Shown: positions 1 to 64,000 of the stretch, in pieces
Layout: the number at the start of each line of letters is the position of its first letter
Numbering within the stretch: the stretch's first letter is position 1
Source: a virus
Taxonomy: Duplodnaviria > Caudoviricetes
DNA length: 64,000 nt
Direction: 5' to 3' (one strand)
IMG/VR virus record: IMGVR_UViG_2907233695_000001
Span: 32,001-96,000 of that record
The notes under the pieces: generated by a model
What the model was told of the DNA's origin: nothing
The model's input: only the letters and a program-made list of their open reading frames with translations
Database searches by the model: none
Made by a program: the position numbers and the translations under genes

Positions 1-74
1 TCCTCAAGTAATTGCTCAACATTGCCATCTTCTTGCGATATGCGCTCTTTTAGTTGTTTGAGACTGTCTGACAT
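1..74 (-). CDS. 5' end of probable DNA primase (SPbeta YorJ-like position), runs off window
   Basis: ATG at 74 with RBS AGGAGGTGG; MSDSLKQLKERISQEDGNVEQLLE; follows the helicase as in SPbeta-like replication operons. Function inferred from synteny only. Confidence 0.5.
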   Translation of the reverse strand, partial: MSDSLKQLKERISQEDGNVEQLLE

Positions 75-96
75 GCCACCTCCTCCCATTGAGGAT

Positions 97-1056
97 TTAT
101 GCTAATAACAATAATTTATAGGCCATTGTTTCTCTTGCCATTTTACCTAACTCAGAATTTTTTACTACATTAATTAATTTTTCTGTATCTGCAATATCAA
201 ATTTTAAACCAGAATAAATTCCTTCTTCTTTTTTTCTCCATTTTATTTTAGCATTTATATTAAATTTATTTTTAAACATCTGTATGGCGTATTCAATCTC
301 GTCTCTGTTTAACCATTTCATGGCGAACTGTATATGACCGTTACCCTTACGGTAATTTTTAATTTCAAGCGATCCATCATCTAGATACCACACTGTCAAA
401 CTGTTTGGGTTGAGATTGTTTAGTAATTCATAAGTATTCATATCGTTATACCTATTTAAATTACGAATGTATCTAGTGTAAAAATAAAATTGATTTTGTC
501 TGTTGTATCCATCGCTTTCATTAAGTCTATATGAGAATTTTAATTCATTAATGGGACATAAATTTCTCATAACATCAAACTTGGCTTGACAATACTCCTT
601 TTGTGATTCTTGATGAAAAACTGTAAGAATACTGCTCTCACCTTTTCTTGTCAAAGCACCATCGCCAAGCACACTGCCAATTATTACATCATGTTGTAAT
701 TCACTAATTAAAAATTGTTCATGATGTTTTTCTTTTTGCATCTCATAAGTAATATTAAATTTTTGCAATCTCCTTCTAATTACGGTATGAGTAGTATTAT
801 ATATTTCAGCGATTTCTTCTGGTGATTTTTGTTCTTCTATGTATAAGTTATACAGGCATTCTCTTGTGTATTTATTTTTTTCTGGATCGTTCCTATCTCT
901 GTCTTCCCAAGTTATACCGTATTTCCGCAAATTAACATTTACTGTTACTGTTGTACATCCATAAATATCAGCTATTTCCTTGGTAGTTTTGAGTTGATTT
1001 ACAAACAAATCATATAATTCTTCTTTGTCGAATTTAAATTTAATTACACTCGCCAT
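97..1056 (-). CDS. Free-standing LAGLIDADG homing endonuclease with N-terminal HTH repeats
   Basis: Motifs IIGSVLGDGAL and LTVWYLDDGSL; two N-terminal repeats of the type LYxLxxxxxKxxxEIAxIY. Confidence 0.85.
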   Translation of the reverse strand: MASVIKFKFDKEELYDLFVNQLKTTKEIADIYGCTTVTVNVNLRKYGITWEDRDRNDPEKNKYTRECLYNLYIEEQKSPEEIAEIYNTTHTVIRRRLQKFNITYEMQKEKHHEQFLISELQHDVIIGSVLGDGALTRKGESSILTVFHQESQKEYCQAKFDVMRNLCPINELKFSYRLNESDGYNRQNQFYFYTRYIRNLNRYNDMNTYELLNNLNPNSLTVWYLDDGSLEIKNYRKGNGHIQFAMKWLNRDEIEYAIQMFKNKFNINAKIKWRKKEEGIYSGLKFDIADTEKLINVVKNSELGKMARETMAYKLLLLA

Positions 1057-1072
1057 TTATTACCTTCTCTCA

Positions 1073-2578
1073 TTAATAATTTTTATCGTCATAAACAGTT
1101 GTCCAACCAACTTCTTTGAATGTATTGTTATTAAAATTAGGTTTTAGAACAAGAACTCGTTGACCAGTTTTATTATCCATCCCTCGCCTGTTCTTTGACG
1201 TGAATAATAAAATCCACTGCTCTCCTTTATCAAGAGTAAATTCCTCTTCCTTATATCCTCCCATAAATGGATCAGGAACATATCTGGTTACTTTCAATTC
1301 GTGCTTCCCACCAGTTAATTCATCATCCCATACAGTACGAGACATAAACATTACAGAAGCCTCATTTTTTATTTTTTTACTTTCACCAAGAGCATGTTCA
1401 TTTAAAAATCTACGGTTTAACGCAGAGTCGGATAATTGAACGTTGACCCACATTGCAAGGTTCAACCCTCCTCCGTTTGTTCTAGCCAATTTATAAAGTT
1501 CTTTGAAATCATCGGTCATAACTTCCCATCTTGCCTTATCGCTCATACCCTCGCTAGGCTTTCCGGTATCTACCAGAACTCTTCTGATTCCCCTAGCTGC
1601 ATAATGCTTAATCAATTTCTTAACATCATCAATGATGTAATTTTCCATAAAAACGAATGTGACAATTTTTTCATCACCTTCGCATAACTCTTTTACCCAA
1701 TCCGCTGCTTTTTTCAGTTTTTCATGTTCTTCATCCGTAAAATTACCCTCATTTAACCTTTGTCTTTGTATGGAAGACTTCGTTCCAACTCCCATCGCTG
1801 TTACATAGAGAAGCTTTTTAAACTCACTCAATGACTGCTCATTACAGATTACCAATAGTTTTTCTTTATGTTCGATACAAGACATAACAACCTTGTTAAA
1901 AACTATGCTCGTTTTCCCAGACCCCCCGAAGCCACCAAATATGTATACATTTCCATAGTCCCAACCTGTACAAATTCGCGTCATTTTCTCGCTTTGATAA
2001 AATGGAAGTCCTACAGCAGGATTTTGATCCCACTCCTCTACTGCATCCTCTAGCCCTTCTAGAAGATAATGTTCATCATATTTGTTATCACCATCCAAAG
2101 CTAATTGATTTAGCTTGTCATTCCAATATGTATGCAATTGCTCTTTAGTCATCTTTTTATAATTATATTTTCCATCTGACTCCAAAACTTTTTCACCAAA
2201 TAAATCAACTAAACTTTTAATCAAATTGTATTTTTTAATTTCATTATAGTGTGCATCTAAGTTATCCTCCTTCCCCTTTACTTCTTTCATCAACTCCTGA
2301 ATTGTTTCAGTCCCACCGTATTTTTCGTGATATTTATCCAATTTCATTTCTTGAATAATTTTAGCAACACTAATATCATCAAAAATAACAATTCCCTTAT
2401 TTGCTAACTCTCTTCCTAGTCCATAAAAATAGCCATAAACTTCATTTAAGAATGTTTTTGAGTTAATTTTCTCTTGAGAATAAAAATTATATAAATCTGG
2501 ATTATTCCAAAATAAAGCGGCAAGGTATCCTTCTGATACAACAACTTCTTTTTGTAATCTCTCTTTAATTGTTGTCAT
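1073..2578 (-). CDS. dnaB: Replicative DnaB-family helicase (YorI-like)
   Basis: Walker A GGFGGSGKT, NEQ motif, VLVDT Walker B, VQL, KNRRG arginine finger. Confidence 0.85.
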   Translation of the reverse strand: MTTIKERLQKEVVVSEGYLAALFWNNPDLYNFYSQEKINSKTFLNEVYGYFYGLGRELANKGIVIFDDISVAKIIQEMKLDKYHEKYGGTETIQELMKEVKGKEDNLDAHYNEIKKYNLIKSLVDLFGEKVLESDGKYNYKKMTKEQLHTYWNDKLNQLALDGDNKYDEHYLLEGLEDAVEEWDQNPAVGLPFYQSEKMTRICTGWDYGNVYIFGGFGGSGKTSIVFNKVVMSCIEHKEKLLVICNEQSLSEFKKLLYVTAMGVGTKSSIQRQRLNEGNFTDEEHEKLKKAADWVKELCEGDEKIVTFVFMENYIIDDVKKLIKHYAARGIRRVLVDTGKPSEGMSDKARWEVMTDDFKELYKLARTNGGGLNLAMWVNVQLSDSALNRRFLNEHALGESKKIKNEASVMFMSRTVWDDELTGGKHELKVTRYVPDPFMGGYKEEEFTLDKGEQWILLFTSKNRRGMDNKTGQRVLVLKPNFNNNTFKEVGWTTVYDDKNY

Positions 2579-2588
2579 TTAAGCCTCC

Positions 2589-3155
2589 TTAAATAAAACT
2601 TGATATGTCATTATTTACTTCTTTCTTTTTGAATTCGACTTTTGTCTCAATCTTTTCTTGTGATTTATTTTTTTGAATTTCAGCCAACTCTTTTCTTCTC
2701 TTCTCATTGATGGCGTGATTCTTCGCATCTGCAAGATTATTTCTAACTATAGCTAATCCGTATTTTAATTCTGCTTGGAGATTCTTAAATCGAACAGTTT
2801 TTCTTGCTAGTCGAATCTTATCTTTGCAAAACTCAAGAGTGTATTCAATCCCTTCGTAAGGAATGCCATTTTTATAAGACTTCCCTAACTTTCCAAAGAG
2901 TTTAGAATCGTTTCTGATATCTTCGATATAAGGCCAGATTTGATGAGGAATCATTTGAATCGATTCTAGTTCATATATTTCCGCAATCTTTTCAGCAAGC
3001 TTATCCTTCTTATCGCGTTCTATTCTCTTGAATTCTTTATCTTTTATGTATTTCGGCAAACATTCTAAGTGTATGTATCCTTTTGGATGCTCCTTAGTCA
3101 TCTTTTCTTTTAAATCTTTTGCTTCACACCATTGGCATTTAACTTGTGCCAACAT
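2589..3155 (-). CDS. Zn-finger replication protein / helicase-loader candidate (YorH-like)
   Basis: Start reassigned to ATG 3155 (RBS GGAGGTG); CQWC...HLEC motif; directly upstream of helicase. Confidence 0.6.
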   Translation of the reverse strand: MLAQVKCQWCEAKDLKEKMTKEHPKGYIHLECLPKYIKDKEFKRIERDKKDKLAEKIAEIYELESIQMIPHQIWPYIEDIRNDSKLFGKLGKSYKNGIPYEGIEYTLEFCKDKIRLARKTVRFKNLQAELKYGLAIVRNNLADAKNHAINEKRRKELAEIQKNKSQEKIETKVEFKKKEVNNDISSFI

Positions 3156-3167
3156 CTCACCTCCCAT

Positions 3168-3213
3168 TTGCCACTCAATCAATATTCCATTATAATATAA
3201 GAACATATATTCC
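3168..3213 (+). promoter_or_regulatory. SigA promoter with LexA (Cheo) box over the start site
   Basis: TTGCCA(3168)-17-TATAAT(3191); AGAACATATATTCC at 3200-3213 resembles CGAAC-N4-GTTCG. Confidence 0.7.
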
Positions 3214-3228
3214 CGTAAAGGTGATACC

Positions 3229-3612
3229 ATGACTAACAACCACGCAACTAACGAAGAGATGGAACTAATCAAGAAGCACATTATCCTTCCCTTGATGCTG
3301 GATGTAGTGCAGAAAAACATAGAGGATTTGAGCCTCAATCAGTCTACGCTTAAACCACTTTACATTGCTTCCTGCGAAGCCGTGATGAATCTAATCCATC
3401 AGGATATGGCAGAGAATAGAAAGTTGCTTAAACAAGCTAACATAAAGATATTTGATCGAGATCAATCCAAGTATCCTTTGTTCCACTATCCATACATGGT
3501 GCGAGGATACCATTTCACGTTTCAAATGCGCAGAGAGTTAATCAAGAGTGAGATGAGCACGATGCTCCCCAAGTATGTCAATCGCGTTATCCAAATTATG
3601 AATGGGCAATGA
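3229..3612 (+). CDS. YhjD-like SOS-inducible protein
   Basis: HIILPLMLDVVQKN...LKPLY pattern recalls Bacillus YhjD; LexA-boxed promoter upstream. Confidence 0.55.
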   Translation: MTNNHATNEEMELIKKHIILPLMLDVVQKNIEDLSLNQSTLKPLYIASCEAVMNLIHQDMAENRKLLKQANIKIFDRDQSKYPLFHYPYMVRGYHFTFQMRRELIKSEMSTMLPKYVNRVIQIMNGQ

Positions 3613-3622
3613 AACCGAGATT

Positions 3623-3817
3623 TTAATGCAACTCAATCTTCTTAAATCTTGGTTTTGCACCATGTTCAGTCTCAACAAATCCGAAGAACATATCCTTTGG
3701 ACGTAGCCAAATGTTGCCACTTTCATTCTGATACACAACATATTCTTCTAGTGTTTCCGTATGTACGCCTTCACCAATGTATGTATAGATTCCACCTTTG
3801 TAATGCTGAAACTTCAT
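3623..3817 (-). CDS. DUF1653 family protein
   Basis: HYKGGIY...HTETLEEYVVY...WLRPKDMF signature. Confidence 0.85.
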   Translation of the reverse strand: MKFQHYKGGIYTYIGEGVHTETLEEYVVYQNESGNIWLRPKDMFFGFVETEHGAKPRFKKIELH

Positions 3818-3833
3818 ATTTTATCCTCCTATG

Positions 3834-3891
3834 TATAGATGATATAATCACTACCAAGATTTAACTCGGTAATGTGATTATATCATCTATA
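3834..3891. repeat. 18-bp perfect inverted repeat
   Basis: TATAGATGATATAATCAC (3834-3851) / GTGATTATATCATCTATA (3874-3891). Confidence 0.85.
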
Positions 3892-3925
3892 GTTTATTTT
3901 AAACAATACTTTTTCGTAATTTATT

Positions 3926-4438
3926 TTAACTAATTCTTAGATGCATTTTATCGGTAATGAGCTGCACACCCTCAATTTCTTTACCTGCTTTCAAATCCTC
4001 TAGGATGCTCTTATTATCGATTTTGTCAGGTTGAGGGATACGATAAGCCTCTGGGATTTTTGTCTCATCTACAACGCCAACAGATGGGTTGTTCTTTTGT
4101 AGTCTTGCAGTAAACTTACCAGCCTTAATCTTATCAATGCCATTTACCTCAAGAACACTTTGCGTATATGATTTCAGGCCATCAAACTTATTCTCCAGAT
4201 ACTTGCGCTTTTGAGCCAAACGTTTCTCTTCTTCTTTATACGCCTTAATATCCCCTTCGATATTCTTCATAAACTTGGCGATATTCTCAACCTTATTCTC
4301 CAATGCATCTTGAATGCCATCAAGAGTATCGATGAACATCTGCAAATCGTCTTCGGTCAAATCCTCTTGATCCAATGCAGCTTCAACAAATTCATTAAAT
4401 GCTCTGTACTGGTCAGCCAATGCGTAAAGTTGTGTCAT
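3926..4438 (-). CDS. Siphovirus Gp157 family protein
   Basis: LYALADQY...KVENIAKFMKN...EEKRL...KIPEAY...KIDNKSILEDLKAGKEIEG; ATG 4438 has an RBS. Confidence 0.85.
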   Translation of the reverse strand: MTQLYALADQYRAFNEFVEAALDQEDLTEDDLQMFIDTLDGIQDALENKVENIAKFMKNIEGDIKAYKEEEKRLAQKRKYLENKFDGLKSYTQSVLEVNGIDKIKAGKFTARLQKNNPSVGVVDETKIPEAYRIPQPDKIDNKSILEDLKAGKEIEGVQLITDKMHLRIS

Positions 4439-4560
4439 ATGTATACACTCTCCCATTATTTATTTAATATTATTTATGTATTTTGCATTTAATTTATGTC
4501 GTTAAAATTACAATTTCATCGTAATTTACGTATTAAAAATTCCTTATAATCATTGATTTT

Positions 4561-5406
4561 TTAAACAGCCTCGTGGTGCAATTTTTTTAATCTCTCAACG
4601 GTTTTTTCACAATATCCTCGATCCTGTTCAATACATATCCATTTTCTATTGTTTATCTCTGCTGCAACAGCCGTAGTTCCACTACCGCTTGTATTGTCAA
4701 GAACAACATCTCCTTCACTTGTATAGGTTTTAACCAGCCACTCAAATAATTCAACAGGTTTTTGAGTTGGATGTAATTTGCCACTAGAGTTATGAACACA
4801 TTTTATGTATAACATTTCATTTTCAAGTTCTAATGCATCTAATGCATAAGCGTCTTCATAATCAATTACATCATCTGGCATAAGCCAATCACTTTGACGA
4901 TCTATGTATTCTTCTCTCTGCTTACCGTAATTTGTTGTCTTAGAGTTTGTCTTATTCCCTGATTTAACTTGAAATGTTCTTGGAATCTGCTGCGGATTAT
5001 AAGTTGGAGGATTTTTATAAAATACAACAATATCCTCAAATGCACCCATCGGCATTTTCCTAGCATTGAGATTTCCTGTTTTTAAATTTTTGCGCCACAC
5101 CATACAATATTTGAATAGTTTTTGGTTACTCATTATAAGCATACTTGTAAATGGTTGTTTACCAGTTAAAACGATTGCTCCGTTATCAGCAATGATTCTC
5201 TCGTACTGTTCCCAAAGTTTGTTAAAAGGAATGACTTCATCCCATTTATTTTGAGTTGTACCGTATGGAAGGTCAGCCAAGATTAGATTAATCGATTTTT
5301 CTGGTAATTTAGACATTTCTTCAATAGTTTCACCATTTAAGAGCATACCAAATTTATTGTAATAGAAACTTTGTTTTGCCAGTTCTCCTAATTTGATAAA
5401 TATCAC
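4561..5406 (-). CDS. Orphan N6A/N4C DNA methyltransferase (beta class)
   Basis: DLPY catalytic motif, HPTQKP, LDNTSGSGTT SAM-binding motif; no restriction gene adjacent. Confidence 0.9.
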   Translation of the reverse strand: MIFIKLGELAKQSFYYNKFGMLLNGETIEEMSKLPEKSINLILADLPYGTTQNKWDEVIPFNKLWEQYERIIADNGAIVLTGKQPFTSMLIMSNQKLFKYCMVWRKNLKTGNLNARKMPMGAFEDIVVFYKNPPTYNPQQIPRTFQVKSGNKTNSKTTNYGKQREEYIDRQSDWLMPDDVIDYEDAYALDALELENEMLYIKCVHNSSGKLHPTQKPVELFEWLVKTYTSEGDVVLDNTSGSGTTAVAAEINNRKWICIEQDRGYCEKTVERLKKLHHEAV

Positions 5407-5488
5407 CTCAAAGTTATTGTTTAATTAAGATAAAATCATGTTTTCGTGGGCTTTTCTGTTTTGAAAAACCCTTATAAATGCTGAATTT

Positions 5489-5914
5489 TTAACACATGTC
5501 TACCACGGTCAAAACTTTCCTCAAGTTGTCTTTAAACTCATCTAGTGTGTAATAAAAAGCAGTATAATCATTTCCATGGTTCTCAAAATGACACACAACC
5601 CACTTGGGCAAATTTTCAAATTTGTGTTTATGTGCATGGCTCAACCAAGACATCCATGTATTATCATCGGCATTTCCTGAGTGCAACTGCTCATATAGTT
5701 CAACCTGTGTTTCATCTTCAAAATAAACTAATTTAATTTGCTTGTTGTAAGCAGGGAAGTAATCAGAGATGTCAATTTGATTGATAAGATTAAGTGTCTC
5801 GTGAACTAATGCATCTTCTTCTCTTTCGAATTCTCTTCCATCTGCTGTGACAAAAATTTCTTTCTCTTGCATCTGCTCAACTTTTACAGGAACTTGCTTC
5901 ATGATCTTTTCCAT
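5489..5914 (-). CDS. Hypothetical phage protein
   Basis: 141-aa ORF with RBS GGAGGAG. Confidence 0.7.
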   Translation of the reverse strand: MEKIMKQVPVKVEQMQEKEIFVTADGREFEREEDALVHETLNLINQIDISDYFPAYNKQIKLVYFEDETQVELYEQLHSGNADDNTWMSWLSHAHKHKFENLPKWVVCHFENHGNDYTAFYYTLDEFKDNLRKVLTVVDMC

Positions 5915-5931
5915 TCTATATTCTCCTCCTC

Positions 5932-6129
5932 TTAATCAGCCACAGCATAAGCATGTTCGCACTCAGCCGTTTCAACTCTATCCTTACACTTGCAACCATT
6001 ACCTTTCTCGCAGTCCCAATACACTCTCCTGTTCCCACAGTCGCAGCGACTATCTACCCCATCCCAACCTCTACAATCTTCACATTTATCATCACCAGCA
6101 AAATCAAACCAAACTTCATTGTTATCCAT
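5932..6129 (-). CDS. Small Cys-rich protein
   Basis: CEDCRGWDGVDSRCDCGNRRV; RBS AGGAG. Confidence 0.65.
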   Translation of the reverse strand: MDNNEVWFDFAGDDKCEDCRGWDGVDSRCDCGNRRVYWDCEKGNGCKCKDRVETAECEHAYAVAD

Positions 6130-6207
6130 TGGTTATACATTCTCCTTTGCATATGTATATAAATGTTCGCTTATGTAAATAATTTTAATGCATCGAAGAA
6201 CTTGCTT

Positions 6208-6244
6208 CCCTTCCGAAGAGTCTGCCATTGGGTGGACTCTTTTT
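6208..6244 (+). terminator. Hairpin with U-tract on + strand
   Basis: AAGAGTCTGCC-ATT-GGGTGGACTCTT followed by a T run. Confidence 0.45.
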
Positions 6245-8102
6245 CATGAGGAAATGCTGCTTTTATCAACTTTCAAGTTCATTAAGAAGATATCTAAACT
6301 CGGCTAATTTTGTACAATAAAATTCATATTTCTGTTGCGCTAACTCATATTTATGCTTATGTTCTATTCGTTCTTGATCAAAATTAGCAACACATTTTTC
6401 ATAACTATTAATATATTTTTGTAAATTGGCCTTGGTTGATTCAATGCTCATTTTAGAATCCCTTCCTTATAAATTCTTTATTGCGAATAAAAATTACTGA
6501 ACTTGTCTTCGATTGATTTAAGCTTATTCATAACAATTCGCAAGTCCTCTTCGATTTCTTCTTTAAACCTCTCAATACTACCGTCATAAAAGTATAAATC
6601 GGCAGATAAATCAGTTGCTTTACATTTGAGTCTATGGTACTCATGCAAATATTCAATGGCCTGATTTTTCATATTTCACCCTTTGAAATCCAAGTTTATT
6701 GTAAATCACTTTTGTTACAATACTCATGACAACTTTCTGCCTCTGTTAAGAAGTCGCCTATTGGTTTATTAAATTCCCCACAATAAATCATGTATATTTT
6801 TTCTTTGACATCACTACTTCTAACCTCGCACCATCCATCTGTATGAATACATCTAGTGCATGATTTTTCATTGTCCCAATTAGGGAATAACTCTTTAACT
6901 TTCGAAACCAATTCCTCCCAATCTTTTCCCACCTCGGCGCACTCCATTCGAAATACAGATTTATTTGCTTAAATACTCAGTATATCTATTTGAATTTGCA
7001 GCAAAATCATACAATACATCGACAAACTTGTCTGCGTTTTGATTGCCGCTATCGTAAGCAGCGTTCACAATTCTCCATAGATCAATCGCATCTTCTAAAG
7101 ACATTGTAAGTGTGAATTCTGGCTTAACTGGCTTCGTTGTTTCATTTAACTCCATGCATCATTCTCCCATTGAAATAAGATTTTTATTTGCCTTTTCATT
7201 CTGGTTGCATAGAAATAAAGTAATTATCTAAATCATCAATATGTTCCATTTCCTCTAAGTTACCATTGTCTTTTGCAGAATAATAACCTCGCTCCAATAA
7301 TTTACGAAGTAGATGATAATCCTTTTCGGTAATTTCAATTTGTAATGTTTTCATTTTTAACCTCCCTATGAAAGAAGAATTTTAATTTATTTTCTTTCGA
7401 TAACATTTGCGGCATATGTTTTAGGGTAAGCCCCAATTTTACCTAGAGCTTTTAAAATAATGTCCTTTTCAGTGGAATTTTCTTCAATTTCAACCTCTAC
7501 AACTTTAGATGCTTTCATGAATGGATTTGGTACATAAACACCAAAGTAAAAATAAACATCATACGTTTTTATTTTCATCATCCTCCAAATACTTCTCCAA
7601 TGCCCACTGAAGATGCTGCGACTTAGTTTGGTACTCCACTCTACTCATACGAATGTCATGGAGCACCTTCTTTATGTCCTTACCCTGTCTCATTATTTCA
7701 TTAACCATATCATCAATCTCATTTTTGTTTATGTATTCAATTACTTTGTTTATGTTTATCAACACCAGTTCTCAACTTGAAGTGTTCTTCACCTTTGACT
7801 TCCTGTTCAGTGGATCGTCTACATCTTAAGCAGCGGTTCAAATGTTCGCTTGCATATAGTTCAACTTCGTGGCCTTCAAATGCACAGTGGATACAGGTCT
7901 CTTTAGTTATGGCTTCTCAACTCCCTCAATTGCTCAAGTGCCTTCAGTTGATCTTCGAGCGAGTATTTGCCGAGGAGAGTTGCAAGCTCAGATAGAACAT
8001 CATCAAATTTTTCTTCTGGGATTGAATGAATCAGTTCTTTAAAATTCGATAATGACTCTTTCGGTTCCATGTTATCAACTCCCGTTGAAAGCATTGTTTG
8101 AT

Positions 8103-8900
8103 TTAGAACATAATAGCACTTGAAATACTCTCTACAGTCTTCAAAACGTCATTTTTTTCACGTAATACATGAGCATTAAATTTGCTATTTTGAACATTTC
8201 GATATGCGCTCATAATTGTACTGCTTCGACTATATTGATTGATTTCAACATATTCGAACTGATTTACTTTGTTCAAGATATCCTTTAATACACGAACAGA
8301 TACATCATTGTCGCTCGTAAGATTATCGCCATCACTATATTGGAATACATAGATATCTTGATTCTCATAATCAATATAGTTAATGCGTTCATTTGCTTTA
8401 TTTAGGCCAGAGGAGATAATAGTCCCACCTGATTCGCCTTTTACAAAGAATACATCTCTATGTACTTCTTGCGCTTCGGTATGGTGAGAAATAAACCTAT
8501 GGTTAACTTTCTCATACTTTAGTTCAATTAATTTTTCAGTCCACAATGACACGCATTGGCTCAAATACTTTTCAAATGATCCCATAGAACCAGAAGAGTC
8601 AATAATGGAGATAATCGTTGCAGATTTTTTCTTGGTGATTGGAGTAACAATATTCAATTTGTTTTTTAGTGCTGTAAATATAGATTCTACATTTTCATTT
8701 CCGATAATTACATATTCGTCTGCCAGTGAATACTTCAGATCAGTAGTTGTAATAATATTGCTTTGCATACGTTTTAGGATTTCATTTTTCATATCTTCGA
8801 CTTGTCTGTGAAGTTGTGGCTCTTTATCGAAAGCAGCTCTACCAAATGATTTTGCAAAATCCTCTAGAAGTTTCTTGTTATCAATTGTATTAAGTTCCAT
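8103..8900 (-). CDS. YhbH/YeaH (DUF444) C-terminal vWA-domain protein
   Basis: DSSGSMG MIDAS motif, FISHHTEAQEV, GESGGTIISS, SDGDNLTSDN as in sporulation protein YhbH; ATG 8900 has RBS AGGAG. Confidence 0.85.
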   Translation of the reverse strand: MELNTIDNKKLLEDFAKSFGRAAFDKEPQLHRQVEDMKNEILKRMQSNIITTTDLKYSLADEYVIIGNENVESIFTALKNKLNIVTPITKKKSATIISIIDSSGSMGSFEKYLSQCVSLWTEKLIELKYEKVNHRFISHHTEAQEVHRDVFFVKGESGGTIISSGLNKANERINYIDYENQDIYVFQYSDGDNLTSDNDVSVRVLKDILNKVNQFEYVEINQYSRSSTIMSAYRNVQNSKFNAHVLREKNDVLKTVESISSAIMF

Positions 8901-10025
8901 GTTATTTCTCCTTTTTTTATGTATTAAAGGTTTATTTATCTTCGATTCCGTCAATTTCTATATAATATAACCTTGATAACAAACTTTTGGGGTCTTTACC
9001 TCCTACTTTTCCGGTTAAAATCTACCTTTCATTTCCAATAAATGATTGGATTAGCCCAAAAATGAATCATTTGTCTAATTGATTTATTTATCACTTCTTT
9101 TGTTTCTTCAGTTAGATTGTCTTGCTTAAGCAAATTCAAGAAATAATCCATTTCCTCTTTAAAATTATCCCAAGTTTTTAATTTAACTTCTTCCAATTCC
9201 ATAGGTGTAGTAATTAATTGTGATGGCAATGCTATATCTTGTTCCAATAACTTCACCTCGATTCCAATCAAATTTGCCTTTCAAAGGTATTTATCAATGA
9301 ACCATTGACATCCAAAAGAGAACATGGCTATGGAAACTATTAAAACTTTTTCAACTCTAAATTGAGTTTGTTCCACTATTCCATAAGAGATTCCAAACAT
9401 TAAGGATGACCAATTCCACTCTGCAAACAAATTTACATTCTTAGTCATTCTTTCCTCCGTATTCATTTCATCTATTGTAATTCCAATTTATATAATTAAT
9501 TTCTAAATGTCCTAACGATAAAGTCCAATCAAGACAAGAATCGATTCCTTTTCTTGCTCCATTCGTACTAATCCCCCATTGTGCTTCCGTGTTGGCATCA
9601 GAATCATCTGGATATAGCCGTTTATTTTCTTTTCTGATTCCACGAAACCACGATATATTTAAAGTTCTTGTGTTCTTTTTCCACCACAATTCAAAAATTC
9701 TCATTTTCATCTCCCTCATAAAATTCGCTTTTCAACGGTTTTTCAACTCGTCAATTTCATTCTGCTGGTCTTCGATTATCCTCTTTAACCTATCAATGAA
9801 TAACTCTTTACCGACCATCAATTCATTTACTCTGTTCGTCTGTGATTTAAGACGCTTAATCTCTTCTTCGTACCACATGTCATTATTCTTTACTTTTCCA
9901 AGTGTATAATTTACTTTATCTGCTGCAAGAGATGCGATATGATCCATCTGTTCATTACTTAACGTAACATTAAAACTTAAACCCTTCAGAGTACATCACC
10001 TCACTTTCCTCAAGAAAGTTCCATT

Positions 10026-10298
10026 TTATCCAATTACTCGATACCTCGTATAGTGCTCATGAACTTCTGGCTCTAGAATTTTTTCATCGACCATTCGATT
10101 GATCAAGCGCTCTCCCTGTTTATAGCCTACTCTACAAGTCCTTTGTAATAACGATACAGAAGCGTATGCCTCATTCTCCGGATGGCTCTCTTTGGCTTTT
10201 ATTACAGCAGCTACAGCAAGAGGATATTTTTCTTCTTCCTGTTGTCTAAGAAATGCTTCCCATCTTTCATTTTCTTCTTTTTTTGGCTTCTTAGCCAT
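10026..10298 (-). CDS. Stand-alone FtsK/SpoIIIE gamma-like winged-helix protein
   Basis: ASVSLLQRTCRVGYKQGERLINRM matches the gamma-domain consensus ASxSxLQRxxRIGYxRAxRLxxxM. Confidence 0.7.
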   Translation of the reverse strand: MAKKPKKEENERWEAFLRQQEEEKYPLAVAAVIKAKESHPENEAYASVSLLQRTCRVGYKQGERLINRMVDEKILEPEVHEHYTRYRVIG

Positions 10299-10329
10299 TA
10301 AGTTTATGCCTCCTCATAAAAGTCCAATT

Positions 10330-10695
10330 TCAAACCCATTCCATCAACTCTCGAACAGTAGGAATATCGGCCTCAAGAAAATCATACATCCAAAGTTCAT
10401 CTCTCTTAATCCAAGCTAAAGCTTCATGTTCGTAAAGTACTGGTTTACCCAATTCGATATCGCACATATATGTAAGCAATCGAATGTTGTCGTGTTGAAC
10501 ATCTTTTACCATATCACCGACTTTTACTTCGCATCCAATCTCTTCGATTACTTCTCTCCGCAAAGCTTCTTCAGGGGTTTCGTCTTCTTCAACTTTCCCA
10601 CCAATAAACTCCCATTTGTTATATTTATATCGCTTACCACATAAAAATCTGTCAGTATCGCTGTTATAGATTACTGCTCCGACAACTAATTGCAT
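10330..10695 (-). CDS. Nudix hydrolase (MutT/NudG-like)
   Basis: Nudix box GGKVEEDETPEEALRREVIEEIG; C-terminal FLEADIP. Confidence 0.9.
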   Translation of the reverse strand: MQLVVGAVIYNSDTDRFLCGKRYKYNKWEFIGGKVEEDETPEEALRREVIEEIGCEVKVGDMVKDVQHDNIRLLTYMCDIELGKPVLYEHEALAWIKRDELWMYDFLEADIPTVRELMEWV

Positions 10696-10722
10696 TTTGT
10701 CACTTCCTAATATCATTGGGGT

Positions 10723-10767
10723 TTAACTTCCATACTCCTGAAACACATCTCGTCTACCGCGTTTATA
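10723..10767 (-). pseudogene. Orphaned duplicate 3' end of the gene at 11267-11563
   Basis: Translates YKRGRRDVFQEYGS*, versus YKKGRRDIFQEYGK* at 11267-11311. Confidence 0.85.
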
Positions 10768-10770
10768 AAT

Positions 10771-11277
10771 TTATACGGTCTCTCTATTGACATGCTTCCA
10801 TGTTATCCCTAGTCTAATTTTTGATATTGCATCAGCTATTACACCGTACTTCCTTCCTAAATCTGCATTCGTGCTGGATTTATCTTTGAGTATTTCAAGC
10901 ACATGCTCTTCGGTTAATTTAGAAGTGTGTACCTTTTCTCCTTTTGCTTGTCTATTTCTTTCAACTTTATCACGCACATTGTCTCCTTGCGTTCCCAATA
11001 TTAAGTGTTCTGGGTTAATACATTTTGGATTATCGCAAGTGTGCCTTACCACCAACCCTTCTGGAACTTCGCCAAATAATTCATTGTAAATGAATTTGTG
11101 CATTACGGAAACTTTTTTGTCGAACCAATACCTTATATGACCGCCGCTTTCTTCACTGCTGGCGTAATGTGAAGTACAAACAAAACACCCATTGTCATCA
11201 ATGATAAATTCTATGGGTTTCCTCTTAAAACGACCATCATCTTTCATTTTCCCTTTATTTTCTTGATTATTTTCCAT
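10771..11277 (-). CDS. HNH homing endonuclease
   Basis: VVRHTCDNPKCINPEHLILGTQGDNVRD plus C-terminal HTH. Confidence 0.9.
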   Translation of the reverse strand: MENNQENKGKMKDDGRFKRKPIEFIIDDNGCFVCTSHYASSEESGGHIRYWFDKKVSVMHKFIYNELFGEVPEGLVVRHTCDNPKCINPEHLILGTQGDNVRDKVERNRQAKGEKVHTSKLTEEHVLEILKDKSSTNADLGRKYGVIADAISKIRLGITWKHVNRETV

Positions 11278-11563
11278 ATTCCTGAAATATATCTCTCCTA
11301 CCTTTTTTATAATCTTGTAGTGGATCATCAACTTTTTTACCCCACTTAAACTTACCAGAATGGTCACAGACGGACTTTCTTGACTCAACACGGTAGTCAG
11401 TGCCTTCTGGGAGGATATCAGTCCAATATGTATCTCCTAGCTCTTCAAGCAATTCCACAAATTTATGCTGCCAATCTTCAGGCATGGATTGTAATACACT
11501 TCGAGGAATGGTTAAGTATTGAGCATATGTAAGGCCAAACCACAAATGGATGTCTTTCTTCAT
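11267..11563 (-). CDS. Hypothetical phage protein (target of HNH insertion)
   Basis: 98-aa ORF; its 3' end is duplicated downstream of the HNH gene. Confidence 0.75.
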   Translation of the reverse strand: MKKDIHLWFGLTYAQYLTIPRSVLQSMPEDWQHKFVELLEELGDTYWTDILPEGTDYRVESRKSVCDHSGKFKWGKKVDDPLQDYKKGRRDIFQEYGK

Positions 11564-12567
11564 TCAATAAGCATTCCTTTGCAATCTCATCGAATTACGT
11601 GTTGCTTCCAATACCTGTATAACAACATCTAATGATTTAATGTCATCGAATTTCATAACCACATGTGTATCAAAACTGTCTAATGTTTGTCCTTTTGACT
11701 CCTCCCACTCTGATCCAATTTCTCTTGGTTGCGACAGTATAAAAGCAACACCTTCTGTACGCCCATTATCATCTTGGATGTCTCCGACAAATATATCTCC
11801 ATAACCAAAATGCAAACACTTTATATTGTCCCTAGTGACGATTGGCATCTTTGCCCTCCTTATAAAAACCAAATTTCCTTAGCTTTTAATTTATTTCGCA
11901 GAGTCCTCAAACAGCTTAATTTCCTCTAGTATTTCTTCAAAAGCTACCCTTGCCAGATCGATTGGGTCATCCATTCTCCAACTCCTTTGAGTGATAGTTG
12001 CAATGTAATTTAATTTCCGTTTTGTCAGTTCAACTAACTCCCAAGCCTTCTTCTCACTATCAATTAGACTGTAAATTTCCTTTTTGTCTAATCTCACATA
12101 TCCATCATAATCAGCGTATTGCAAAGCAAGGTCTTTTTCGTTATCGTTCATTGTGCTATCCCCTCCTAAAATTTCCCCTTGAAAACGTCATTTTATTGGA
12201 AATATGCTTTAGAAAAACCCTTATATATCAAGGGTTTTTCAACTGGTACTTAACCTTAATCCTGCCCCAATCCCAATCAGATGAGAAATCAACATATTTA
12301 ATCTTCTCAGAGTTCTCTCTGATCCATTTATGCATTAAATCAATTGCTTCGTTGTGTGTTTTCCCTTCAAATGTTTTAAATAGCATTATGTATTTTGATC
12401 ATAACTCCTCAGTCCTTGTAAATTGATTGGAAGATAATATTCTGGGTTAGTATCCTGCTTTTTAATTTCCTTCTGATGCTGCCATTTTGATTTATTATTG
12501 AAATACGGTTTATATTTACTTTTTTCACTTTTAAATATTGTGGTCAACTTATCAACCTCCAAAAAGT

Positions 12568-13137
12568 TTAATTCTTATCAACCATTCGCTGACCTAAGAG
12601 GCCATAACCTGTAATATCGAGATAACAATTCTCATCCATCAAATCTGTTTCAGGATTATTAAAAATCCTGTTCTGTTTATCTATTACTCTGACCATCAAC
12701 AATAAATGTTTCAACAATGCATCAGAAATTGTATAAGTTCCATCTTCATTACGCCATTTCTCCAAGAAAATCTGCATCAATCTATAACTCTTTTCAACAC
12801 TATCACCATAAGCCAATTGTTTCTTATCAACCAGTTGACCAATGTTAAGTCCCATTTGCTCAAAGTATCCTGCTTGAACTGGCTCTTCCGATGGATAATT
12901 AAGTGGGATATCGCTTTCATATGCTTGAATAATTTCTTCTTCTGACACAGGGAAATCTTTGCCGTTCTCAAAAACAATAGTAAGATATAGTTGACTGCCA
13001 CTTGGAATCTGCTCGACTACGGCTACTCGATTGGTATAATACTTGATGTCATCAGCATGTTCTGGTTCATGTTGCTTAAAAAAAATATCCAGCCCTCGCT
13101 TATTAAACTTGACCTTATCACCAATTTTAAATTTCAT
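12568..13137 (-). CDS. Protein with C-terminal nucleotide-modification-associated (DUF1599/Nmad1-like) domain
   Basis: KKQLAYGDS...RVIDKQNRI...DITGY pattern. Confidence 0.5.
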   Translation of the reverse strand: MKFKIGDKVKFNKRGLDIFFKQHEPEHADDIKYYTNRVAVVEQIPSGSQLYLTIVFENGKDFPVSEEEIIQAYESDIPLNYPSEEPVQAGYFEQMGLNIGQLVDKKQLAYGDSVEKSYRLMQIFLEKWRNEDGTYTISDALLKHLLLMVRVIDKQNRIFNNPETDLMDENCYLDITGYGLLGQRMVDKN

Positions 13138-13418
13138 TGCTTCTCTCTCGCCTTTCTGAGTCTGTCTGCTGCTGCTTGACGTTGTTCGTCACTCATTGGT
13201 TTGCGCTTGCTCACTGACCGGAATGAAACTTGACTAAAAGGAATATCCTTGTACCAATGCATTCCATCGTCAGTGACTTTATAAGGCTCAAGATTAGACT
13301 TCTTCAACTTTGTAATGACTGTTGGCTGACAACTTGTAATAGTCCAAGTTTTGCTTTCATCATCACACTGTAAAACAGTTTCACGTTCTGCTGGTGTATA
13401 ACTCATCCATTTTCTCCT

Positions 13419-14078
13419 TTAGTCATTACTAACTTTTACTTTCACGTGTTTCAATAAATCTTCGTTCTGCCATCCAGAACGTAATCGACTTCTAATCACA
13501 CCTGACGCAATTCCGCTTTCTTGAGACCATTCGCCAACTGTTTTTGTAACATTATTGATTTTCACATAAATTGTATTATTTTTATTATTCGCTTGAACTA
13601 TCTTTGTCGCCCATCTGCAATTACTCGGTTCATAGTTTCCGTCAGATTCAATTCGATCAATAGTTAGATTTTCGCTATACCCATTTTCCATAGACCATTT
13701 AAAGAAATTAGGGAAGCCATTATTTTCGTCGCTCCAATCGTCACAAACAGTAATCCCTTTTTCTCCATACCACTTAAACTCTCGGCAGTTCTCATTAAAG
13801 CAACGACGATTCATATCGTTCCATATCGTATAAATCCTTTTACTCTGCAACCTGATATCATATTTACGATTTACATTGGAGGCTAACTCTTTCTGAAAAC
13901 AACCGCAACTTGTAGAATCTCCTGTTTTTAGGACTGAACTACTGAGGGGTTTTTGAGTTTTGCTATCACAACTGCATTCGCATAACCACATCGCTCTACC
14001 TACTTTATTGTTCTCTACCCTTTTTAGTACAGTCCATCTTCCAAATTTACGTCCCGTTAAATCGTCAACAGTTGCCAC
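13419..14078 (-). CDS. HNH-type homing endonuclease
   Basis: DLTGRKFGRWTV...WLCECSC; TIDRIESDGNYEPSNCRWAT. Confidence 0.85.
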   Translation of the reverse strand: MATVDDLTGRKFGRWTVLKRVENNKVGRAMWLCECSCDSKTQKPLSSSVLKTGDSTSCGCFQKELASNVNRKYDIRLQSKRIYTIWNDMNRRCFNENCREFKWYGEKGITVCDDWSDENNGFPNFFKWSMENGYSENLTIDRIESDGNYEPSNCRWATKIVQANNKNNTIYVKINNVTKTVGEWSQESGIASGVIRSRLRSGWQNEDLLKHVKVKVSND

Positions 14079-14762
14079 CTATCCACCCCTTTCAAATTCA
14101 GACTTGTACTCTTTTACTGTTTTCAAATATTCATTATTACGTTTGTTTATTATGTATTTTTTACTTCCTTCAATCCCATGATGGAAACTTAAGATTGTCA
14201 TATCAAACACTTGTTCTTCTGACATCCATTTGCTTCTCCAATAGTCCCTAAGGTAAGATAACAACCAAATTGTCATATCAATATTCGTTTTAGGGTCAAG
14301 TAGGTTGTATTTCTTGAGTCCCATTTCAGAAGCAATCCATCCAACCGTGTTAGGTTGATGCAGTTGGAATAGACCATAATCGTCAGTGCTGCTTATAGAT
14401 TTATAGTCAAACTTGGATTCTGTATTCGCAAGTGCTAACAGCATCTCGTATGAGAAATTAGATTTATTTGAACACTCCCAAAGGTATTGCTGAACTTCTT
14501 CTGGAAGAGGAACATCTAATTGTGGACGTTTAGGCTTAACTTGTTCAACCGGAATTGGAACTATTGGATTAACTTCTTCTGCAACTTTAATTGCTGTTGC
14601 TAGATGATGAATGTTATTTTTAAAATTATCTTCAGCCATTTGCGACTGGTAAACGGGTTTTAAGGTGTCTGTTTTCGCTTCTCCTGCGCTTAAACTCCCT
14701 GCTGTGAGTAAGACACTGCTCACCAAAGCAAGTGCGAGAGAGTGCTTTGTAATCGGCTTCAT
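14079..14762 (-). CDS. Secreted lytic transglycosylase (SLT domain)
   Basis: Signal peptide; TESKF, YGLFQL, FHHG motifs. Confidence 0.8.
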   Translation of the reverse strand: MKPITKHSLALALVSSVLLTAGSLSAGEAKTDTLKPVYQSQMAEDNFKNNIHHLATAIKVAEEVNPIVPIPVEQVKPKRPQLDVPLPEEVQQYLWECSNKSNFSYEMLLALANTESKFDYKSISSTDDYGLFQLHQPNTVGWIASEMGLKKYNLLDPKTNIDMTIWLLSYLRDYWRSKWMSEEQVFDMTILSFHHGIEGSKKYIINKRNNEYLKTVKEYKSEFERGG

Positions 14763-15108
14763 TTGTCATCTCCTGTTGTGTATATTGGTGAAAATGCTCT
14801 CTAGAACTTTCTGTTTGGATTATTCTAGAGAGCGTGGATCGAACGTTGTTATATGTATTATTCAGTTTTATTCTGCAAGCGTGAAATCAACGTAATACTC
14901 TTTGCCCTCTTCAAATTGTTCTTGCGCTTTCTCGTTATCAACGCTCATCTGAATTTGACCAAATGGCGTATATTTCCAAAATTGCTCATTCTCTTCTGAT
15001 CCAGAAATTACAGCCTCTAAGCGTACACTATTTCCTTCTTTAAAAGCGCACTTGAATTTTGCTCTCACCATGTTTCTTCACCTCACTTTTTCATTTAAAA
15101 TAATTCTT

Positions 15109-16080
15109 TTATAGGGATTTCGTGTACTCATACATTGCTTGCAGAGTTTTTTCATCCTTAACATCTTTATACTTAGCAGTCTTAAACTTATCCGTCAATC
15201 CTTTAGCGAGTTCTTTCTTCTGATCCTGAGACAGAGTTGCAATAATGGTATCGATTTTAGAAATCAATTCATCAACTTTATTGCCTTCAGGATTACTCAA
15301 ACTTTCTGCTTCTGCATTTAGAGTCTCATCGAAGTTTTTAATTTCTTCTTTGGTAATCTTTCTGCCAGTTTGAGCCTTTGCAATAGCTGCTTTCCAATGA
15401 TTGTAATTTGGCATTTCTACGATATCGCCAATGTTAAATGTTTTAGTACGATCCTTTTCAACTTTTCCAAAAGACTTTCCATCTTTAGTATAAGTTTGAA
15501 CAACAACATCGAAATCAAATTTACTACCCTTTGGAAGATTCGGCTTCACTCCAACTTTAACACTAATTTGATTACCTTGAGCGTCTGTACGGCTCTCAGT
15601 TTCATCACTGGCTTCAGCAACATAGGATAGATTTTTACCCATCTTCACATATGTTAGAAGCTTTGCAAAGAATCTGTCATAGTGCAGACCCATTACACCG
15701 TATTCCTTAAACGAAAGCCCTTCGCCTTCAAGAAGACGATTAGATTTTCTAGCACGTTGTTCAACCACTTTTAGAGCAGCATGTTTCATGTTCTCATGAT
15801 AGCGAGTAGCACTATCAATATTGATCGTTTCTACTTGATTGAACAGTTCTTCATCACTTTCAAAATCGTCTAGATCATCATTCATTTCTTTAAAGACAAG
15901 AGTATTGGACTCCATCAAAATGTTGTCATTATACTCTTCGTAAAACTTAGTCCCACCATCACTATCAAACAATAGTTGATTAGGGAAGGAAAGACCAGTT
16001 GGAGTCTTCCCTGTCGCAGATTCACCGTACCAAAGAAATGTTACACCTTCACGTTTTTTCTCGCGTTTTTGCAATGCCAT
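15109..16080 (-). CDS. Sak4/AAA_24-like ATPase (YorG-like)
   Basis: YGESATGKT, FDSDGG, INIDS, EKDRT. Confidence 0.8.
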   Translation of the reverse strand: MALQKREKKREGVTFLWYGESATGKTPTGLSFPNQLLFDSDGGTKFYEEYNDNILMESNTLVFKEMNDDLDDFESDEELFNQVETINIDSATRYHENMKHAALKVVEQRARKSNRLLEGEGLSFKEYGVMGLHYDRFFAKLLTYVKMGKNLSYVAEASDETESRTDAQGNQISVKVGVKPNLPKGSKFDFDVVVQTYTKDGKSFGKVEKDRTKTFNIGDIVEMPNYNHWKAAIAKAQTGRKITKEEIKNFDETLNAEAESLSNPEGNKVDELISKIDTIIATLSQDQKKELAKGLTDKFKTAKYKDVKDEKTLQAMYEYTKSL

Positions 16081-16145
16081 TTAAAATAATCCTCCTAATA
16101 TTTTATATTTTACTTAATTAGACTCACTATTTTTACTTATTTGGT

Positions 16146-17129
16146 TCAGAAGGGAAGGTCGCTGTCCTCGATGTCTAGAGCGTTCGATTGTTCAAATGGA
16201 TTATCTACAATGAAGTCATCTTCTTTGTACACTTTTGCCGTATGACTCATTACATTGGTAATCTGCAATTCATTAATCTTGTTTCGAATTGCTTTTTTGC
16301 CTTGTCCTGTTGGAGTCTCGCCACCCCAATTCAATTCTGGCTCTTCCTCTACTTCCGCTAACTCAACTCCACTGCGAATGACACCTTGGACTTTCAACAA
16401 ATCGCCAAATTTTGTTTTCTTATATACATTGTTTGCAAGTGTCTCATACTTGTTAGCATCAACAACGAAAGTGATATCTTTCCATGTTTTATCCCAACCA
16501 ATGATACGAGCACCGACATAAAGCTTTCTTGCTTCTTTGTCTAACTGGTGTTCTGTTACTACAAATTCTTGCTCAAAAGATGCTACTTCTTTGAAGTTAT
16601 CAGCGTCAAAGTCCATCTCGTCTTTCAAACCAATTCTTGCAATTGTGTATTTTACATTTGTTTTTGTTTCACCGTTTGATTCATATGTATTAATGTTAAA
16701 TTCTCCATCGATCCAAACAGGAGTATCGTTATGTAGATTATCCTTGATTGCTTTAACGCCATCATAGTTAAAGTAATTTTTCATTTTCAGTCTGCCATTC
16801 TCTTGTTCAAATCCTGTTCCCACTGTGCCAAATCCGAAACAAGTAAATCCATCTGGCATCTGATCACGTTCATCAAAATCAATCTCCATCTGCTGCTTGT
16901 TGCCATTTTTATTGGAGAAGATTTTAACTTTCTTATTAGGCACTTGACCAAATAGGTCGATGTTATAAATAGTGTTCGTTGGAGAAGTTTTTACTGATGT
17001 GCTGATGCTACGATATGGTTGACCTTCGCCATTCTTTGTTCTACCTTCGCGGTAAGCACCTTCAGCTTCCAGACCTTGAATCTTACCTTCAATTCGAATC
17101 TTACCAACTGTTTGTTTCAACTCTGCCAT
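16146..17129 (-). CDS. Single-stranded DNA-binding-like protein (YorF-like)
   Basis: Beta-rich sequence with acidic C-terminal tail DIEDSDLPF; next to the Sak4-like gene. Confidence 0.7.
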   Translation of the reverse strand: MAELKQTVGKIRIEGKIQGLEAEGAYREGRTKNGEGQPYRSISTSVKTSPTNTIYNIDLFGQVPNKKVKIFSNKNGNKQQMEIDFDERDQMPDGFTCFGFGTVGTGFEQENGRLKMKNYFNYDGVKAIKDNLHNDTPVWIDGEFNINTYESNGETKTNVKYTIARIGLKDEMDFDADNFKEVASFEQEFVVTEHQLDKEARKLYVGARIIGWDKTWKDITFVVDANKYETLANNVYKKTKFGDLLKVQGVIRSGVELAEVEEEPELNWGGETPTGQGKKAIRNKINELQITNVMSHTAKVYKEDDFIVDNPFEQSNALDIEDSDLPF

Positions 17130-17333
17130 TATGTATTCAATCTCCCTTATTTATATTATAGTTTATTATTATTTTATGTTTGTTTTAAGGGAGTCTTTCT
17201 GGTGGCGATCGACTAGCTGCTATGCTTTATCACCTACTTTCAATCAACCATTCCTTTCTGTTTAAGATGATTTCTCATCTATGTTATCAGGCTTTTGGCC
17301 TGTTGTTTTATTGGCGTTCCTCATTGCTTCCTT

Positions 17334-17362
17334 ATAATACACCCATATCCAAAGCTTGGCAA
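17334..17362 (-). promoter_or_regulatory. SigA promoter for the SSB/replication operon
   Basis: TTGCCA-17-TATTAT on minus strand. Confidence 0.6.
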
Positions 17363-17714
17363 TATTTTTTATACATTATTTTTCGTTTTTTATTTAATTA
17401 TTCTCCGAGGAATTTACACCATGAAACATGAAATTCATTTGGTTATGATCTTAACGATATCTCCGCAATGCAACTTTACCAATCAATTGAAGATTGCTGC
17501 TTTTACATGGTAATTTAAAACCATACCAATCATCAGCACCTATGTATGATCCTCTAGGACAGACATAAACTAAATAATAATTACTTCTAAAAAGCCAATA
17601 TCTCCACGTGTCGATTGTAATCAGATAATTATCTATATAAAACTGATGCGTTTCTCCTGCTGGAGTGTTGAACAATAAATATCAACTCCCAAGGAAATCT
17701 CAATTTCTTTGGTT

Positions 17715-18365
17715 TTAATCTATATGTATGTAGCAATCGCCATTTAGCCATTTATTTATCTTCAGAAGTCTCTCGTATGTAAAAAAAGGATTATGTTCAT
17801 TGTACCACTCATCTAAATCAAATTCCCACTTTTGACTATTGCAATTCTTACATGATGGAATACAATTACTCAGATCGTTCGCACCATTATCATCAACATG
17901 TTCTTTATGTAGATCAGTCCATTTGAACTCGCCAGCATATTTTATAAAGTGTTCACTTATATGCAAACCACAATATGCACACGAATCATCAAAGTACAAC
18001 TTGCATTTAGTCCATTCTTCTTTGCTAATTATATGTTTCTTTGCTTTTCTCCTTTCACGGCTCTTTTTATGTGCCAGTTTACCTCTTTCTGATTGCTGCC
18101 ATTCTTTATGTCTTCCATCCTTCAATCTACGTTTAGAACTTAATCGAGTAGATACTACTTGATTTTCAGGTCTATTCGCGTTATGTTTTTCTTTTAACTT
18201 TTTGTACTGTTCTGGATTCTCCTTTTGCCAAAGTTTCGATTTTTTAATAGTACATTCCTTGCAATAAGCATTATATCCATCCATTTTGTTTTGTTTATTT
18301 TTATAATAATATTCGCTGTTACAAGGAAACCATTGTAAACATGTATTACAAAGTTTATATTCCAC
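17715..18365 (-). CDS. HNH endonuclease
   Basis: CAYCG...EHVDDNGANDLSNCIPSCKNCNSQK. Confidence 0.85.
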   Translation of the reverse strand: MEYKLCNTCLQWFPCNSEYYYKNKQNKMDGYNAYCKECTIKKSKLWQKENPEQYKKLKEKHNANRPENQVVSTRLSSKRRLKDGRHKEWQQSERGKLAHKKSRERRKAKKHIISKEEWTKCKLYFDDSCAYCGLHISEHFIKYAGEFKWTDLHKEHVDDNGANDLSNCIPSCKNCNSQKWEFDLDEWYNEHNPFFTYERLLKINKWLNGDCYIHID

Positions 18366-18433
18366 ACCTTCTACTAGTTTATGACACTCCTCATATTTCA
18401 GCGGCTTTTTCTTTTCACTTATAATCCATCACA

Positions 18434-21400
18434 CCTTTCCCGATAAATCTTCGAATTTATCCCCAAATAAAGTATCCAATTCCGATTCCAACACCCAAGC
18501 AAAGCAGCGGTAAAACAATACAATAAAACAGGATAGCGTTTGCCATATCGTTCAAAAGACTATTCAACGTTTTCCTCCTTACACCTGAGCAACTTTTGCG
18601 TCTTTTTCAAAAAACTTTGGATCATAATTTTCCAAAACTTCCTTAACTGCCTCTTCGTAATTCCACTTATTAATAATCAAAGTTCTTTCTTTATTTGTAA
18701 AGACAAACATTTCTTAAATCACCTCTTCACTATGTATATACTTAGGCAGTTCCTCTAACTCTTCACATCTTAAACACTCGATATAAGGCTCAAAATGAAT
18801 ATCAACATTGACTCTCCCTTTGCCATGTCCACATTTCAAACATTTAAAAGTTATTTTAATCATTCTTCAATTATCTCTACTGTAATTCGTACCTTCATTG
18901 TCTTTACGCTTTGCAGTAGGTCACACAGTGTATCTGCTGGATAAATCCCTCGTTCTGCATCTTCCTTTGTATCAAAGATGCCCAAATCATCGTAATTTCC
19001 ACCAAGCCAACCCTCGATAATCAATATATCACCTCACGAAAGATTCATTTTATCGAACCTGAGTAATTGTGACATCAAACGACACATCGAACTCACCATT
19101 ATCATAATAGCCATTAAAAATTTCAATTAAGTGGCATTTTGAGCACTTTGCGTACCCCAACGAATCAATGTATCCATTCGATATATGATCATCAGAGCAG
19201 GAAGTTCGGCTATGATTAAGTAAACTTAAAATAATATCTCTATATTGTTCCAGACCATCAATTTTTTCTTTAACAATTTTTCTTTTCTTCTTCATTTCTT
19301 GTTCTTTTATTGCGTTCTTTCTTGATTCCAACTCATTTTGCAGCTTCTCGATTTCTTCAATCGACATCGAATTAATGTCCTTTTCCATCCTTACCTCCCG
19401 TTGAAAGATGACTCTGTTTTCGCTCTACATTTTAAGCAAAAGGTGTAACCATCAAAATTCAATTTTTCTGCATCGTGCTTTGCAAATCTCATCAAAATAA
19501 ACGCTATACCACCATCTATTAATCCTTTTGGAGTTTAATTTGAAATGATGCTGAATATACTGTTCTTTTCTTATATTGTTGAACACGAAATCTCTTACAG
19601 TGATTTTCAATCCAACTTCAATAGGAATTACTCGATATGCGTTATCCATTCACACCATCCACCATCCTGTTGAAAGACTCGATTTATCTTAAATTTCTTA
19701 ACTTCTCCAGAGTTTCAATCATAATCATTTTTGCCTCTTTATATTTCAATGGACTAAAATCTCTCGATGATTCGTCGCTATAGTTCCACAAAGCTCTGCA
19801 CATTATTGTAGCCAAATCCCAATCATCATCCATATTTATATATGAAGCAGGAGGCTCTAACTCCTTAAATTTATTTAACTCTTCGTCAGACGGAAGTTCT
19901 CCATAATATTCGATTTCAAACCACATGCTAATCACTCCTGTTAAAAGAATTGTTTTAACGTAAAATTTCAAAATACTTACCATCAATAACTGGTTCAAAC
20001 TCTCTACCGTTATCATCTATAATACAGAATTCTCCGTCTTCATTCATATGCATTTCATAGACTCTACCTGCGGTTGTCATTCGATAACCTAGAATATTAA
20101 GATTTCTAATACAAATGACTTTCATACCCCTATTACCACCTTATGAAAGTATTATTTCAAGCGAAAACAAATTGACTTGTTACAGGATTATAGTTCCTAA
20201 AGTAGCCAGATTTGCATCAAGTCCAGTCATTTTTCTGTCTTGCTCATGACAAACTTTCTTTAATTCCTCAATTAATCTCTGCGCTGTTAAGGCACGATCC
20301 TTTAAATGTTGCTGCATCAGTTCTTTCATTCCGACATCTCCTCACGAAATATTTGTTTTATCTGTAGTATCGGCAGATTCTTTGAAAATTACATCGAAAT
20401 CCTTGCTTGATAGTTTCTTCAATAATTTGATGTGTTCTTTTGTCCAACCGTTTACTTCAAGCAATTCTGCTTCAAGAAGATGGTCAACCGCTTCCTTAAC
20501 CAAATCCTCAACCTTGACATCCATCTATATATCACCCTCTACTTATCTTCGAATTTCTTAATAATCTCTTCTGCTTCTTCTTCAGTACCGACCTTTTCAA
20601 CGAACATAGCCCAATTTTCTTCAATAAATTCTTTAATCATTACCTTTTCGTAAAACTCCAACTCATTCATATCTGAATCTCTCCCTTAATAAAATTATCT
20701 TTTCATTACCTAATCTTCGATTCTTGACCAAGAACAATTAATCTTCTCATGTAACCATTTATCATAATGGTCTTCGATCAAAGACTCTGCCTCTTGTTCA
20801 CTCAAACCGTCAAAATCTTCATCATCAATCTCATATATATCTTCTCGTTTACTTCCTGCATATCCAGTGCTAACACTAAAAATTTAGCCATATCTCAATC
20901 CCAACCCCTCTGTTATTTGAATGAACTTAACCTTTCATCACTCTTTACATTCATCGCAAACTTCACGGTGGTGTCCACAATCCAAACAAGGTTTTCCAAC
21001 ATTCCCACAGTGAAAATGGTAACTAGTAACTGTCCCATCGTTCTCCATGCGATTTAGAGAAGCATGTTCAAAAGGGATTTCATAATTACATTTCCCACAT
21101 CTGTTTTCCATTTTAATTACACACCCCTTCGAAATATCTATTTTATTCGCTTATAATAGTCTTGATTCGTCTCAACTGATCCAACGTCAAATCAATCTTT
21201 CCTAAAGTATCAAATACTTTTCTTATCTCCCATTGCAATTTGCTAACTTCCTCTTCGTCTAGAATTTCCTGCTTAGAAAAGTACAACTGCCAATCTGCAA
21301 TATACCCTCCCATTTTCTGCTGCTTGTCTTCGATTCTAAACTTAAGTGGCCTTAAACCATCGCCCACCTCAAAATACTTCCTGCCAACCTTAGATATGAT

Positions 21401-21833
21401 ATCCTCTCTAATATATACTTCTTTTCGACCTCTGGCATTATTCCCAACGGCCTTCAGATATACTTTGTCTCCAACTTGCACCTTTATCACTTCCTCATGA
21501 AATTTCGGTTTCATCATCCACAACCTTATCACCAGAAACAGATGATGAAACCGAACAACAACTTTAGATTTCTTCTAGTGCTCCAGCACCCTGTAATTCG
21601 TTTACTCTAATTGGAATAGCATTGCCCTTTAGCCCAACCCCATCATCACAGATCATCTCTAAATTCACTTGCTGTCTTGTGCCTAGCAATAGGCTAGTCA
21701 ATTCATTTTGTGCGCCATCAATGCCCACAGTCCAAAATTTCATTCCATTACCACTAGTAGTTACGGTTATAAATCCAACTTCGAAGGATAATTCTCTTCC
21801 ATCAACTTTGATCGACGATAATTTCTTTTGCAT
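18434..21833 (-). other. Array of small co-oriented accessory genes
   Basis: About 12 short ORFs (e.g. 19050-19388, 20342-20524, 21143-21481, 21564-21833) with junction motifs. Confidence 0.7.
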
Positions 21834-21901
21834 TCTGTTGGCCTCCTAGAATAAAGTAACCATTTCGTGCCGTTATGTATCCAATTACTTCCTGTATTTA
21901 G

Positions 21902-21931
21902 AATATAACATACATAAAAAATATAAGTCAA
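21902..21931 (-). promoter_or_regulatory. SigA promoter at the head of the array
   Basis: TTGACT-18-TATATT with extended TG. Confidence 0.65.
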
Positions 21932-21980
21932 TATATTTTAACGTTTATTTATACATTATTTATTTTGTCAAAATATAAAG

Positions 21981-22001
21981 AAAAGCTGAGTTTCCTCAGC
22001 T
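21981..22001 (-). terminator. Intrinsic terminator ending the agr/LytTR region
   Basis: AGCTGAG-GAAA-CTCAGCT followed by TTT on minus strand. Confidence 0.7.
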
Positions 22002-22024
22002 CACCTCAATACTACCTACTTTTC

Positions 22025-22297
22025 CTAACTGTTATCGCCAAGTTTCGATTGTATGTAGCGCCTTGTAGTGGCCTCTAATCCCTCTGGATTGAAGTCACCA
22101 TCGTAATGGTCGATCCAGAAGATTAGATCGCTGTCAGAACAAACAGAAGAGTCAATGATTTTATATAGACCAGACTCTTTGGATAAGCCACAAACAAACT
22201 CCAGCCAAATCATAAAAAACTGTCTACCTCTATCCCAATTTTCAAGATAAAAATCATAATCAAAGTTTTGTTTATCTAATCTGGCTGCATGTGGCAT
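22025..22297 (-). CDS. Hypothetical protein, last gene after LytTR-2
   Basis: 90-aa ORF, RBS AAGGGG. Confidence 0.65.
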   Translation of the reverse strand: MPHAARLDKQNFDYDFYLENWDRGRQFFMIWLEFVCGLSKESGLYKIIDSSVCSDSDLIFWIDHYDGDFNPEGLEATTRRYIQSKLGDNS

Positions 22298-22317
22298 AAA
22301 TTTTTCCCCTTTAGTTA

Positions 22318-22800
22318 TTATATTTTTGTTGCCCTTAAATTTTTCTCATCATGTGATAGCCGTTTAATAATCGATGCTAGAATTTTTGTTATGCCCTTTT
22401 TGTTTCTGCTCTGCTGAGCAAATTCATAATCACTCTCTTTTATAGACGCACCGAATTTAATCCGTTTTAAAGTAAACTTGATATAATCCTCATGTATTCT
22501 CGCTACACTTCCGAGCAACTCTTTATTATCGTAAAAATTAACATTGCCATTCTCATCCATTGACTCAATTTGATGCAGGTTTAAGATGTTATTTCTATCA
22601 GTTTGTCTAAAATTATCAAAGAACAAAATGTCGCTCCATTGCTCAATTGTATTTGCTATTTTGTAACGGTCAGTTGCGGTGATGAAAATAACTCCCTTTT
22701 CACCTAACTCAGTTTCGATCATGATAATATCTGATTTATTTACTATTTCTAATATACTTGATCTTATGTTAAGCAAAACTAAATTATCGCCAGTCATCAT
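22318..22800 (-). CDS. LytTR DNA-binding domain protein without receiver domain (LytTR-2)
   Basis: FRQTDRNNILNLHQI matches the LytTR FxRxHRSxIVNLxxI motif. Confidence 0.75.
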   Translation of the reverse strand: MMTGDNLVLLNIRSSILEIVNKSDIIMIETELGEKGVIFITATDRYKIANTIEQWSDILFFDNFRQTDRNNILNLHQIESMDENGNVNFYDNKELLGSVARIHEDYIKFTLKRIKFGASIKESDYEFAQQSRNKKGITKILASIIKRLSHDEKNLRATKI

Positions 22801-23122
22801 TCAAATCACAACCTTTAGCGTTTGTCAATGAATTTTCACAGTCCATGAAAAGTAATTTACATACACTGTGCATTAACTTATAATCATTCTTGTAAGATAC
22901 AGCGCAACACAAGCGTTACACATACTCCTTAACATAGTGAGCTGTCGCCAAACAAATCCACTTAGTTAGGGAGTATTTTTTATTACAATCATATGTATCA
23001 CCTCTTTTAATGTTTGTAAGTTCAGTATTACATTTGTTAAATATACCACAATTTACTTCGCTTGGAACTACAGATTTTCGCATAAAAATCTGCGTTTACA
23101 ATGCCTTATTTTTATGTATATG

Positions 23123-23151
23123 TGTCGAATTTTTGTCGATTCCTTGTCGAA
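23123..23151 (+). promoter_or_regulatory. Three tandem Spo0A-box-like sites, 11-bp period
   Basis: TGTCGAA 23123, TGTCGAT 23134, TGTCGAA 23145. Confidence 0.65.
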
Positions 23152-23169
23152 TATAAAAAAGAAGCGTGT

Positions 23170-23712
23170 TCATATCAGAACATCGCTTCTTTTTTTCGGG
23201 AAACTTAACTTAGATGAATATATGCCAACTTGAGTATTGATGTCATTTTCTTTTCCGAGTGCCTTTGATATATTCCCCTTTATACAATCTCCAGAAACAG
23301 TTACATATAACTTAGTTTCATGGGTTGCATTTTCATCAAAATATACTCGCATGTAGTAACTGTCATATTTTTTGGCTAACCTCATATTTACATATTGTCT
23401 TTTATGAGTTGGTATAAAACCATATTGAGCCAAAAACCTGTCGAAGTTACCACTTCCTTTACTACAAGTCAGTCGCTCATAAACAATCGACCGAGTATAA
23501 AACATCATTATGTCTTTTGGCTGCTCTAAAAATAAAATGGTGTTTAATGGAACCCACTCTATTTCTTTTGATGATGTATTTACCAGCGGTATAGATCGCT
23601 CAGGTTCAGTGGAAATCTCATCGGCAACTTCAAGAGATAATTTATCAATTTCATCTGTTGTGATTTTTGATCCAAGTTTATCAAGGAGCAATGCTTTGAC
23701 TCTTTCAAGCAT
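23170..23712 (-). CDS. LytTR DNA-binding domain protein without receiver domain (LytTR-1)
   Basis: ILFLE...FIPTHKRQYVNMRLAKKYD...VTVS LytTR pattern. Confidence 0.8.
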   Translation of the reverse strand: MLERVKALLLDKLGSKITTDEIDKLSLEVADEISTEPERSIPLVNTSSKEIEWVPLNTILFLEQPKDIMMFYTRSIVYERLTCSKGSGNFDRFLAQYGFIPTHKRQYVNMRLAKKYDSYYMRVYFDENATHETKLYVTVSGDCIKGNISKALGKENDINTQVGIYSSKLSFPKKRSDVLI

Positions 23713-23733
23713 CTTGATTCATCCCCCTGTTAT

Positions 23734-23766
23734 GGTTGCCATAAACGGGAGTTATTTATGGCAACC
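23734..23766. repeat. 12-bp stem hairpin between agrD and LytTR-1
   Basis: GGTTGCCATAAA-N9-TTTATGGCAACC; no U-tract on minus strand. Confidence 0.75.
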
Positions 23767-23779
23767 CAATAGAGAATCA

Positions 23780-23950
23780 TTAGTTCTTTTGGGACATTTT
23801 TTCAAGCAAAGATGCTGGAGCTTTTGGCTCGTTAACAAAACCAGCAGACGATGGAGTGATAACAACATCACCAGTTGTTGGAGTTGTATCAGTATAGGCA
23901 GCATCAACAGCAGTTTTCATGATTGCTTTAGTAAGAAGTTTGTTCAACAT
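23780..23950 (-). CDS. agrD: AgrD-like cyclic lactone autoinducer precursor (56 aa, not in ORF track)
   Basis: RBS AGGAGGTG; MLNKLLTKAIMKTAVDAAYTDTTPTTGDVVITPSSAGFVNEPKAPASLLEKMSQKN; S-A-G-F-V followed by the AgrD tail xEPxxPxxL. Confidence 0.85.
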   Translation of the reverse strand: MLNKLLTKAIMKTAVDAAYTDTTPTTGDVVITPSSAGFVNEPKAPASLLEKMSQKN

Positions 23951-23992
23951 GTATTTTCACCTCCTTTAATGAAATATGCGAAAGGCAATAAT

Positions 23993-24661
23993 TTACATTC
24001 TACTAAACTCTTCCTTATTACGTTTGCTTGAGAAATATATTGTAACCATCGTTATCAAAATTAGAATAACGACGAATGCAATCAATGCTGTAGCGTTTTT
24101 TTCTGAAAAGTACATGTAACTAAACACCGCTAACTGGATCACAACAAGTACACCCAAATTAAGGAATACAATATTCTTCGTTGTTACATTTTCTTTTCCG
24201 TCTAACTCAAATCCAAAGCTCGTATTTGTGAATTTTATGTACCAACAGAAAATGTAAATGATGGTTACTGTGACAACTTGTAATGCATGTCCTTCGAATG
24301 AATCAGGTTGAATTTGTTCAAGATCGACAATGTTATACATTTTTATGATGAAGACTAAAAGTCCTTGAACACTCAGGAAAGCAGCATACCCAACTATTGA
24401 AGTAAAAAATCCATAGAGTAATTTCTGCTTGAACATCAGAATCATCATAGCTACAACTAACAAAACTTGAATCGGAATTGCGTATTGCTGCATATTAAGC
24501 AGTTCAATAATTATGTAAGAACAACCTGCCAAGAGTACCGATGATCCAACTAACTCTTTGATGTAATACTTTACGTGGAAGTGGAATATTGACATTACCA
24601 ACAATAAAATCGATGAAAACTCAAGAGATGACAATAGAATAAATAACGCCTTTTCCAACAT
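23993..24661 (-). CDS. Polytopic membrane protein resembling an AgrC sensor module without a kinase domain
   Basis: About 7 hydrophobic segments, then only ~10 residues before the stop; lies between agrB and agrD. Confidence 0.7.
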   Translation of the reverse strand: MLEKALFILLSSLEFSSILLLVMSIFHFHVKYYIKELVGSSVLLAGCSYIIIELLNMQQYAIPIQVLLVVAMMILMFKQKLLYGFFTSIVGYAAFLSVQGLLVFIIKMYNIVDLEQIQPDSFEGHALQVVTVTIIYIFCWYIKFTNTSFGFELDGKENVTTKNIVFLNLGVLVVIQLAVFSYMYFSEKNATALIAFVVILILITMVTIYFSSKRNKEEFSRM

Positions 24662-24681
24662 TAGAATAACCTTCTCTCTTT

Positions 24682-25200
24682 TTAATGGTTTCTATTTAAT
24701 TTAAATAATGTTGTTAAGGATTGAACAAAAAATGCTACTGTTATTGTTTCATAATTTATTGTCAGCAAGTTAAGCAGGACTATTAGGATAGAGATAAATT
24801 TTAGTTTCAGATATACTTTACTTTGCCAATTTGCTTTAACCTTGTATGTTAACGGTGCTCCAATGAATAGTATTACTATCGAGACTATAGACATTATAAG
24901 CGCAGTCTGTTCAGTTACTTTTATTAGAGGGATCGTTGTTAATATGATGGTTGATATCAACACACACATCTCAGATGAATTTACATGTAGGCCACCAGAA
25001 TATCGCCTTAGTAAAGCGAAGCAGAAAATTGCTAGAATAATGTCTAGAAAATGACTTCCGATGATCAATCCTATTGTTATCGTGAACGTAATAACAAATA
25101 TGTAATTTAACCATAAACTTAAGCCATATTGCAGCCACTCAACTTCTACATCCGATTCTTTATCCCACTTCTTGACTAAAACAGCCAATCCGTAGGCCAT
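24682..25200 (-). CDS. agrB: AgrB peptide-processing membrane protease
   Basis: YGL...LLRRYSGGLHVNSSEMC with catalytic His and Cys; GAP; FFVQSLT. Confidence 0.92.
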   Translation of the reverse strand: MAYGLAVLVKKWDKESDVEVEWLQYGLSLWLNYIFVITFTITIGLIIGSHFLDIILAIFCFALLRRYSGGLHVNSSEMCVLISTIILTTIPLIKVTEQTALIMSIVSIVILFIGAPLTYKVKANWQSKVYLKLKFISILIVLLNLLTINYETITVAFFVQSLTTLFKLNRNH

Positions 25201-25300
25201 ACGACTTATGATTGCAATCTCCCCCTTCTAGAAACATAGTCCCAATTATACATTATCTATTTAATCTCTTCAAGCAATTTAACTCGTCCTTACATTTATT

Positions 25301-25330
25301 AATTTACCATGTTTTACATGTATAAGTCAA
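25301..25330 (-). promoter_or_regulatory. agr operon promoter with phage operator palindrome
   Basis: TTGACT-18-TAAATT with TG; TTTACATGTATAAG at 25313-25326. Confidence 0.65.
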
Positions 25331-25392
25331 CAGTTTTTTATATATTATTTGTATATTTTATTTTATTTGAAAAATAAGAATACCCTCGTAAT

Positions 25393-26361
25393 TTAACGAG
25401 GGTACAGATTGCGAATTGTCTCCACATTTAAAAATTCTGACTTGATCCTATACATTGATTGCTCACCATCGATGCCGAATTGTTTCATAATCAAACTATA
25501 GTCTTCAGAGCTTAGTTGATCTTTCGAACCAAGTAACGAATTCGCCATTTCTAACATGCCACTATATGCAATATGCTTTGGCACAAACATCGGCTCCTGC
25601 AAATCCGCAGCAATTTTAGTAAGTCTTCGGTGAATTATATTCTTTTCGCTTTGCGAGTAGCTTTTGGTATTAGTATTAGCTGTCTTAATTACAAATTCCG
25701 TGTCGATCAGATTTGCAATATCAGCTTTGCGGTTGACGTTCGGCTCTCCGTTCATTTTTTCATAATCGAGTTCCAGAGATGCGCGGACAACTAATTTGAT
25801 ACATTGAGGGCTTACTTTAATTGTTCGTCTGTTCCCTTCGTCGTCCGTCAGAGTTAACGTCTCATTGTCTCTATCTACATCAGATGCCTTAAGATTAAGG
25901 AGCTCGCTACTTTCTTTCCCTGAGACCCCATTTCTAAGCAAACTAATTACCACTCCGTCTTGAGCGTTAACACAACTATCAATAATCTTGTCTAATTCCT
26001 CTCCAGTCCAATACTTTTTAATTTGATTATTGACAAACTGGATTGCCCAATCATTAGGGGTGAAATCAAGTGGATTCAGTCCTTTTTTTGCTCCAGAATC
26101 TAAGGCAAATGAAATATATTTGCTAATCCAGCTTATATTCTGTTTGCTGGAATACTCTGTTGTAGGCCTGAACAAATATAATAACTGTCTGATTTGCTCA
26201 ATGTTGAAATCATAAAGGTCTTTTCCTAAATCGCTCTCTTTATTAAAAGAAATCTTAAATATTCTACCCAAAGTTTTTTGTGTCCCTTTGCCATACTGAG
26301 ACATAAATTCATTTTTAAATTCTTCGTTGTATATCTGATCCCCATAAAGAATATTGGACAT
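25393..26361 (-). CDS. Degenerate integrase-fold master repressor (SPbeta YopR/MrpR/SroF-like)
   Basis: YNEEFKNEF, KDLYDF, NAQD, G-x-ELLNLK integrase fold, but catalytic R and HxxR are absent. Confidence 0.75.
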   Translation of the reverse strand: MSNILYGDQIYNEEFKNEFMSQYGKGTQKTLGRIFKISFNKESDLGKDLYDFNIEQIRQLLYLFRPTTEYSSKQNISWISKYISFALDSGAKKGLNPLDFTPNDWAIQFVNNQIKKYWTGEELDKIIDSCVNAQDGVVISLLRNGVSGKESSELLNLKASDVDRDNETLTLTDDEGNRRTIKVSPQCIKLVVRASLELDYEKMNGEPNVNRKADIANLIDTEFVIKTANTNTKSYSQSEKNIIHRRLTKIAADLQEPMFVPKHIAYSGMLEMANSLLGSKDQLSSEDYSLIMKQFGIDGEQSMYRIKSEFLNVETIRNLYPR

Positions 26362-26388
26362 CGCTAAACAATTCCTCTCCCACGAAAA

Positions 26389-27741
26389 TTAATTAATCAA
26401 ATCATCTATAGTTACATTGCCATCAGGTTCAGTTCCCTTAACTTGTTTTTCAAAAAACTTTCTAATTAAATCTTTAGTCTGATTAGAGTTTCTATTTCCT
26501 TGCTCTTTCATAATTGTTCCATACTCAGAATCCTTGCTCATATCGATTGAGTTAACTAATTGAGTAACACTCTCAACTGAAAGAGATTTATTATCATATA
26601 AATGTTTCGCTATTACACAATACCCTACAAAGGTATTATGATGATTCAACCAATCTTCTTTCGACTTTGCAAGAATGTTTGTTTTGAAGTGTTCAGGATA
26701 AGAATTGAGAAGAATCCCAAAGAATCTCTTGAGATGTTCAAATACCATTTCTTCTTCTAAGTCGTTTTTAATTTCAAAAATAGTTCCAATTGATTTAGAA
26801 AGTACATCAATGTTTGTAAGCTGCCCCAGTTTTTTATCGACTCTCGTTCTAATTGACACTTTACCTTCTAATGCAGAATCATCCATAAGTCTTTTAGCAA
26901 TATTTCTTTCTGACCCTTTTTCATTGTAATGCTTTGCCAATACCTTATCAAATGGATTGACCGTATTGAACTGCCCCAAGGCTTCCTGTGCCTTCTTGAG
27001 AGTGTAATGCTTGATTGACACGTTCATATAACCTTCTAGATTTGGATCGATTTGAAGTGCTCTAACCATACCCTGAAGTCTGTGCCAACCGTCAATAATA
27101 TCAACTTCTGTACCCTCATAAATTGTCAAATCGCCATTATCATATTCGATCTTATCGTTTCCGTTCACCAAAATGTTGAAGATGATGGTGTCAGTACTAA
27201 AATCGCCTTTTAACATTTTGTCAGCAATTGCTTCTACACTTTTCTTGACTGTCTTAGGTTTGACTGTTACTTTTCCTTTCTTTGTTGCTTTTTCAATCGG
27301 AAGTCTTTGACACTTGAAGTTGTACGTAATCATGTCTGCCAAGTACCATCCTACAATCTCTTTATATGACATGGCAGTTATGAATTCTGTCTTACCAGTT
27401 CTAATTACATTTACAATTGTATAAGGGAAAGTTGGTAATTCACTTTCGTATTCATACTTTAAGGCTTTATTTATTTCTCTAGAACTGTAAAATGACTTTG
27501 GATCAATTCTTTTATCATCTGTAATTTTGTGAACTACAATTGTAAGCAGAGTTAATTCTTCTTGTGATAACTGATCCAGTCGCTCATTGTGAATTAGAAT
27601 TTCATTAAATCTTCCTCTTGGAATATGGTGCTTCGCAAGTTCATCATCTATCTGCATTTGTTGTTCTTTTTTCTTATTTACGTCTTGTAGAACTAAACTT
27701 AATGCATCAATTAAATCTAAATTTTCAGCAACGTTACTCAT
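26389..27741 (-). CDS. DndB/ParB-like protein (SPbeta YopQ/SroE-like)
   Basis: YNFKCQR, IIDGWHRL; immediately upstream of the YopR-like gene; start moved to ATG 27741. Confidence 0.75.
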   Translation of the reverse strand: MSNVAENLDLIDALSLVLQDVNKKKEQQMQIDDELAKHHIPRGRFNEILIHNERLDQLSQEELTLLTIVVHKITDDKRIDPKSFYSSREINKALKYEYESELPTFPYTIVNVIRTGKTEFITAMSYKEIVGWYLADMITYNFKCQRLPIEKATKKGKVTVKPKTVKKSVEAIADKMLKGDFSTDTIIFNILVNGNDKIEYDNGDLTIYEGTEVDIIDGWHRLQGMVRALQIDPNLEGYMNVSIKHYTLKKAQEALGQFNTVNPFDKVLAKHYNEKGSERNIAKRLMDDSALEGKVSIRTRVDKKLGQLTNIDVLSKSIGTIFEIKNDLEEEMVFEHLKRFFGILLNSYPEHFKTNILAKSKEDWLNHHNTFVGYCVIAKHLYDNKSLSVESVTQLVNSIDMSKDSEYGTIMKEQGNRNSNQTKDLIRKFFEKQVKGTEPDGNVTIDDLIN

Positions 27742-27925
27742 CAAGACCATCCCCTCATATTTTTTATCCATTACTTTAATTATACACCAAATAAATAAAA
27801 AAATACACATAAATGAAAATTGCAGTCTACGCAATTTCATACTATGTATATTCGGAAATTATATAAATGTGTTCTATGTGATTTTGCAGAAGTTAAAATT
27901 AACAGAGTGAATCTCAATTTCAAAT

Positions 27926-29311
27926 TTAAACTTCATCTATGAAATCAACTTTATATGCCCATCTAAACCCACCTGCTGTTTTTCGTTTTCCGTTACACAC
28001 TGAAGAAATATTTTCAATTGATACTTTACATTTTTCTGAAGCAACAGTCGCACTTATATATTCACAGATAAATTGACCATTCAATGTCAACTGAACAATA
28101 GGTTTTCTCGTTTTTACACCTGCTTTAGCACTTCCATTTCTCGATTCTTTTGTTGGATCATACGCACACCAACCTAATTCCAACCCAATCTTAAGATATT
28201 TAATTATCGTAGGTTTAGATATTTTCATTATTTCAGAAATTTCATTAGCGGTAATATTGTCGTTATTGAAGTATTCACAAGCTATTTTTATCATTGATTT
28301 TAAACTTAGTTCGTGGCACGAATCCCAGTTTATTCTACTCAAATTAATAATTGTTGCCAATTCACTATTTAGAATACTGCCTTTTATATAATTCAACTCT
28401 GACTTGCTACAATTAATCACTATATAATACCTTATATTATGACGTAAGGCCATATCTCGTTTAAAACAGTCATTCATTTTTTCCTCATCTAATGTTCTTT
28501 TGCCTAATGTGTTTTCCTCATAATGCTGTCTCCCGTGAGTTTCAATGATACAGTTTAAGGATGGGATATAAAAATCAAAACTCTTTTTTTCTGACCACTC
28601 AAAAGATTTTTGATATTCAAAATCAATACCTGCTTGAAATAGTAGATTGTACATAAGCCTTTCTGGGTAAGGAATTGTATTAGAACATTTGGGGCAAGAA
28701 ACACCGTACAAGCTAACAGAACTTATTCTTTTATTCTTTATTTTACTTAAACAATCAGGACATTTAAAATCAACATGTTTTTTGCTCATGATTGTATACC
28801 GATATCCATCTTCATGATTCCAAAGTAGGGTGCCTAAAATTGGATCGACAGTATGAATATCATTAATCCCCTTTACAATCTTTCTTGGGGCAATACAACA
28901 TGCATTACAACCTGCTCCGCGAGATATAGCTGCCTCTCTTATTTTGTCTTCATTTCCGCAATTTAGACACTTATAAAAATAAATCTTAGCCTTCTTATTG
29001 TCTTTATATTTTCCCGTTATCTCTAGTTTCCCAGAATTAACGTTGTCGATAATACTTCCAATCTCGTGAAAATGATCAGAGGTTATTTTCCCCAATAAGC
29101 ACCCTAGCTTGCAACTCGTAAATCCGCTTATATACATCGAATGAATTCGATTTTTATATTTTAGCTTTATGTAGTAATTCTCATTATACTCCAGTATCTC
29201 AACAAACCCAGACATTCCTTCATAAATAAAACCAACGCTCAACCCTACACATCGTTTCCAGTCAACATACTTTCCCTTTTTCGGAAGGTCATCTAAAAAT
29301 ACTTTATTCAA
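27926..29311 (-). CDS. Homing-endonuclease-like protein (Zn ribbons, PD-(D/E)xK-like core, NUMOD1)
   Basis: Several CxxC; FDFYIP...IETHGRQHY; C-terminal ISSVCNGKRKTAGGFRW. Confidence 0.75.
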   Translation of the reverse strand: MNKVFLDDLPKKGKYVDWKRCVGLSVGFIYEGMSGFVEILEYNENYYIKLKYKNRIHSMYISGFTSCKLGCLLGKITSDHFHEIGSIIDNVNSGKLEITGKYKDNKKAKIYFYKCLNCGNEDKIREAAISRGAGCNACCIAPRKIVKGINDIHTVDPILGTLLWNHEDGYRYTIMSKKHVDFKCPDCLSKIKNKRISSVSLYGVSCPKCSNTIPYPERLMYNLLFQAGIDFEYQKSFEWSEKKSFDFYIPSLNCIIETHGRQHYEENTLGKRTLDEEKMNDCFKRDMALRHNIRYYIVINCSKSELNYIKGSILNSELATIINLSRINWDSCHELSLKSMIKIACEYFNNDNITANEISEIMKISKPTIIKYLKIGLELGWCAYDPTKESRNGSAKAGVKTRKPIVQLTLNGQFICEYISATVASEKCKVSIENISSVCNGKRKTAGGFRWAYKVDFIDEV

Positions 29312-29743
29312 TTATTATCCACCACCTTTATATTATAGAATACCATATTTTACTTCTTTGTTAAATATAAAAAATACACACTAATATAAAATAAAAATGT
29401 ATATTTAAAATTATGTTTGATAATCTTTACTGAGCTAGGAAATAATACTCTAAGTTGCAGAAATATCAACTTCAACTTGATCGATCAATTCCCACTCGTT
29501 AAACTTATCTTCAGTTTGAAGATACACTAATATACGAGCTGGCACATTATAGCTGTAATGTAGTTTCTGCGCCTTTAGAATTTCTCTTCTCGCATGAAGA
29601 ATAACAGTGTATTGTTTTCTCGCATAATGAGGTTTGAGTGATACGCCAAACATCTTGATTTCACTTTTGTATTTGAGCATCAAAACATCACCATTTACTT
29701 AGTTTTATTAATCATAATAAACAGAAAACATTTAACTTAAACG

Positions 29744-29760
29744 TTCGACACTTTGTCGAA
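29744..29760. promoter_or_regulatory. Inverted pair of Spo0A boxes
   Basis: TTCGACA-CTT-TGTCGAA. Confidence 0.6.
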
Positions 29761-29769
29761 TAAAATTAA

Positions 29770-29823
29770 GTTTTTCTACCAATTATATATTAGGTTAATG
29801 TATCCTTGGTAGCAAAAACCCCC
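29770..29823. repeat. Second copy of the palindromic element found at 56795-56854
   Basis: GTTTTTCTACCAA...TAGGT..TAATGTATCCTTGGTAGCAAAAACCCC shares both arms and loop. Confidence 0.85.
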
Positions 29824-30049
29824 TACCCTTGCACACTAAAAAGGTAAGTATTTTGGTTTCTTCAACTCATTAGAAAGTCTATGCAAGTCTTGATCCACAT
29901 GTTCTGCATCACTAATAAGTAATACACTAATTAAGTCATCTTGTTCTGTTGTAAAAGTAAGATGAAGTTCTCCTCCAACATCAATTGTTCCAATGTAAAA
30001 CTTGTTCATTACCTTCAAAAATCTCCCCTCGAAAAATTCCCAATTGATC

Positions 30050-30250
30050 AGAAATTATTTTCTCCGAATCTCTGCATACTTGGCAGGTTCTTCTTCTCTA
30101 CTTTCGTCTCTATGCTCTCTTGCATATCGCAATACATCATCATAGTTATTGAAAGTAGTATCCAAAGACTTTAATGGACAAACATCTCAGCGATGTTTAA
30201 AGTCACGTAGGCGCAATTCAACACCTTTTGATATTTGATACAAACTTGAT
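30050..30250 (-). ncRNA. Putative TnpB omega/reRNA
   Basis: Nested stems directly 3' of tnpB: 30167-30173/30198-30204, 30098-30105/30151-30158, 30072-30075/30083-30086; boundaries approximate. Confidence 0.6.
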
Positions 30251-30251
30251 A

Positions 30252-31685
30252 CTAAACTACACTTAATTTCTTGTCCATCATTTCAAGTCTACCAACCTCT
30301 ACATCATGCAACCTCAAAAAGTTGTCCCAAGTTTCAATACATTTTTCTCTATTAACTTCATTTAATTTACTATTCACATTCATAATCAAAAAAGCACTAT
30401 ATAAATCACGTTGCACTAAATTATTTCCAATCTTCTTCCATCTTTCTTCTATAGTAGATTTTTTGTATGTGTCATCAATGTGACTGTACTGACTTGCTCT
30501 TGTCGATCTTGTGTCAATTTCGTTTAAAAGCAATCCATAATAACTCAATTTATTTTTTAGTATATTAATAAACATTGAAGGCGCTTTATTACTTATTGAT
30601 TTACCATATCTCTTTTTGCTCTTGAATTTTCCATGTTTATTCTTCTCTGTTTCTTTGGATCGTCTACTCAATCCAGCATAAGATATTGGCTCTATATAAA
30701 ATTCATTTCCAAGTGATACAATTTCGTTAGCAAGAACATTATGATCCATTTTTCTTATGCTTGCTAATTTGCGTTGTAATTCTGCCAGTGCGTTTTTCGT
30801 TTTAATATAACTCTTACTTAAAATCCATTTGTCTTTATTTCCTTTTTTAATTGTCCCGTCTTCATTGAATTTATGAGGATTATTCGCCCTACATTGACGA
30901 TCTAATTTGCGTTGCAATCTACGTTTTTCTTTATCAATACTGTTGATACTTGGTGCAAGCTCATATATTTTAGCAGAAGTTTCACACGACACAGCCATAA
31001 TCTGTAATGATGTATCAATCCCAACTTTACCTTCGCCAAATTTATGTTTAAACATTCCAGTTTCATTGTCAATCTTTTTTGGAGGGATGCCTTCAAGTAC
31101 AAGTTGAATATAATACCTAGTTTCACCTCTAATCAATTTGCGAACAATACGACAATATTTAATTTTTCTTGTTAATGCTTCATATGCATAATCGTCATTC
31201 TTCTTAAGAAGGACTGGAATTTTTAATTTATTCCATTCAAGATGCTCGTTACGATACTTAATACCTTGTCTATTACTTGCACCTTCAATTGAGTCCATTT
31301 CGCCAACTCGTTTAATATATACCCTCTTGGCTCTGCCGATCATTATTTTAAACGTTGCAGCAAAAGCTCTTTGTGCTAATTTCTGAGTTGTACTTGAATC
31401 AATGCCGTTAAATTCATTCACACGCAAAGGAGTTGAAAACATGATCATGTCATTTTTAGTAAATTTAAATTCAGTTTGAATTCGTGCGTATGCCTTAGAC
31501 TGTTCTTTTTTTGGCAGATTTTTAATATTTCGATATTGTCTTGATTGTCGCATTAGATTGAGCCGTTTTAGCGACTCTTTTAGTAAGGCATTGTAAAGTT
31601 TGCGAGACAACTCAAAGTATTTCTCTAACGCATGATTGTCAGAAATTGATGAATTTAAAGGTAATTCTAAAATAAATGTTGACAA
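30252..31685 (-). CDS. tnpB: TnpB RNA-guided nuclease (IS200/IS605/IS607 family), no adjacent TnpA
   Basis: RuvC I VGID, RuvC II YIE, RuvC III QRDLYSA; RYYIQLVLEG. Confidence 0.9.
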   Translation of the reverse strand: MSTFILELPLNSSISDNHALEKYFELSRKLYNALLKESLKRLNLMRQSRQYRNIKNLPKKEQSKAYARIQTEFKFTKNDMIMFSTPLRVNEFNGIDSSTTQKLAQRAFAATFKIMIGRAKRVYIKRVGEMDSIEGASNRQGIKYRNEHLEWNKLKIPVLLKKNDDYAYEALTRKIKYCRIVRKLIRGETRYYIQLVLEGIPPKKIDNETGMFKHKFGEGKVGIDTSLQIMAVSCETSAKIYELAPSINSIDKEKRRLQRKLDRQCRANNPHKFNEDGTIKKGNKDKWILSKSYIKTKNALAELQRKLASIRKMDHNVLANEIVSLGNEFYIEPISYAGLSRRSKETEKNKHGKFKSKKRYGKSISNKAPSMFINILKNKLSYYGLLLNEIDTRSTRASQYSHIDDTYKKSTIEERWKKIGNNLVQRDLYSAFLIMNVNSKLNEVNREKCIETWDNFLRLHDVEVGRLEMMDKKLSVV

Positions 31686-31972
31686 GAAATATTTTCACCT
31701 CCTATCTCGCGTAGAAAAATTCTAAATCATTTCTCTTTCAATGTACGACTCCAAAACTCCTGCTGTTATCGCAATATTTCGTCCTGAAGTGTCCAAGTAG
31801 TCGTACCAGTTCTCACCTGTCACCTCAGATAAACTTGGTGCTTTCTTAATGCCATGAGCCTCATCTACAATTCTAACATATCTACGTCCAATGAAGTATT
31901 TATATTCTTTACCTTTAACTTCAATTGACCTCATATGGCTCACCTCCCTTTAGAATTTTTTTTGATTTAACA

Positions 31973-32431
31973 TCACTTATTAATTACATACTGTTCATAC
32001 TGACCCAAATCAATCGTCCACTGCTTTGTCGATCTTTCTCTCCATTCTTTAAATGCATGTTTCCTGTGTGATTCATATTCCTTTTTTGTGCAATTATTAA
32101 CTTTCATGAAATGAGAAACTAATTCATCTAAATTTAATTCACCCTTTTGTGCAAGAATATTGGCGTAACCATGATGTTTAATCAAATGGCACGGTTTACA
32201 AATTGCAATTAATCCTACAAGTTTCTGGATCAAGTCAGTCTCGTCGTATTCCCAAATTTCATGACAGTCAAGAACTACATTTTCAGCACCACATATTCCA
32301 CAAGTTACTTTATATTTTGAATAAGTTTGTTTTCTCAATTTATCCCAAGTTTCTTTCGAGACAACTTTTCTGAGATTATTGTAAAAAGAAGTTTCTGGCA
32401 CTAAATCTATTTCTAATTTCAATTTCTCCAT
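31973..32431 (-). CDS. HNH-family protein
   Basis: CGICG...CHEIWEY...CKPCH. Confidence 0.75.
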   Translation of the reverse strand: MEKLKLEIDLVPETSFYNNLRKVVSKETWDKLRKQTYSKYKVTCGICGAENVVLDCHEIWEYDETDLIQKLVGLIAICKPCHLIKHHGYANILAQKGELNLDELVSHFMKVNNCTKKEYESHRKHAFKEWRERSTKQWTIDLGQYEQYVINK

Positions 32432-32517
32432 TTTTACACCTCCATCAATCTCGCTCATGTTCTCTAATGCTCTGTTTTTCATCATCATTTTTACAATGAA
32501 ATCTGAATTTTAACGAC

Positions 32518-32733
32518 TCAGTACTTCTCACCATTATCATTCAATATCTCTACAACCTGTTCAATCGGAACCTTGAGAATTGAGCAAAGTCTGTCGATGG
32601 TTTCCAACGTAATCGACTCACCCTTTCTGATCTTAGCAAGTGTCCTCGATGAGAAACCATGAGATTCAATCAACTCTTTAAATGTCATTTCTTGTTCCTC
32701 TAGAGTTTTCAATAATGGACTAAAATTAATCAT
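32518..32733 (-). CDS. Cro/C1-type HTH regulator
   Basis: TLAKIRKGESITLETIDRLCSIL. Confidence 0.9.
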   Translation of the reverse strand: MINFSPLLKTLEEQEMTFKELIESHGFSSRTLAKIRKGESITLETIDRLCSILKVPIEQVVEILNDNGEKY

Positions 32734-32771
32734 CTTATCACCTCAATAACCAACATAATTTCCATATATTG

Positions 32772-32800
32772 AATATAACATGTTTACATGTGTAAATCAA
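32772..32800 (-). promoter_or_regulatory. SigA promoter with operator palindrome
   Basis: TTGATT-17-TATATT; TTTACATGTGTAAA 32783-32796. Confidence 0.7.
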
Positions 32801-32878
32801 TACGATAATTAATATTTTATATATTATTCATCTTTTATTTTTTTCATGATAAGAGGCATTGCTGCCTCATAAAACTTA

Positions 32879-33556
32879 TTACTTCATTGGTTTTAATTTT
32901 AATGCCCTATACGTCATCAAACATGCTTCTAAGTAATCGCGTTCGTCAGATGTTAAATTTGTCATCGAATAAGAATTAGAGCGAGCATTAAGAAACCATT
33001 GGGGAATACTTGTTTCTTCTTCCTTTAGATATTCTTCAAATTTAGTTTTAATGATAATACCTTGTTTTTTTCTAGTATCTTTCCATTTCTGAAATCTAAG
33101 TAAATGATTCAATTGCATTAACAACTCAATAGGATTATTCAAATACAAAGTTTCATCTATATCAATAGGTAGTTGATATTGCATCTTTAGACGTTTCAAC
33201 TTAACTAAATCATCTTTATGCTGTTTCCCTTTGTCTGCTATGGCAGATAAATCGCCTATCATCGTTAACAAATCTGTTACCAAGTCGGCCTTGTTAAGTT
33301 CCTCTTTAACTTCTTCTGGAGCCTTCTCCATATATGCTGCTCGAATCAACAGTTCAGGATCGTTTCCAGTTAATTCTGCAATTGCCCTGTTCAATTCGTT
33401 ATTCGCAGGAGAAACCTTCCCATTTTGCAACTTACTCAAATAGGCTTTATCAACTTGGAATCCAATTTTCTTAAGTTTGTTCGATAATACTTGCAGTGAA
33501 AATGGAGACCTTGCTATATAATCCTTTATCATGTCAGCATAGTTCATTATCATCAC
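32879..33556 (-). CDS. XRE-family repressor
   Basis: YLSKLQNGKVSPA...LIRAAYMEKAP. Confidence 0.85.
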   Translation of the reverse strand: MMIMNYADMIKDYIARSPFSLQVLSNKLKKIGFQVDKAYLSKLQNGKVSPANNELNRAIAELTGNDPELLIRAAYMEKAPEEVKEELNKADLVTDLLTMIGDLSAIADKGKQHKDDLVKLKRLKMQYQLPIDIDETLYLNNPIELLMQLNHLLRFQKWKDTRKKQGIIIKTKFEEYLKEEETSIPQWFLNARSNSYSMTNLTSDERDYLEACLMTYRALKLKPMK

Positions 33557-33577
33557 CCGTTACATATCATACCACTC

Positions 33578-33669
33578 GTTGTATTTTTTAGTCAACCAAT
33601 GTTGTACGTTGACTACAACGAATATATGTAGTATATTAAATACAACAATCGTTGTACTAGTTTTACTAC
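33578..33669. promoter_or_regulatory. Four GTTGTA-N7-TACAAC operators over divergent promoters
   Basis: Sites 33578-96, 33601-19, 33628-46, 33651-69; rightward TTGACT(33609)-17-TATATT, leftward TTGACT-18-TATGAT. Confidence 0.85.
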
Positions 33670-33688
33670 GTTTAAGGGAAAGGAGATG

Positions 33689-33726
33689 AGAACAAATATG
33701 CGAACATAAATACGAACAAGTGTTTG
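33689..33726 (+). promoter_or_regulatory. Tandem LexA-box-like sites
   Basis: GAAC half-sites at 12-bp period; best site CGAACAAGTGTTTG 33713-33726. Confidence 0.65.
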
Positions 33727-33808
33727 TAATTTCCAGCAAGTCATGCTATTATATATTCAACCGTTACAGAACAGCCCACGCCCACCAAAATGAATCGGAG
33801 ATGGTTAC

Positions 33809-34042
33809 ATGGAGCCGCAAAAGACACGAAGAGCATGGGGTAAACTCGAAATATACCTTGAACACCCTACCCAATATTACAGCCGTGAGGAAGTCATAAA
33901 AGCAGCTACAGACGCTCTCAATAGTAAGCTAATCACTGTACTCGATGGCGATATACATACGTCTGACGGACGCTGCTTTCCACTTATAGCGACCAACTGC
34001 AAATTGACATGGCTTGATGCTGTGTCAGATGATGAATTATAA
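33809..34042 (+). CDS. Hypothetical protein under Xre/LexA control
   Basis: RBS GGAG; followed by a terminator. Confidence 0.7.
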   Translation: MEPQKTRRAWGKLEIYLEHPTQYYSREEVIKAATDALNSKLITVLDGDIHTSDGRCFPLIATNCKLTWLDAVSDDEL

Positions 34043-34048
34043 ACAAAG

Positions 34049-34090
34049 AAACCTGCTTCCGAATCGCCCACGGAAACAGGTTTTATTTTT
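34049..34090 (+). terminator. Intrinsic terminator between convergent genes
   Basis: AACCTGCTTCCG...CGGAAACAGGTT followed by a T run. Confidence 0.65.
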
Positions 34091-34469
34091 ACCATCTAGT
34101 TAAATCCACATTGCGTACTACTTCTTTGTTATTGTTTTTAGTATCCACTATCCGGTAACGATCAGCAAGGAAGAATGTCAATGCACTTTTATGGTTACTA
34201 GTTAATCCCGTTTTTATCCATGTCTCCATTTTATTAACTGGATCATAATTGGATAATCTCTCTAGACAGTACCTTTTACTCTTTGAATCACTCATTGCTC
34301 TCCCCAGCTTTACTTTTTTCAATAACGTTTTTCGTCATTGACACACATTATAATAACGCAAAACGCTATTGTCAAGGAATTTATTTGTATTATTTTGGGT
34401 ACGGCAATATAATTGTTTATGCTGCACTGATAACACTTCGATCTTAATTGGCAAATAAAGGGGATACAT

Positions 34470-34718
34470 ATGACGAAACGAAGAGTAGTCAAATCAAACT
34501 TAAAGGATTTGCTTCGAAAGCATGGAATAGATCAGAAAACACTACATAACATCTCTAAAGTTAGGGAATTAACTATAGGCGACATGGTTAAGGATGAAAA
34601 CAAGATGTTTGCCAGAGATAATTTAAATAGCATAATCAATGCTTTGGGTGTGAAGGATATAAAGGAACTTATAACCATTGTAGAAGTCGATGAAAAAGAT
34701 GATAAGGGAAAGAAATAA
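34470..34718 (+). CDS. Cro/C1-type HTH protein
   Basis: LKDLLRKHGIDQKTL...IINALGVKDIKELI. Confidence 0.8.
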   Translation: MTKRRVVKSNLKDLLRKHGIDQKTLHNISKVRELTIGDMVKDENKMFARDNLNSIINALGVKDIKELITIVEVDEKDDKGKK

Positions 34719-34752
34719 ACACAGGTAGATTAATTCTTCCTGTGTTTTATAT

Positions 34753-35277
34753 TTATATTGAAGTTGATGACGTTTGAAATAAGTCAAATAAGTCCATGAG
34801 AATATCCGAATTAGTATACGCGGCAATCGCCTTATCTGAGATACGACTCAAGAATGATCCAATATCTTTAAACAGCTCAACTGGATTCATAAACTTTCCA
34901 TTCGCATCAATGAGACCAAAATGGAGATGATTGCCCGTTGAGTTTCCGCTGCTTCCGCATTTTCCAATTGCGTCTCCCCGTTGAACAAAATCTCCAACGT
35001 GTAACTTTGTTGACTCGCTAAAATGCCCGAACACCATTTGCTTACCGTCATTTAGTTTTATGATGATCCCATGGCCTAAACCTTTTGATCCTTGCTCGAC
35101 TACTCGTGACACAACCCCACTTAGAGGCGCATAAATCGAATCTCCTGCGTTGCACGTAAAGTCGATGCCCGTATGAGGAATTTTATGAACTGAGTCTACT
35201 GATCCGAATCCTGCGCTTACAGTGCCCACAGGAACAATCATAGTAACGAATCCACTCTTACGATAAACCACTTCCAT
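34753..35277 (-). CDS. M23 family metallopeptidase
   Basis: HTGID, FGH, GNSTGNHLHF. Confidence 0.9.
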   Translation of the reverse strand: MEVVYRKSGFVTMIVPVGTVSAGFGSVDSVHKIPHTGIDFTCNAGDSIYAPLSGVVSRVVEQGSKGLGHGIIIKLNDGKQMVFGHFSESTKLHVGDFVQRGDAIGKCGSSGNSTGNHLHFGLIDANGKFMNPVELFKDIGSFLSRISDKAIAAYTNSDILMDLFDLFQTSSTSI

Positions 35278-36936
35278 GATGAACTCACCTCATGATGTCT
35301 TCTTCCTTCATAAATAATGGGTAGCAACGCAATCCGAACATTGTTATGGTCTCTTTGCTTATCTTTTGCAGTAGTATCATAATTCTTCGTACTATAATTT
35401 AGTTTTAGCTCACTGTACTCATCTAATTGAAAAACATGATAGTCAGTTATGTCGTACATGACAGCAGGTTTAAGAATATAGTCATCGCATATTTTCACTG
35501 CTTTTGATTCATCTGTCCCATTAAGTTGAAATCGTTTAATTGCTTCTTTAATAATATGCTGATACTTCGCCTTACCTTCACCAGCGATTTTACCATTGCT
35601 ATAAGTTGCGTTTATTACAGGGAGACTAAATACCCAATAATACTTAGCCCACCAATTCCAACCGTCTCGTATCTCTGTCACTGTAACTTTTACACTTTTT
35701 AGAGGTGGCAATCCTTCAAATAACCTATCGAACATATTTGGTTCGCTATTATGGAAATTTGAAAAATCAAACGTCTTTGATCTGATTTTAGGGTCTTTTG
35801 ACCAATATACGTCTTCACTTTTTCGCATAGTAGCCTCCGCAAAAGATTATTTGTTTTCAACCACCAGTCCGATTGATTTTAAATATTCAATTTGAGCATC
35901 CGTTATCAGCAAAATGTCTTCTATTGTGTACAACTTTCCTTTATTCTTCAAATAATCTTGAATAAACTCTGCTTCTTCGAGTTCATCTACTTTCACTAAG
36001 ATCACTTCTCCTTGAACAATGTTGTGTACCAAACACTCCTTAACTTATAAGGAAAGACGAGTTTCATAAGCTTTTAAAAATTTCAGTAAGATCAATGGCA
36101 TCTTCAAATGCAATCTCATGAATATAGCATTCTCCAGAAACAACTTCGCCATTGTTCCTGATTTCAGTGCATACAATACCTCCACCTGAATATCGAAGCG
36201 GAATAACTATGATATTATCGCATCTTGGCAATTTTAAAATTTTCATACTTACCTCCAGTTGAATCACAAATTTTAAGCCGATTTAACTAATTTACTTTTA
36301 ATCTGCTGTAACGATAAATCTTTAACCATTCTACAGTAATAATCAAAACTGCTGGAATTCAAATCTTCGACTGTTATAAGCTCATCTGTATAGTTGTCGA
36401 TGATATCAACTTTGAATCCATTCGGCTTTTCAAAAATTACAAAAGTTACATCAGCGTAGTAATCATGCTCATCAAGGATTGTTTCTGCTGCATCTGCTGT
36501 TATGTATTCACTGTTAGAAATAATCCGCTTAAGTAAATAGTCTCTTTCAATAAATCGAATCCTCTTGGCATTTTTCACGTTTTAAATCCTCCCATATTCC
36601 TTTTTAGCGTCATTGACTGCCCACACAATACCAACCATTACAGCAAGCCATAGGATCGAACCTAACGCTTTCCACCAAGTTGAATCTATAAAGTCCATAC
36701 ATCGGCCTCCTCTTTATATGTATCCCGTTCCTCTTTGGTGTGGAATACGCTTAATATAGAACTACGATAAGTTTTTACACGTTGCTTTCCGTTAATAAAA
36801 ACAGAAGCCAAGTATTTTTCTTGCTCTGGATAATAATCCTTAATGATTGCTTTACCCAAACCATTAATCCAAACTGCTTGATTCTTTGCGAAGATCATTT
36901 TTTGTTGTCCTCCTGTTATATGATAAATCGAAGATT

Positions 36937-37425
36937 TTATCGAGGTAAATCACGAGAAAAGACAGACCCACGCTTAGGTGCTGCTACTTCTTCTGGAGCA
37001 ATCCCTTTACCTACTACACTCAAACGGCCTTCATCGTACCATTGCCCATCACGAGGCTTACCATCTTTATCAACTGGAGGTTCTACCCAATATTGATTAC
37101 AATTATGAAGGTTTTCAATTACCACTAATACCTTACCTCGAAAACCAGACACTTTATCCTGAACTTCTGTACCCAGAGGAATAGCATATATTTTTTGATA
37201 TTCATCTTCTCCATGCACTGCTTTAGAATCATCGACAATTTCAATTCTAGACTCATCAAAATACTCCGTTTTCTTGGGTGTTCCATCTGATGCTAATTCT
37301 TGAGGTGCTATGCCATATTGAGCACATCCGAACAAATGAGCGTTACGAGCAATAATAATACCTTCAAATCCAGATACACTGTCTTTAGCTACTACGTTCA
37401 TTGGATAATTAAATTTTGTTTGCAT
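36937..37425 (-). CDS. Protein made of two tandem copies of one small domain
   Basis: DxVSGFxG...LxxCxQY...P...DGxP...DExR occurs twice. Confidence 0.75.
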   Translation of the reverse strand: MQTKFNYPMNVVAKDSVSGFEGIIIARNAHLFGCAQYGIAPQELASDGTPKKTEYFDESRIEIVDDSKAVHGEDEYQKIYAIPLGTEVQDKVSGFRGKVLVVIENLHNCNQYWVEPPVDKDGKPRDGQWYDEGRLSVVGKGIAPEEVAAPKRGSVFSRDLPR

Positions 37426-40400
37426 TGTAGTCCATCTCCTAGTTTTTATTTTGTTATGATTAAAAAAGCTGCTCTTTATCAAAATTCCTCAATTGAGACC
37501 AATTCATAATTACAACAATTTTTAATCGCCTCGGCTTGAGCAAGAATTAATGCTTCTTTCTCACAAAATGCATAAACTGTAGTCGTCCATCCAATCAATC
37601 TCACTTCATATTTCTTAGGTTTCATTTTTCATCTCTCCTGCTATCGAATAAAATTGCTTTTTCATTAGTTCAATCTAATCACATGTTGAGTCTTACACTT
37701 TTTACATTCTACATAGAAAGAACCAATATATTCCCAATGATGTTGATGCAATAACTTACAAATTAACTGTTTCAATTTTCAAATTCCCCTTTGCTTCAAT
37801 ACTTCTGGCCTCATACTCTGCATCCGTCTCGCTGTTATAGCAGGTTTTACATTCATCATAGAAACCAAAATGAACCTCTCCACAATTGCTACAGACTTTA
37901 AATTCAACCTCTACCATGCACACTCAACTCCTATGCATAATTTAGTTTTCAACTTGCCTGAGCCAATCCTAGAGCCTCTAAGACTTCATCATAGATACCA
38001 TTGTCATAGATAAACTGATTTACATGTTCAACTTCTTCATTGGTGAGCGAGATTTCAAAAGCCTCCGTACCTTCAAGCAGTGCCGTTATGATGATTTCAC
38101 CATCTGGATCATAAACCAGATTCAAAATAGTCACTACGTTAACACCAATCTCAGCAGCTTCGGCCTGAGTCAATTGCACATCTAACAATACTTCAACGAA
38201 TTCCTCTGACTTTAACACCATTACCAAACCTTTTGCTTTCATGTTCAAACACTCCTCTTGATGTTATTAGAGTAAAGATTGGTTTCCAGTTAGGCGAGTA
38301 ACATTTGGGGCAAACCATCGTTTTCTCTTGATACTCCGCAAAGGTAAATTGAGAATTACATCTTTTACATTCTTTTTTACACATTGTCATATGTATTGGT
38401 TCATCTCCTGTTTTATAGGATATTATATGCACTGGCCTATATTCATGTTACAATTCAATTCATATATTTTTCTTTTATAACTTTTGCAATGGCCTCGTTA
38501 ATCTTATACGTATCATAACCGATGTGTATTTCGTAAATAGTGAAATTGCTGTATGCAGGAAATTTGCGTGATGTAAGCTTGAATGGTTCGCCTGATCTAA
38601 TCCGCTGCAATAGTTCTTGAGTGGTTATTCCAGACACATAAATCAACTCCTCGCAAATTGTTGCTCCTTATTGATAAAGTCAATCATGTTATCAATAGCC
38701 TCGCTTCTAGACTTACCAAAAGCCACTCTGCCAAACAAATCTTCAACCACCCACATAAAGCCACGTTGATAAATTGAAAAATTCTCTTTTTGTTTGTTGC
38801 CGTTAATAATTTCTTGAAAGTCAAATTCACTGCCCATGTTTATCTCCTCCATTCCACAATTTAATCAATTCATGCTAAATGCTACAACTAAATACATCTT
38901 GTTATCAATAGTAAAAACTACTGTTCGGATATTTAATACATCGGAAATAACATAAGAATTTAATTTGGCATATAGATTAATTTTTCATCCCTGCTTTCCT
39001 TGTGATTCAGTGGCATAAATTCCAGCCACCCGTTTGTGCCTAGCTAAAACTTTTCATTGTCTCATAGTCTCATCTCTCCAATGGTTTATGCTTTATATAA
39101 ACAAGAAACATTATCGAGCCATTCTCAATCTTTTGAACATCATATACATTCATTAATTAATCCATTAGAATATTTCTAACTACAAACATTTAGTTTTTCC
39201 TCCATATATTATCCCTAGTAAATCCATAAAAAACCCACAAGAAGAACCAAGCCGCTGTTACTGACGTTCCAATTACACCTAGGTTTACATTTTCTAATAT
39301 GCCAGCTAAAGATACATAAGAAAATAACAATCCGAAAGACAATGAGAATATCTGTATTAGTAACATAAATATTTTTACTGCAATATGCTTATTTTTCATT
39401 TTTAACCTCGTTCAAAAGGAGTCATCGATTCAAGTCCATATACATTTCGTTTGCCATTAACGACATTGCTTCTGTGTTATTAGAAATAAGCATCATCATA
39501 AATGTTTCGTACACCTTTCTATATTCTTCTCCAGTTAAACCCTTACGATTTGCAACCTGTCTAAACTCTCCAAGTAAAGCACGTGCTTTCGCATCATTGT
39601 TTAAAACATCGATTACTTTTTGACTAATCATTTTAGACACCATCCCCTCGAAATACTTCTTTTATTGTACTTCTTTTTCCAGTTGCTCAAGTTGTTCTGC
39701 AATAAAATCAATCTGCTCCTGTGTCCAATCATCATCATATTGCCAATCATTCATTCTTAAGTTTACCTCCTCATGAAAGAATCCTTTTATCGTCTTTTTT
39801 CTAATTCTACTCGTGTTATGTCTTTTTCATTAATTCCATGTTCCTTTGTTGCTTTTTTAACTGCGTATTTTTCATCGTTAGCTATAATCCGAGTAAATAT
39901 CTCCTTACCGTTTGAAAGAGTATGGTAAACTAAATAGAAAGGTTGCGCCGTTAATCCGTTCATTTTACTTCATCTCCTTTTAAAATATTCAATTCATCAG
40001 AACCATTTGCCATAATAGTGTTCATCCTGCTTTTTCTTTGATAAGGTGTTACATTGATTTTGCTCATCTTTCAATATAATCTCTTTATCATCTTCATAAA
40101 CAATCTCATACAACTGACCCTTTGTAAAAATTATAGAAATGCAATCTTCTACACACATTAGGTTTCGTTTTTTTGATTTATCCTTTTTAATTTCATCTAA
40201 GTGATTAATTAAAAAGTCTTTACCCTCAATTGAAAGATGAATATTTTTCATTAGTTTATCAATCCTTTCTCAATCATCCATTGTCTTGTATTGCTTGAAC
40301 AGTGGTCATAAAACCCTTTTTTAACAATCCACTTTCCAGCATCAATCATATTATCAAATGTTTTTAAAACTTTCGCCGCTACATTTGAACTACCAGTGTA

Positions 40401-40547
40401 GTAAGTGTTTTGTTTAACTTGAATTTTTCTACTACCTGAAGTATTTTTTTGACTAGACTCCTGAAAAAATACAATCACTTTGTTTTCCATTTTTGAAAAT
40501 CCTCCTCATCGAATGAAAATATAGTTTCATTACCATTTGTTACCTTA

Positions 40548-40576
40548 ATATTAGCACGTTTACATATATAAATCAA
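40548..40576 (-). promoter_or_regulatory. SigA promoter with operator palindrome
   Basis: TTGATT-17-TAATAT; TTTACATATATAAA 40559-40572. Confidence 0.7.
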
Positions 40577-40716
40577 TATGTATTTTCTATATTTTACTTA
40601 ATTTATTTTCTTTATTCATATTAAAAATCCCACATATCAATTATTCATTGATACATGGGATCATGTTTTAAATTTAAATATAAACGGCAACTAGTAACAT
40701 CCCTTTCGACTGTTGG

Positions 40717-40869
40717 TTACATGACCAGCATTATTCTAATGTTTCCTTGTTCAAAACGCTTATCTTTCTCTGCTTTGCTAATTGCTTTCTGAGGATCAAT
40801 ACCCCATTCAATAAGTTTATTCATCAGCATTTCCTTTGTAAAAGCTCCTTTGCCAACAACAAGAAACAT
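40717..40869 (-). CDS. 50-aa protein downstream of mazF (not in ORF track)
   Basis: RBS AGGAG; MFLVVGKGAFTKEMLMNKLIEWGIDPQKAISKAEKDKRFEQGNIRIMLVM; terminator-like hairpin at ~40627-40661. Confidence 0.6.
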   Translation of the reverse strand: MFLVVGKGAFTKEMLMNKLIEWGIDPQKAISKAEKDKRFEQGNIRIMLVM

Positions 40870-40897
40870 ATAATCGACTCTCCTTTTAAATTTTTAT

Positions 40898-41272
40898 TTA
40901 TACACAAGCAGCAACTTGTTTTTCTGGAATATAATTAAACAATCCAAAACTAATCATAAGAGCCTCATCAACTTTAGTCATATCTCTTGTACTAACAACT
41001 GCGTCTAGTTTATGTAATACTCTTCCCTTATCTACAAATCTGCATTGTTCCAAAAGCGCAATGCTGCTTTCTTTTAAATTTAGATTAACATGAGTAGGTA
41101 ACATTTTTTTAACCTTCGAAGTAATAGGACAAATGCCCACAACTGGTGAAAATCTATTTCCAATGTCATTAGAAACAACTAGACATGGCCTCAATCCTTT
41201 TTGTTCAGCTCCCACAGCGAAGGTTAAGTCGCAAAGCACAATATCTCCACGTTTGATTTCTAATTGATCCAT
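40898..41272 (-). CDS. mazF: MazF/PemK (NdoA-like) endoribonuclease
   Basis: KRGDI...GAEQKGLRPCLVVSNDIGNRFSP...ITS...LPTHV...LLEQ...KVDEAL; catalytic Arg and Thr retained. Confidence 0.92.
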   Translation of the reverse strand: MDQLEIKRGDIVLCDLTFAVGAEQKGLRPCLVVSNDIGNRFSPVVGICPITSKVKKMLPTHVNLNLKESSIALLEQCRFVDKGRVLHKLDAVVSTRDMTKVDEALMISFGLFNYIPEKQVAACV

Positions 41273-41318
41273 ACTTTTCACTCCTATATCTAAATTCATA
41301 TTTTATGTTTATAATCAC

Positions 41319-41362
41319 ATTATACTGTTCCAATTAACCAAACACAAGCGAACATTTGTTTT
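41319..41362 (-). promoter_or_regulatory. mazF promoter with adjacent LexA-like box
   Basis: TTGTGT-17-TATAAT; CGAACATTTGTTTT at 41349-41362. Confidence 0.6.
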
Positions 41363-42430
41363 ATTTCCAACTTGTCAATACTATTTTCTGTTATGAAAAT
41401 CCATCTTGAAATATGCTCCATTTTATGGTATCGGCATCATCAATCACACCCCTTTGTATATCTTATTTATACCCAGTTTGTACATATGCTAATCATTTAA
41501 TCATTAAATTATAATCATATTTTCATTTTTAAGTAATAAAAAATCACCTCCAGCTTGCGGAGATGATCCTAAAGAAATCTACATTTTATGCTATGTCCGA
41601 ATCTCCAATTTCAAAAATAAAACCTTTGGATAAGCCTTCAGTTACTTTAACTTTGATTTTTTCACCTATGCTAACTATTTCAACTTCATCAGATATTAAT
41701 CCGATATAAGGGAAATCATGAGCATAAGCGAGACAAACCTTTTGACCAACTTCAAGCTTTTTCATTTGTATACAACTCCTTTAAATGAGAGTATGAATCA
41801 GTCATTTTATTGGAAAATCTCTTCAATGTCTTCTCTTTCGTTAATTTGCTCAAGAATGAAATCTAAGCCCCACTGAGATACTTCTTCATCGGACATCTCT
41901 TTAGGATCAAGCTTTCCAATACCTTCAGATAAGGTTTTTTCTAACATGTACTTTCCGTATTCCAGAGTTGTGTATTTATCTCCATCGATAATAAAACTTC
42001 TCATTTTCTTTCCCTCCATTTCACACAATAAAATAACCCTTTTATTTGGTAATAATATCCCAAACTAAATTAAATAAGCCTCGCTCAAACATAATGCTCT
42101 TGTACTCTCGCCATTCAGTATACGAAGTTGTGATACCCAATTTCGCTTTGTGATAACTGGTTTTAGCCTTAACAAAGAGTTCTTCATTGCTATATTCCAT
42201 ACTCAGCCCTCCAATCCTTTTCTTGTTCTGCTGCTTCTGATTTGCTTGCAACATAAATTGCGTCACCTATTTGGTTTCCTTCATGATCCTTCAACTGAAC
42301 AACCCACGAGCGTGTTCCTCTGTCGTACCATTTATCAACTTTAGCTGGTTTTTGTTCAGTATCTTCTAGTGAGAAGTTATATTTAAACTTTTTCATTTCG
42401 ACACCTCCTATGTATTTCCTTCTTGACTCC

Positions 42431-42459
42431 ATTATAACCCATATATTTATATATGTAAA
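42431..42459 (-). promoter_or_regulatory. SigA promoter with operator palindrome
   Basis: TTTACA-17-TATAAT; TTTATATATGTAAA 42446-42459. Confidence 0.7.
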
Positions 42460-42542
42460 GTTTTAATATCTATATTTTACTTTATTTATTTTCAAACGAA
42501 ATCATCTTTTCAATGGGAAAAGAAAAAGCCCTAAAAAAGGGC

Positions 42543-43670
42543 TTATTTAAACACTGGCACACCATCTTTAATTGTATATTGCATACCTTTGTTTTCTTTG
42601 CTCTCCACTTGTTTCTTTTTGGCCTGTGACCTACCAGTAATCATATCCTCAATTGAACTAAGTTTCTTCTTGCTCTCTGCATACTTCTTTTTCCACTTTT
42701 CAACTTCTTCTGAAAGTTGCTGATTCTTCTCATTCACCTGCTCAATAAGTCGATCCTTATCCATGGTTATAAAGTCAGCCATTGTCTTGTCGCTTTCCAA
42801 TTCATTCACCCGAAGTCTCAGCATCGTGTTATCATCTTTTAGTTTAAATACATCATCAAGCAAATTACTGTTTTTCTTAAACAAGTCATCAATAACAATT
42901 GTTTGGGAATTATGTATCTGTTCCAGCATCCCATTATCAATATATACACTTTCAACAGATGAAGCCGTTTCTTCAACCGTTACCAATTGGAGGTGATTTT
43001 TCTTTCTTCCTCTTAACTTTTTATTTTGTTCAACAGTTTCAAAAAACTTTTCGTCTGTGATGATCGTTTTTAAGCTATTGTTGTATTTATTCAAACAAGC
43101 AGCCTTTGTATGATTTATTTTCTCTGATGCTTTTTGTGCTGCCTCTCCAAGTGTTCCACCATTATTGATTGTACTATAGTAACAATCCAGCAAAATCAAT
43201 TCTTCTTTTGGTGTCCATGTTACAAGATGGTGATCCATGGCCTTAGACCGTTGCTCTTTGCTTGCAGACTCTTCAACGTTAAGGAGGTACGTTCTAACCT
43301 GCTTTGCAATTTCGCTGTCTCTGAGAAGCATTCCAATGCGTAGGATCGACCTTCTCGGAATCAACTTTACTATGAACTGGTTAGGGTTTAAGGCTTTTGA
43401 CAAGATGTCAAAACCCTCTGATTTAGAAGTAACTTTCTTGACTCCATCTGATTTGAATTCATCTTTATGCCTATGCAATACTTGGTCAATAGCTGTCTTG
43501 TTTACTTCGTAATAATCTGCCACCATTTGAACCGTCATGCTCTCACCGTCCGGTAACAATGAAAGCAATTTAACCTTATTCATTACTTCCGTTTTAACTA
43601 TGTATTGATCTCGAAAACTTTGATCCTCAATGAATTTTTCCTGTAATGCTAAATTTGTCAAAATAAACAT
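42543..43670 (-). CDS. Antirepressor-like DNA-binding protein with RsfA/Myb-like domain and coiled coil
   Basis: VADYYEV...ILRIGMLLRDSEIAKQVRTYLL; WTPKEELILL...NHTKAAC. Confidence 0.6.
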   Translation of the reverse strand: MFILTNLALQEKFIEDQSFRDQYIVKTEVMNKVKLLSLLPDGESMTVQMVADYYEVNKTAIDQVLHRHKDEFKSDGVKKVTSKSEGFDILSKALNPNQFIVKLIPRRSILRIGMLLRDSEIAKQVRTYLLNVEESASKEQRSKAMDHHLVTWTPKEELILLDCYYSTINNGGTLGEAAQKASEKINHTKAACLNKYNNSLKTIITDEKFFETVEQNKKLRGRKKNHLQLVTVEETASSVESVYIDNGMLEQIHNSQTIVIDDLFKKNSNLLDDVFKLKDDNTMLRLRVNELESDKTMADFITMDKDRLIEQVNEKNQQLSEEVEKWKKKYAESKKKLSSIEDMITGRSQAKKKQVESKENKGMQYTIKDGVPVFK

Positions 43671-43703
43671 CTCCTTTTATATAATTTATAATTGATTAAT
43701 GTA

Positions 43704-43732
43704 AATATAACATATGAATTTATGTATGTAAA
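43704..43732 (-). promoter_or_regulatory. SigA promoter with operator palindrome
   Basis: TTTACA-17-TATATT; TTTATGTATGTAAA 43719-43732. Confidence 0.7.
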
Positions 43733-44656
43733 TATAGGAAAATAAAAAACTCCAAGGGATTAACCCCTCAGAGCAGATTTAACACGGTAAACCATCGTTC
43801 TCCACACTTTCCTCAAGCTGCGTCTCTTCTCCTCTCTAAAGACAACCTCGATCTTCTTAGGGGAAGAAATAACGTATGGTTTACCATCTTTCATGCCGAT
43901 AATCACTTGTTTCATATATGTATCTCTCCTTTGTGCTTTGATAATATAGTATATTTCACATTAATTTCAATATGCTATTTTTATCTATTTAACACAAAAT
44001 AAAAAGCCACTTTTTAATTTTATTTCCCTTCTTCTTGATCCTCATAAAACCATTTAGGCTGCTTAGGAGCCTCATACAGAGGGTTTTCCTCGATGTCATA
44101 GATATTATCTAGCTTACCCATTTTCTTATACCAGAGCCAAACGTCATTCTTTGTGGCTAGGTTACTGTAATGTTTGCTTCCGTCATGGTAAATGACGACC
44201 CAACGAAATGATTTATCAATGAGAGATGTCATTCTGATTCCCCTTCTAAGCATTTATTGCAGATATCCAGCATTACTCCTGATCCTTCTAGTTGTTTTGG
44301 CTCATACCAGACTTGAACAATTTCAGATTCGTTTACTTCTCTTTCACAACCATCACAAATTATTTTTTCCATGGAATAATACCTCCTCGCTGTTATAGAA
44401 GGAAAGATACATCATTAGTCTATCCACCAAGCCAAATGTCATCATCAAAATACGGACAATCATTGTCTGTTACCAATTCCTCAAATGTTAATTTATTCAA
44501 TTCATTCTTTTTCACGTTTCGATTCTGGCAATAGCCGTATGTCCCATAGTCATGACACCATGAGCAGTCTTGACATGCATGATCTTTATTTTCTTCTGTA
44601 ATTGTTATAGCCTCCTTTATAGCGGCCTTAGAATGAAAAGTGTCGGCTGTTATGTA

Positions 44657-45172
44657 TCAAATATCACTATTGCTGATTTTCAGTTGTATATTTAGTGTTT
44701 TATTATTGCCCTGAATTTCTTTTGTAGCCCACCTGCAATTTGATGGACTATAGCCTTTATTTACGTTTATTCTGTCAATAGTTAGGTTTTGACTATATCC
44801 ATTATTTATAGACCATTGATAAAAATTGTCCAGACCATTTCCGCCTAACCATTCCTTACATATCATTATTCCTCTACCACCATAGTCTTGGAATTGTCTA
44901 TGGTTTGAATTTAAACATCTTTGCTTCATATTATGATAAATCCTAGATATTCGTCCAAAAGTAATATCATTTTTTCTAGAATTGTTTAATTTTGTATGAT
45001 CTTTGTTTTGTATATGACCACAAGTTTTTGTACGTCCTCTAGTTAAGTCACTTCCTCTAGTAATTACATAGTTTGGGTTTCCACAATCACATAAACAATT
45101 CCAAGCAACTCTATCCATTAAATTGTCTGCTCTGCTTATAACTATTAGTTCACCAAATTTTTGCCCTGTCAA
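44657..45172 (-). CDS. HNH-type homing endonuclease, paralog of 13419-14078 with shorter C-terminus
   Basis: GQKFGEL...WNCLCDCG; YGGRGI; TIDRINVNKGYSPSNCRWAT. Confidence 0.8.
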   Translation of the reverse strand: MTGQKFGELIVISRADNLMDRVAWNCLCDCGNPNYVITRGSDLTRGRTKTCGHIQNKDHTKLNNSRKNDITFGRISRIYHNMKQRCLNSNHRQFQDYGGRGIMICKEWLGGNGLDNFYQWSINNGYSQNLTIDRINVNKGYSPSNCRWATKEIQGNNKTLNIQLKISNSDI

Positions 45173-45215
45173 ATCCTTGAGTTTAATAAACTCATCTCCC
45201 TTATATTTTTTAGTT

Positions 45216-45256
45216 TTAATGGTGTAACAGAAACTTAAATCCTGTTACACCATTAA
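45216..45256. repeat. 15-bp perfect inverted repeat
   Basis: TTAATGGTGTAACAG / CTGTTACACCATTAA. Confidence 0.85.
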
Positions 45257-45860
45257 TATACAATATAAAAGATGAGAAGTTCAATACTTTTTCTGGAATA
45301 TTTTTCAAACTCTGTTATAGTGCCAGAATAAAAATTAGCGTGAAAAAATTTTTGCTTGCTGTTATTGAGATAATTCTACTTCATTTCTGTCCATAGAGAA
45401 AGTTGCGCCTGATTTTGTCTTAAAGTATGCGCTCACGAATGTTCTAACACCATCGTTTGTAATTTTCCAATCTGTAACACGTTCCAATAACTCACCAGTA
45501 ACTTTATCCTTGTAGTATACTGACATATCTATAGCCTCCTTTATGCCATTATATGCTGTTTTGGTTCATACTCAGGCAAGTGGTATAGATCGAATCCATT
45601 ATGTAATACCTCATACTTTAATTGCTTTGCTCTGCCTTTTTCAAACTGTTTAATTGTCTCTACTCCTAACCAGTTAAAGTCTGTTATCCATTCGCCAAAC
45701 ATTAACAGATGACCGTCAATGATATCATAATTAAAGAATTTGACTGTTTTTATTTCATCATCCAATTCAACCACAGACCAACATGGAACATTTTTATGAT
45801 ATTCTTGAAATGCTTTTTTCATAAGAAATAAAACCTCCTTGGAATATTTTCGATGTTCTG

Positions 45861-46277
45861 TTATACAGTGAATTGCATTCTCATTCTTTGGTTTTCTGTT
45901 AAGCGTTCCATTCTCTTTTCTCTTTCCTCTTCGATTTGCCGTTCCCGTTCTTCTACTTCAATCCTAGCCTGTTTATATGCTTCTGTTTGCTGATTCTCAC
46001 GAATGGCTGCTGTTAAACGATCAATTAACTCTAATTCATCTGTTATAATGCTGAATACATGAGAATACGTATGGAAATTTCCAAAGAAGGAAGTACATCC
46101 TTTATACTTTTCGTTTTCTGGCCTCCAACCCTTTGCAGGTTTAAACTCAGTAACAAAGTTTCCGTATTTTTCAAAAGTAGCATCCAATGGATATTCAGAT
46201 AAGACTTTCATTAAATCTTCAATGGTATCTAACTCCTGACCGTACCACTTAGAACCATTTGAACGGATTTCTAGCAT
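45861..46277 (-). CDS. Hypothetical protein
   Basis: 138-aa ORF, RBS AGGAGG. Confidence 0.7.
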   Translation of the reverse strand: MLEIRSNGSKWYGQELDTIEDLMKVLSEYPLDATFEKYGNFVTEFKPAKGWRPENEKYKGCTSFFGNFHTYSHVFSIITDELELIDRLTAAIRENQQTEAYKQARIEVEERERQIEEEREKRMERLTENQRMRMQFTV

Positions 46278-46354
46278 GTTAACAACCTCCTATAATTTGA
46301 TTTGATTAGGCTGCAAGCCACAATAAAACTCACAGCCTGTTATATATGGTTCTG

Positions 46355-47533
46355 TTAAACTGTTACAGGTTGATTGTATTTGTAGAGGTAATAATCATCA
46401 TAGTTTACAACCATTACGCCGCTACGGTTCATTTTTACACTTCTACGCTCTTGCTTCTCACTGGTAAATTCATCAGGAAACGGTATACCATTTTCAACTT
46501 TTATACGTTGGATCATAACGCTTTTGTCTGTTGTTTTTAATATTTGAAAAGCTCTCATAACTCTGTCAGTGCCAATTTGATTCATGGTAACAATATCCCC
46601 GATAATAAAAGGGTTAACTGTTATCTCCTTTTTCTCTGTCCATCCTTCAGGAATTTTCATATCTTTGATATCCGCATAAGCATATTTAAGCGTATAGGGA
46701 ACGTGTCTAGATTGAGTTTCTACTGTTTTGGTATTGGCCTTGACTACAATTTCCCAATCATTGCGAATTTTCACTAAATAACCAGCTTTAACATTATCCT
46801 TACTGTATAGGACTCCCCCGAGCTCATCCATGCAATTATGCATGAATGCCAGTTTATCCAACTCATACTCCATTTTTTCAAGCAGCGATTCCAGCCACTC
46901 GCTGTTATTACGTTCTTCTGCTGCCACAATGGAACGCTCTAAGGCTCTAATACTGGTATTGCATTCTTCGATCCGGTTATTAAGATAAGATTTATTTTTT
47001 AACTGTGACTTGTCAGCCGTTTGTCGTGCTGTTATGGCTCTATCTTTGAAATAATCGCTTTTCCGATACTCTGTAAAACCTTTTTCGTATCGGTCTATAA
47101 GTTTCTGCTTTTGTCGTGCGAAACGCTCAGACCCAGAATGACCAGCAATAATAGGTTGTGTTACCCATGACCAATCTCTAGCAGCTTCCTTAAAACCTGA
47201 CTGCAAATCTTTACCTCTGTTATACGCATTGTCTGAATATTGCTCAAAACGTTCTGCACGAGCTTCGGCCTTTTCCGCTTTGCGTTCTAACTCTTCAGCA
47301 TAAGAGAGACGTTCCCCAACATTGCCTCCATTAGTAAAGCCCAACTTTTCAGCCGTTCTAATGGCTGCATAATGGTTATTAGAGCTTCTAGAAACCCATG
47401 CAGACAATTTACCACTAAAGAGAAAGGATCGTTTTAAATCGGCTTTTTGCTCTACTGACAATACTTGATATTCTGATTTGCTGAAATGCAATTCAATTTT
47501 ATTAGTTTCACGGTTTAATATGTATTCACTCAT
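46355..47533 (-). CDS. DUF3560-domain protein
   Basis: KAEARAERFEQYS...QPIIAGHSGSE...YLNNRIEEC. Confidence 0.75.
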   Translation of the reverse strand: MSEYILNRETNKIELHFSKSEYQVLSVEQKADLKRSFLFSGKLSAWVSRSSNNHYAAIRTAEKLGFTNGGNVGERLSYAEELERKAEKAEARAERFEQYSDNAYNRGKDLQSGFKEAARDWSWVTQPIIAGHSGSERFARQKQKLIDRYEKGFTEYRKSDYFKDRAITARQTADKSQLKNKSYLNNRIEECNTSIRALERSIVAAEERNNSEWLESLLEKMEYELDKLAFMHNCMDELGGVLYSKDNVKAGYLVKIRNDWEIVVKANTKTVETQSRHVPYTLKYAYADIKDMKIPEGWTEKKEITVNPFIIGDIVTMNQIGTDRVMRAFQILKTTDKSVMIQRIKVENGIPFPDEFTSEKQERRSVKMNRSGVMVVNYDDYYLYKYNQPVTV

Positions 47534-47607
47534 TTGTACTACCTCCGATTTATATTGGATTGTTAGACCGTTACCGCATTAGATAACGGCCTGTTTATTG
47601 ATATTTA

Positions 47608-49344
47608 TTATTTATTTTTAACTTTGTTACCTTTGAGCATTATTGCAACTTCTGCACTAACATTAAATAACTTATCAATGTCATTATTAAAAGCTTCTAT
47701 GCCTTGATTAAAGTTATCTTCCCCGAACAATTCAAGCAGGATCAACTTTTTAAACTCTTGTTCGGCTGTTAGTGTGTTTGTCTTGTTGTCGCTGTTATTG
47801 GTTGTTTTGTTGCTTTTGAATGATGCAAAATCGATAACGTTGGAAGTGTTAACAGTTTCCTTTTCCGGTTCTGGTGATGGCTCTACAATATCTACTAGTG
47901 CGTATGTATCCAAAAACTCTCTATATTCGGCCTTCTCTTTATCTGTAATTCCATACGCTTTTAAAGTGCTCTCATAGTCCTGTTGTGTATAATGGGATGG
48001 TTTGTTGTCTCCCATCATAAACAGGCAATGGCCTTCAATGTGCTCTTTTAACGGTGCTGCCTTATGTCTGTAACTTGCTAATACATCAATACGGCCTGAA
48101 TAAGTATTACCATCTTCCCATGTTATGCAGAATTTAGTTTTATCATATCCCTGAGTATCTTTGCTATAAGCGATTCTTAAAATGATTTCTTCGGCTTCAG
48201 CAAAGGTTGAAACCGTTTGACCGTCTTTTACTTCTGAGGATTCAGACCAAAGGAAAGTTATTTCTTTTACCTTTATTTTTTCACCGTCATTGCGGTTTAC
48301 TTCTGTTTGCTGCTCTTCCTCCAATTCGTCATATTTGGCATCACAGAAAATGATAGCTCCATTTTCCTTGTTGATTACTTCAATCCATGCCACCTCATCA
48401 ACCGTCAAACCTTTACAAAAAAACTTTTCGCCAGCTACATAATAATTAATTTTCTTGTGGTCTAATAGCTTTGCAAGCGTCTCTGCATCGTCATTCCATG
48501 CCTTAAAATGTACGTCATGGTAAAGGTAATTAAAATCAATTTTGAAAGCGTATGGATCATTAGTTGTTTGCTGCTCCTGAGCCTCACAAACGGCCTCAGA
48601 TTCCATTGAATCCGGTTCCTCTTGAGTAATTCCGTTAAAAGTATCAACAAACATCTGAGCAAAATTTAAAGCGTCTGGAGTTTGTTTTGTATACCATACA
48701 GAGTTGTAAGAAGACCATTTAAAACCATTTTCCTTTAATGTATCAATTACGTTTTGAGATGGTTTTACAGTAAATTTGATTTCTATTCCTTTCTTTTCTT
48801 TATTTACGTTTAAAGTCGCTTCGTTATTCGAATTGTTATATGTATTAGCTTCATGTACTGTTTTGACCGCTTGCTCTTCGATGGCTGGAGCATTTTCGAA
48901 TTCTTCAATAACTGTTAAACCTTCACGGTTTTTCATGGATTCAATTGCATTCGTTACATACTCTCTAATTTCTTCAGTTACATTGTAGTACTGCAAATCA
49001 GATACAGTATGAGAATACATATGTTCTTTACCGTGAATATTTTTGAGCCAGTTATACCAAAGTTGTTTAGACGCTTCAGGGTTAAGAATTTCACTTTCTT
49101 GAATTTCTTCAATAAACAAACCATCAGCAGCATTGACCATTTTATTAGTCATGTCATCACACCAAGAAACTTTGGATTTTTTAGAAATGTAACCTTCTGC
49201 ACCTCTTTTAGTTTTGGAAAAGTGGTAAACCGTTCCCCATGCGGTTCCAATAACATACACCTTACCGTGATACAGATTTTTGATAGCCTGCTTTGCTTCA
49301 TGGGGAATTGTGTTGATCACTTGCAGAAGTGTTTTGTTTGTCAT
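47608..49344 (-). CDS. Large polyvalent protein (LPD25-like domain)
   Basis: GIEIKFTVKP...LKENGFKWS; FLWSES...GYDKTKF...YSGRID. Confidence 0.7.
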   Translation of the reverse strand: MTNKTLLQVINTIPHEAKQAIKNLYHGKVYVIGTAWGTVYHFSKTKRGAEGYISKKSKVSWCDDMTNKMVNAADGLFIEEIQESEILNPEASKQLWYNWLKNIHGKEHMYSHTVSDLQYYNVTEEIREYVTNAIESMKNREGLTVIEEFENAPAIEEQAVKTVHEANTYNNSNNEATLNVNKEKKGIEIKFTVKPSQNVIDTLKENGFKWSSYNSVWYTKQTPDALNFAQMFVDTFNGITQEEPDSMESEAVCEAQEQQTTNDPYAFKIDFNYLYHDVHFKAWNDDAETLAKLLDHKKINYYVAGEKFFCKGLTVDEVAWIEVINKENGAIIFCDAKYDELEEEQQTEVNRNDGEKIKVKEITFLWSESSEVKDGQTVSTFAEAEEIILRIAYSKDTQGYDKTKFCITWEDGNTYSGRIDVLASYRHKAAPLKEHIEGHCLFMMGDNKPSHYTQQDYESTLKAYGITDKEKAEYREFLDTYALVDIVEPSPEPEKETVNTSNVIDFASFKSNKTTNNSDNKTNTLTAEQEFKKLILLELFGEDNFNQGIEAFNNDIDKLFNVSAEVAIMLKGNKVKNK

Positions 49345-49395
49345 TAGAACCGCCTCCAGTGATTAATTGAATTTTTTTAATTCCTTATATTTCTT

Positions 49396-49424
49396 ATTAT
49401 AAGGCTTTACATATATAAAGTCAA
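49396..49424 (-). promoter_or_regulatory. SigA promoter with operator palindrome
   Basis: TTGACT-17-TATAAT; TTTACATATATAAA 49406-49419. Confidence 0.8.
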
Positions 49425-50131
49425 ACATTATTTATTGTTTTTATATCTTTTATTTTAAATGTTTGTAACCCTATGAAGCAGCTATTTCATTCCCTGATAC
49501 AAAAAGAAAACCGCTTTTTAGCGGCAAGAATACATAGGTAAGGAATATTCTTTTGTAGGAACCCAATGTAATTTGATACGATCCTTTTCTATTGAATCAA
49601 TAACTAGATCGTAATTGATTTCAGGATATGCGCTGTTTACGTATACTTTGTATCCTTCTTTGAAGTTGTTCCAGTTACAACCTTTGAAGATATCAAGAAG
49701 TTGTTTTCCTGTTTCTGTGTCAGCCGATACATAACCACCATTTACAAAGTACATCATTAGAAAATCCCTCCATTTGTTTTCCTTTAGTTTATACTTTATA
49801 TATATGTGAATCAAGTTCAGTTTATAACCATTAATTTTATATTTTTTGTATTATATAGCCCCATAAAACAACTCATTTATAGGGTTATTGCCATTCGAAT
49901 GGCAAACCATTATTAAACCGAGTTTCGACCGCTTTTTTCCACGCTGCTAAACGTTTGAATTCTTTATGATCCCCATTAACTAAAGTAACCCCACCTTGAT
50001 TCTTATCTACTTCATAATAGGCCATTTACAGAGTAATAAGAAACTTTTACCGAGATTGAATTTCCTTCATAATCAACTTTAAATTTCATATCTGTCAACC
50101 TCCTTTAAACATTAACTAACCCCTTAACTAT

Positions 50132-50160
50132 ATTTTACCATAGTCATTTATAAATGTAAA
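50132..50160 (-). promoter_or_regulatory. SigA promoter with operator palindrome
   Basis: TTTACA-17-TAAAAT; TTTATAAATGTAAA 50147-50160. Confidence 0.7.
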
Positions 50161-50210
50161 GTTATTCATTTCATTATACGTATTTTATTTTACACTCACA
50201 CAATAAAACA

Positions 50211-50231
50211 AAAAGAGGCTTTTCAGCCTCT
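50211..50231 (-). terminator. Intrinsic terminator
   Basis: AGAGGCT-GAAA-AGCCTCT followed by TTT on minus strand. Confidence 0.7.
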
Positions 50232-51118
50232 CACACCATGAACGCTTTTCCTTTGTTCGCCATCTTATCAACTTGATTTATAATAATGTTTATGAGCTTC
50301 TCACGGTTTTTAGTGTTAACTTTGATTAATAGCTGCTTTTTTAATTCGTTTAGTTCTGGATCAGTTAGCGAGTTTACAAAGGTTTGAAGCGTTCCAGTGT
50401 GATAAGAACGAAAAGCAGCGTCAAACAATTTGTAATCATATTTCATTTTTTATCCTCTCCTCTTTTGCTTTATACTTTATTATATGAGAGAGTTAATAGA
50501 AATATGACAAAACAAACGTAATTTTTATTATTTTTACGTTTGTTTTGTTTCGGTTATTTTGCCCAATCAAAATTATCATTCTTTAGCTGCTTTTTATGTT
50601 CACTATATAATCGGTTTACGTCGATTGGCTCAAGCTCAATATTTAATTCATATTGATAACGTGTATTAACAATTTCTGATATTTTGGTTTGATCCTTTGT
50701 TAGTACTGCATTATGCAATTCCTCATTGAAAACAGCTTTTAACAGAATGAATTCATTTAATTTTAACATGGGTATTACCTCCATTAAGGTTATAAATGTA
50801 ATATTTTATTCTAATAATTCAATTCATTATTTAACCGCTTAATTTCAATTTTTATTAATTTGTCAATCGTTTTTTTGGATTGCAAATTAGTTAGTGATTT
50901 AATGATTTCTAAATCATGTTTTAAGTTTGCAATTTCTTGAATTAAGGTTATTTTATCCATCTAATTTATTCAAACTCCTTTTTTTATAATCTCAAAGCCG
51001 ATAAGGGGAATTACATAAAAATTCATTCGTGTTTTTAAGTCTAATTGCAAATTTCATTTTATAATCTCTCCTAGTAGATTATTATACATAATAAATAAAG
51101 GGGAAATATTAATCCCCT

Positions 51119-51406
51119 TTATCTTAATACATGTATTAATCCTTTTTCATCTCTTCTAACCTTAATTTTACCTTTTTCAGCATCTTTTTTTAATTCGTCA
51201 ACTTTTTCCCATTCGTAGTTACGACCATTTATTAAGGCAATTTCATAGCCTTGATCCTTTAAAAATGCTTTCGCCTCTTTATCGTAAAGCGTTTCTTTAA
51301 TGAATCCAGTAATATCGCCATGCATAACAGGAGTAATATTGTAGCCTACAACATGAAAGCCTTTTTCCATAATTCTGACTTCTAAATTCGCTTTTTTTGT
51401 TTTCAT
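51119..51406 (-). CDS. Hypothetical protein
   Basis: RBS AGGAGG, own promoter. Confidence 0.7.
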   Translation of the reverse strand: MKTKKANLEVRIMEKGFHVVGYNITPVMHGDITGFIKETLYDKEAKAFLKDQGYEIALINGRNYEWEKVDELKKDAEKGKIKVRRDEKGLIHVLR

Positions 51407-51442
51407 TTGTAAAACCTCCTATGTATTAAACTCTATAGTTAA

Positions 51443-51471
51443 ATAATACCATAGAAATTTATAAATGTAAA
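51443..51471 (-). promoter_or_regulatory. SigA promoter with operator palindrome
   Basis: TTTACA-17-TATTAT; TTTATAAATGTAAA 51458-51471. Confidence 0.7.
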
Positions 51472-52570
51472 TATTTAAAGTACATCTTTTACGTTTTATT
51501 TTTGGTTATAAAATTAAAACTTTATCGGCTTATGCAATCTTATCTAACACATTAAAATAGAATCGGTTTAATGGATCATCAAAGTCTGTAGAGGTGCGAA
51601 GTGTAAAGTTTAAAAGGCCTGCAAAGCCTCCAGAAGCTTTGATTTTGCGTTTGAGTATCTTGTAAGTGTATTCGCTGCTCTCCTCTATATCACGCATATG
51701 TAGGCCGTTTTGATTGTGTATAATCATCTTTCCATTGTAAAACTGAAAATATAAAACCTTGATAACATCCCCATTGTATTTAGTTAATTTATATTCATTC
51801 ATGCACTGAAAAGTTTTCGCTGCTGGTTCTTGCTTATGCGCTTTCAATACTTTGAATGCATGATTAAAGTAAATCATTATATGTCATCCTTTCAAGCATT
51901 AACCGCTTATGTACTTTATACAACTTTATAAGTAATAAAATCATATGTGCCTTTAATCGGCCTAATTGCATAACCATTTGATACAATTTCATTAGCTAGA
52001 ATCTGAGCCTTTTCTTTATTGCTGAATGTTTCTAAAATTTCATTAACTGTAGTGTAATGGTCAAACACTTTACCATAGTATACTTTAATTTGCATATGTA
52101 TCAGCATCCTTTACAAACTCAGAAGAGATAATTTCTATTTCGTCATCGGTCTCTAGACTGCCAGTGTACACAATAACTATAGAACGGCCTTTATATTGCT
52201 CTGTAAGCTGTTTTAATGTTGCTTGATCCAGTTTATCAGATTCTAACAGTGAAAGCGTCCAATGGCCTCCTGTAGCATCTGGAAGCGTATCGGCAAAGTA
52301 TACGTGCTCTTGAGAATCATAATACACTTTATCAATAGTTGCGGTTATTTTTGTTTGTGCAGCACAATGTTGTCCAATCTCATCCCCTATATATTATTAT
52401 TAATATCGGGCTTCTGAATGGACAACATTTTATATTTTACTTTTATTCATTCATTGTTATGCGTCAAATTTAAAAAGGCCAGCAATCAAAAGTAAGTGCT
52501 GTTATGCGACTTTTTGATGGATCAGAAATAAAAAGTTGCTGGAATAATTATAACGTGCTGTTATGCTGCA

Positions 52571-53590
52571 TTATGCTGATTTAAAATACTCATTATACAC
52601 CGTCAAAACATTATCATACATTTTCTCAATGGTTATTCCTGACCCGATAAAAGATATTAAAACATCGTTGTTATAGGTGTATTTTATTCCGTAACTTATA
52701 GCGACTCTCTCTAGTCCCTTTTGTTGCATCTCCTCTATCATGGAATTAATTTGATTATACATGAATGATTGAAGTTGTTCTTTTTGTTTTTTACGTTGTT
52801 CAGATTCATTACGATGCTTAATTATAAAGTTTAAATGGTTAATACGTTGTTCAATGTCTAGAGATAATGGCAATGTATTTAGATGAGATAGAAATGCTAA
52901 AGCGTCATTTAATGACATGGAGTGTTTAGCGGTAATATATTGCCATTCTAATTCATGTAATCGGTCATTTGTTATAGGTGACTTTTCATGGTGTATCATG
53001 AATGTTTTAACCTGATTCATTATAGCGTATTGATAAGCTTCAGTATATGTTGGGTAAGTTTTATTGTATAGTGTACATTGACCGGATATAGTTGTTATAG
53101 GCTCACTTGAGACAATGAAAGAGGGATCGAAGTCACTGGAAATACAATATGCTTCGGCTTCGGCATAAGTAGGAAAAGAACGGTTATAAGCGGTGTAATA
53201 TGTATTCGTTTGTTCGTTTGTTGGTTCTGTAGTTTCTTCTTGGACTGGTTCAGCAACAGGTTTATAGTCGAATGTATAACCCCTAGCACATACACCGATT
53301 AAACCGTTATTCTTCAAGATAGAAAAGAACGTCCAATACTGAGGATTATTGTAGTTTGACTCAATAAAAGAGTGAATGGAATCGCGGTAAAGAATGTCAT
53401 CTTGAATAAGATTCGATCCATTAAAATGGTTATAGATAGCTGAATAAAAGGATAAAATTTGAGTGGTAATATCGGATTGTAGTTCATCGACAGTAATTTG
53501 CTTAGATTTAACTTGAGTTACTGCAAGTTTGAATGATTCATCTGAAGCGAAAACATTTTTATCTAATGCATAATTCAGTTTAATAGTCAT
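52571..53590 (-). CDS. Hypothetical protein, first gene of the early cascade
   Basis: RBS AAGGAG; short internal repeat YNxxxPTYxEA. Confidence 0.75.
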   Translation of the reverse strand: MTIKLNYALDKNVFASDESFKLAVTQVKSKQITVDELQSDITTQILSFYSAIYNHFNGSNLIQDDILYRDSIHSFIESNYNNPQYWTFFSILKNNGLIGVCARGYTFDYKPVAEPVQEETTEPTNEQTNTYYTAYNRSFPTYAEAEAYCISSDFDPSFIVSSEPITTISGQCTLYNKTYPTYTEAYQYAIMNQVKTFMIHHEKSPITNDRLHELEWQYITAKHSMSLNDALAFLSHLNTLPLSLDIEQRINHLNFIIKHRNESEQRKKQKEQLQSFMYNQINSMIEEMQQKGLERVAISYGIKYTYNNDVLISFIGSGITIEKMYDNVLTVYNEYFKSA

Positions 53591-53627
53591 AGGTAACACT
53601 CCTTTAGGCGATTTATTCTATAAGTTA

Positions 53628-53656
53628 ATTATACCAAGTTTATATATGTAAATCAA
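53628..53656 (-). promoter_or_regulatory. SigA promoter with operator palindrome
   Basis: TTGATT-17-TATAAT with TG; TTTATATATGTAAA 53639-53652. Confidence 0.75.
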
Positions 53657-53746
53657 GATAATAATGGTTATTATTCGTATTTTATTTTATTATGAGTGAT
53701 GTAATGTTAATGCAAGTGGGACAATATGTGACCCATTTATGATAGT

Positions 53747-53817
53747 TAGTTTAATAGTTAAACTAATACGATAAGTTTATATGATTAACTATTATAGTTA
53801 GTTTATTCGTTAAACTA
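53747..53817. repeat. Three palindromic iterons WAGTTTA-N5-TWAACTA at exact 26-bp period
   Basis: Starts at 53747, 53773, 53799. Confidence 0.85.
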
Positions 53818-54455
53818 TGTGTTAGGTCATGCGGTTACTGTTACTATGCGATTACCTTAATGATTAAATTAATACACTGCTCCAGTATGCTCCCATATCC
53901 ATTTTACCTCTCATCCTGTCCCATATACGGCTTCATTACGCCTATCCGGTCAACTGCTTCATGGTTATATGGATCAACTGGAGCTAACCAGCAGCATAAA
54001 CCTAGATGCATTAGAACTATAATTATATAGCATCTATAAGGGTTATTTAGGCATGTATTCATAAGGGTATCGGGGCGTATTTTACATCGAAATCACTTAC
54101 TTATAGTAAGTATAGCACCAGAGCACATCAAAATCGACACTATTCCTATAATTTTACTCGATTATATTTACCATCAATTTCACCTCATCTCCACTATTAT
54201 TTCAATCGATTTTCTATCGTAAAATGTCATATAAAATAAAGATTTTGAGTCTGCATAATTTTCGTTAATTTATCATTTATTGCATATTAATCAGCAAAAA
54301 CTCTTGTTGCATAAGGATTTGAGCGATATTTGCCATATAATTCGCTAGGTAATTTCGCCATATCCCTGATAAACGCTGGATAAAATAAAAAAAATGTATC
54401 AAGAATACGATAGCACCGCATCGATACATTTCTACAAAATTTAATTTATTATATT

Positions 54456-55448
54456 TTATTCTACGGACAAAACTTTCTGTCGCTCTTCTTCCTCAATGTT
54501 ATTAGCCTCTGTATACAATTTATTTAAAATAGGTATGTAGTAATCTTGTCTCTCTCTAGATAATCTCTTTATGTATTTATAAACACTCATTACTTTTGTT
54601 TTTTCGGTTAAATATTTTACTATATTCTTATTTCCACGTAAATATATGATAGTGAGTTGATGACAATACAGCTCATATTTATCAATTGTCTCATTTATGC
54701 TATTTGTCCAAACAGATAGCTTTGCGTCTATCCAATCACCATATTCAACAACAAAATCAGGTCTAGCATGATGATCGTATCCTTTTGGGACTTCCCTCTG
54801 ATAAACATCTCTAAGAATATCGCCTAATAGTTTTTCAAATTTAATGCCACAGTACCTAAGCAATTCCGCATCTTCTCTTATTTCCTCGTAATCTAAACCA
54901 GCTTCAGAAATTGCATTTTGCCATGAGCCGAGGTTATTAATAGCAGCATCATGTAATGATCGATATTCCTTTTGTACAGAAGCACTTGATAAAGATAGCC
55001 CTTCTTGCTGTCTTTTTTTAATTTCTTTAATTATCATTCTCTTTGTCCATTTTTTATTCTTAACTTTCTTCTTTTTTAACGATTTTAATAATCTCTCGGT
55101 AATATGCAAAGTATGTATGCCTAAATATTCATGCAATTTATTCTGATCCAATATATTTGCTGCTGTCAGTCTTGCAATATTTGTTTTTACTAAAATTTCA
55201 ATAAGTCCATGCTCAGATATGTATGTTGTGCTTTTCTTTGGTTGTTTAGGAGTGTATCGTATATCAAAAAATTTGAAATGATGCTTATATATAGTTGTCA
55301 TTTCTTTATCGGAACACAATGAACGCCCCAAAATAAATTTATTTAACCTCCCTAAAGGCCACCATCGAATCCCTATCTCATCAAATACAAATGGTATCTC
55401 TGTGCCCTGCACTTCTATATTAATTTGTTTATAAACACCACTAGTCAT
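54456..55448 (-). CDS. Putative PD-(D/E)xK nuclease with homing-endonuclease-associated repeat
   Basis: WTKRMII...GSWQNAISEAG; FE...RPDF...IDAK. Confidence 0.65.
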   Translation of the reverse strand: MTSGVYKQINIEVQGTEIPFVFDEIGIRWWPLGRLNKFILGRSLCSDKEMTTIYKHHFKFFDIRYTPKQPKKSTTYISEHGLIEILVKTNIARLTAANILDQNKLHEYLGIHTLHITERLLKSLKKKKVKNKKWTKRMIIKEIKKRQQEGLSLSSASVQKEYRSLHDAAINNLGSWQNAISEAGLDYEEIREDAELLRYCGIKFEKLLGDILRDVYQREVPKGYDHHARPDFVVEYGDWIDAKLSVWTNSINETIDKYELYCHQLTIIYLRGNKNIVKYLTEKTKVMSVYKYIKRLSRERQDYYIPILNKLYTEANNIEEEERQKVLSVE

Positions 55449-55483
55449 TCAATCTCTCCTTTATATTCAACTTCCACCACTTC

Positions 55484-57412
55484 CTACACCTTATAAATTA
55501 CAAACGGATACCCATTCACCATACCCTCTATTCCTAACAACTTAACCAACTTCTTACTCAATCTCTCCCTCTTTAATCCATATCCATCAACCAGTTCATT
55601 CAAACTCTTTTTTATATTTTTCATACTTCTCGTCTTACCTTTGATTTCTCCATTGGTCTTCTCCAAATTTTCCTTCACCAATTCATCCAAAATCTCACTC
55701 TCACTCACCCATCCATTCTGTTCAATTTTATCCACAAACTTTTTCTTTATGTATTCAGATATCTCATTACTCTGTTTTGATAATTCTACATTACTAAGCA
55801 TAGGATAAACTTTATCGGCCTCATCCTTATTCATACCTCTTATCACCATCTCCCTTCCAAATCCAGTCATCGCCATATTGTTCTCTTTAAACTCAATCGC
55901 TTTCAGGTTAGCACTGGTCATCAACTGATCTCCATATTCAGGCATGGAATAAAAATTTTGAAAATTAACCTCTCTATTTCCATTCCCTTTCATTTTCTTC
56001 TCACGTTCAAATGTAGCAATCTGATACAACTCTTTGGGCAACTCGTTAATATGTATCTTCTCTAACACTCCAAGGAAAGCAAATAAATCAATCCTTTTAC
56101 TAATTTCCTTAATGTCACTATTGATTTTCACATATTCCAAATCATTGCTATATGCATTTGAAATCATATCGGATAAATCCCTAGCCATTTCTGATAAGTA
56201 ACTTTTACTTGCTGAGAACATATTCACCTCGATTTCCCTCAGTGTATTTGTGCCTATGTATTGTTTTGCTAATAAATTCATCATAATGAGCAAAGGTATA
56301 TATCGTTTGATTCTTTTATATAACTCAGGATGCTCATCCTTCAATCCGCTGCTAGTCAATATATGTATGTTATGATCCATGATTTCCTTCTGTTGTTTCT
56401 GCCATTCGGTTTCAATCAAATGGATATTAAACTGCTTGCAAAGCAACTTGTATGCTTCGACTCGCTTTAATCCAGTTAGCCTTTCCACAACACGAACAAT
56501 GTTCCCTGTGAATCCGCATTCTTTACTATGGCACTTGTACATGTAATTGTCTGTTTTTACATCTCTAAATATAGAGGCAGATGGACTTTTATCCTCATGG
56601 AAGAGACAGCGAAATTTATAACTATCGTCATCTAAGTGGTTATATCTAACTAAATAGTCGGTCAAATCCTGTTTATACAAAAAGTCGTATGCGTCATTGA
56701 TGTGTGTAAATTCATGAGTTATATTTGCTATCTGTACATAGTCATCGAGTACATTGGATAATTCCTTATGATTACTGACTTTTTCATGAGATGGGGGGTT
56801 TTTTCTACCAATTATATTATTAGGTATTAATGTATCCTTGGTAGAAAAAACCCCTGCACGACAAAAGTCACTTGTATATATTTTACTCTTATCAATATAG
56901 TCACTAACAATGAGTTTATTATTATAATCCAATTCAATAATCTCATTACCACCAAAGAACATTCGAGAACCATCAGAACAACTCTTATCAGCCATAGGAT
57001 ACTTGGCAAGCAATGTTCCAATCAAATCACTAAACACACTATAATCATCAATAGTCTCATCCAACACAAAGACAACTCTAAACTTATGATGATCATCAGT
57101 ATGATTAAATGTAGTGTAAATGAATGCAGCAGTATCACTAAACTCCATTACGGCTTCATCCAATCTCATGCCATCATCAAAGTCTAAGCAAACAATCTCT
57201 TGAGACGACCAAGAGTTAATTGATCGTCTCACCTTTCCATTAATTTTCTTATCAATCAGAGCTGGTACAAATGTTTTACCTTTGACTATTTCCTGAGCCA
57301 ACTCTTGAGTACTAATATCAACAATATTATTAATAATCCTATTATTTACTTTCTTTACTTCAATCTTATCCGGTTTACTTTTATATTCAACAGTATCAAG
57401 CAATAACTTCAT
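55484..57412 (-). CDS. AEP-family primase-polymerase / Rep protein with CHC2 zinc finger
   Basis: CLDFDDG, YTTFNH...KFRVVF, DKSC; CLFHEDKSPS...CHSKEC. Confidence 0.75.
   Translation of the reverse strand: MKLLLDTVEYKSKPDKIEVKKVNNRIINNIVDISTQELAQEIVKGKTFVPALIDKKINGKVRRSINSWSSQEIVCLDFDDGMRLDEAVMEFSDTAAFIYTTFNHTDDHHKFRVVFVLDETIDDYSVFSDLIGTLLAKYPMADKSCSDGSRMFFGGNEIIELDYNNKLIVSDYIDKSKIYTSDFCRAGVFSTKDTLIPNNIIGRKNPPSHEKVSNHKELSNVLDDYVQIANITHEFTHINDAYDFLYKQDLTDYLVRYNHLDDDSYKFRCLFHEDKSPSASIFRDVKTDNYMYKCHSKECGFTGNIVRVVERLTGLKRVEAYKLLCKQFNIHLIETEWQKQQKEIMDHNIHILTSSGLKDEHPELYKRIKRYIPLLIMMNLLAKQYIGTNTLREIEVNMFSASKSYLSEMARDLSDMISNAYSNDLEYVKINSDIKEISKRIDLFAFLGVLEKIHINELPKELYQIATFEREKKMKGNGNREVNFQNFYSMPEYGDQLMTSANLKAIEFKENNMAMTGFGREMVIRGMNKDEADKVYPMLSNVELSKQSNEISEYIKKKFVDKIEQNGWVSESEILDELVKENLEKTNGEIKGKTRSMKNIKKSLNELVDGYGLKRERLSKKLVKLLGIEGMVNGYPFVIYKV
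56795..56854. repeat. 17-bp perfect inverted repeat with 26-bp loop inside the primase/Rep gene; origin candidate
   Basis: GGGGTTTTTTCTACCAA / TTGGTAGAAAAAACCCC. Confidence 0.85.
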
Positions 57413-59786
57413 TCAATCTCTCCTTTGTTGTTCTTAATAAATTTTCTAAAAATGTTCTTCTTCGCATATTTTCAAACTTTTTACATGCAAAATTCAATGT
57501 CTCTGCCTGACACAGTATGATTACTCGTTGTTTGAACCTTGTGATAGCCGTGTAGATGAGGTTAGCGTTCAATTGGAACTTATGCGACTTGTCGAGGATA
57601 CATAACACTCCTTGACCACTACCTCCTTGAGATTTATGCATTGTCAATGCCCATCCATGCATCAGTTGCTCCATTTTCTCAAATGGAATAGATACAATTC
57701 CAACATCAAATTGAACATATATCCCAATCTTATGAGATAAGTCTTCTTCGTCATCAACATTGTCATCAACATTGTCATCAGTCTCATTTGTAGCGGTCGC
57801 TTCTAAGTCGCTTTCCTTTACAATATCAACGATAACTCCAGTATCACCGTTAACAATATCAACCCAAGAACCATTTAAATCTCGAATTTCATATGTATTT
57901 TTTGTATTCATAACATAATCGCCAATTCTAAATGTGCAGTCATCATGATACTTTAATTCTTTCTTCATCTCATCTGGAGGATTAACAATAGACTGAATAT
58001 GCTTATTAATCATCACTGTTCCAAGATTGCCTTTTTTAGTTGGGGTAAGCACCATGATATCTTCAGGCTTATAATATTGTAGCAGCAACTTATAGTAGTA
58101 TTTGTAACCATCTTCCATATGTTCTTGTGATACTGATCTTAACAATGCATCTGAACCAAATTTCTTTTCTCCGACAAAATTACTCTCGATAAATTTATGT
58201 CCCTGTCTTACATCTGTGGCAATAGAAAGTCCTCCACCTTCTGCTTGACGAAACACCTTATCTAACTTTGTAACAGGAAGCACTCCGCTATCCAAACAGT
58301 TCCTTAGAAAATTTCCGCACCCTACGGAAGCTATTTGAGCGTCATCGCCAATAAATACAACTCGTGCAAATGGGTTTACAATTTTTTTTAATAATACACA
58401 TGCTAATCTAACGTCCATCATTGAGACTTCATCAATAATAATAATGTCCTCTCGCAATTCATAATTAGCCTTATCCTCTTTATTCTTTTCCTGTCGTCCA
58501 TATCCAATTGCGCGATGTATGGTTGAAGCTTCAGTATCTCCAACATAAGTAGATAAAACTTTGGCAGCTCTCCCTGTTGGAGCTAATAGTCTGTACTTAA
58601 TAGCAGAACTGCCCCCATCTTCGACATCAGTCTCGTCGCTATATTCATCATATTTTACTTCTATTGTATCTAATACATTTGTTTCAGCATTCATTTTCTT
58701 TGCAAGATTAATGAGTATCTTCTGTAATGCAGATTTACCCATACCTGCTGATCCAATCAAAAAATTAACATTATACTTTGCAAAATTGTGAAAGAACTCT
58801 TTTTGCTTATCTGTCAGAGTCATACCCATTTCACGTTCCTGAGTAATCAGAAACTCACCAATATCAATATTAAGCGTGGTTGATTTATTCAATCTGTTCA
58901 ATAACAACTTCGCAACATCAGATTCAGCATCGTATGTTTTGCGCAGTGCTATCTTGTCGTCTTCTATGTATAACCCTTCAGTTTTATCAATTTCAGGCTC
59001 AATTAAACCTCTATCCAAGACGAGACATTCAGCAGCCTTCTCTAACAAATCATCATATTCTAAGTATGTATGACCAGATTGCTCCTCTTCGCTTATAATA
59101 TGTTTGATTCCTGCTTGGATACGAAACTTAGAGTTGTCGGGGATACCCATGTTCTTAGCGATGATATCTGCTTTTTTAAAGCCGATCCCATGTAAGTGTT
59201 CAGCTAAACAGTAGGGATTTTTCTTTACTTTTTCAATCGCATTATCAGCCGTCCCAAATACGTCGATCAATTTGCTGAAGTGTTCATACTTGACTCCGTA
59301 TTTACCCAACTCAGCGAATAGGGATTGCTGTTCAACGTTTTCAAGCAATTTTTTTCTGATTTTATTATATGTTTTACTGCCAATTCCTTTAATTTTAAAT
59401 AATTCGAACGTATTATGTATGAACATTTCCAGTATGTCTTGGTTTGGATATGCATTATAGAATGCTGACAACTGCAATTCAGTCATCATTGTCGAAAGAA
59501 AATCGCGTTTTTCTTGATTAGTCTTAGGTACGTCTCTATAAATGGTATGAACATTGTATCCGAAACCGTATTTTTTATCTTCTACACCTTCTAGTTTAGC
59601 CTTGTACACTATGTCTAAGATGAGTTCTTGCATCTTTCCTTTAATGCAAAAATTGCCGTATGAGTTTAGCTGAAATAAGTGTTCGTCATTAGGGTTTTGA
59701 GGGATCGCAGAATAGATACCAAATGAATTGTTGTAAAATAACTTTTTAGTTGGCACAATTTCAACTTCAATAATGTTTTTTGACAT
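57396..59786 (-). CDS. recD2: RecD2-like SF1B helicase
   Basis: GIGFKKAD HhH, GSAGMGKS, APTGRAA, DEVSM, GDDAQ, FRQ, HKSQG, YTAITR. Confidence 0.92.
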   Translation of the reverse strand: MSKNIIEVEIVPTKKLFYNNSFGIYSAIPQNPNDEHLFQLNSYGNFCIKGKMQELILDIVYKAKLEGVEDKKYGFGYNVHTIYRDVPKTNQEKRDFLSTMMTELQLSAFYNAYPNQDILEMFIHNTFELFKIKGIGSKTYNKIRKKLLENVEQQSLFAELGKYGVKYEHFSKLIDVFGTADNAIEKVKKNPYCLAEHLHGIGFKKADIIAKNMGIPDNSKFRIQAGIKHIISEEEQSGHTYLEYDDLLEKAAECLVLDRGLIEPEIDKTEGLYIEDDKIALRKTYDAESDVAKLLLNRLNKSTTLNIDIGEFLITQEREMGMTLTDKQKEFFHNFAKYNVNFLIGSAGMGKSALQKILINLAKKMNAETNVLDTIEVKYDEYSDETDVEDGGSSAIKYRLLAPTGRAAKVLSTYVGDTEASTIHRAIGYGRQEKNKEDKANYELREDIIIIDEVSMMDVRLACVLLKKIVNPFARVVFIGDDAQIASVGCGNFLRNCLDSGVLPVTKLDKVFRQAEGGGLSIATDVRQGHKFIESNFVGEKKFGSDALLRSVSQEHMEDGYKYYYKLLLQYYKPEDIMVLTPTKKGNLGTVMINKHIQSIVNPPDEMKKELKYHDDCTFRIGDYVMNTKNTYEIRDLNGSWVDIVNGDTGVIVDIVKESDLEATATNETDDNVDDNVDDEEDLSHKIGIYVQFDVGIVSIPFEKMEQLMHGWALTMHKSQGGSGQGVLCILDKSHKFQLNANLIYTAITRFKQRVIILCQAETLNFACKKFENMRRRTFLENLLRTTKERLNEVIA

Positions 59787-59802
59787 ATTTCATCTCCATT
59801 TT

Positions 59803-59958
59803 TTATTTTAATATCAATTTTAGTTTTCTAACCTTCTCTGGTGACATGCTAGTCTTTCCTCTTAAATACATACTCAACATTGCTCCTGTAACTCCTAATT
59901 GCTCTGCAATCCACTTCTGTTTAAGTCCTTTGTTTTTGATGGCACTCTGTAGTTCCAT
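59803..59958 (-). CDS. Small Cro-like HTH protein (51 aa, not in ORF track)
   Basis: MELQSAIKNKGLKQKWIAEQLGVTGAMLSMYLRGKTSMSPEKVRKLKLILK. Confidence 0.8.
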   Translation of the reverse strand: MELQSAIKNKGLKQKWIAEQLGVTGAMLSMYLRGKTSMSPEKVRKLKLILK

Positions 59959-60094
59959 TGTAAACATCTCCCGTTAATTATATTTAAGTAAATAAAAAAT
60001 AAAAAGTGTACTATATATTTAGTACACTTGTAATATACATTATTCACCATTCGAAATACAATACTTTTTACACATCTTTTTCATCTTTTATTAT

Positions 60095-61147
60095 TTATCT
60101 ATTTCCTATAATCTTCATCGCTTCTCTAAGCAATTGCGTTCTCATTCCATTTCTTGTTCCGTTGAGTAGCATTTTCATCTCATCAAATGTAAGTTCGTCA
60201 AAAGCGTCATTGTCAATTTCTTCATCCAACAAAATTCCAGCCATCTTAGATACATCACGCTTTTTGTTCACGTAAGATTTCCATAAAGTATTAATATCAC
60301 TATGTCCAGTCTGCATTTGAGCAGCTTTAAAGTCCCCTTGAGTATCAATGATGAAGTTGGGGGCAAAATTTCTGAAACTGTGGAAAACGATATTCCGTTT
60401 CGGATGTATGCCCAACTCTTCCTTTAGAGTGTTCATCATTTCCCAAATTGTTCTTTTGCTTAGATGGAAAATTTTATTGTCACTGTACCGCTGGTAGTAT
60501 GTAAGCGACTTGATTTGTTTCAGGTCATTGTACAAGTCAAGAGTAATCGGTTGAGACATTTCTTTATCAGTTTTTTCTTCAACTGTATTAACGAAACAAC
60601 AATTTTGTTCATGATCCACTTGCAAATCATCCCAAGAGAGATTTAACAGCGTATCTTCCCTGTAACTGGTGCGAGTAGCCATTCTAATAAGAAGACTCTT
60701 CTCCAATCCTTTAACCTGTTTTTGCACTGCAACAATCATAGCATCTACTTCTTCAGGGGATAAGTCGCCATAACTTTTGCTTTTATTATTTAGTTTATCA
60801 ATTTGAAATACTTCGGTATCGATTCCGTATTTCGTATCATATTTATTCCTTTTGAAGAATGCATATAAGCTTTGGAGGGAAGCAATTTTGCGATTCACAC
60901 TACTGGAAGAATATTTTTTATCATTAATTAAAAAGTTTCTATAATGAACAACTGTTTTATGTTCTATTTGAAGATCATCAAATGATAGCGAAAGCAAGTT
61001 TTTCCCTAGAAATGAGAAAAATAATTCAATATCATGTTTATAACCTATTTTTGTTCCCTCTGAAAGTCGCACGTCTTCGAGAAATAAGCATATATCAGAA
61101 TATACTGAACTATTAACAAATCCAACAATATTTTTAAGACTTTGCAT
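60095..61147 (-). CDS. Tyrosine recombinase with intact catalytic set (SPbeta YopP/SroD-like)
   Basis: R (SYRE), K (EKTDK), HSFR, GHS, Y (KSYV); N-terminal SAM-like domain with SSVNRKIASL. Confidence 0.85.
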   Translation of the reverse strand: MQSLKNIVGFVNSSVYSDICLFLEDVRLSEGTKIGYKHDIELFFSFLGKNLLSLSFDDLQIEHKTVVHYRNFLINDKKYSSSSVNRKIASLQSLYAFFKRNKYDTKYGIDTEVFQIDKLNNKSKSYGDLSPEEVDAMIVAVQKQVKGLEKSLLIRMATRTSYREDTLLNLSWDDLQVDHEQNCCFVNTVEEKTDKEMSQPITLDLYNDLKQIKSLTYYQRYSDNKIFHLSKRTIWEMMNTLKEELGIHPKRNIVFHSFRNFAPNFIIDTQGDFKAAQMQTGHSDINTLWKSYVNKKRDVSKMAGILLDEEIDNDAFDELTFDEMKMLLNGTRNGMRTQLLREAMKIIGNR

Positions 61148-61167
61148 TGGTATCCCACCTCATTATT

Positions 61168-62667
61168 TTATGATTTCAACTTTTCATAATCATTTTTAAA
61201 CATCCATTTATATCCATGTGCTGATTTTCCCTTTCCATTGCAAACATTTGATATGCGACTACTTTGTTGTAAATTTAGTTCTCTCGCTGCTTTCGATTGA
61301 CTTTCAAATTCATCAATATACTCTCCGTTTAGGGTTAATCTTACAATACTTTTAGTGATGTGTATTTTTTCTGGCGTTTTTATTTTATCTTTTTCATTTT
61401 CATAATCATCTTTGTACATCCATATATACCCACCTGAATGCTTATATTTCCCTATGCACACATCTCGAATACTTTGATGATGAATATTAGTTTGTCTTGC
61501 AGCCTCAACACTGCTACTATACTTATTTATATATGTTCCATCTAAATTTAATTGAACTACGGGTTTAGGTTGGTTTTTTAATTTTTGAGGATCATATGCA
61601 CACCACCTAAGTTCATGACCGTATTTTAAATATCTTATCACTGTACTTTTGTTTAACAATAATTCTTTCTCGATTTGTTTAGCTGTTTTACCATTATTCC
61701 ATAATTCACATGTTGTTTTAATAATGGATTTCATTGAAAATTCATTGCAAACGTTCCAATCAACATCTGTTAAATCAAATAATATTGCTAACTCAGAATT
61801 TATTAAACTATTTTTAATAAAATTAAAATCAGAATATCGACAGTCAATAACAATATATTTGTTAATTTCATTTTCCTCTGCAAGTCGTTTTTTCATTTTA
61901 TCATTTTCAATTTCTTGTTCTAATGTTCTTCCTCCTACATTTGCAAATCCCTTCTCATAATGCTGTAGCCCATGCGTCTCTAATAGAACATCGACTTGAT
62001 TTACTTTAAAGTAAAAATCATATCTTTTTCCACTAGACCACTTAAATATTTTTTCTTTTTCAAATTGCACATTCAGTTGTCTTAATAAGGAAGTAATAAA
62101 TTTTTCAGGGTAGCTAATACTGTCTGAGCAAAATGGACAACCAACATTGTATAAAGTTCTTATTTGTACTTTCAGTTCAAACGGCAGTCCACAATTTGAA
62201 CAAAGAAACCATGCTTTTTGCTGAGATTGGGCATATGTAGATTTCGGTTTCTGTGCCCCATTCATTGTCGAATGCCATTCTTTTGCAATATTAGGAAACA
62301 AATAGTCCAATGATTTATTATATGGAGCATTTGTTCGATTCGACTCTCCACTTTTTAATTTTCCACAATCAACACATCTGTCTAATCCATCGATTTTTCT
62401 GTGTCTGATTATATTCTGATATTTTTGATTTAATATTCTTTTATTGCAGCAGTCACATATCTTAATAACCCTCTCATTACTACTTTTTAACAAATGTTCG
62501 ATTCTGACCAAGATTTTTGTTCCCTTGGGAACAATTAATTTGCCTTCATAATTTGGTTTTCTCGGAATAACATAACCTAATTCTTCGTAATATCTAATCA
62601 TCTTACTTGCTAAAGATGTCTCTACCCAATACGACCCATCCTTATAAATATCGGTAATAATCGCCAA
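61168..62667 (-). CDS. Homing-endonuclease-like protein, paralog of 27926-29311 (two NUMOD1 repeats)
   Basis: SYPEKF, YDFYF, LETHGLQHY, NUMOD1 twice. Confidence 0.75.
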   Translation of the reverse strand: MAIITDIYKDGSYWVETSLASKMIRYYEELGYVIPRKPNYEGKLIVPKGTKILVRIEHLLKSSNERVIKICDCCNKRILNQKYQNIIRHRKIDGLDRCVDCGKLKSGESNRTNAPYNKSLDYLFPNIAKEWHSTMNGAQKPKSTYAQSQQKAWFLCSNCGLPFELKVQIRTLYNVGCPFCSDSISYPEKFITSLLRQLNVQFEKEKIFKWSSGKRYDFYFKVNQVDVLLETHGLQHYEKGFANVGGRTLEQEIENDKMKKRLAEENEINKYIVIDCRYSDFNFIKNSLINSELAILFDLTDVDWNVCNEFSMKSIIKTTCELWNNGKTAKQIEKELLLNKSTVIRYLKYGHELRWCAYDPQKLKNQPKPVVQLNLDGTYINKYSSSVEAARQTNIHHQSIRDVCIGKYKHSGGYIWMYKDDYENEKDKIKTPEKIHITKSIVRLTLNGEYIDEFESQSKAARELNLQQSSRISNVCNGKGKSAHGYKWMFKNDYEKLKS

Positions 62668-62669
62668 CT

Positions 62670-62837
62670 TTATTCCTCCTTAACGTTTAATAATTTATTT
62701 AGCATACTTATTTTTTCTGGAGACAAATTCTTTTTTCCAGATAAAAATAATGACATCATTGTTTTGCTTATGCCAAGCTTATCTGCGAGAAATTGCTGCT
62801 TAATACCTCTCTCATTAATTAGTTGTTTATAATCCAC
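62670..62837 (-). CDS. Small Cro-like HTH protein (55 aa, GTG start, not in ORF track)
   Basis: MDYKQLINERGIKQQFLADKLGISKTMMSLFLSGKKNLSPEKISMLNKLLNVKEE. Confidence 0.8.
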   Translation of the reverse strand: MDYKQLINERGIKQQFLADKLGISKTMMSLFLSGKKNLSPEKISMLNKLLNVKEE

Positions 62838-62995
62838 ATCATTCAGCCTTTCGTATAGGGTAAACTTTTGTTTACCTATGTATAAAAAATTCGGAGATTG
62901 AACATCTCCTATTTTTAATATAACATATTTACCAATTAGTGGTCAATTATTTTTTCACTATTTTTTATTTTTTATTTATCTTAATACTTTCTTCA

Positions 62996-63211
62996 TTAAT
63001 AATCCCAAAAATGACTCGCTCTCTTACTTGGATCAATCTGCTTTACACCATCCATAATCTTCTTCATTACATTTTGGCTAGGAATCCATCCGTTCCGAGT
63101 TAATGCGGTTCTAAGAGTATCTGTAGTAATACCTATCTCTTCGGCAAACTCAACTTGGTTGTATGCGTCCTGTTCATCATAAAACCATTTGCCAAACGGT
63201 GTTAGCGACAT
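62996..63211 (-). CDS. HTH regulator divergent from the tubulin operon
   Basis: QVEFAEEIGITTDTL; RBS AAGGAG. Confidence 0.7.
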   Translation of the reverse strand: MSLTPFGKWFYDEQDAYNQVEFAEEIGITTDTLRTALTRNGWIPSQNVMKKIMDGVKQIDPSKRASHFWDY

Positions 63212-63378
63212 AAAAAATACATCTCCTTGGACTTTAAGTTAGAAACTAGTATTGTCCAAGCAGTGACATTTTAAAACAAGCTATACCGAAATTTTTTGGT
63301 ATGAGTTGGTATCAGGACAAAATATCCACTCATATCCTGTAACATAAAGCAAAAACAACATGAATTCAGAAAGGAGCG

Positions 63379-63669
63379 ATGAAGATGGAACAGTATTTTA
63401 AAGATGTGGTTGGCGAATTATCAATAGACGATATGAACTTCCTCGGTGTTCTTTACGACAATGACGCTACAGCAGGATTTAAAGCTATGACGCATAGTGT
63501 TGTAATGGATAAGGTTGGTTTGTCAGAGGCTACATTCCGTAAAGTGGTATATCGACTAGTAGCGAACAAATTCATCTCTACAGTCCCAAATAAGCGTCAA
63601 CACAGCGTTTATCTCACCCACTATGGTATCGCAGCATTGAAGATTAACGTCGAAGGAGTGAGTGCTTAA
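63379..63669 (+). CDS. Winged-helix DNA-binding protein (TubR-like position)
   Basis: LSEATFRKVVYRL...VYLTHYG; TAATG overlap with the tubulin gene. Confidence 0.65.
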   Translation: MKMEQYFKDVVGELSIDDMNFLGVLYDNDATAGFKAMTHSVVMDKVGLSEATFRKVVYRLVANKFISTVPNKRQHSVYLTHYGIAALKINVEGVSA

Positions 63670-64000
63670 TGTTAGGTGTTCTAGGGTTAGGTCAGGCAGG
63701 ATCGAATTTCGCAGAAGAAGCTTCAAAATACGGAATTGTATCTGGTGTCATTAACTATTCTCAAAAAGATTTGGATTCAGTCGATGTAAAACACAAATTG
63801 AGGTTGTTGGGGTCAGAGGGAGTAGGAAAAAATCGAGATGAGGCCATCGCTCTCTTTCAGGATCAGTGGGAAATTGCTTTAAAGTTCATCCAAGATCATT
63901 TTTCAAACTGTGATGTAATTGCATTCGCTTTTTCATCGAGCGGAGGTTCTGGAAGCGGTATAAGCCCAATCTTGCTGGACATAGCCACTAATTCCATGCC
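63669..64000 (+). CDS. Tubulin/FtsZ-family GTPase (TubZ-like), 3' truncated by window edge
   Basis: MLGVLGLGQAGSN...GVGKN...SSSGGSGSG tubulin signature. Confidence 0.85.
   Translation, partial: MLGVLGLGQAGSNFAEEASKYGIVSGVINYSQKDLDSVDVKHKLRLLGSEGVGKNRDEAIALFQDQWEIALKFIQDHFSNCDVIAFAFSSSGGSGSGISPILLDIATNSM

Follow-up and report, generated by a model that had tools for sequence, protein, structure and literature searches.

The window is the whole 64,000-nucleotide stretch of phage DNA that was analysed; the phage carrying it is large and SPbeta-type. The genes are on the minus strand, and a short palindromic motif, TRAAA-N6-TTTYA, is found at about half of the junctions between the small accessory genes. 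All 35 start positions listed in the initial annotation hold this motif with two mismatches at most: 18 are exact, 16 have one arm mismatch and one (17693) has two (Table 1). When sites with up to one mismatch were counted, 19 of 41 junctions were occupied between 3.6 and 21.9 kb and 10 of 20 between 32.5 and 42.6 kb. Exact sites are absent from the junctions in 1-3.6, 22-32.4 and 42.6-64 kb; the annotation had seen no motif at the core gene junctions (1-3 and 54-64 kb).

The annotation had also placed the upstream stop codon within or next to an arm with the next ribosome-binding site following. At 17 of the 35 sites, the upstream gene's stop codon is formed by the TRA of the left arm on the coding strand. 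From the right arm it is usually 8-30 nt to the next start codon, and in this phage the right arm is followed at a fixed 3 nt by a GG that is the beginning of the next ribosome-binding site. Copies also occur ahead of promoters, past terminators and distant from any start, and they lie ahead of terminators in the late region and behind them in the early region. The site at 3610 was said to carry the stops of two convergent genes; both stops are in the arms (that of the minus-strand gene 3623-3817 in one and the TGA of the plus-strand ORF 3229-3612 in the other), but the plus-strand partner is a putative ORF. The label yorH-like stands for 2589-3320 (26% identity, pairwise E 1e-6) and yorG-like for 15109-16080 is not supported by BLASTP (E 0.12). 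The protein encoded by 15109-16080 has 323 aa, the same length as YorG, and matches Pfam AAA_24; its ortholog in phage G001 (76% aa identity) likewise terminates in a site, whose centre differs.

Table 1. Motif sites and recombinase-fold genes in the window
Feature	Position	Strand	Context
Exact site	3610..3625		Coding strand TAAAA-tctcgg-TTTCA; stop of gene 3623-3817 in arm
Exact site	4503..4518		42 nt past stop, directly behind terminator-like palindrome, upstream of AT-rich promoter-like stretch
1-mismatch site (CGAAA)	5431..5446		Behind terminator-like palindrome AAACCCTT-N7-AAGGGTTT
1-mismatch site (TTTCC)	6250..6265		Adjoins upstream stop
Exact site	7171..7186		Next ATG 15 nt on
Exact site	7369..7384		Stop 2 nt before, ATG 14 nt after; TTTCAtaGGGAGG
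1-mismatch site (TCAAA)	8086..8101		
Exact site	9016..9031		First 3 nt of left arm are stop codon
1-mismatch site (TTTGA)	9268..9283		Left arm holds stop
Exact site	9719..9734		Left arm holds stop
1-mismatch site (TTTCT)	10013..10028		Left arm holds stop
Exact site	10317..10332		16-mer also in prophage G002:C203
Exact site	12180..12195		Behind palindrome GAAAAACCCTT-N7-AAGGGTTTTTC
Exact site	15096..15111		Arm holds stop of AAA_24 gene 15109-16080
2-mismatch site	17693..17708		Weakest copy of list
1-mismatch site (TTTCG)	19037..19052		Left arm holds stop
1-mismatch site (TAAAT)	19671..19686		Left arm holds stop
Exact site	19942..19957		Left arm holds stop
Exact site	20144..20159		
Exact site	20690..20705		Next ATG 19 nt on
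1-mismatch site (TTTCG)	21130..21145		Left arm holds stop
Exact site	21498..21513		Then tgaGGAAGTGataaagGTG; overlapped by ORF call because start choice is uncertain
Exact site	32497..32512		Stop 5 nt before
1-mismatch site (TTTCC)	36051..36066		Left arm holds stop
1-mismatch site (ATTCA)	36260..36275		Left arm holds stop
1-mismatch site (ATTTA)	36924..36939		Left arm holds stop
Exact site	37649..37664		Adjoins stop
1-mismatch site (TTTCG)	39649..39664		
Exact site	39774..39789		16-mer also in prophage G002:C203
1-mismatch site (TGAAT)	39981..39996		Adjoins stop
Exact site	40514..40529		
1-mismatch site (TTTCT)	41573..41588		Left arm holds stop
1-mismatch site (ATTCA)	41794..41809		Left arm holds stop
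Exact site	42029..42044		Left arm holds stop
1-mismatch site (TTTCG)	42497..42512		Behind intrinsic-terminator-like hairpin
YopP-like tyrosine recombinase, candidate enzyme	60095..61147	-	Pfam Phage_integrase and SAM-like N-terminal domain
MrpR (YopR)-like recombinase-fold repressor, context	25393..26361	-	28% identity to SPbeta MrpR

The window holds 19 exact matches to TRAAA-N6-TTTYA compared with 2.72 +/- 1.69 in dinucleotide shuffles (max 9); the nineteenth match, at 45806 inside a coding region, is probably due to chance. In a scan of spacings 0-20 across the window, N6 gave these 19 matches and every other spacing gave 0-6. A null conditioned on stop codons, which the initial annotation had proposed as a control, was run across the entire 164-kb phage contig, on its 183 intergenic segments between co-directional genes; each stop was fixed and the rest shuffled. 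The enrichment persisted, with 28 exact sites where the shuffles averaged 0.85 (max 5, 2000 shuffles) and at most 2 matches at any spacing other than 6. Among the 52 stop codons that read TRAAA, TTTYA follows exactly 6 nt later in 14, and the twelve other spacings (0-12 nt) gave 2 in all. The motif is phage-specific, as the other 7.4 Mb of the assembly has no N6 peak. It is also enriched in SPbeta (30 per 50 kb with N6 vs 1.2 at other spacings), Geobacillus E3 (9 vs 0.9), Tsamsa (14 vs 1.0) and an IMG/VR phage, as well as in two same-genus prophages. G001 has 39 sites vs 5 with a reversed-pattern control, and the prophages G002:C203 (integrated) and G005:C52 have 76 and 17.

The full site is longer than first reported, CCNA-TRAAA-N6-TTTYA-TNGG, and its left arm takes in the upstream gene's stop and final codons. 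Ahead of the stops that form the left arm, C is found at 50% at position -3 and 60% at -2, compared with 17-19% where other ORFs end, and position 0 is A in 83%; the outer right arm mirrors this with T at 81% at +17 and G at 66% at +20. The SPbeta arms read TYTRRA-TAAAA, which gives an 11-6-11 site. Strong conservation is limited to 5-6 bp per arm, and the 6-bp centre is free and different at every copy.

The stop inside the left arm and the GG at a fixed 3 nt past the right arm could be read as an mRNA hairpin for translational coupling, in which the 3' arm masks the next Shine-Dalgarno start and the ribosome terminating in the 5' arm opens the hairpin. This reading is disfavoured and very improbable. 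The variable mirror pairs showed no Watson-Crick co-variation, there was anti-co-variation at 2/15 (z = -4.2, 152 sites), and the commonest arm combination is an A-C mismatch (16/32). Exactly one G:C arm is present in 26 of 32 intergenic sites of this contig (Fisher p = 8e-4). The mean RNA folding energy is near that of shuffles (-1.2 vs -0.7 kcal/mol), the distance from motif to Shine-Dalgarno varies in SPbeta, the symmetry runs on into upstream coding sequence, no Rfam family matched, and the copies near promoters, past terminators or far from starts do not fit such a role. The lack of co-variation at mirror positions and the anti-co-variation of pair 2/15 argue that the motif acts as double-stranded DNA, as a predicted protein-binding site, rather than as a hairpin.

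The breakpoint test was run on SPbeta-type phages and the two same-genus prophages, as the phage of the window has no close relative. In six SPbeta-type phages the order of the sites is collinear. Of the 24 site 16-mers that they share, 15 are bordered by two or more unrelated flank classes on at least one side and 11 on both sides; for control 16-mers (shared, intergenic and off the motif) these values were 7.1% and 0.6%. Flanks have also been reassorted, as at one site where Goe14 matches Goe11 on the left and Goe13 on the right. The annotation had proposed testing whether breakpoints between relatives fall in the 6-bp core. Mosaic junctions are enriched near the sites: in the SPbeta family, 23 of the 93 strict ones are no more than 8 nt away from a site (2.1% expected), as are 17 of 45 intergenic ones (11% expected). 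Three sites, identical in their centres, are common to G002 and G005 and follow one another in the same order (expected 0.19, a rough estimate), and the DNA around them is otherwise unalignable save for one 362-bp block that is differently placed relative to the sites. This contig and G002 share the sites at 10317 and 39774 (expected about 0.4). The 10317 16-mer is identical, centre included, between unrelated flanks (34% and 24% ungapped identity), and so is the 39774 16-mer, where 21 of 22 nt match (flanks 37% and 34%). These two shared addresses are the direct support in the window's own phage and, taken alone, are close to chance. In the relatives the centre and position are kept while the flanking genes change. 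The sites are thus preferred joints for the exchange of unrelated genes in these relatives, and the copies resemble crossover points built into the genome.

We consider the motif to be a 24-28-bp double-stranded site that would be recognised by a pair of proteins with two-fold symmetry or pseudo-symmetry, with the inner 5 bp of each arm specific, the outer arms weaker and the 6-bp centre free. The copies would be fixed, individually addressed crossover joints in short intergenic gaps. When related phages or prophages are co-resident in one cell, DNA would be exchanged at copies with identical centres, and the gene or block between two joints would be replaced by an unrelated one with gene order undisturbed. 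The likeliest catalyst would be a tyrosine recombinase that binds and cuts the site as Xer does dif, the centre being the overlap that must match, and the same exchange presumably runs in this phage. We give this reading as a whole a probability of roughly 0.5. An identical mosaic pattern could also arise if short-homology recombination took place at any conserved element of 20-28 bp. The asymmetric sites have no common orientation with respect to transcription (16:10), which would risk inversions were they classical directional sites.

It is possible, though on balance doubtful, that the copies are operator-like or architectural sites of a dimeric phage protein (for example, for silencing or punctuation across the genome, as with the stoperators of mycobacteriophage L5) and that the joints are a by-product. 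The sites would then be the only 20-28-bp sequences common to unrelated cassettes, so relaxed homologous recombination would cross there, and the phage has recombination genes of its own (the Sak4-like AAA_24 protein and a RecU-like YotM homolog). Like stoperators, the copies are many, in short gaps overlapping stops, in a temperate phage (PMC9283540, PMC6550527). The lysogeny module at 22-32 kb has no exact copies, SPbeta copies directly precede the aimR, yorE and yosX promoters, which MrpR controls, and three quarters of the strict mosaic junctions (70/93) are more than 8 nt from any site. Stoperators, however, are asymmetric and unidirectional with respect to transcription, whereas the phage sites are palindromic and face both directions, and their placement relative to terminators and promoters is not constant. 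ChAP-seq of the SPbeta master repressor gave ten SPBRE peaks only (PMC10516654). The 11 of 24 sites that vary in both flanks around an unchanged centre do so among phages 92-99% identical elsewhere, and such turnover would require very frequent events for an arm homology of 5-11 bp.

For the crossover-joint reading, the candidate catalysts are the host Xer and, from the phage, the YopP-like and the YomM-like enzyme. Two of the proteins encoded by the contig are tyrosine recombinases in which the catalytic set is complete. The recombinase at 60095-61147, which the annotation had named, is YopP-like (about 31% identity to SPbeta YopP) and, in an alignment with XerD, retains R, K, HxxR and H, with Tyr 10 residues past H. 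The MrpR-like protein at 25393-26361 lacks the HxxR/H/Y block and is probably not the binder. SPbeta MrpR binds SPBRE, not this motif (PMC10516654), and AATATGTATA is the SPBRE core that its ten target regions have in common. For the YomM-like protein, identity is 77% when this contig is compared with G001 and 82% when SPbeta is compared with E3, and its best match in the pooled G002 and G005:C52 set is only 25%, though both carry the motif. Tsamsa-type phages share SPbeta's motif variant with 32% identity to SPbeta YomM, and homologs are present in Lactococcus P1048 and in an SPbeta-like phage of Staphylococcus, neither of which has a clear N6 peak. By these comparisons, recombinase similarity does not track the motif cleanly.

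The initial annotation called the junctions integron-like. In a true integron, every cassette would bring an attC-like site of its own, leave as a circle and be inserted at a primary site, and the IntI-like integrase would work on single strands that are folded. The encoded tyrosine recombinases and the arrays of small co-oriented genes, with an imperfect palindrome behind each gene, resemble this, but the site is 24-28 bp vs 57-141 bp, the pair statistics do not suggest a folded single strand, the attI/Pc/IntI arrangement is absent, and the sole IntI match is marginal (E 0.73). A true integron system is extremely unlikely and is largely refuted by the centres in the six SPbeta-type phages, which stay with position and not with either gene. 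What remains of the term is the geometry of a site-specific recombinase and the gene exchange at joints in relatives, not attC-like cassettes or their shuffling, as the centres and their order are constant among relatives and only the stretches between them are replaced. An integron attC is bound to its gene, whereas the centre of the phage site is bound to its position and to neither neighbouring gene. The proposed tyrosine-recombinase core-site geometry holds, with inverted arms of 9-11 bp, a specific inner 5 bp and a free 6-bp centre of the Xer/dif type. In XerH/difH, a 6-bp central region is flanked by 10-11-bp arms, specific reading is confined to the inner 5 bp of each arm, and the order of cleavage is set by the asymmetry of the arms (PMC5241119); the phage site likewise has a 6-bp centre between arms specific in their inner 5 bp.

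The 16-bp palindrome TRAAA-N6-TTTYA (here called a site, with N6 as its centre), which the initial annotation placed at 35 positions of the window, is present at all of them: 18 copies are exact, 16 have one mismatch and one has two. Exact copies in the window number 19 compared to 2.7 in shuffled sequence, and when the spacing between the arms was varied all lengths other than N6 gave 0-6. Under a stop-codon-conditioned null, a check that the initial annotation had suggested, the intergenic segments of the whole contig have 28 sites against a mean of 0.85; in the same stop-fixed segments no spacing other than N6 gave more than 2 sites. The other 7.4 Mb of the assembly have no N6 peak, which rules out a feature of the host.

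The contig, C13, is the complete genome of a large siphophage (164,118 bp, 35% G+C; the window is its bases 32001-96000) and lies in an assembly of 7.56 Mb with 50.7% G+C. Among its proteins are matches to SPbeta (terminase 69%, HU-like YonN 47%), including homologs of the master repressor MrpR (YopR), YopQ, YopP and YotM; further protein matches are to Geobacillus virus E3 and the Tsamsa-type phages ('Tyroviruses'). Contamination is not the origin of C13. In G002, a genome of the same host genus, a related and equally AT-rich prophage is integrated at ~105-270 kb of a 53%-GC contig (C203), and part of another related prophage is found on contig C52 of a second such genome, G005. The gap in G+C between phage and host, ~16-18 points, is unusually large for a temperate phage. 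Almost all genes of the window are on the minus strand. The gene calls come from a crude ORF and Shine-Dalgarno heuristic, so some of the distances to the next start are artefacts.

Within the window the accessory arrays (3.6-21.9 kb and 32.5-42.6 kb) have a copy of the motif at about half of their junctions, and no exact intergenic copies were found in the lysogeny module (22-32 kb) or the replication block (43-64 kb). One exact match lies inside the 5' end of an ORF, where an A before TGAAA forms ATG; it is probably due to chance or part of the start region and not a junction site. In the late plus-strand region copies follow the stop codon and precede intrinsic terminators, and in the early region some copies follow a terminator-like palindrome and precede a promoter-like stretch. 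The distance from motif to Shine-Dalgarno sequence is variable in SPbeta. A near-perfect palindrome that is probably a bidirectional terminator recurs beside sites, in the early region at a fixed ~16 bp from them. Downstream of the site at 4503 there is also an AT-rich stretch that resembles the region of the MrpR operator (SPBRE) of the SPbeta PaimR promoter and may be the operator of this phage's master repressor. The small cassettes include a DNA methyltransferase and a DUF444-matching protein, the latter a fragment relative to the 418-position model. The coordinates of these features and of the genes discussed below are collected in the table.

Coordinates of candidate recombinases, other genes and sequence elements
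Feature	Location	Remarks
YopP-like candidate recombinase	window 60095-61147	R, K, HxxR, H and Y present
YomM-like candidate recombinase, late operon	C13 124851-125873, outside the window	R, K, HxxR, W and Y present
YomM-like protein of G001	G001 15208-16227	
MrpR-like gene	window 25393-26361	
YopP-like recombinase gene with adjoining RecD/Dda-like helicase gene	window 57396-61147	
499-aa protein	window 61168-62667	treble-clef zinc finger, NUMOD1 and I-HmuI-like NUMOD domains
YotM-like protein	C13 301-822, outside the window	54% to SPbeta, 59% to G001
N6/N4 DNA methyltransferase and match to C-terminal part of DUF444	window 4561-5316 and 8103-8900	
Exact motif match within an ORF	window 45806-45821	ORF 45541-45822
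Palindrome (G)AAAAACCCTT-N7-AAGGGTTTTT(C)	window ~5447-5500 and ~12196-12250; C13 ~123400-123450	
AT-rich ..aaatgcaaaatacataaataatatt..	window 4440-4502	resembles SPbeta 76187-76230

On the coding strand the consensus of the site is A-TRAAA-N6-TTTYA-T-nn-GG. At 17 of the 35 sites the left arm opens with the stop codon of the upstream gene. Among 58 ORF ends with such an in-arm stop, taken from three phages of the clade, the coding bases before the stop are C (50%), C (60%), R and A (83%), compared to 17-19% C at other ORF ends. The bases after the right arm mirror these, with T (81%), N, G (41%) and G (66%), and the site can thus be written as a 9-6-9 palindrome, CCNATRAAA-N6-TTTYATNGG, in which the inner TRAAA/TTTYA is near-invariant and the outer A0/T17, C-2/G19 and C-3/G20 are conserved at 41-83%. 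The site constrains the last codon of the upstream gene, with CAA, CGA, CCA and CTA making up half of these codons, and its right end supplies the GG with which the Shine-Dalgarno sequence begins. The SPbeta arms, TYTRRA-TAAAA, result in an 11-6-11 site. The centre has no consensus: the 37, 39 and 76 centres are all distinct within their respective phages, and every centre is unique in each complete phage genome.

Several observations bear on whether the palindrome acts as an RNA stem or as duplex DNA. There is no Watson-Crick co-variation at the variable mirror positions, and the pair 2/15 anti-co-varies (z = -4.2, 152 sites). Exactly one arm carries a G:C pair at 26 of the 32 intergenic sites of C13 (TGAAA..TTTTA or its complement; Fisher p = 8e-4), and these asymmetric forms face both ways relative to the transcription and coding strand (16:10). 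The same bias is seen in G001, an IMG/VR phage that carries the motif (33/39 in a tally of the listed sites), and is absent in G002. The commonest form of the site would place an A-C mismatch in an RNA stem, and the mean folding energy, -1.2 kcal/mol, is near that of shuffles. An RNA family was considered and rejected, as Rfam was empty at gathering scores. The two arms are coupled to each other, without coupling to a transcription or translation signal, and as independent half-sites one helical turn apart they point to a putative protein dimer on duplex DNA.

The motif is not confined to this phage. In SPbeta 30 copies at N6 compare to 1.2 at other spacings, with 36 against 3 for a reversed-pattern control over the whole record. 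Per 50 kb, the N6 count is 9 in E3 and 14 in Tsamsa, compared to 0.9 and 1.0, respectively, at other spacings. In G001, 39 sites compare to 5 for the reversed-pattern control, and 76 and 17 sites were found in G002 and G005, respectively. Enrichment is absent in Lactococcus phage P1048 and weak at most in a Staphylococcus SPbeta-like phage, both of which have homologs of the recombinases. P1048 (1-50000) has another spaced palindrome, ATTAT-N3-ATAAT, in 8 copies compared to 0.9 at other spacings. No description of the motif was found in those papers on SPbeta, MrpR, Tsamsa and the Tyroviruses whose text was searched. Should exchange prove incidental, the motif would remain an undescribed cis-acting element, one that restricts which C-terminal codons dozens of genes can use.

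Known elements that could have accounted for the motif were considered and rejected. The ten MrpR target regions of SPbeta share a differing sequence, AATATGTATA, which rules out SPBRE; several of these regions adjoin a copy of the motif. The 'attP' proposed for Tyroviruses next to gp50, GAAGATTAAGA-GTAACA-TCTTAATCTTC, has the same 11-6-11 geometry with other arms. A signal for a YonO-type RNA polymerase is ruled out as C13 has no YonO homolog.

Relatives of the phage are scarce. Megablast against phages returned no close relative, none was found among genome contigs, and the exact-protein look-up had nothing recorded. IMG/VR contains one relative (76% amino acid identity in the query protein, ~70% DNA identity in two genes), a metagenome scan gave one 2.8-kb contig, and genomes of the same genus reach at most 73% DNA identity to this phage. 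Since the phage of the window has no close relative whereas motif-bearing SPbeta-type phages have many, the breakpoint test was run on the latter, using the last ~25 kb of SPbeta, phi3T, Goe11, Goe13, Goe14 and SPbetaL3, which are 92-99% identical where aligned. Sites were taken as shared when the 16-mer, centre included, was identical in at least two phages, and flanks were classed from 24 nt. More than one unrelated flank class on a side was found at 15 of the 24 shared 16-mers, and on both sides at 11, compared to 7.1% and 0.6%, respectively, for shared intergenic 16-mers off the motif. A single centre occurs with up to four unrelated left genes and up to four unrelated right genes. For example, four different neighbours on the left and two on the right occur at TAAAAGATCAATTTTA, and Goe14 has the left flank of Goe11 joined to the right flank of Goe13 at TGAAATCTGTATTTTA. 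The order of the thirteen main sites is identical in every genome while the distances between them vary (465 to 1364 bp for one pair).

Gene exchange at the sites, as the initial annotation had proposed, is thus supported, and so is its suggestion of tyrosine-recombinase core-site geometry, given the Xer-type anatomy. The terms 'integron-like' and 'shuffled' are not supported, as the sites are bound to position and not to the cassette and their order is kept.

Mosaic junctions were also scored directly, a junction being called strict when identity on its inner side reached 88% or more across 200 bp or more and the 150 nt on its outer side had no 9-mer in common. Of these junctions 23/93 fall within 8 nt of a site (2.1% expected), and of the intergenic ones 17/45 are at sites (11% expected); most mosaic junctions of the SPbeta-type phages are away from sites. 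Homology usually stops at the outer border of the 16-mer and not in the centre, which is what a crossover anywhere within the shared site would leave. The centre is identical at every joint common to phages, as would be expected if partner sites had to match in the centre; because sites were grouped by identical 16-mers, exchange between different centres is invisible in this comparison.

A similar pattern is seen in the host genus of the window's phage. G002 and G005 share three sites whose centres match exactly; each match covers 19-22 identical bases, the sites follow one another in the same order at comparable distances, and the rough estimate of such matches by chance is 0.19. The flanks of these sites have identity at the random level, and only one block of DNA can be aligned between the two prophages in the region concerned. 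A 362-bp cassette with 93% identity lies directly beside a common site in G002 and elsewhere in G005. C13 and G002 have two addresses in common (window 10317 and 39774), with unrelated flanks and ~0.4 expected; not significant alone, these appear suggestive. The 19-nt address of window 39774 was found in three IMG/VR contigs, with unrelated flanks and one site each, and a chance match is possible.

C13 encodes three proteins with a recombinase fold: YopP-like, YomM-like and MrpR-like. The MrpR-like protein is without the catalytic residues listed in the table, and the other two are candidate enzymes for the sites as judged from their sequences. The stop codon of the YomM-like gene itself falls inside a site. 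The YomM-like protein has 77% identity between C13 and G001, where the large terminase has only 22%, and YomM of SPbeta has 82% identity to GP28 of Geobacillus E3; between the two pairs identity is ~25%. This conservation, far above the genomic background, suggests recent transfer or strong constraint. Co-variation of the YomM-like recombinase with the motif variant was at first promising (77% and 82% in variant-sharing pairs) and was rejected, as the profile became unclean once the pooled G002/G005 sequences, the Tsamsa-type phages, P1048 and the Staphylococcus SPbeta-like phage were added. The 25% found in the pooled set is the best match in either element, G002 or G005:C52.

Other genes were also noted. 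The helicase gene beside the YopP-like recombinase gene has a parallel in P1048 (145-3497), where an annotated integrase is beside exonuclease V, and E3 has a helicase homolog (478-2649). On the other side of the recombinase, the 499-aa product resembles that of a free-standing homing-endonuclease-like gene. Across these phages the YotM-like protein is among the better conserved; in phi3T its homolog bears the annotation of a putative recombinase of PrfA/RecU type. Junctions that form at sites with non-matching centres could be resolved by a phage Holliday-junction resolvase.

The Xer-type anatomy and the recombinase-fold proteins encoded on C13 lead us to prefer exchange catalysed by a tyrosine recombinase between centre-matched sites, to which we assign a probability of about 0.5. 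The recombinase would act between sites with matching centres, and the segment between two joints would be replaced in register, the way heterospecific lox sites are used to exchange cassettes in the laboratory. Three observations count against it: recombinase similarity follows the motif only imperfectly, the asymmetric sites point in both directions, and most mosaic junctions are elsewhere. Alternatively, the sites could serve another DNA-binding protein, with recombination by short homology taking place there only because no other 20-28-bp sequences are conserved between cassettes. The stoperators of cluster A mycobacteriophages offer a model, as tens of short protein-binding sites lie in short gaps, often over stop codons (PMC9283540, PMC6550527), and recombination by homology at conserved inter-cassette elements has been proposed for the PeSLs of T4-type phages (PMC2839356). 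However, stoperators are 13-bp asymmetric sequences bound by a monomeric repressor in one orientation and have no proposed role in recombination (PMC9283540, PMC6550527), whereas the phage sites are palindromic and their asymmetric forms occur 16:10; additionally, ChAP-seq of SPbeta MrpR gave only ten SPBRE peaks (PMC10516654). PeSLs are likewise short repeated intergenic elements in hyperplastic regions at which small accessory-gene modules are exchanged, but they consist of promoters and terminator stem-loops of ~50-60 bp and recombine by homology (PMC2839356), while the phage sites are 24-28-bp palindromes with an unstable stem and a centre of their own in each copy. By eye the site contains no -35/-10 pair, and such terminators as occur are distinct from it. 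We regard the use of the sites by another DNA-binding protein as the main rival reading, less likely than recombinase-catalysed exchange.

Tentatively, and at somewhat short of even odds, we propose a genome-wide scaffold of recombinase sites in SPbeta, the Tsamsa-like phages, E3 and the present clade of a 51%-GC host genus, in which the centres would be addresses and a phage or host tyrosine recombinase would allow only centre-matched exchange. If so, co-resident phages would swap single genes or blocks in register, a natural form of recombinase-mediated cassette exchange, which would explain the turnover of accessory genes (including anti-defence genes) with gene order kept. Phage genomes are mosaic, and it is debated whether this results from random joints followed by selection or from built-in linker sequences. 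In the lineage to which the model phage SPbeta belongs, a palindromic element with the anatomy of a recombinase site lies at about half of the accessory-gene junctions, and this element with its private centre is kept in order while unrelated genes are swapped to its left and right. Provided that a recombinase acts on the element, phages would possess a system dedicated to gene exchange, which would also supply a natural set of orthogonal sites for the engineering of large phages.

Heterospecific lox and FRT sites have the same arms and different spacers and recombine only with a matching spacer; in cassette exchange, a segment between two different sites is swapped for one flanked by the same pair. 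That system is engineered, whereas here the pattern is a natural one that we infer from comparative genomics only. Integrons are similar in having arrays of small genes that lack promoters, share one orientation and each precede an imperfect palindrome, and in tyrosine-recombinase chemistry. However, attC is 57-141 bp, acts as a folded single strand and is carried by the cassette, while the phage site is 24-28 bp, has mirror positions without co-variation and is bound to position. No IntI-attI-Pc platform was seen, and the sole similarity to IntI was marginal (E 0.73).

By analogy, Xer/dif sites and, on Acinetobacter plasmids, the dif modules flanked by pdif sites (PMC6449649) come closest among known systems. 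In the single-recombinase system XerH/difH, inverted arms of ~10-11 bp surround a 6-bp central region, only the inner 5 bp of each arm are read base-specifically and the centre is barely contacted; the asymmetry of the arms orders the reaction, and the enzyme is a tyrosine recombinase with R-K-HxxR-H/W-Y (PMC5241119). The phage sites likewise have arms with a specific inner ~5 bp and a strict, free 6-bp centre, and R-K-HxxR-H/W-Y recombinases are encoded whose cognate status is predicted. In contrast, dif occurs once per replicon and serves dimer resolution, whereas the phage sites number 30-76 per genome, have their own centres, lie at gene boundaries and have only a candidate enzyme. The dif modules of Acinetobacter plasmids also have many 11-6-11 Xer-type sites across the accessory region of one replicon, and their site-flanked gene modules recur in differing contexts (PMC6449649), a feature found at 15 of 24 shared sites of the SPbeta-type phages and for the 362-bp cassette. 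The inverse orientation of dif-module sites (XerC/D then D/C) has no counterpart in an alternation of asymmetric sites along C13. Those modules are plasmid-borne, require host XerC/XerD and travel from one context to another, while in these phages of Firmicutes the sites form a positional scaffold in which the content is replaced in place.

Follow-up and report, generated by a model that had tools for sequence, protein, structure and literature searches.

A putative kinase-free agr-type peptide signalling cassette beside the master repressor operon of an SPbeta-like Paenibacillus phage

The locus and its genomic setting

The window, a stretch of 64,000 nucleotides, belongs to a 164-kb contig (35% GC) from a large temperate SPbeta-like phage of Paenibacillus. 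The contig encodes TerL, a portal protein, a tape measure protein, and a serine integrase, which identifies its source as a genuine temperate siphophage; the features of an SPbeta-like lysogeny module (the pair of YopQ and MrpR/YopR, a large siphophage, a serine integrase) were found together. All genes of the locus lie on the minus strand, in the order yopQ, yopR (MrpR), terminator, sigma-A promoter, agrB, a gene for a protein with seven predicted transmembrane helices (7-TM protein), agrD, hairpin, lyt1, lyt2, and orf90 (Table 1), and the reading frames of the cassette genes are all intact. That the locus lies directly downstream of yopQ/yopR-like repressor genes, as claimed in a preliminary description made from the sequence alone, was borne out by the Pfam matches to DndB and MrpR. 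In addition, YopQ of relatives gave a phmmer match to SPbeta YopQ, and the yopR product is 30–35% identical to proteins of large Bacillus siphophages.

The absence of arbitrium, noted earlier for the window, extends to the whole 164-kb contig, on which neither the SPbeta AimR protein nor Pfam family PF22871 found a match, the B. subtilis control being positive. Likewise, profile searches with HATPase_c (PF02518) and HATPase_c_5 (PF14501) detected no histidine kinase on the phage contig, in agreement with the locus having been described as free of such a domain, and a Pfam search detected no receiver (REC) domain encoded on it.

Table 1. Features of the locus, in the direction of transcription (positions refer to the window)
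Feature	Position	Strand	Evidence or remark
yopQ-like gene, first of the repressor pair	26389..27840	-	Pfam DndB 54 bits (DndB/DGQHR fold)
yopR/mrpR-like master repressor gene (inactive tyrosine-recombinase fold)	25393..26361	-	Pfam MrpR_N_CB 93 bits, MrpR_C_cat 66 bits
Intrinsic terminator after yopR	25380..25405	-	10-bp stem and T-run
Promoter P_agr, TTGACT-18-TG-n-TAAATT	25301..25330	-	Spacer palindrome CATGTAAAACATG at 25308-25320
Second promoter-like site before agrB	25245-25273	-	
agrB, AgrD-processing cysteine peptidase	24682..25200	-	Pfam AgrB 63 bits (cut-off 23 bits); phrog_10353, E 8e-29
Gene for the candidate 7-TM receptor (AgrC-type sensor module; no DHp/ATPase)	23993..24661	-	222 aa; AF2, hhalign
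agrD, propeptide of 56 aa, predicted ring S-A-G-F-V followed by NEPKAP	23780..23950	-	SD, motif
agrD-lyt1 intergenic stem-loop, perfect over 12 bp	23734..23766	-	Inverted-repeat search
lyt1, two N-terminal helices and LytTR domain, no receiver	23170..23712	-	AF2 pLDDT 80; Foldseek
Terminator-like 12-bp hairpin across the lyt1 stop, then T-run	23155..23195	-	Inverted repeat I7
Three TTCGACA direct repeats, period 11-12 bp; candidate Lyt1 operator/output promoter	23123..23151	-	
Conserved stem-loop in the lyt1-lyt2 leader, apical loop UUUGUUUGGCGACAG	22922..22976	-	Folding z scores
lyt2, second receiver-less LytTR protein	22318..22800	-	Pfam LytTR 36 bits, residues 19-100
orf90, small acidic protein, last gene of the unit	22025..22297	-	Homologues in relatives
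Intrinsic terminator closing the unit	21983..22002	-	8-bp stem and T-run

The promoter before agrB had been described as carrying the phage operator palindrome. Its first part holds, and relatives likewise have a TTGACT...TGATATATT architecture upstream of agrB. The second part fared worse: the palindrome CATGTAAAACATG occurs once in the contig, the promoters of relatives do not conserve it, and only one spacer palindrome resembling it was found, in an HTH-gene promoter at 32778-32791. A role as a general phage operator is thus not supported.

Signal synthesis, sensor, and regulators

The catalytic His/Cys pair ascribed to AgrB was recovered as H72 and C79. An alignment extending to AgrB of the staphylococcal type shows both to be invariant, as are R65, P116, and K134. 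For the unannotated agrD, the evidence is mixed. The gene is preceded by a strong Shine–Dalgarno sequence, AAAGGAGGTG, and its position and S-x4-NEPKAP motif agree with those of relatives, in which AgrD, encoded at the same position, has Cys or Ser five residues before [HNF][ERK]PxxP; its score against TIGR04223, however, was 14.2 bits (E 0.037), below the cut-off of 19. The ring residues are hypervariable among relatives, and AgrD of three of them (G129, G084, and G081) is without an obvious ring nucleophile. Among agr-type peptides, five-residue rings are the rule and Ser sometimes takes the place of Cys (PMC4916163), and in B. subtilis, Paenibacillus agrBD by itself suffices for active cyclic peptides to be made (PMC12180512). 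We infer that the ring of the phage peptide is most likely a Ser lactone, cyclo(SAGFV).

The description of a membrane protein with about seven helices that ends without a kinase proved accurate: seven hydrophobic peaks correspond in number to seven helices in the AF2 model (pLDDT 91), the K/R count predicts an N-out/C-in topology, and the C-terminus follows 12 residues after TM7. When aligned with the sensors of agrB-linked histidine kinases, the protein reached 97.9% in hhalign (E 4.6e-13, 214 columns), compared with 0.6% for the controls (reversed, AgrB); with the staphylococcal sensor, there was a weak local match (71%, 30 columns). It is also matched, at residues 5–215, by phrog_15604 (E 5.6e-17), and a profile search yielded 805 representatives, of which the best 150 were full-length matches of 177–293 aa. 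These profile comparisons establish true homology, along the whole length of the protein, to the AgrC-type sensor module minus the kinase, and place the protein in a stand-alone family of ∼220-aa, 7-TM, AgrC-sensor-like proteins.

Homology to a sensor also bears on the notion that the 7-TM protein is an accessory that helps in making the peptide, in its export, or in immunity (as a protease for a second step, say, or as an exporter partner of AgrB), the LytTR proteins sensing something else. S. aureus AIP maturation requires a second membrane protein, MroQ (10.1101/2021.12.29.473670); the host locus described below contains a CAAX/MroQ-like protease, whereas the phage encodes none, and the 7-TM protein has no match among solved structures. 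However, the proteins to which it is homologous by profile, over its full length, are kinase sensor modules and not CAAX proteases or transporters, Pfam yielded no protease or transporter match, its gene occupies in host-type loci the position held by the kinase gene in kinase-type loci, and lyt1 lies inside the same exchanged cassette, all of which makes an accessory role improbable.

Both proposed LytTR regulators were recovered, and both lack a receiver domain, as described. Lyt2 (160 aa) is recognized by Pfam and has homologues in four relatives (G129, G132, G123, and G098), whereas Lyt1 (180 aa) has no Pfam match and is visible by its fold; the best Foldseek match of the model is the LytTR domain of AgrA (4xqj; E 5.5e-6, prob 1.0, TM 0.73), with further matches to ComE and 3d6w. 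According to this model, Lyt1 folds as a LytTR domain. In phage-type loci, lyt1 is invariably the next gene after agrD. The product of orf90 matched no family or atlas entry; its homologues come after lyt1 or lyt2 in G129, G032, and G098.

The hairpin reported after agrD has a counterpart, strong but unrelated in sequence, in 10 of 10 related loci. The TTCGACA repeats following lyt1 are the sole such cluster in the 164-kb contig; they are found directly after lyt1 also in G129, G132, G084, G081, and G093, as degenerate copies in G051, G032, and G123, and are absent from G082, a relative without the cassette. None lies upstream of agrB, so that there is no clear sign of the autoinduction by which agr is usually marked. 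What had been called a structured leader between lyt1 and lyt2 could be narrowed to the one stem-loop of Table 1, with z scores of −3.0 in the window phage and −3.9 and −4.1 in G129 and G123, and compensatory changes in 10 of 21 pairs (across three sequences only); the structure of the whole 381-nt leader was not significant (z −1.67), and Rfam gave no match.

Cassette exchange and the proposed function

The order yopQ–yopR–agrB–TM–agrD–lyt1, with the module directly after yopR, was found in nine Paenibacillaceae genomes. In two prophages (G084 and G081), YopQ and YopR are 96% identical, but AgrB, the TM protein, and Lyt1 only 28–36%. Nucleotide similarity between them ends ∼100 nt before agrB and returns 2 nt after the lyt1 stop, so that none exists across exactly agrB–TM–agrD–lyt1. 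These four genes form a precisely bounded, pherotype-like cassette that is exchanged whole between near-identical repressor backbones; the boundary is that of G084/G081, none of the relatives found being close enough to the window phage to define its own. Such exchange, in which the TM gene and lyt1 are inherited together, is the pattern expected of a set of signal, receptor, and transducer that must match. About half of the MrpR-bearing prophages are without the cassette, which indicates that it is dispensable for the switch itself.

Conservation of this kind is difficult to reconcile with a decayed agrBDCA operon that has lost kinase and receiver and ceased to signal. Although both domains are indeed missing, and the ring nucleophile is missing from AgrD of one relative, the frames are intact, the kinase-less receptor family of 805 representatives is uniform in length (among the best 150 of 805), and the loci have kept their synteny, the hairpin after agrD, and the downstream repeats although their proteins are only ∼30% identical. 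Decay is thus highly improbable.

Systems of similar composition also exist in the hosts. One host contig (C93) carries a paralogous, kinase-less TM–AgrB–AgrD–LytTR::GGDEF-EAL locus linked to c-di-GMP, and of 136 genomes from the bacterial family, 69 contained TM-family systems. Furthermore, the phage contig encodes a second, orphan TM paralogue that clusters with receptors of the host type, PHROGs places the TM protein in the category “moron,” and in cultured Brevibacillus and P. larvae phages, the cassette is found close to the integrase and next to toxin-like morons. All this would fit a lysogenic-conversion module, either an extra quorum-sensing channel or interference with a kinase-less agr of the host (such as that on C93), which would alter host behaviour (biofilm, motility, kin discrimination) and not the choice of phage life cycle. 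We consider this rather unlikely, since the phage supplies its own regulator and conserved target repeats within its genome, the cassette lies exactly between the master-repressor operon and the early genes in nine genomes, and the receptors of phage and host share only 19% identity, the peptides differing as well.

We favour the view, which we hold to be probable, that the locus is an agr-type peptide signalling cassette encoded by the phage, self-contained and free of phosphotransfer, that feeds the lysis–lysogeny or induction decision. The earlier idea of an agr/LytTR-regulatory-system hybrid on a phage is supported by the sensor homology, the receiver-less LytTR proteins, the lack of AimR, synteny, and cassette exchange. 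In the proposed mechanism, agrB, the TM gene, agrD, and lyt1 would be transcribed from P_agr; AgrB would, by means of H72 and C79, cut AgrD after Val and close the five-residue ring, a host protease would remove the leader, and the released peptide would be bound outside the cell by the 7-TM protein. Because there is neither kinase nor receiver domain, the signal would pass to Lyt1 by direct protein contact. That LytTR is the input domain coupled to the receptor is suggested by its fusion to GGDEF-EAL in the paralogous system of the host. By analogy with the membrane inhibitors of streptococcal LytTR regulatory systems, the conserved cytoplasmic loop (N-x-G-F-x-F) and the KRxKEE tail of the receptor may hold or release Lyt1, the sign of the response being, like the contact itself, a prediction of the model. 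Free Lyt1 would act on the TTCGACA repeats just downstream and control lyt2–orf90, or other small early genes in relatives. The cassette would thereby report phage or lysogen density into the lysis–lysogeny or induction decision, a link proposed because it lies between the MrpR operon and the early genes of a phage without arbitrium.

Comparison with known systems

Hargreaves et al, 2014 (PMC3901668) had already noted agr cassettes without a kinase in Brevibacillus phages. Those of Davies, Emery, and Abouo (Brevibacillus) and of Harrison and Paisley (P. larvae) share with the present one AgrB, a short AgrD-like ORF, and a ∼220-aa TM protein without HATPase; gp45 of Davies is a member of the TM family described above (hhalign 99%), and a small receiver-less LytTR protein follows there as well (gp48 of Davies, a weak Pfam LytTR match; gp41 of Harrison, annotated as “peptidase”). 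Their carriers are likewise temperate, with hosts of the same bacterial order. However, the gene order in these phages is of the host type, TM–AgrB–AgrD–LytTR, instead of AgrB–TM–AgrD–Lyt1(–Lyt2), and the cassettes lie by the integrase/CI region, among moron-like genes, of 45–58-kb phages, and not after MrpR/YopR of a 164-kb phage. Moreover, Lyt1 differs by an N-terminal helical extension, and TTCGACA repeats were not found in Davies. The cassettes of these phages have never been characterized, and their LytTR link and sensor homology were previously unreported. New here are the sensor-module homology of the TM protein, the LytTR fold of Lyt1, the synteny in nine genomes, the cassette exchange, the hypervariable ring, and the TTCGACA repeats.

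With agrBDCA of S. aureus, the cassette has in common a His/Cys AgrB, a candidate AgrD with a predicted five-residue ring and C-terminal recognition tail, a polytopic sensor, LytTR output, and a hypervariable signal/receptor region. The AgrC kinase and an AgrA with REC and LytTR were not found, and with them phosphotransfer is missing. In addition, the transducer (Lyt1) is part of the variable cassette, whereas it is conserved in S. aureus, and the predicted ring is a Ser lactone instead of a thiolactone. The agr3 locus (agrC–agrB–agrD) of the C. difficile phage phiCDHM1 is likewise a phage-borne combination of agr signal synthesis and sensor, but it retains a complete AgrC kinase and does not encode a regulator (PMC3901668), whereas the present cassette lacks the kinase and comes with two regulators.

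In HdrRM and BrsRM of S. mutans, a receiver-less LytTR protein is also encoded together with a membrane protein, which controls it without phosphotransfer, and the operator consists of direct repeats (PMC6193735). These are two-gene operons with the regulator first and the repeats upstream of their own operon; the order agrB–TM–agrD–lyt1, with repeats downstream of lyt1, does not follow this layout. For HdrRM/BrsRM, no signal peptide or AgrB is known, and the inhibitors are, as far as tested, not homologues of the AgrC sensor. If the cassette does in this phage what arbitrium does elsewhere, it would offer a small, clean model of kinase-free 7-TM peptide sensing, a question that extends to ∼800 uncharacterized clusters of bacterial homologues and to LytTR regulatory systems whose signal is unknown. 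Its sharp boundaries and exchangeability would then amount to a natural specificity experiment, and the cultured phages Davies and Harrison carry related modules.

To our knowledge, arbitrium is the only peptide system characterized so far by which temperate phages count each other. Like arbitrium (AimR–AimP–AimX), the cassette combines a secreted peptide, as predicted, with a receptor beside the yopM–R/MrpR module, and specificity varies between related phages; MrpR of SPbeta itself binds the aimR promoter (PMC10516654). The two share no homology, and they differ in placement, since the cassette follows yopR and does not precede yopM. The arbitrium signal is a linear hexapeptide, which is taken up by the cell and binds a TPR regulator in the cytoplasm, whereas a cyclic peptide sensed at the membrane is predicted here. 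Being swapped as a unit by related phages, the cassette looks like a second phage “talking” system beside arbitrium. It is conceivable, if still tentative, that the SPbeta-like phages of Paenibacillaceae have independently evolved such a second phage–phage communication, with a cyclic peptide, a kinase-less membrane sensor that gates a LytTR protein directly and thereby sets lysis–lysogeny or induction, pherotype swaps between otherwise near-identical repressor backbones, and host systems built on the same logic, including the one linked to c-di-GMP turnover. If so, communication between phages would have at least two separate origins, the second with another chemistry (cyclic, extracellular) and another transduction, requiring neither import nor phosphorylation.

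The locus and the phage that carries it

The kinase-free agr-like locus is real, far beyond what chance would produce. Its central part, the cassette, consists of agrB, the gene for a membrane protein (TM), agrD and lyt1; it lies next to the yopQ- and yopR-like (MrpR-like) master-repressor genes and is followed by lyt2 and orf90. For orf90, no relative was found in Pfam, PHROG or atlas searches.

Features of the yopQ-to-orf90 locus, every gene of which lies on the minus strand
Feature	Position	Strand	Remarks
yopQ-like gene	26389-27840	-	DndB/DGQHR fold
yopR/mrpR-like gene	25393-26361	-	Pfam MrpR_N_CB 93 bits, MrpR_C_cat 66 bits
Intrinsic terminator after yopR	25405-25380	-	
Two sigma-70-like promoters	25330-25301 and 25273-25245	-	
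agrB	24682-25200	-	Pfam AgrB 63 bits; phrog_10353 E 8e-29
TM protein gene	23993-24661	-	222 aa; phrog_15604 E 5.6e-17; no Pfam family
agrD	23780-23950	-	56-aa ORF; strong Shine-Dalgarno
Perfect 12-bp hairpin between agrD and lyt1	23734-23766	-	
lyt1	23170-23712	-	180 aa; no Pfam match
lyt1-lyt2 gap (leader)			369 bp
lyt2	22318-22800	-	Pfam LytTR 36 bits
orf90	22025-22297	-	
Terminator closing the unit, after orf90	22002-21983	-	

The window corresponds to C13:32001-96000, C13 being a 164,118-bp contig that encodes a large terminase, a portal, a 2143-aa tape measure, a minor tail protein, a 1104-aa DNA polymerase, an FtsK-like protein and, at its extreme end, a large serine integrase; this gene set marks the element as a temperate SPbeta/Tsamsa-like siphophage. 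No host flank surrounds it in the assembly. Judged by a chromosomal protein whose best relative (82% identical) is in P. allorhizosphaerae, the phage host is a Paenibacillus. GC content is ∼35% along the whole of C13, compared with 50.7% for the 7.56-Mb genome. Contamination from another organism as the source of this low-GC contig was ruled out by related prophages of 32-34% GC, which are integrated in large Paenibacillaceae contigs, one of them a 9.6-Mb chromosome; low GC is thus a lineage trait of these phages.

The absence of arbitrium, the AimR/AimP system of SPbeta-like phages, had been described for the window and extends to the entire contig: neither the SPbeta AimR protein nor the Pfam AimR model matched anything on C13, and the same model scored above its cut-off in a B. 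subtilis control. Just upstream of yopQ lie an HNH/NUMOD homing-endonuclease gene (27926-29311, minus strand) and an IS-type transposase gene (30252-31685, minus strand), at the spot that yopM-P and arbitrium occupy in SPbeta.

The membrane protein and its partners

The preliminary description of the TM protein as a kinase-free protein with about seven membrane spans was borne out: it has seven hydrophobic peaks, ends 12 residues past TM7, and neither of the kinase domains PF02518 and PF14501 was found on C13. For an N-out/C-in topology, 10 Lys/Arg residues lie inside and one outside, and AlphaFold2 (alignment of 22 sequences) predicted seven helices with a pLDDT of 91. Since the best Foldseek match of this model in the PDB reached only E 0.3 (GPCRs and rhodopsins; TM 0.2), a wide VIA-align search returned helical-hairpin matches alone (Z ≤ 8.8), and a PDB sequence profile search gave no match, the protein has no counterpart of solved structure, from which a new fold does not follow. 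Direct homologue searches with the TM protein or Lyt1 yielded self-matches alone, the word index being too insensitive at ∼30% identity. An exhaustive profile search with a limit of E ≤ 0.001 recovered 805 cluster representatives. All of the top 150 were 177-293 aa long, so that the family is one of stand-alone proteins. Neighbours in the ESM-Atlas are unnamed Bacillota proteins.

For comparison with sensors, histidine kinases adjoining agrB were collected from 300 Bacilli genomes. The TM-family profile matched the N-terminal sensor of kinases encoded just upstream of agrB at 97.9% (E 4.6e-13) over 214 columns, spanning all seven helices; the controls, reversed alignments and an AgrB alignment, gave 0.6%. 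Moreover, in bacterial loci of the host-type order (TM-AgrB-AgrD-LytTR), the TM gene sits where agrB-linked operons have the kinase gene. By these comparisons of sequence and gene order, the TM protein is an AgrC-type sensor without a kinase. Staphylococcal AgrC was rejected as the nearest sensor relative (71% over 30 columns only). Outside the window, C13 carries a second family member (225 aa; C13:10965-11642, plus strand), on the strand opposite to its neighbours and with no agrB, agrD or LytTR gene beside it, that is, an orphan. In the receptor tree it occupies a long branch among host-type receptors, and it may be an eavesdropping receptor.

Staphylococcal-type sequences were among the 15 AgrB proteins aligned, and all 15 share R65, H72, C79, P116 and K134. 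H72 and C79 are seven residues apart, as are the catalytic His and Cys of S. aureus AgrB (Qiu et al, 2005). The 56-aa agrD ORF matched TIGR04223 below cut-off (E 0.037). Every related locus compared has a small ORF at the agrD position with the same C-terminal pattern, five residues starting with Cys or Ser and then (H/N/F)-(E/R/K)-P-x-x-P: SAGFV followed by NEPKAP in the window, STWFV-HRPEAP in G098, SVFWI-NKPVAP in G032, CVSIF-HEPEMP in G051, CVGLV-HEPELP in G132 and CFGIW-FEPEAP in G093 (G numbers denote Paenibacillaceae genomes). In agr-type peptides, five-residue rings from C-terminal residues are the rule, Ser sometimes replaces Cys, and the Listeria peptide is cyclo-CFMFV (PMC4916163); with Paenibacillus agrBD alone, B. 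subtilis made cyclic peptides that were active (PMC12180512). Because of the pattern in the relatives and these published precedents, a Ser lactone, cyclo(SAGFV), is a reasonable prediction for the window AgrD. An obvious ring nucleophile is missing in three relatives, G129, G084 and G081, in which the AgrD-like ORFs between the TM gene and lyt1 (loci L024, L026 and L087) read PVGIW, KVAFW and KVNIWF, with no Cys or Ser at the ring position; these may reflect another cyclisation chemistry, linear signals or non-producing "listener" alleles.

The claim of two LytTR proteins without receiver domains holds for both, by different routes. The Pfam-silent Lyt1 was modeled (pLDDT 80) with two helices at its N-terminus and a beta domain after them; the best PDB matches of this domain were the LytTR domain of AgrA (4xqj; E 5.5e-6, prob 1.0, TM 0.73), ComE and 3d6w; Lyt2 is a Pfam LytTR protein. 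No receiver domain was found in either, both being too short to contain one.

Exchange of the cassette and candidate regulatory sites

Of the 136 genomes surveyed in the host's family, 69 contain members of the TM family and 21 contain MrpR homologues. The order yopQ-yopR-agrB-TM-agrD-lyt1 is kept in nine (the source strain G000, G098, G093, G032, G129, G132, G051, G081 and G084), in low-GC prophage DNA, where lyt2 and/or orf90 homologues often come after lyt1. Across these nine phages, module proteins average 28-32% identity versus 45% for YopR, and in the tree their receptors cluster with other loci of AgrB-TM order, away from most host-type receptors.

The decisive pair for replacement of the cassette is G084 and G081. 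Their YopQ and YopR are 96% identical, compared with 34% for AgrB, 28% for TM and 36% for Lyt1. Nucleotide identity is 92.8% across yopQ, yopR and the promoter and ends ∼100 nt short of agrB; across agrB-TM-agrD-lyt1 none can be detected, and similarity returns, at 82.5%, 2 nt past the lyt1 stop. As similarity breaks exactly around these genes, they form a single exchangeable unit between conserved "ports." The hypervariable agr region of staphylococci is likewise a variable unit, whereas the phage cassette also includes the transducer, Lyt1. This joint exchange of Lyt1 and receptor is the best available argument that the two must match, which would imply direct contact between them. In G082, a 66-aa gene directly follows yopQ-yopR, and its homologue follows the cassette in G084 and G081.

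For a cassette adjoining the master repressor, we infer a link to the lysis-lysogeny decision, as we do the direction of its response; the main rival reading is that it acts toward quorum sensing of the host, in a lysogenic-conversion role. The agr/LytTR signaling interpretation is supported by sequence, structure prediction and comparative genomics as far as these reach.

A terminator-like hairpin directly follows the lyt1 stop, and after it come three TTCGACA repeats at 11-12-bp spacing (23151-23123), the sole such cluster in C13. Two repeats occur at the equivalent site in G129, G132, G084, G081 and G093, and degenerate copies in G051, G032 and G123; none were found in G082, a locus without the cassette. 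The repeats fall within the conserved flank of G084 and G081, so that divergent Lyt1 proteins would read one site, and they are a candidate Lyt1 operator. Upstream of lyt1, a strong hairpin lies 3′ of agrD in all 10 loci compared, built from unrelated sequences; it may determine how much lyt1 is expressed relative to agrB-TM-agrD.

The proposed structured leader ahead of lyt2 survives in part. The leader as a whole has no significant structure (z −1.67), and no Rfam family matched the locus; one stem-loop, at 22922-22976, is shared with G129 and G123. Its apical loop is conserved, z ranges from −3.0 to −4.1, and compensatory changes affect 10 of the 21 pairs, in three sequences only. A mini-ORF with a strong Shine-Dalgarno, MIVIKNTP (22966-22992, minus strand), enters the 5′ arm of this stem-loop, and mini-ORFs of 4-12 codons with strong Shine-Dalgarno sequences lie at comparable leader positions in G129, G132 and G084. 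It may be a leader-peptide attenuator.

The palindrome in the agrB promoter (25308-25320) had been described as the phage operator palindrome. As a multi-copy operator it was rejected: it occurs once, even when up to three mismatches are allowed, and the promoters of relatives lack a conserved version, unlike SPBRE, the multi-copy MrpR site of SPbeta (PMC10516654). The closely similar palindrome ACATGTAAACATGT (32778-32791) fills the spacer of a TTGATT-17-TATATT promoter, that of a gene for a 71-aa Cro/CI-type HTH protein (32518-32733, minus strand); because of this similarity, the agrB-promoter palindrome may be an operator for the HTH protein. A candidate multi-copy operator for the MrpR-like repressor, analogous to SPBRE, is the motif TTTACATATATAAA, present in 4-5 copies (40559-40572; 42444-42457, minus strand; 49406-49419; 53637-53650, minus strand; also C13:12030) and, for two copies or more, making up the −35 and the spacer of a TTTACA-N17-TATAAT promoter; the agrB promoter lacks it. 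For the 66-69-aa gene that comes after the cassette (G084, G081) or directly after yopR (G082), GAAC-N4-5-GTTC palindromes on either side of a promoter of its own (L026:9700-9790, L085:7250-7310) look like a separate operator.

Relatives in host chromosomes and cultured phages

The host chromosome carries a kinase-less agr locus of its own (L089; G000:C93:36500-44500), encoding an Rce1/CAAX-type, MroQ-like membrane protease (2946-3536, minus strand), a TM sensor (3751-4476), AgrB (4439-5002), a 40-aa AgrD (∼5000-5120) and a 602-aa LytTR-GGDEF-EAL fusion (5184-6992); apparently, it connects a cyclic-peptide signal directly with the turnover of c-di-GMP. Paenibacillus allorhizosphaerae has a copy that is 82% identical.

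Neither megablast with the phage locus nor tblastn with the window's AgrB found a counterpart among 50,697 phage records, and single-protein searches for related loci among viral contigs gave no relatives. Phage phiCDHM1 has agrC-agrB-agrD with a full kinase, and one paragraph of the same study mentions AgrB, a putative AgrD and HATPase-less membrane proteins in phages Davies, Emery and Abouo (Hargreaves et al, 2014; PMC3901668). In Davies, gp45 is a TM-family member (99%), gp46 is AgrB, gp47 AgrD-like and gp48 a weak LytTR protein, all located between the integrase and a CI-like repressor. In Harrison and Paisley, two phages of P. larvae, the TM and AgrB genes are followed by genes for 42 aa and 118 aa, the latter annotated "peptidase." Harrison gp41 (L088:4148-4504, "peptidase") and Davies gp48 (L080:28293-28658, "hypothetical"; 16.9 bits against Pfam LytTR) resemble small receiver-less LytTR proteins, and phrog_15081 matches Lyt2; these annotations of post-agrD genes are probably wrong.

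In the genome papers, AgrB is just a table entry; the paper on LytTR regulatory systems (PMC6193735) mentions neither agr nor phages, and our literature search turned up no work on kinase-less agr pathways or on agr cassettes adjoining MrpR. Partly anticipated in 2014 and never characterised, the cassette is a variation on what is already known from agr, from LytTR regulatory systems and from phage communication.
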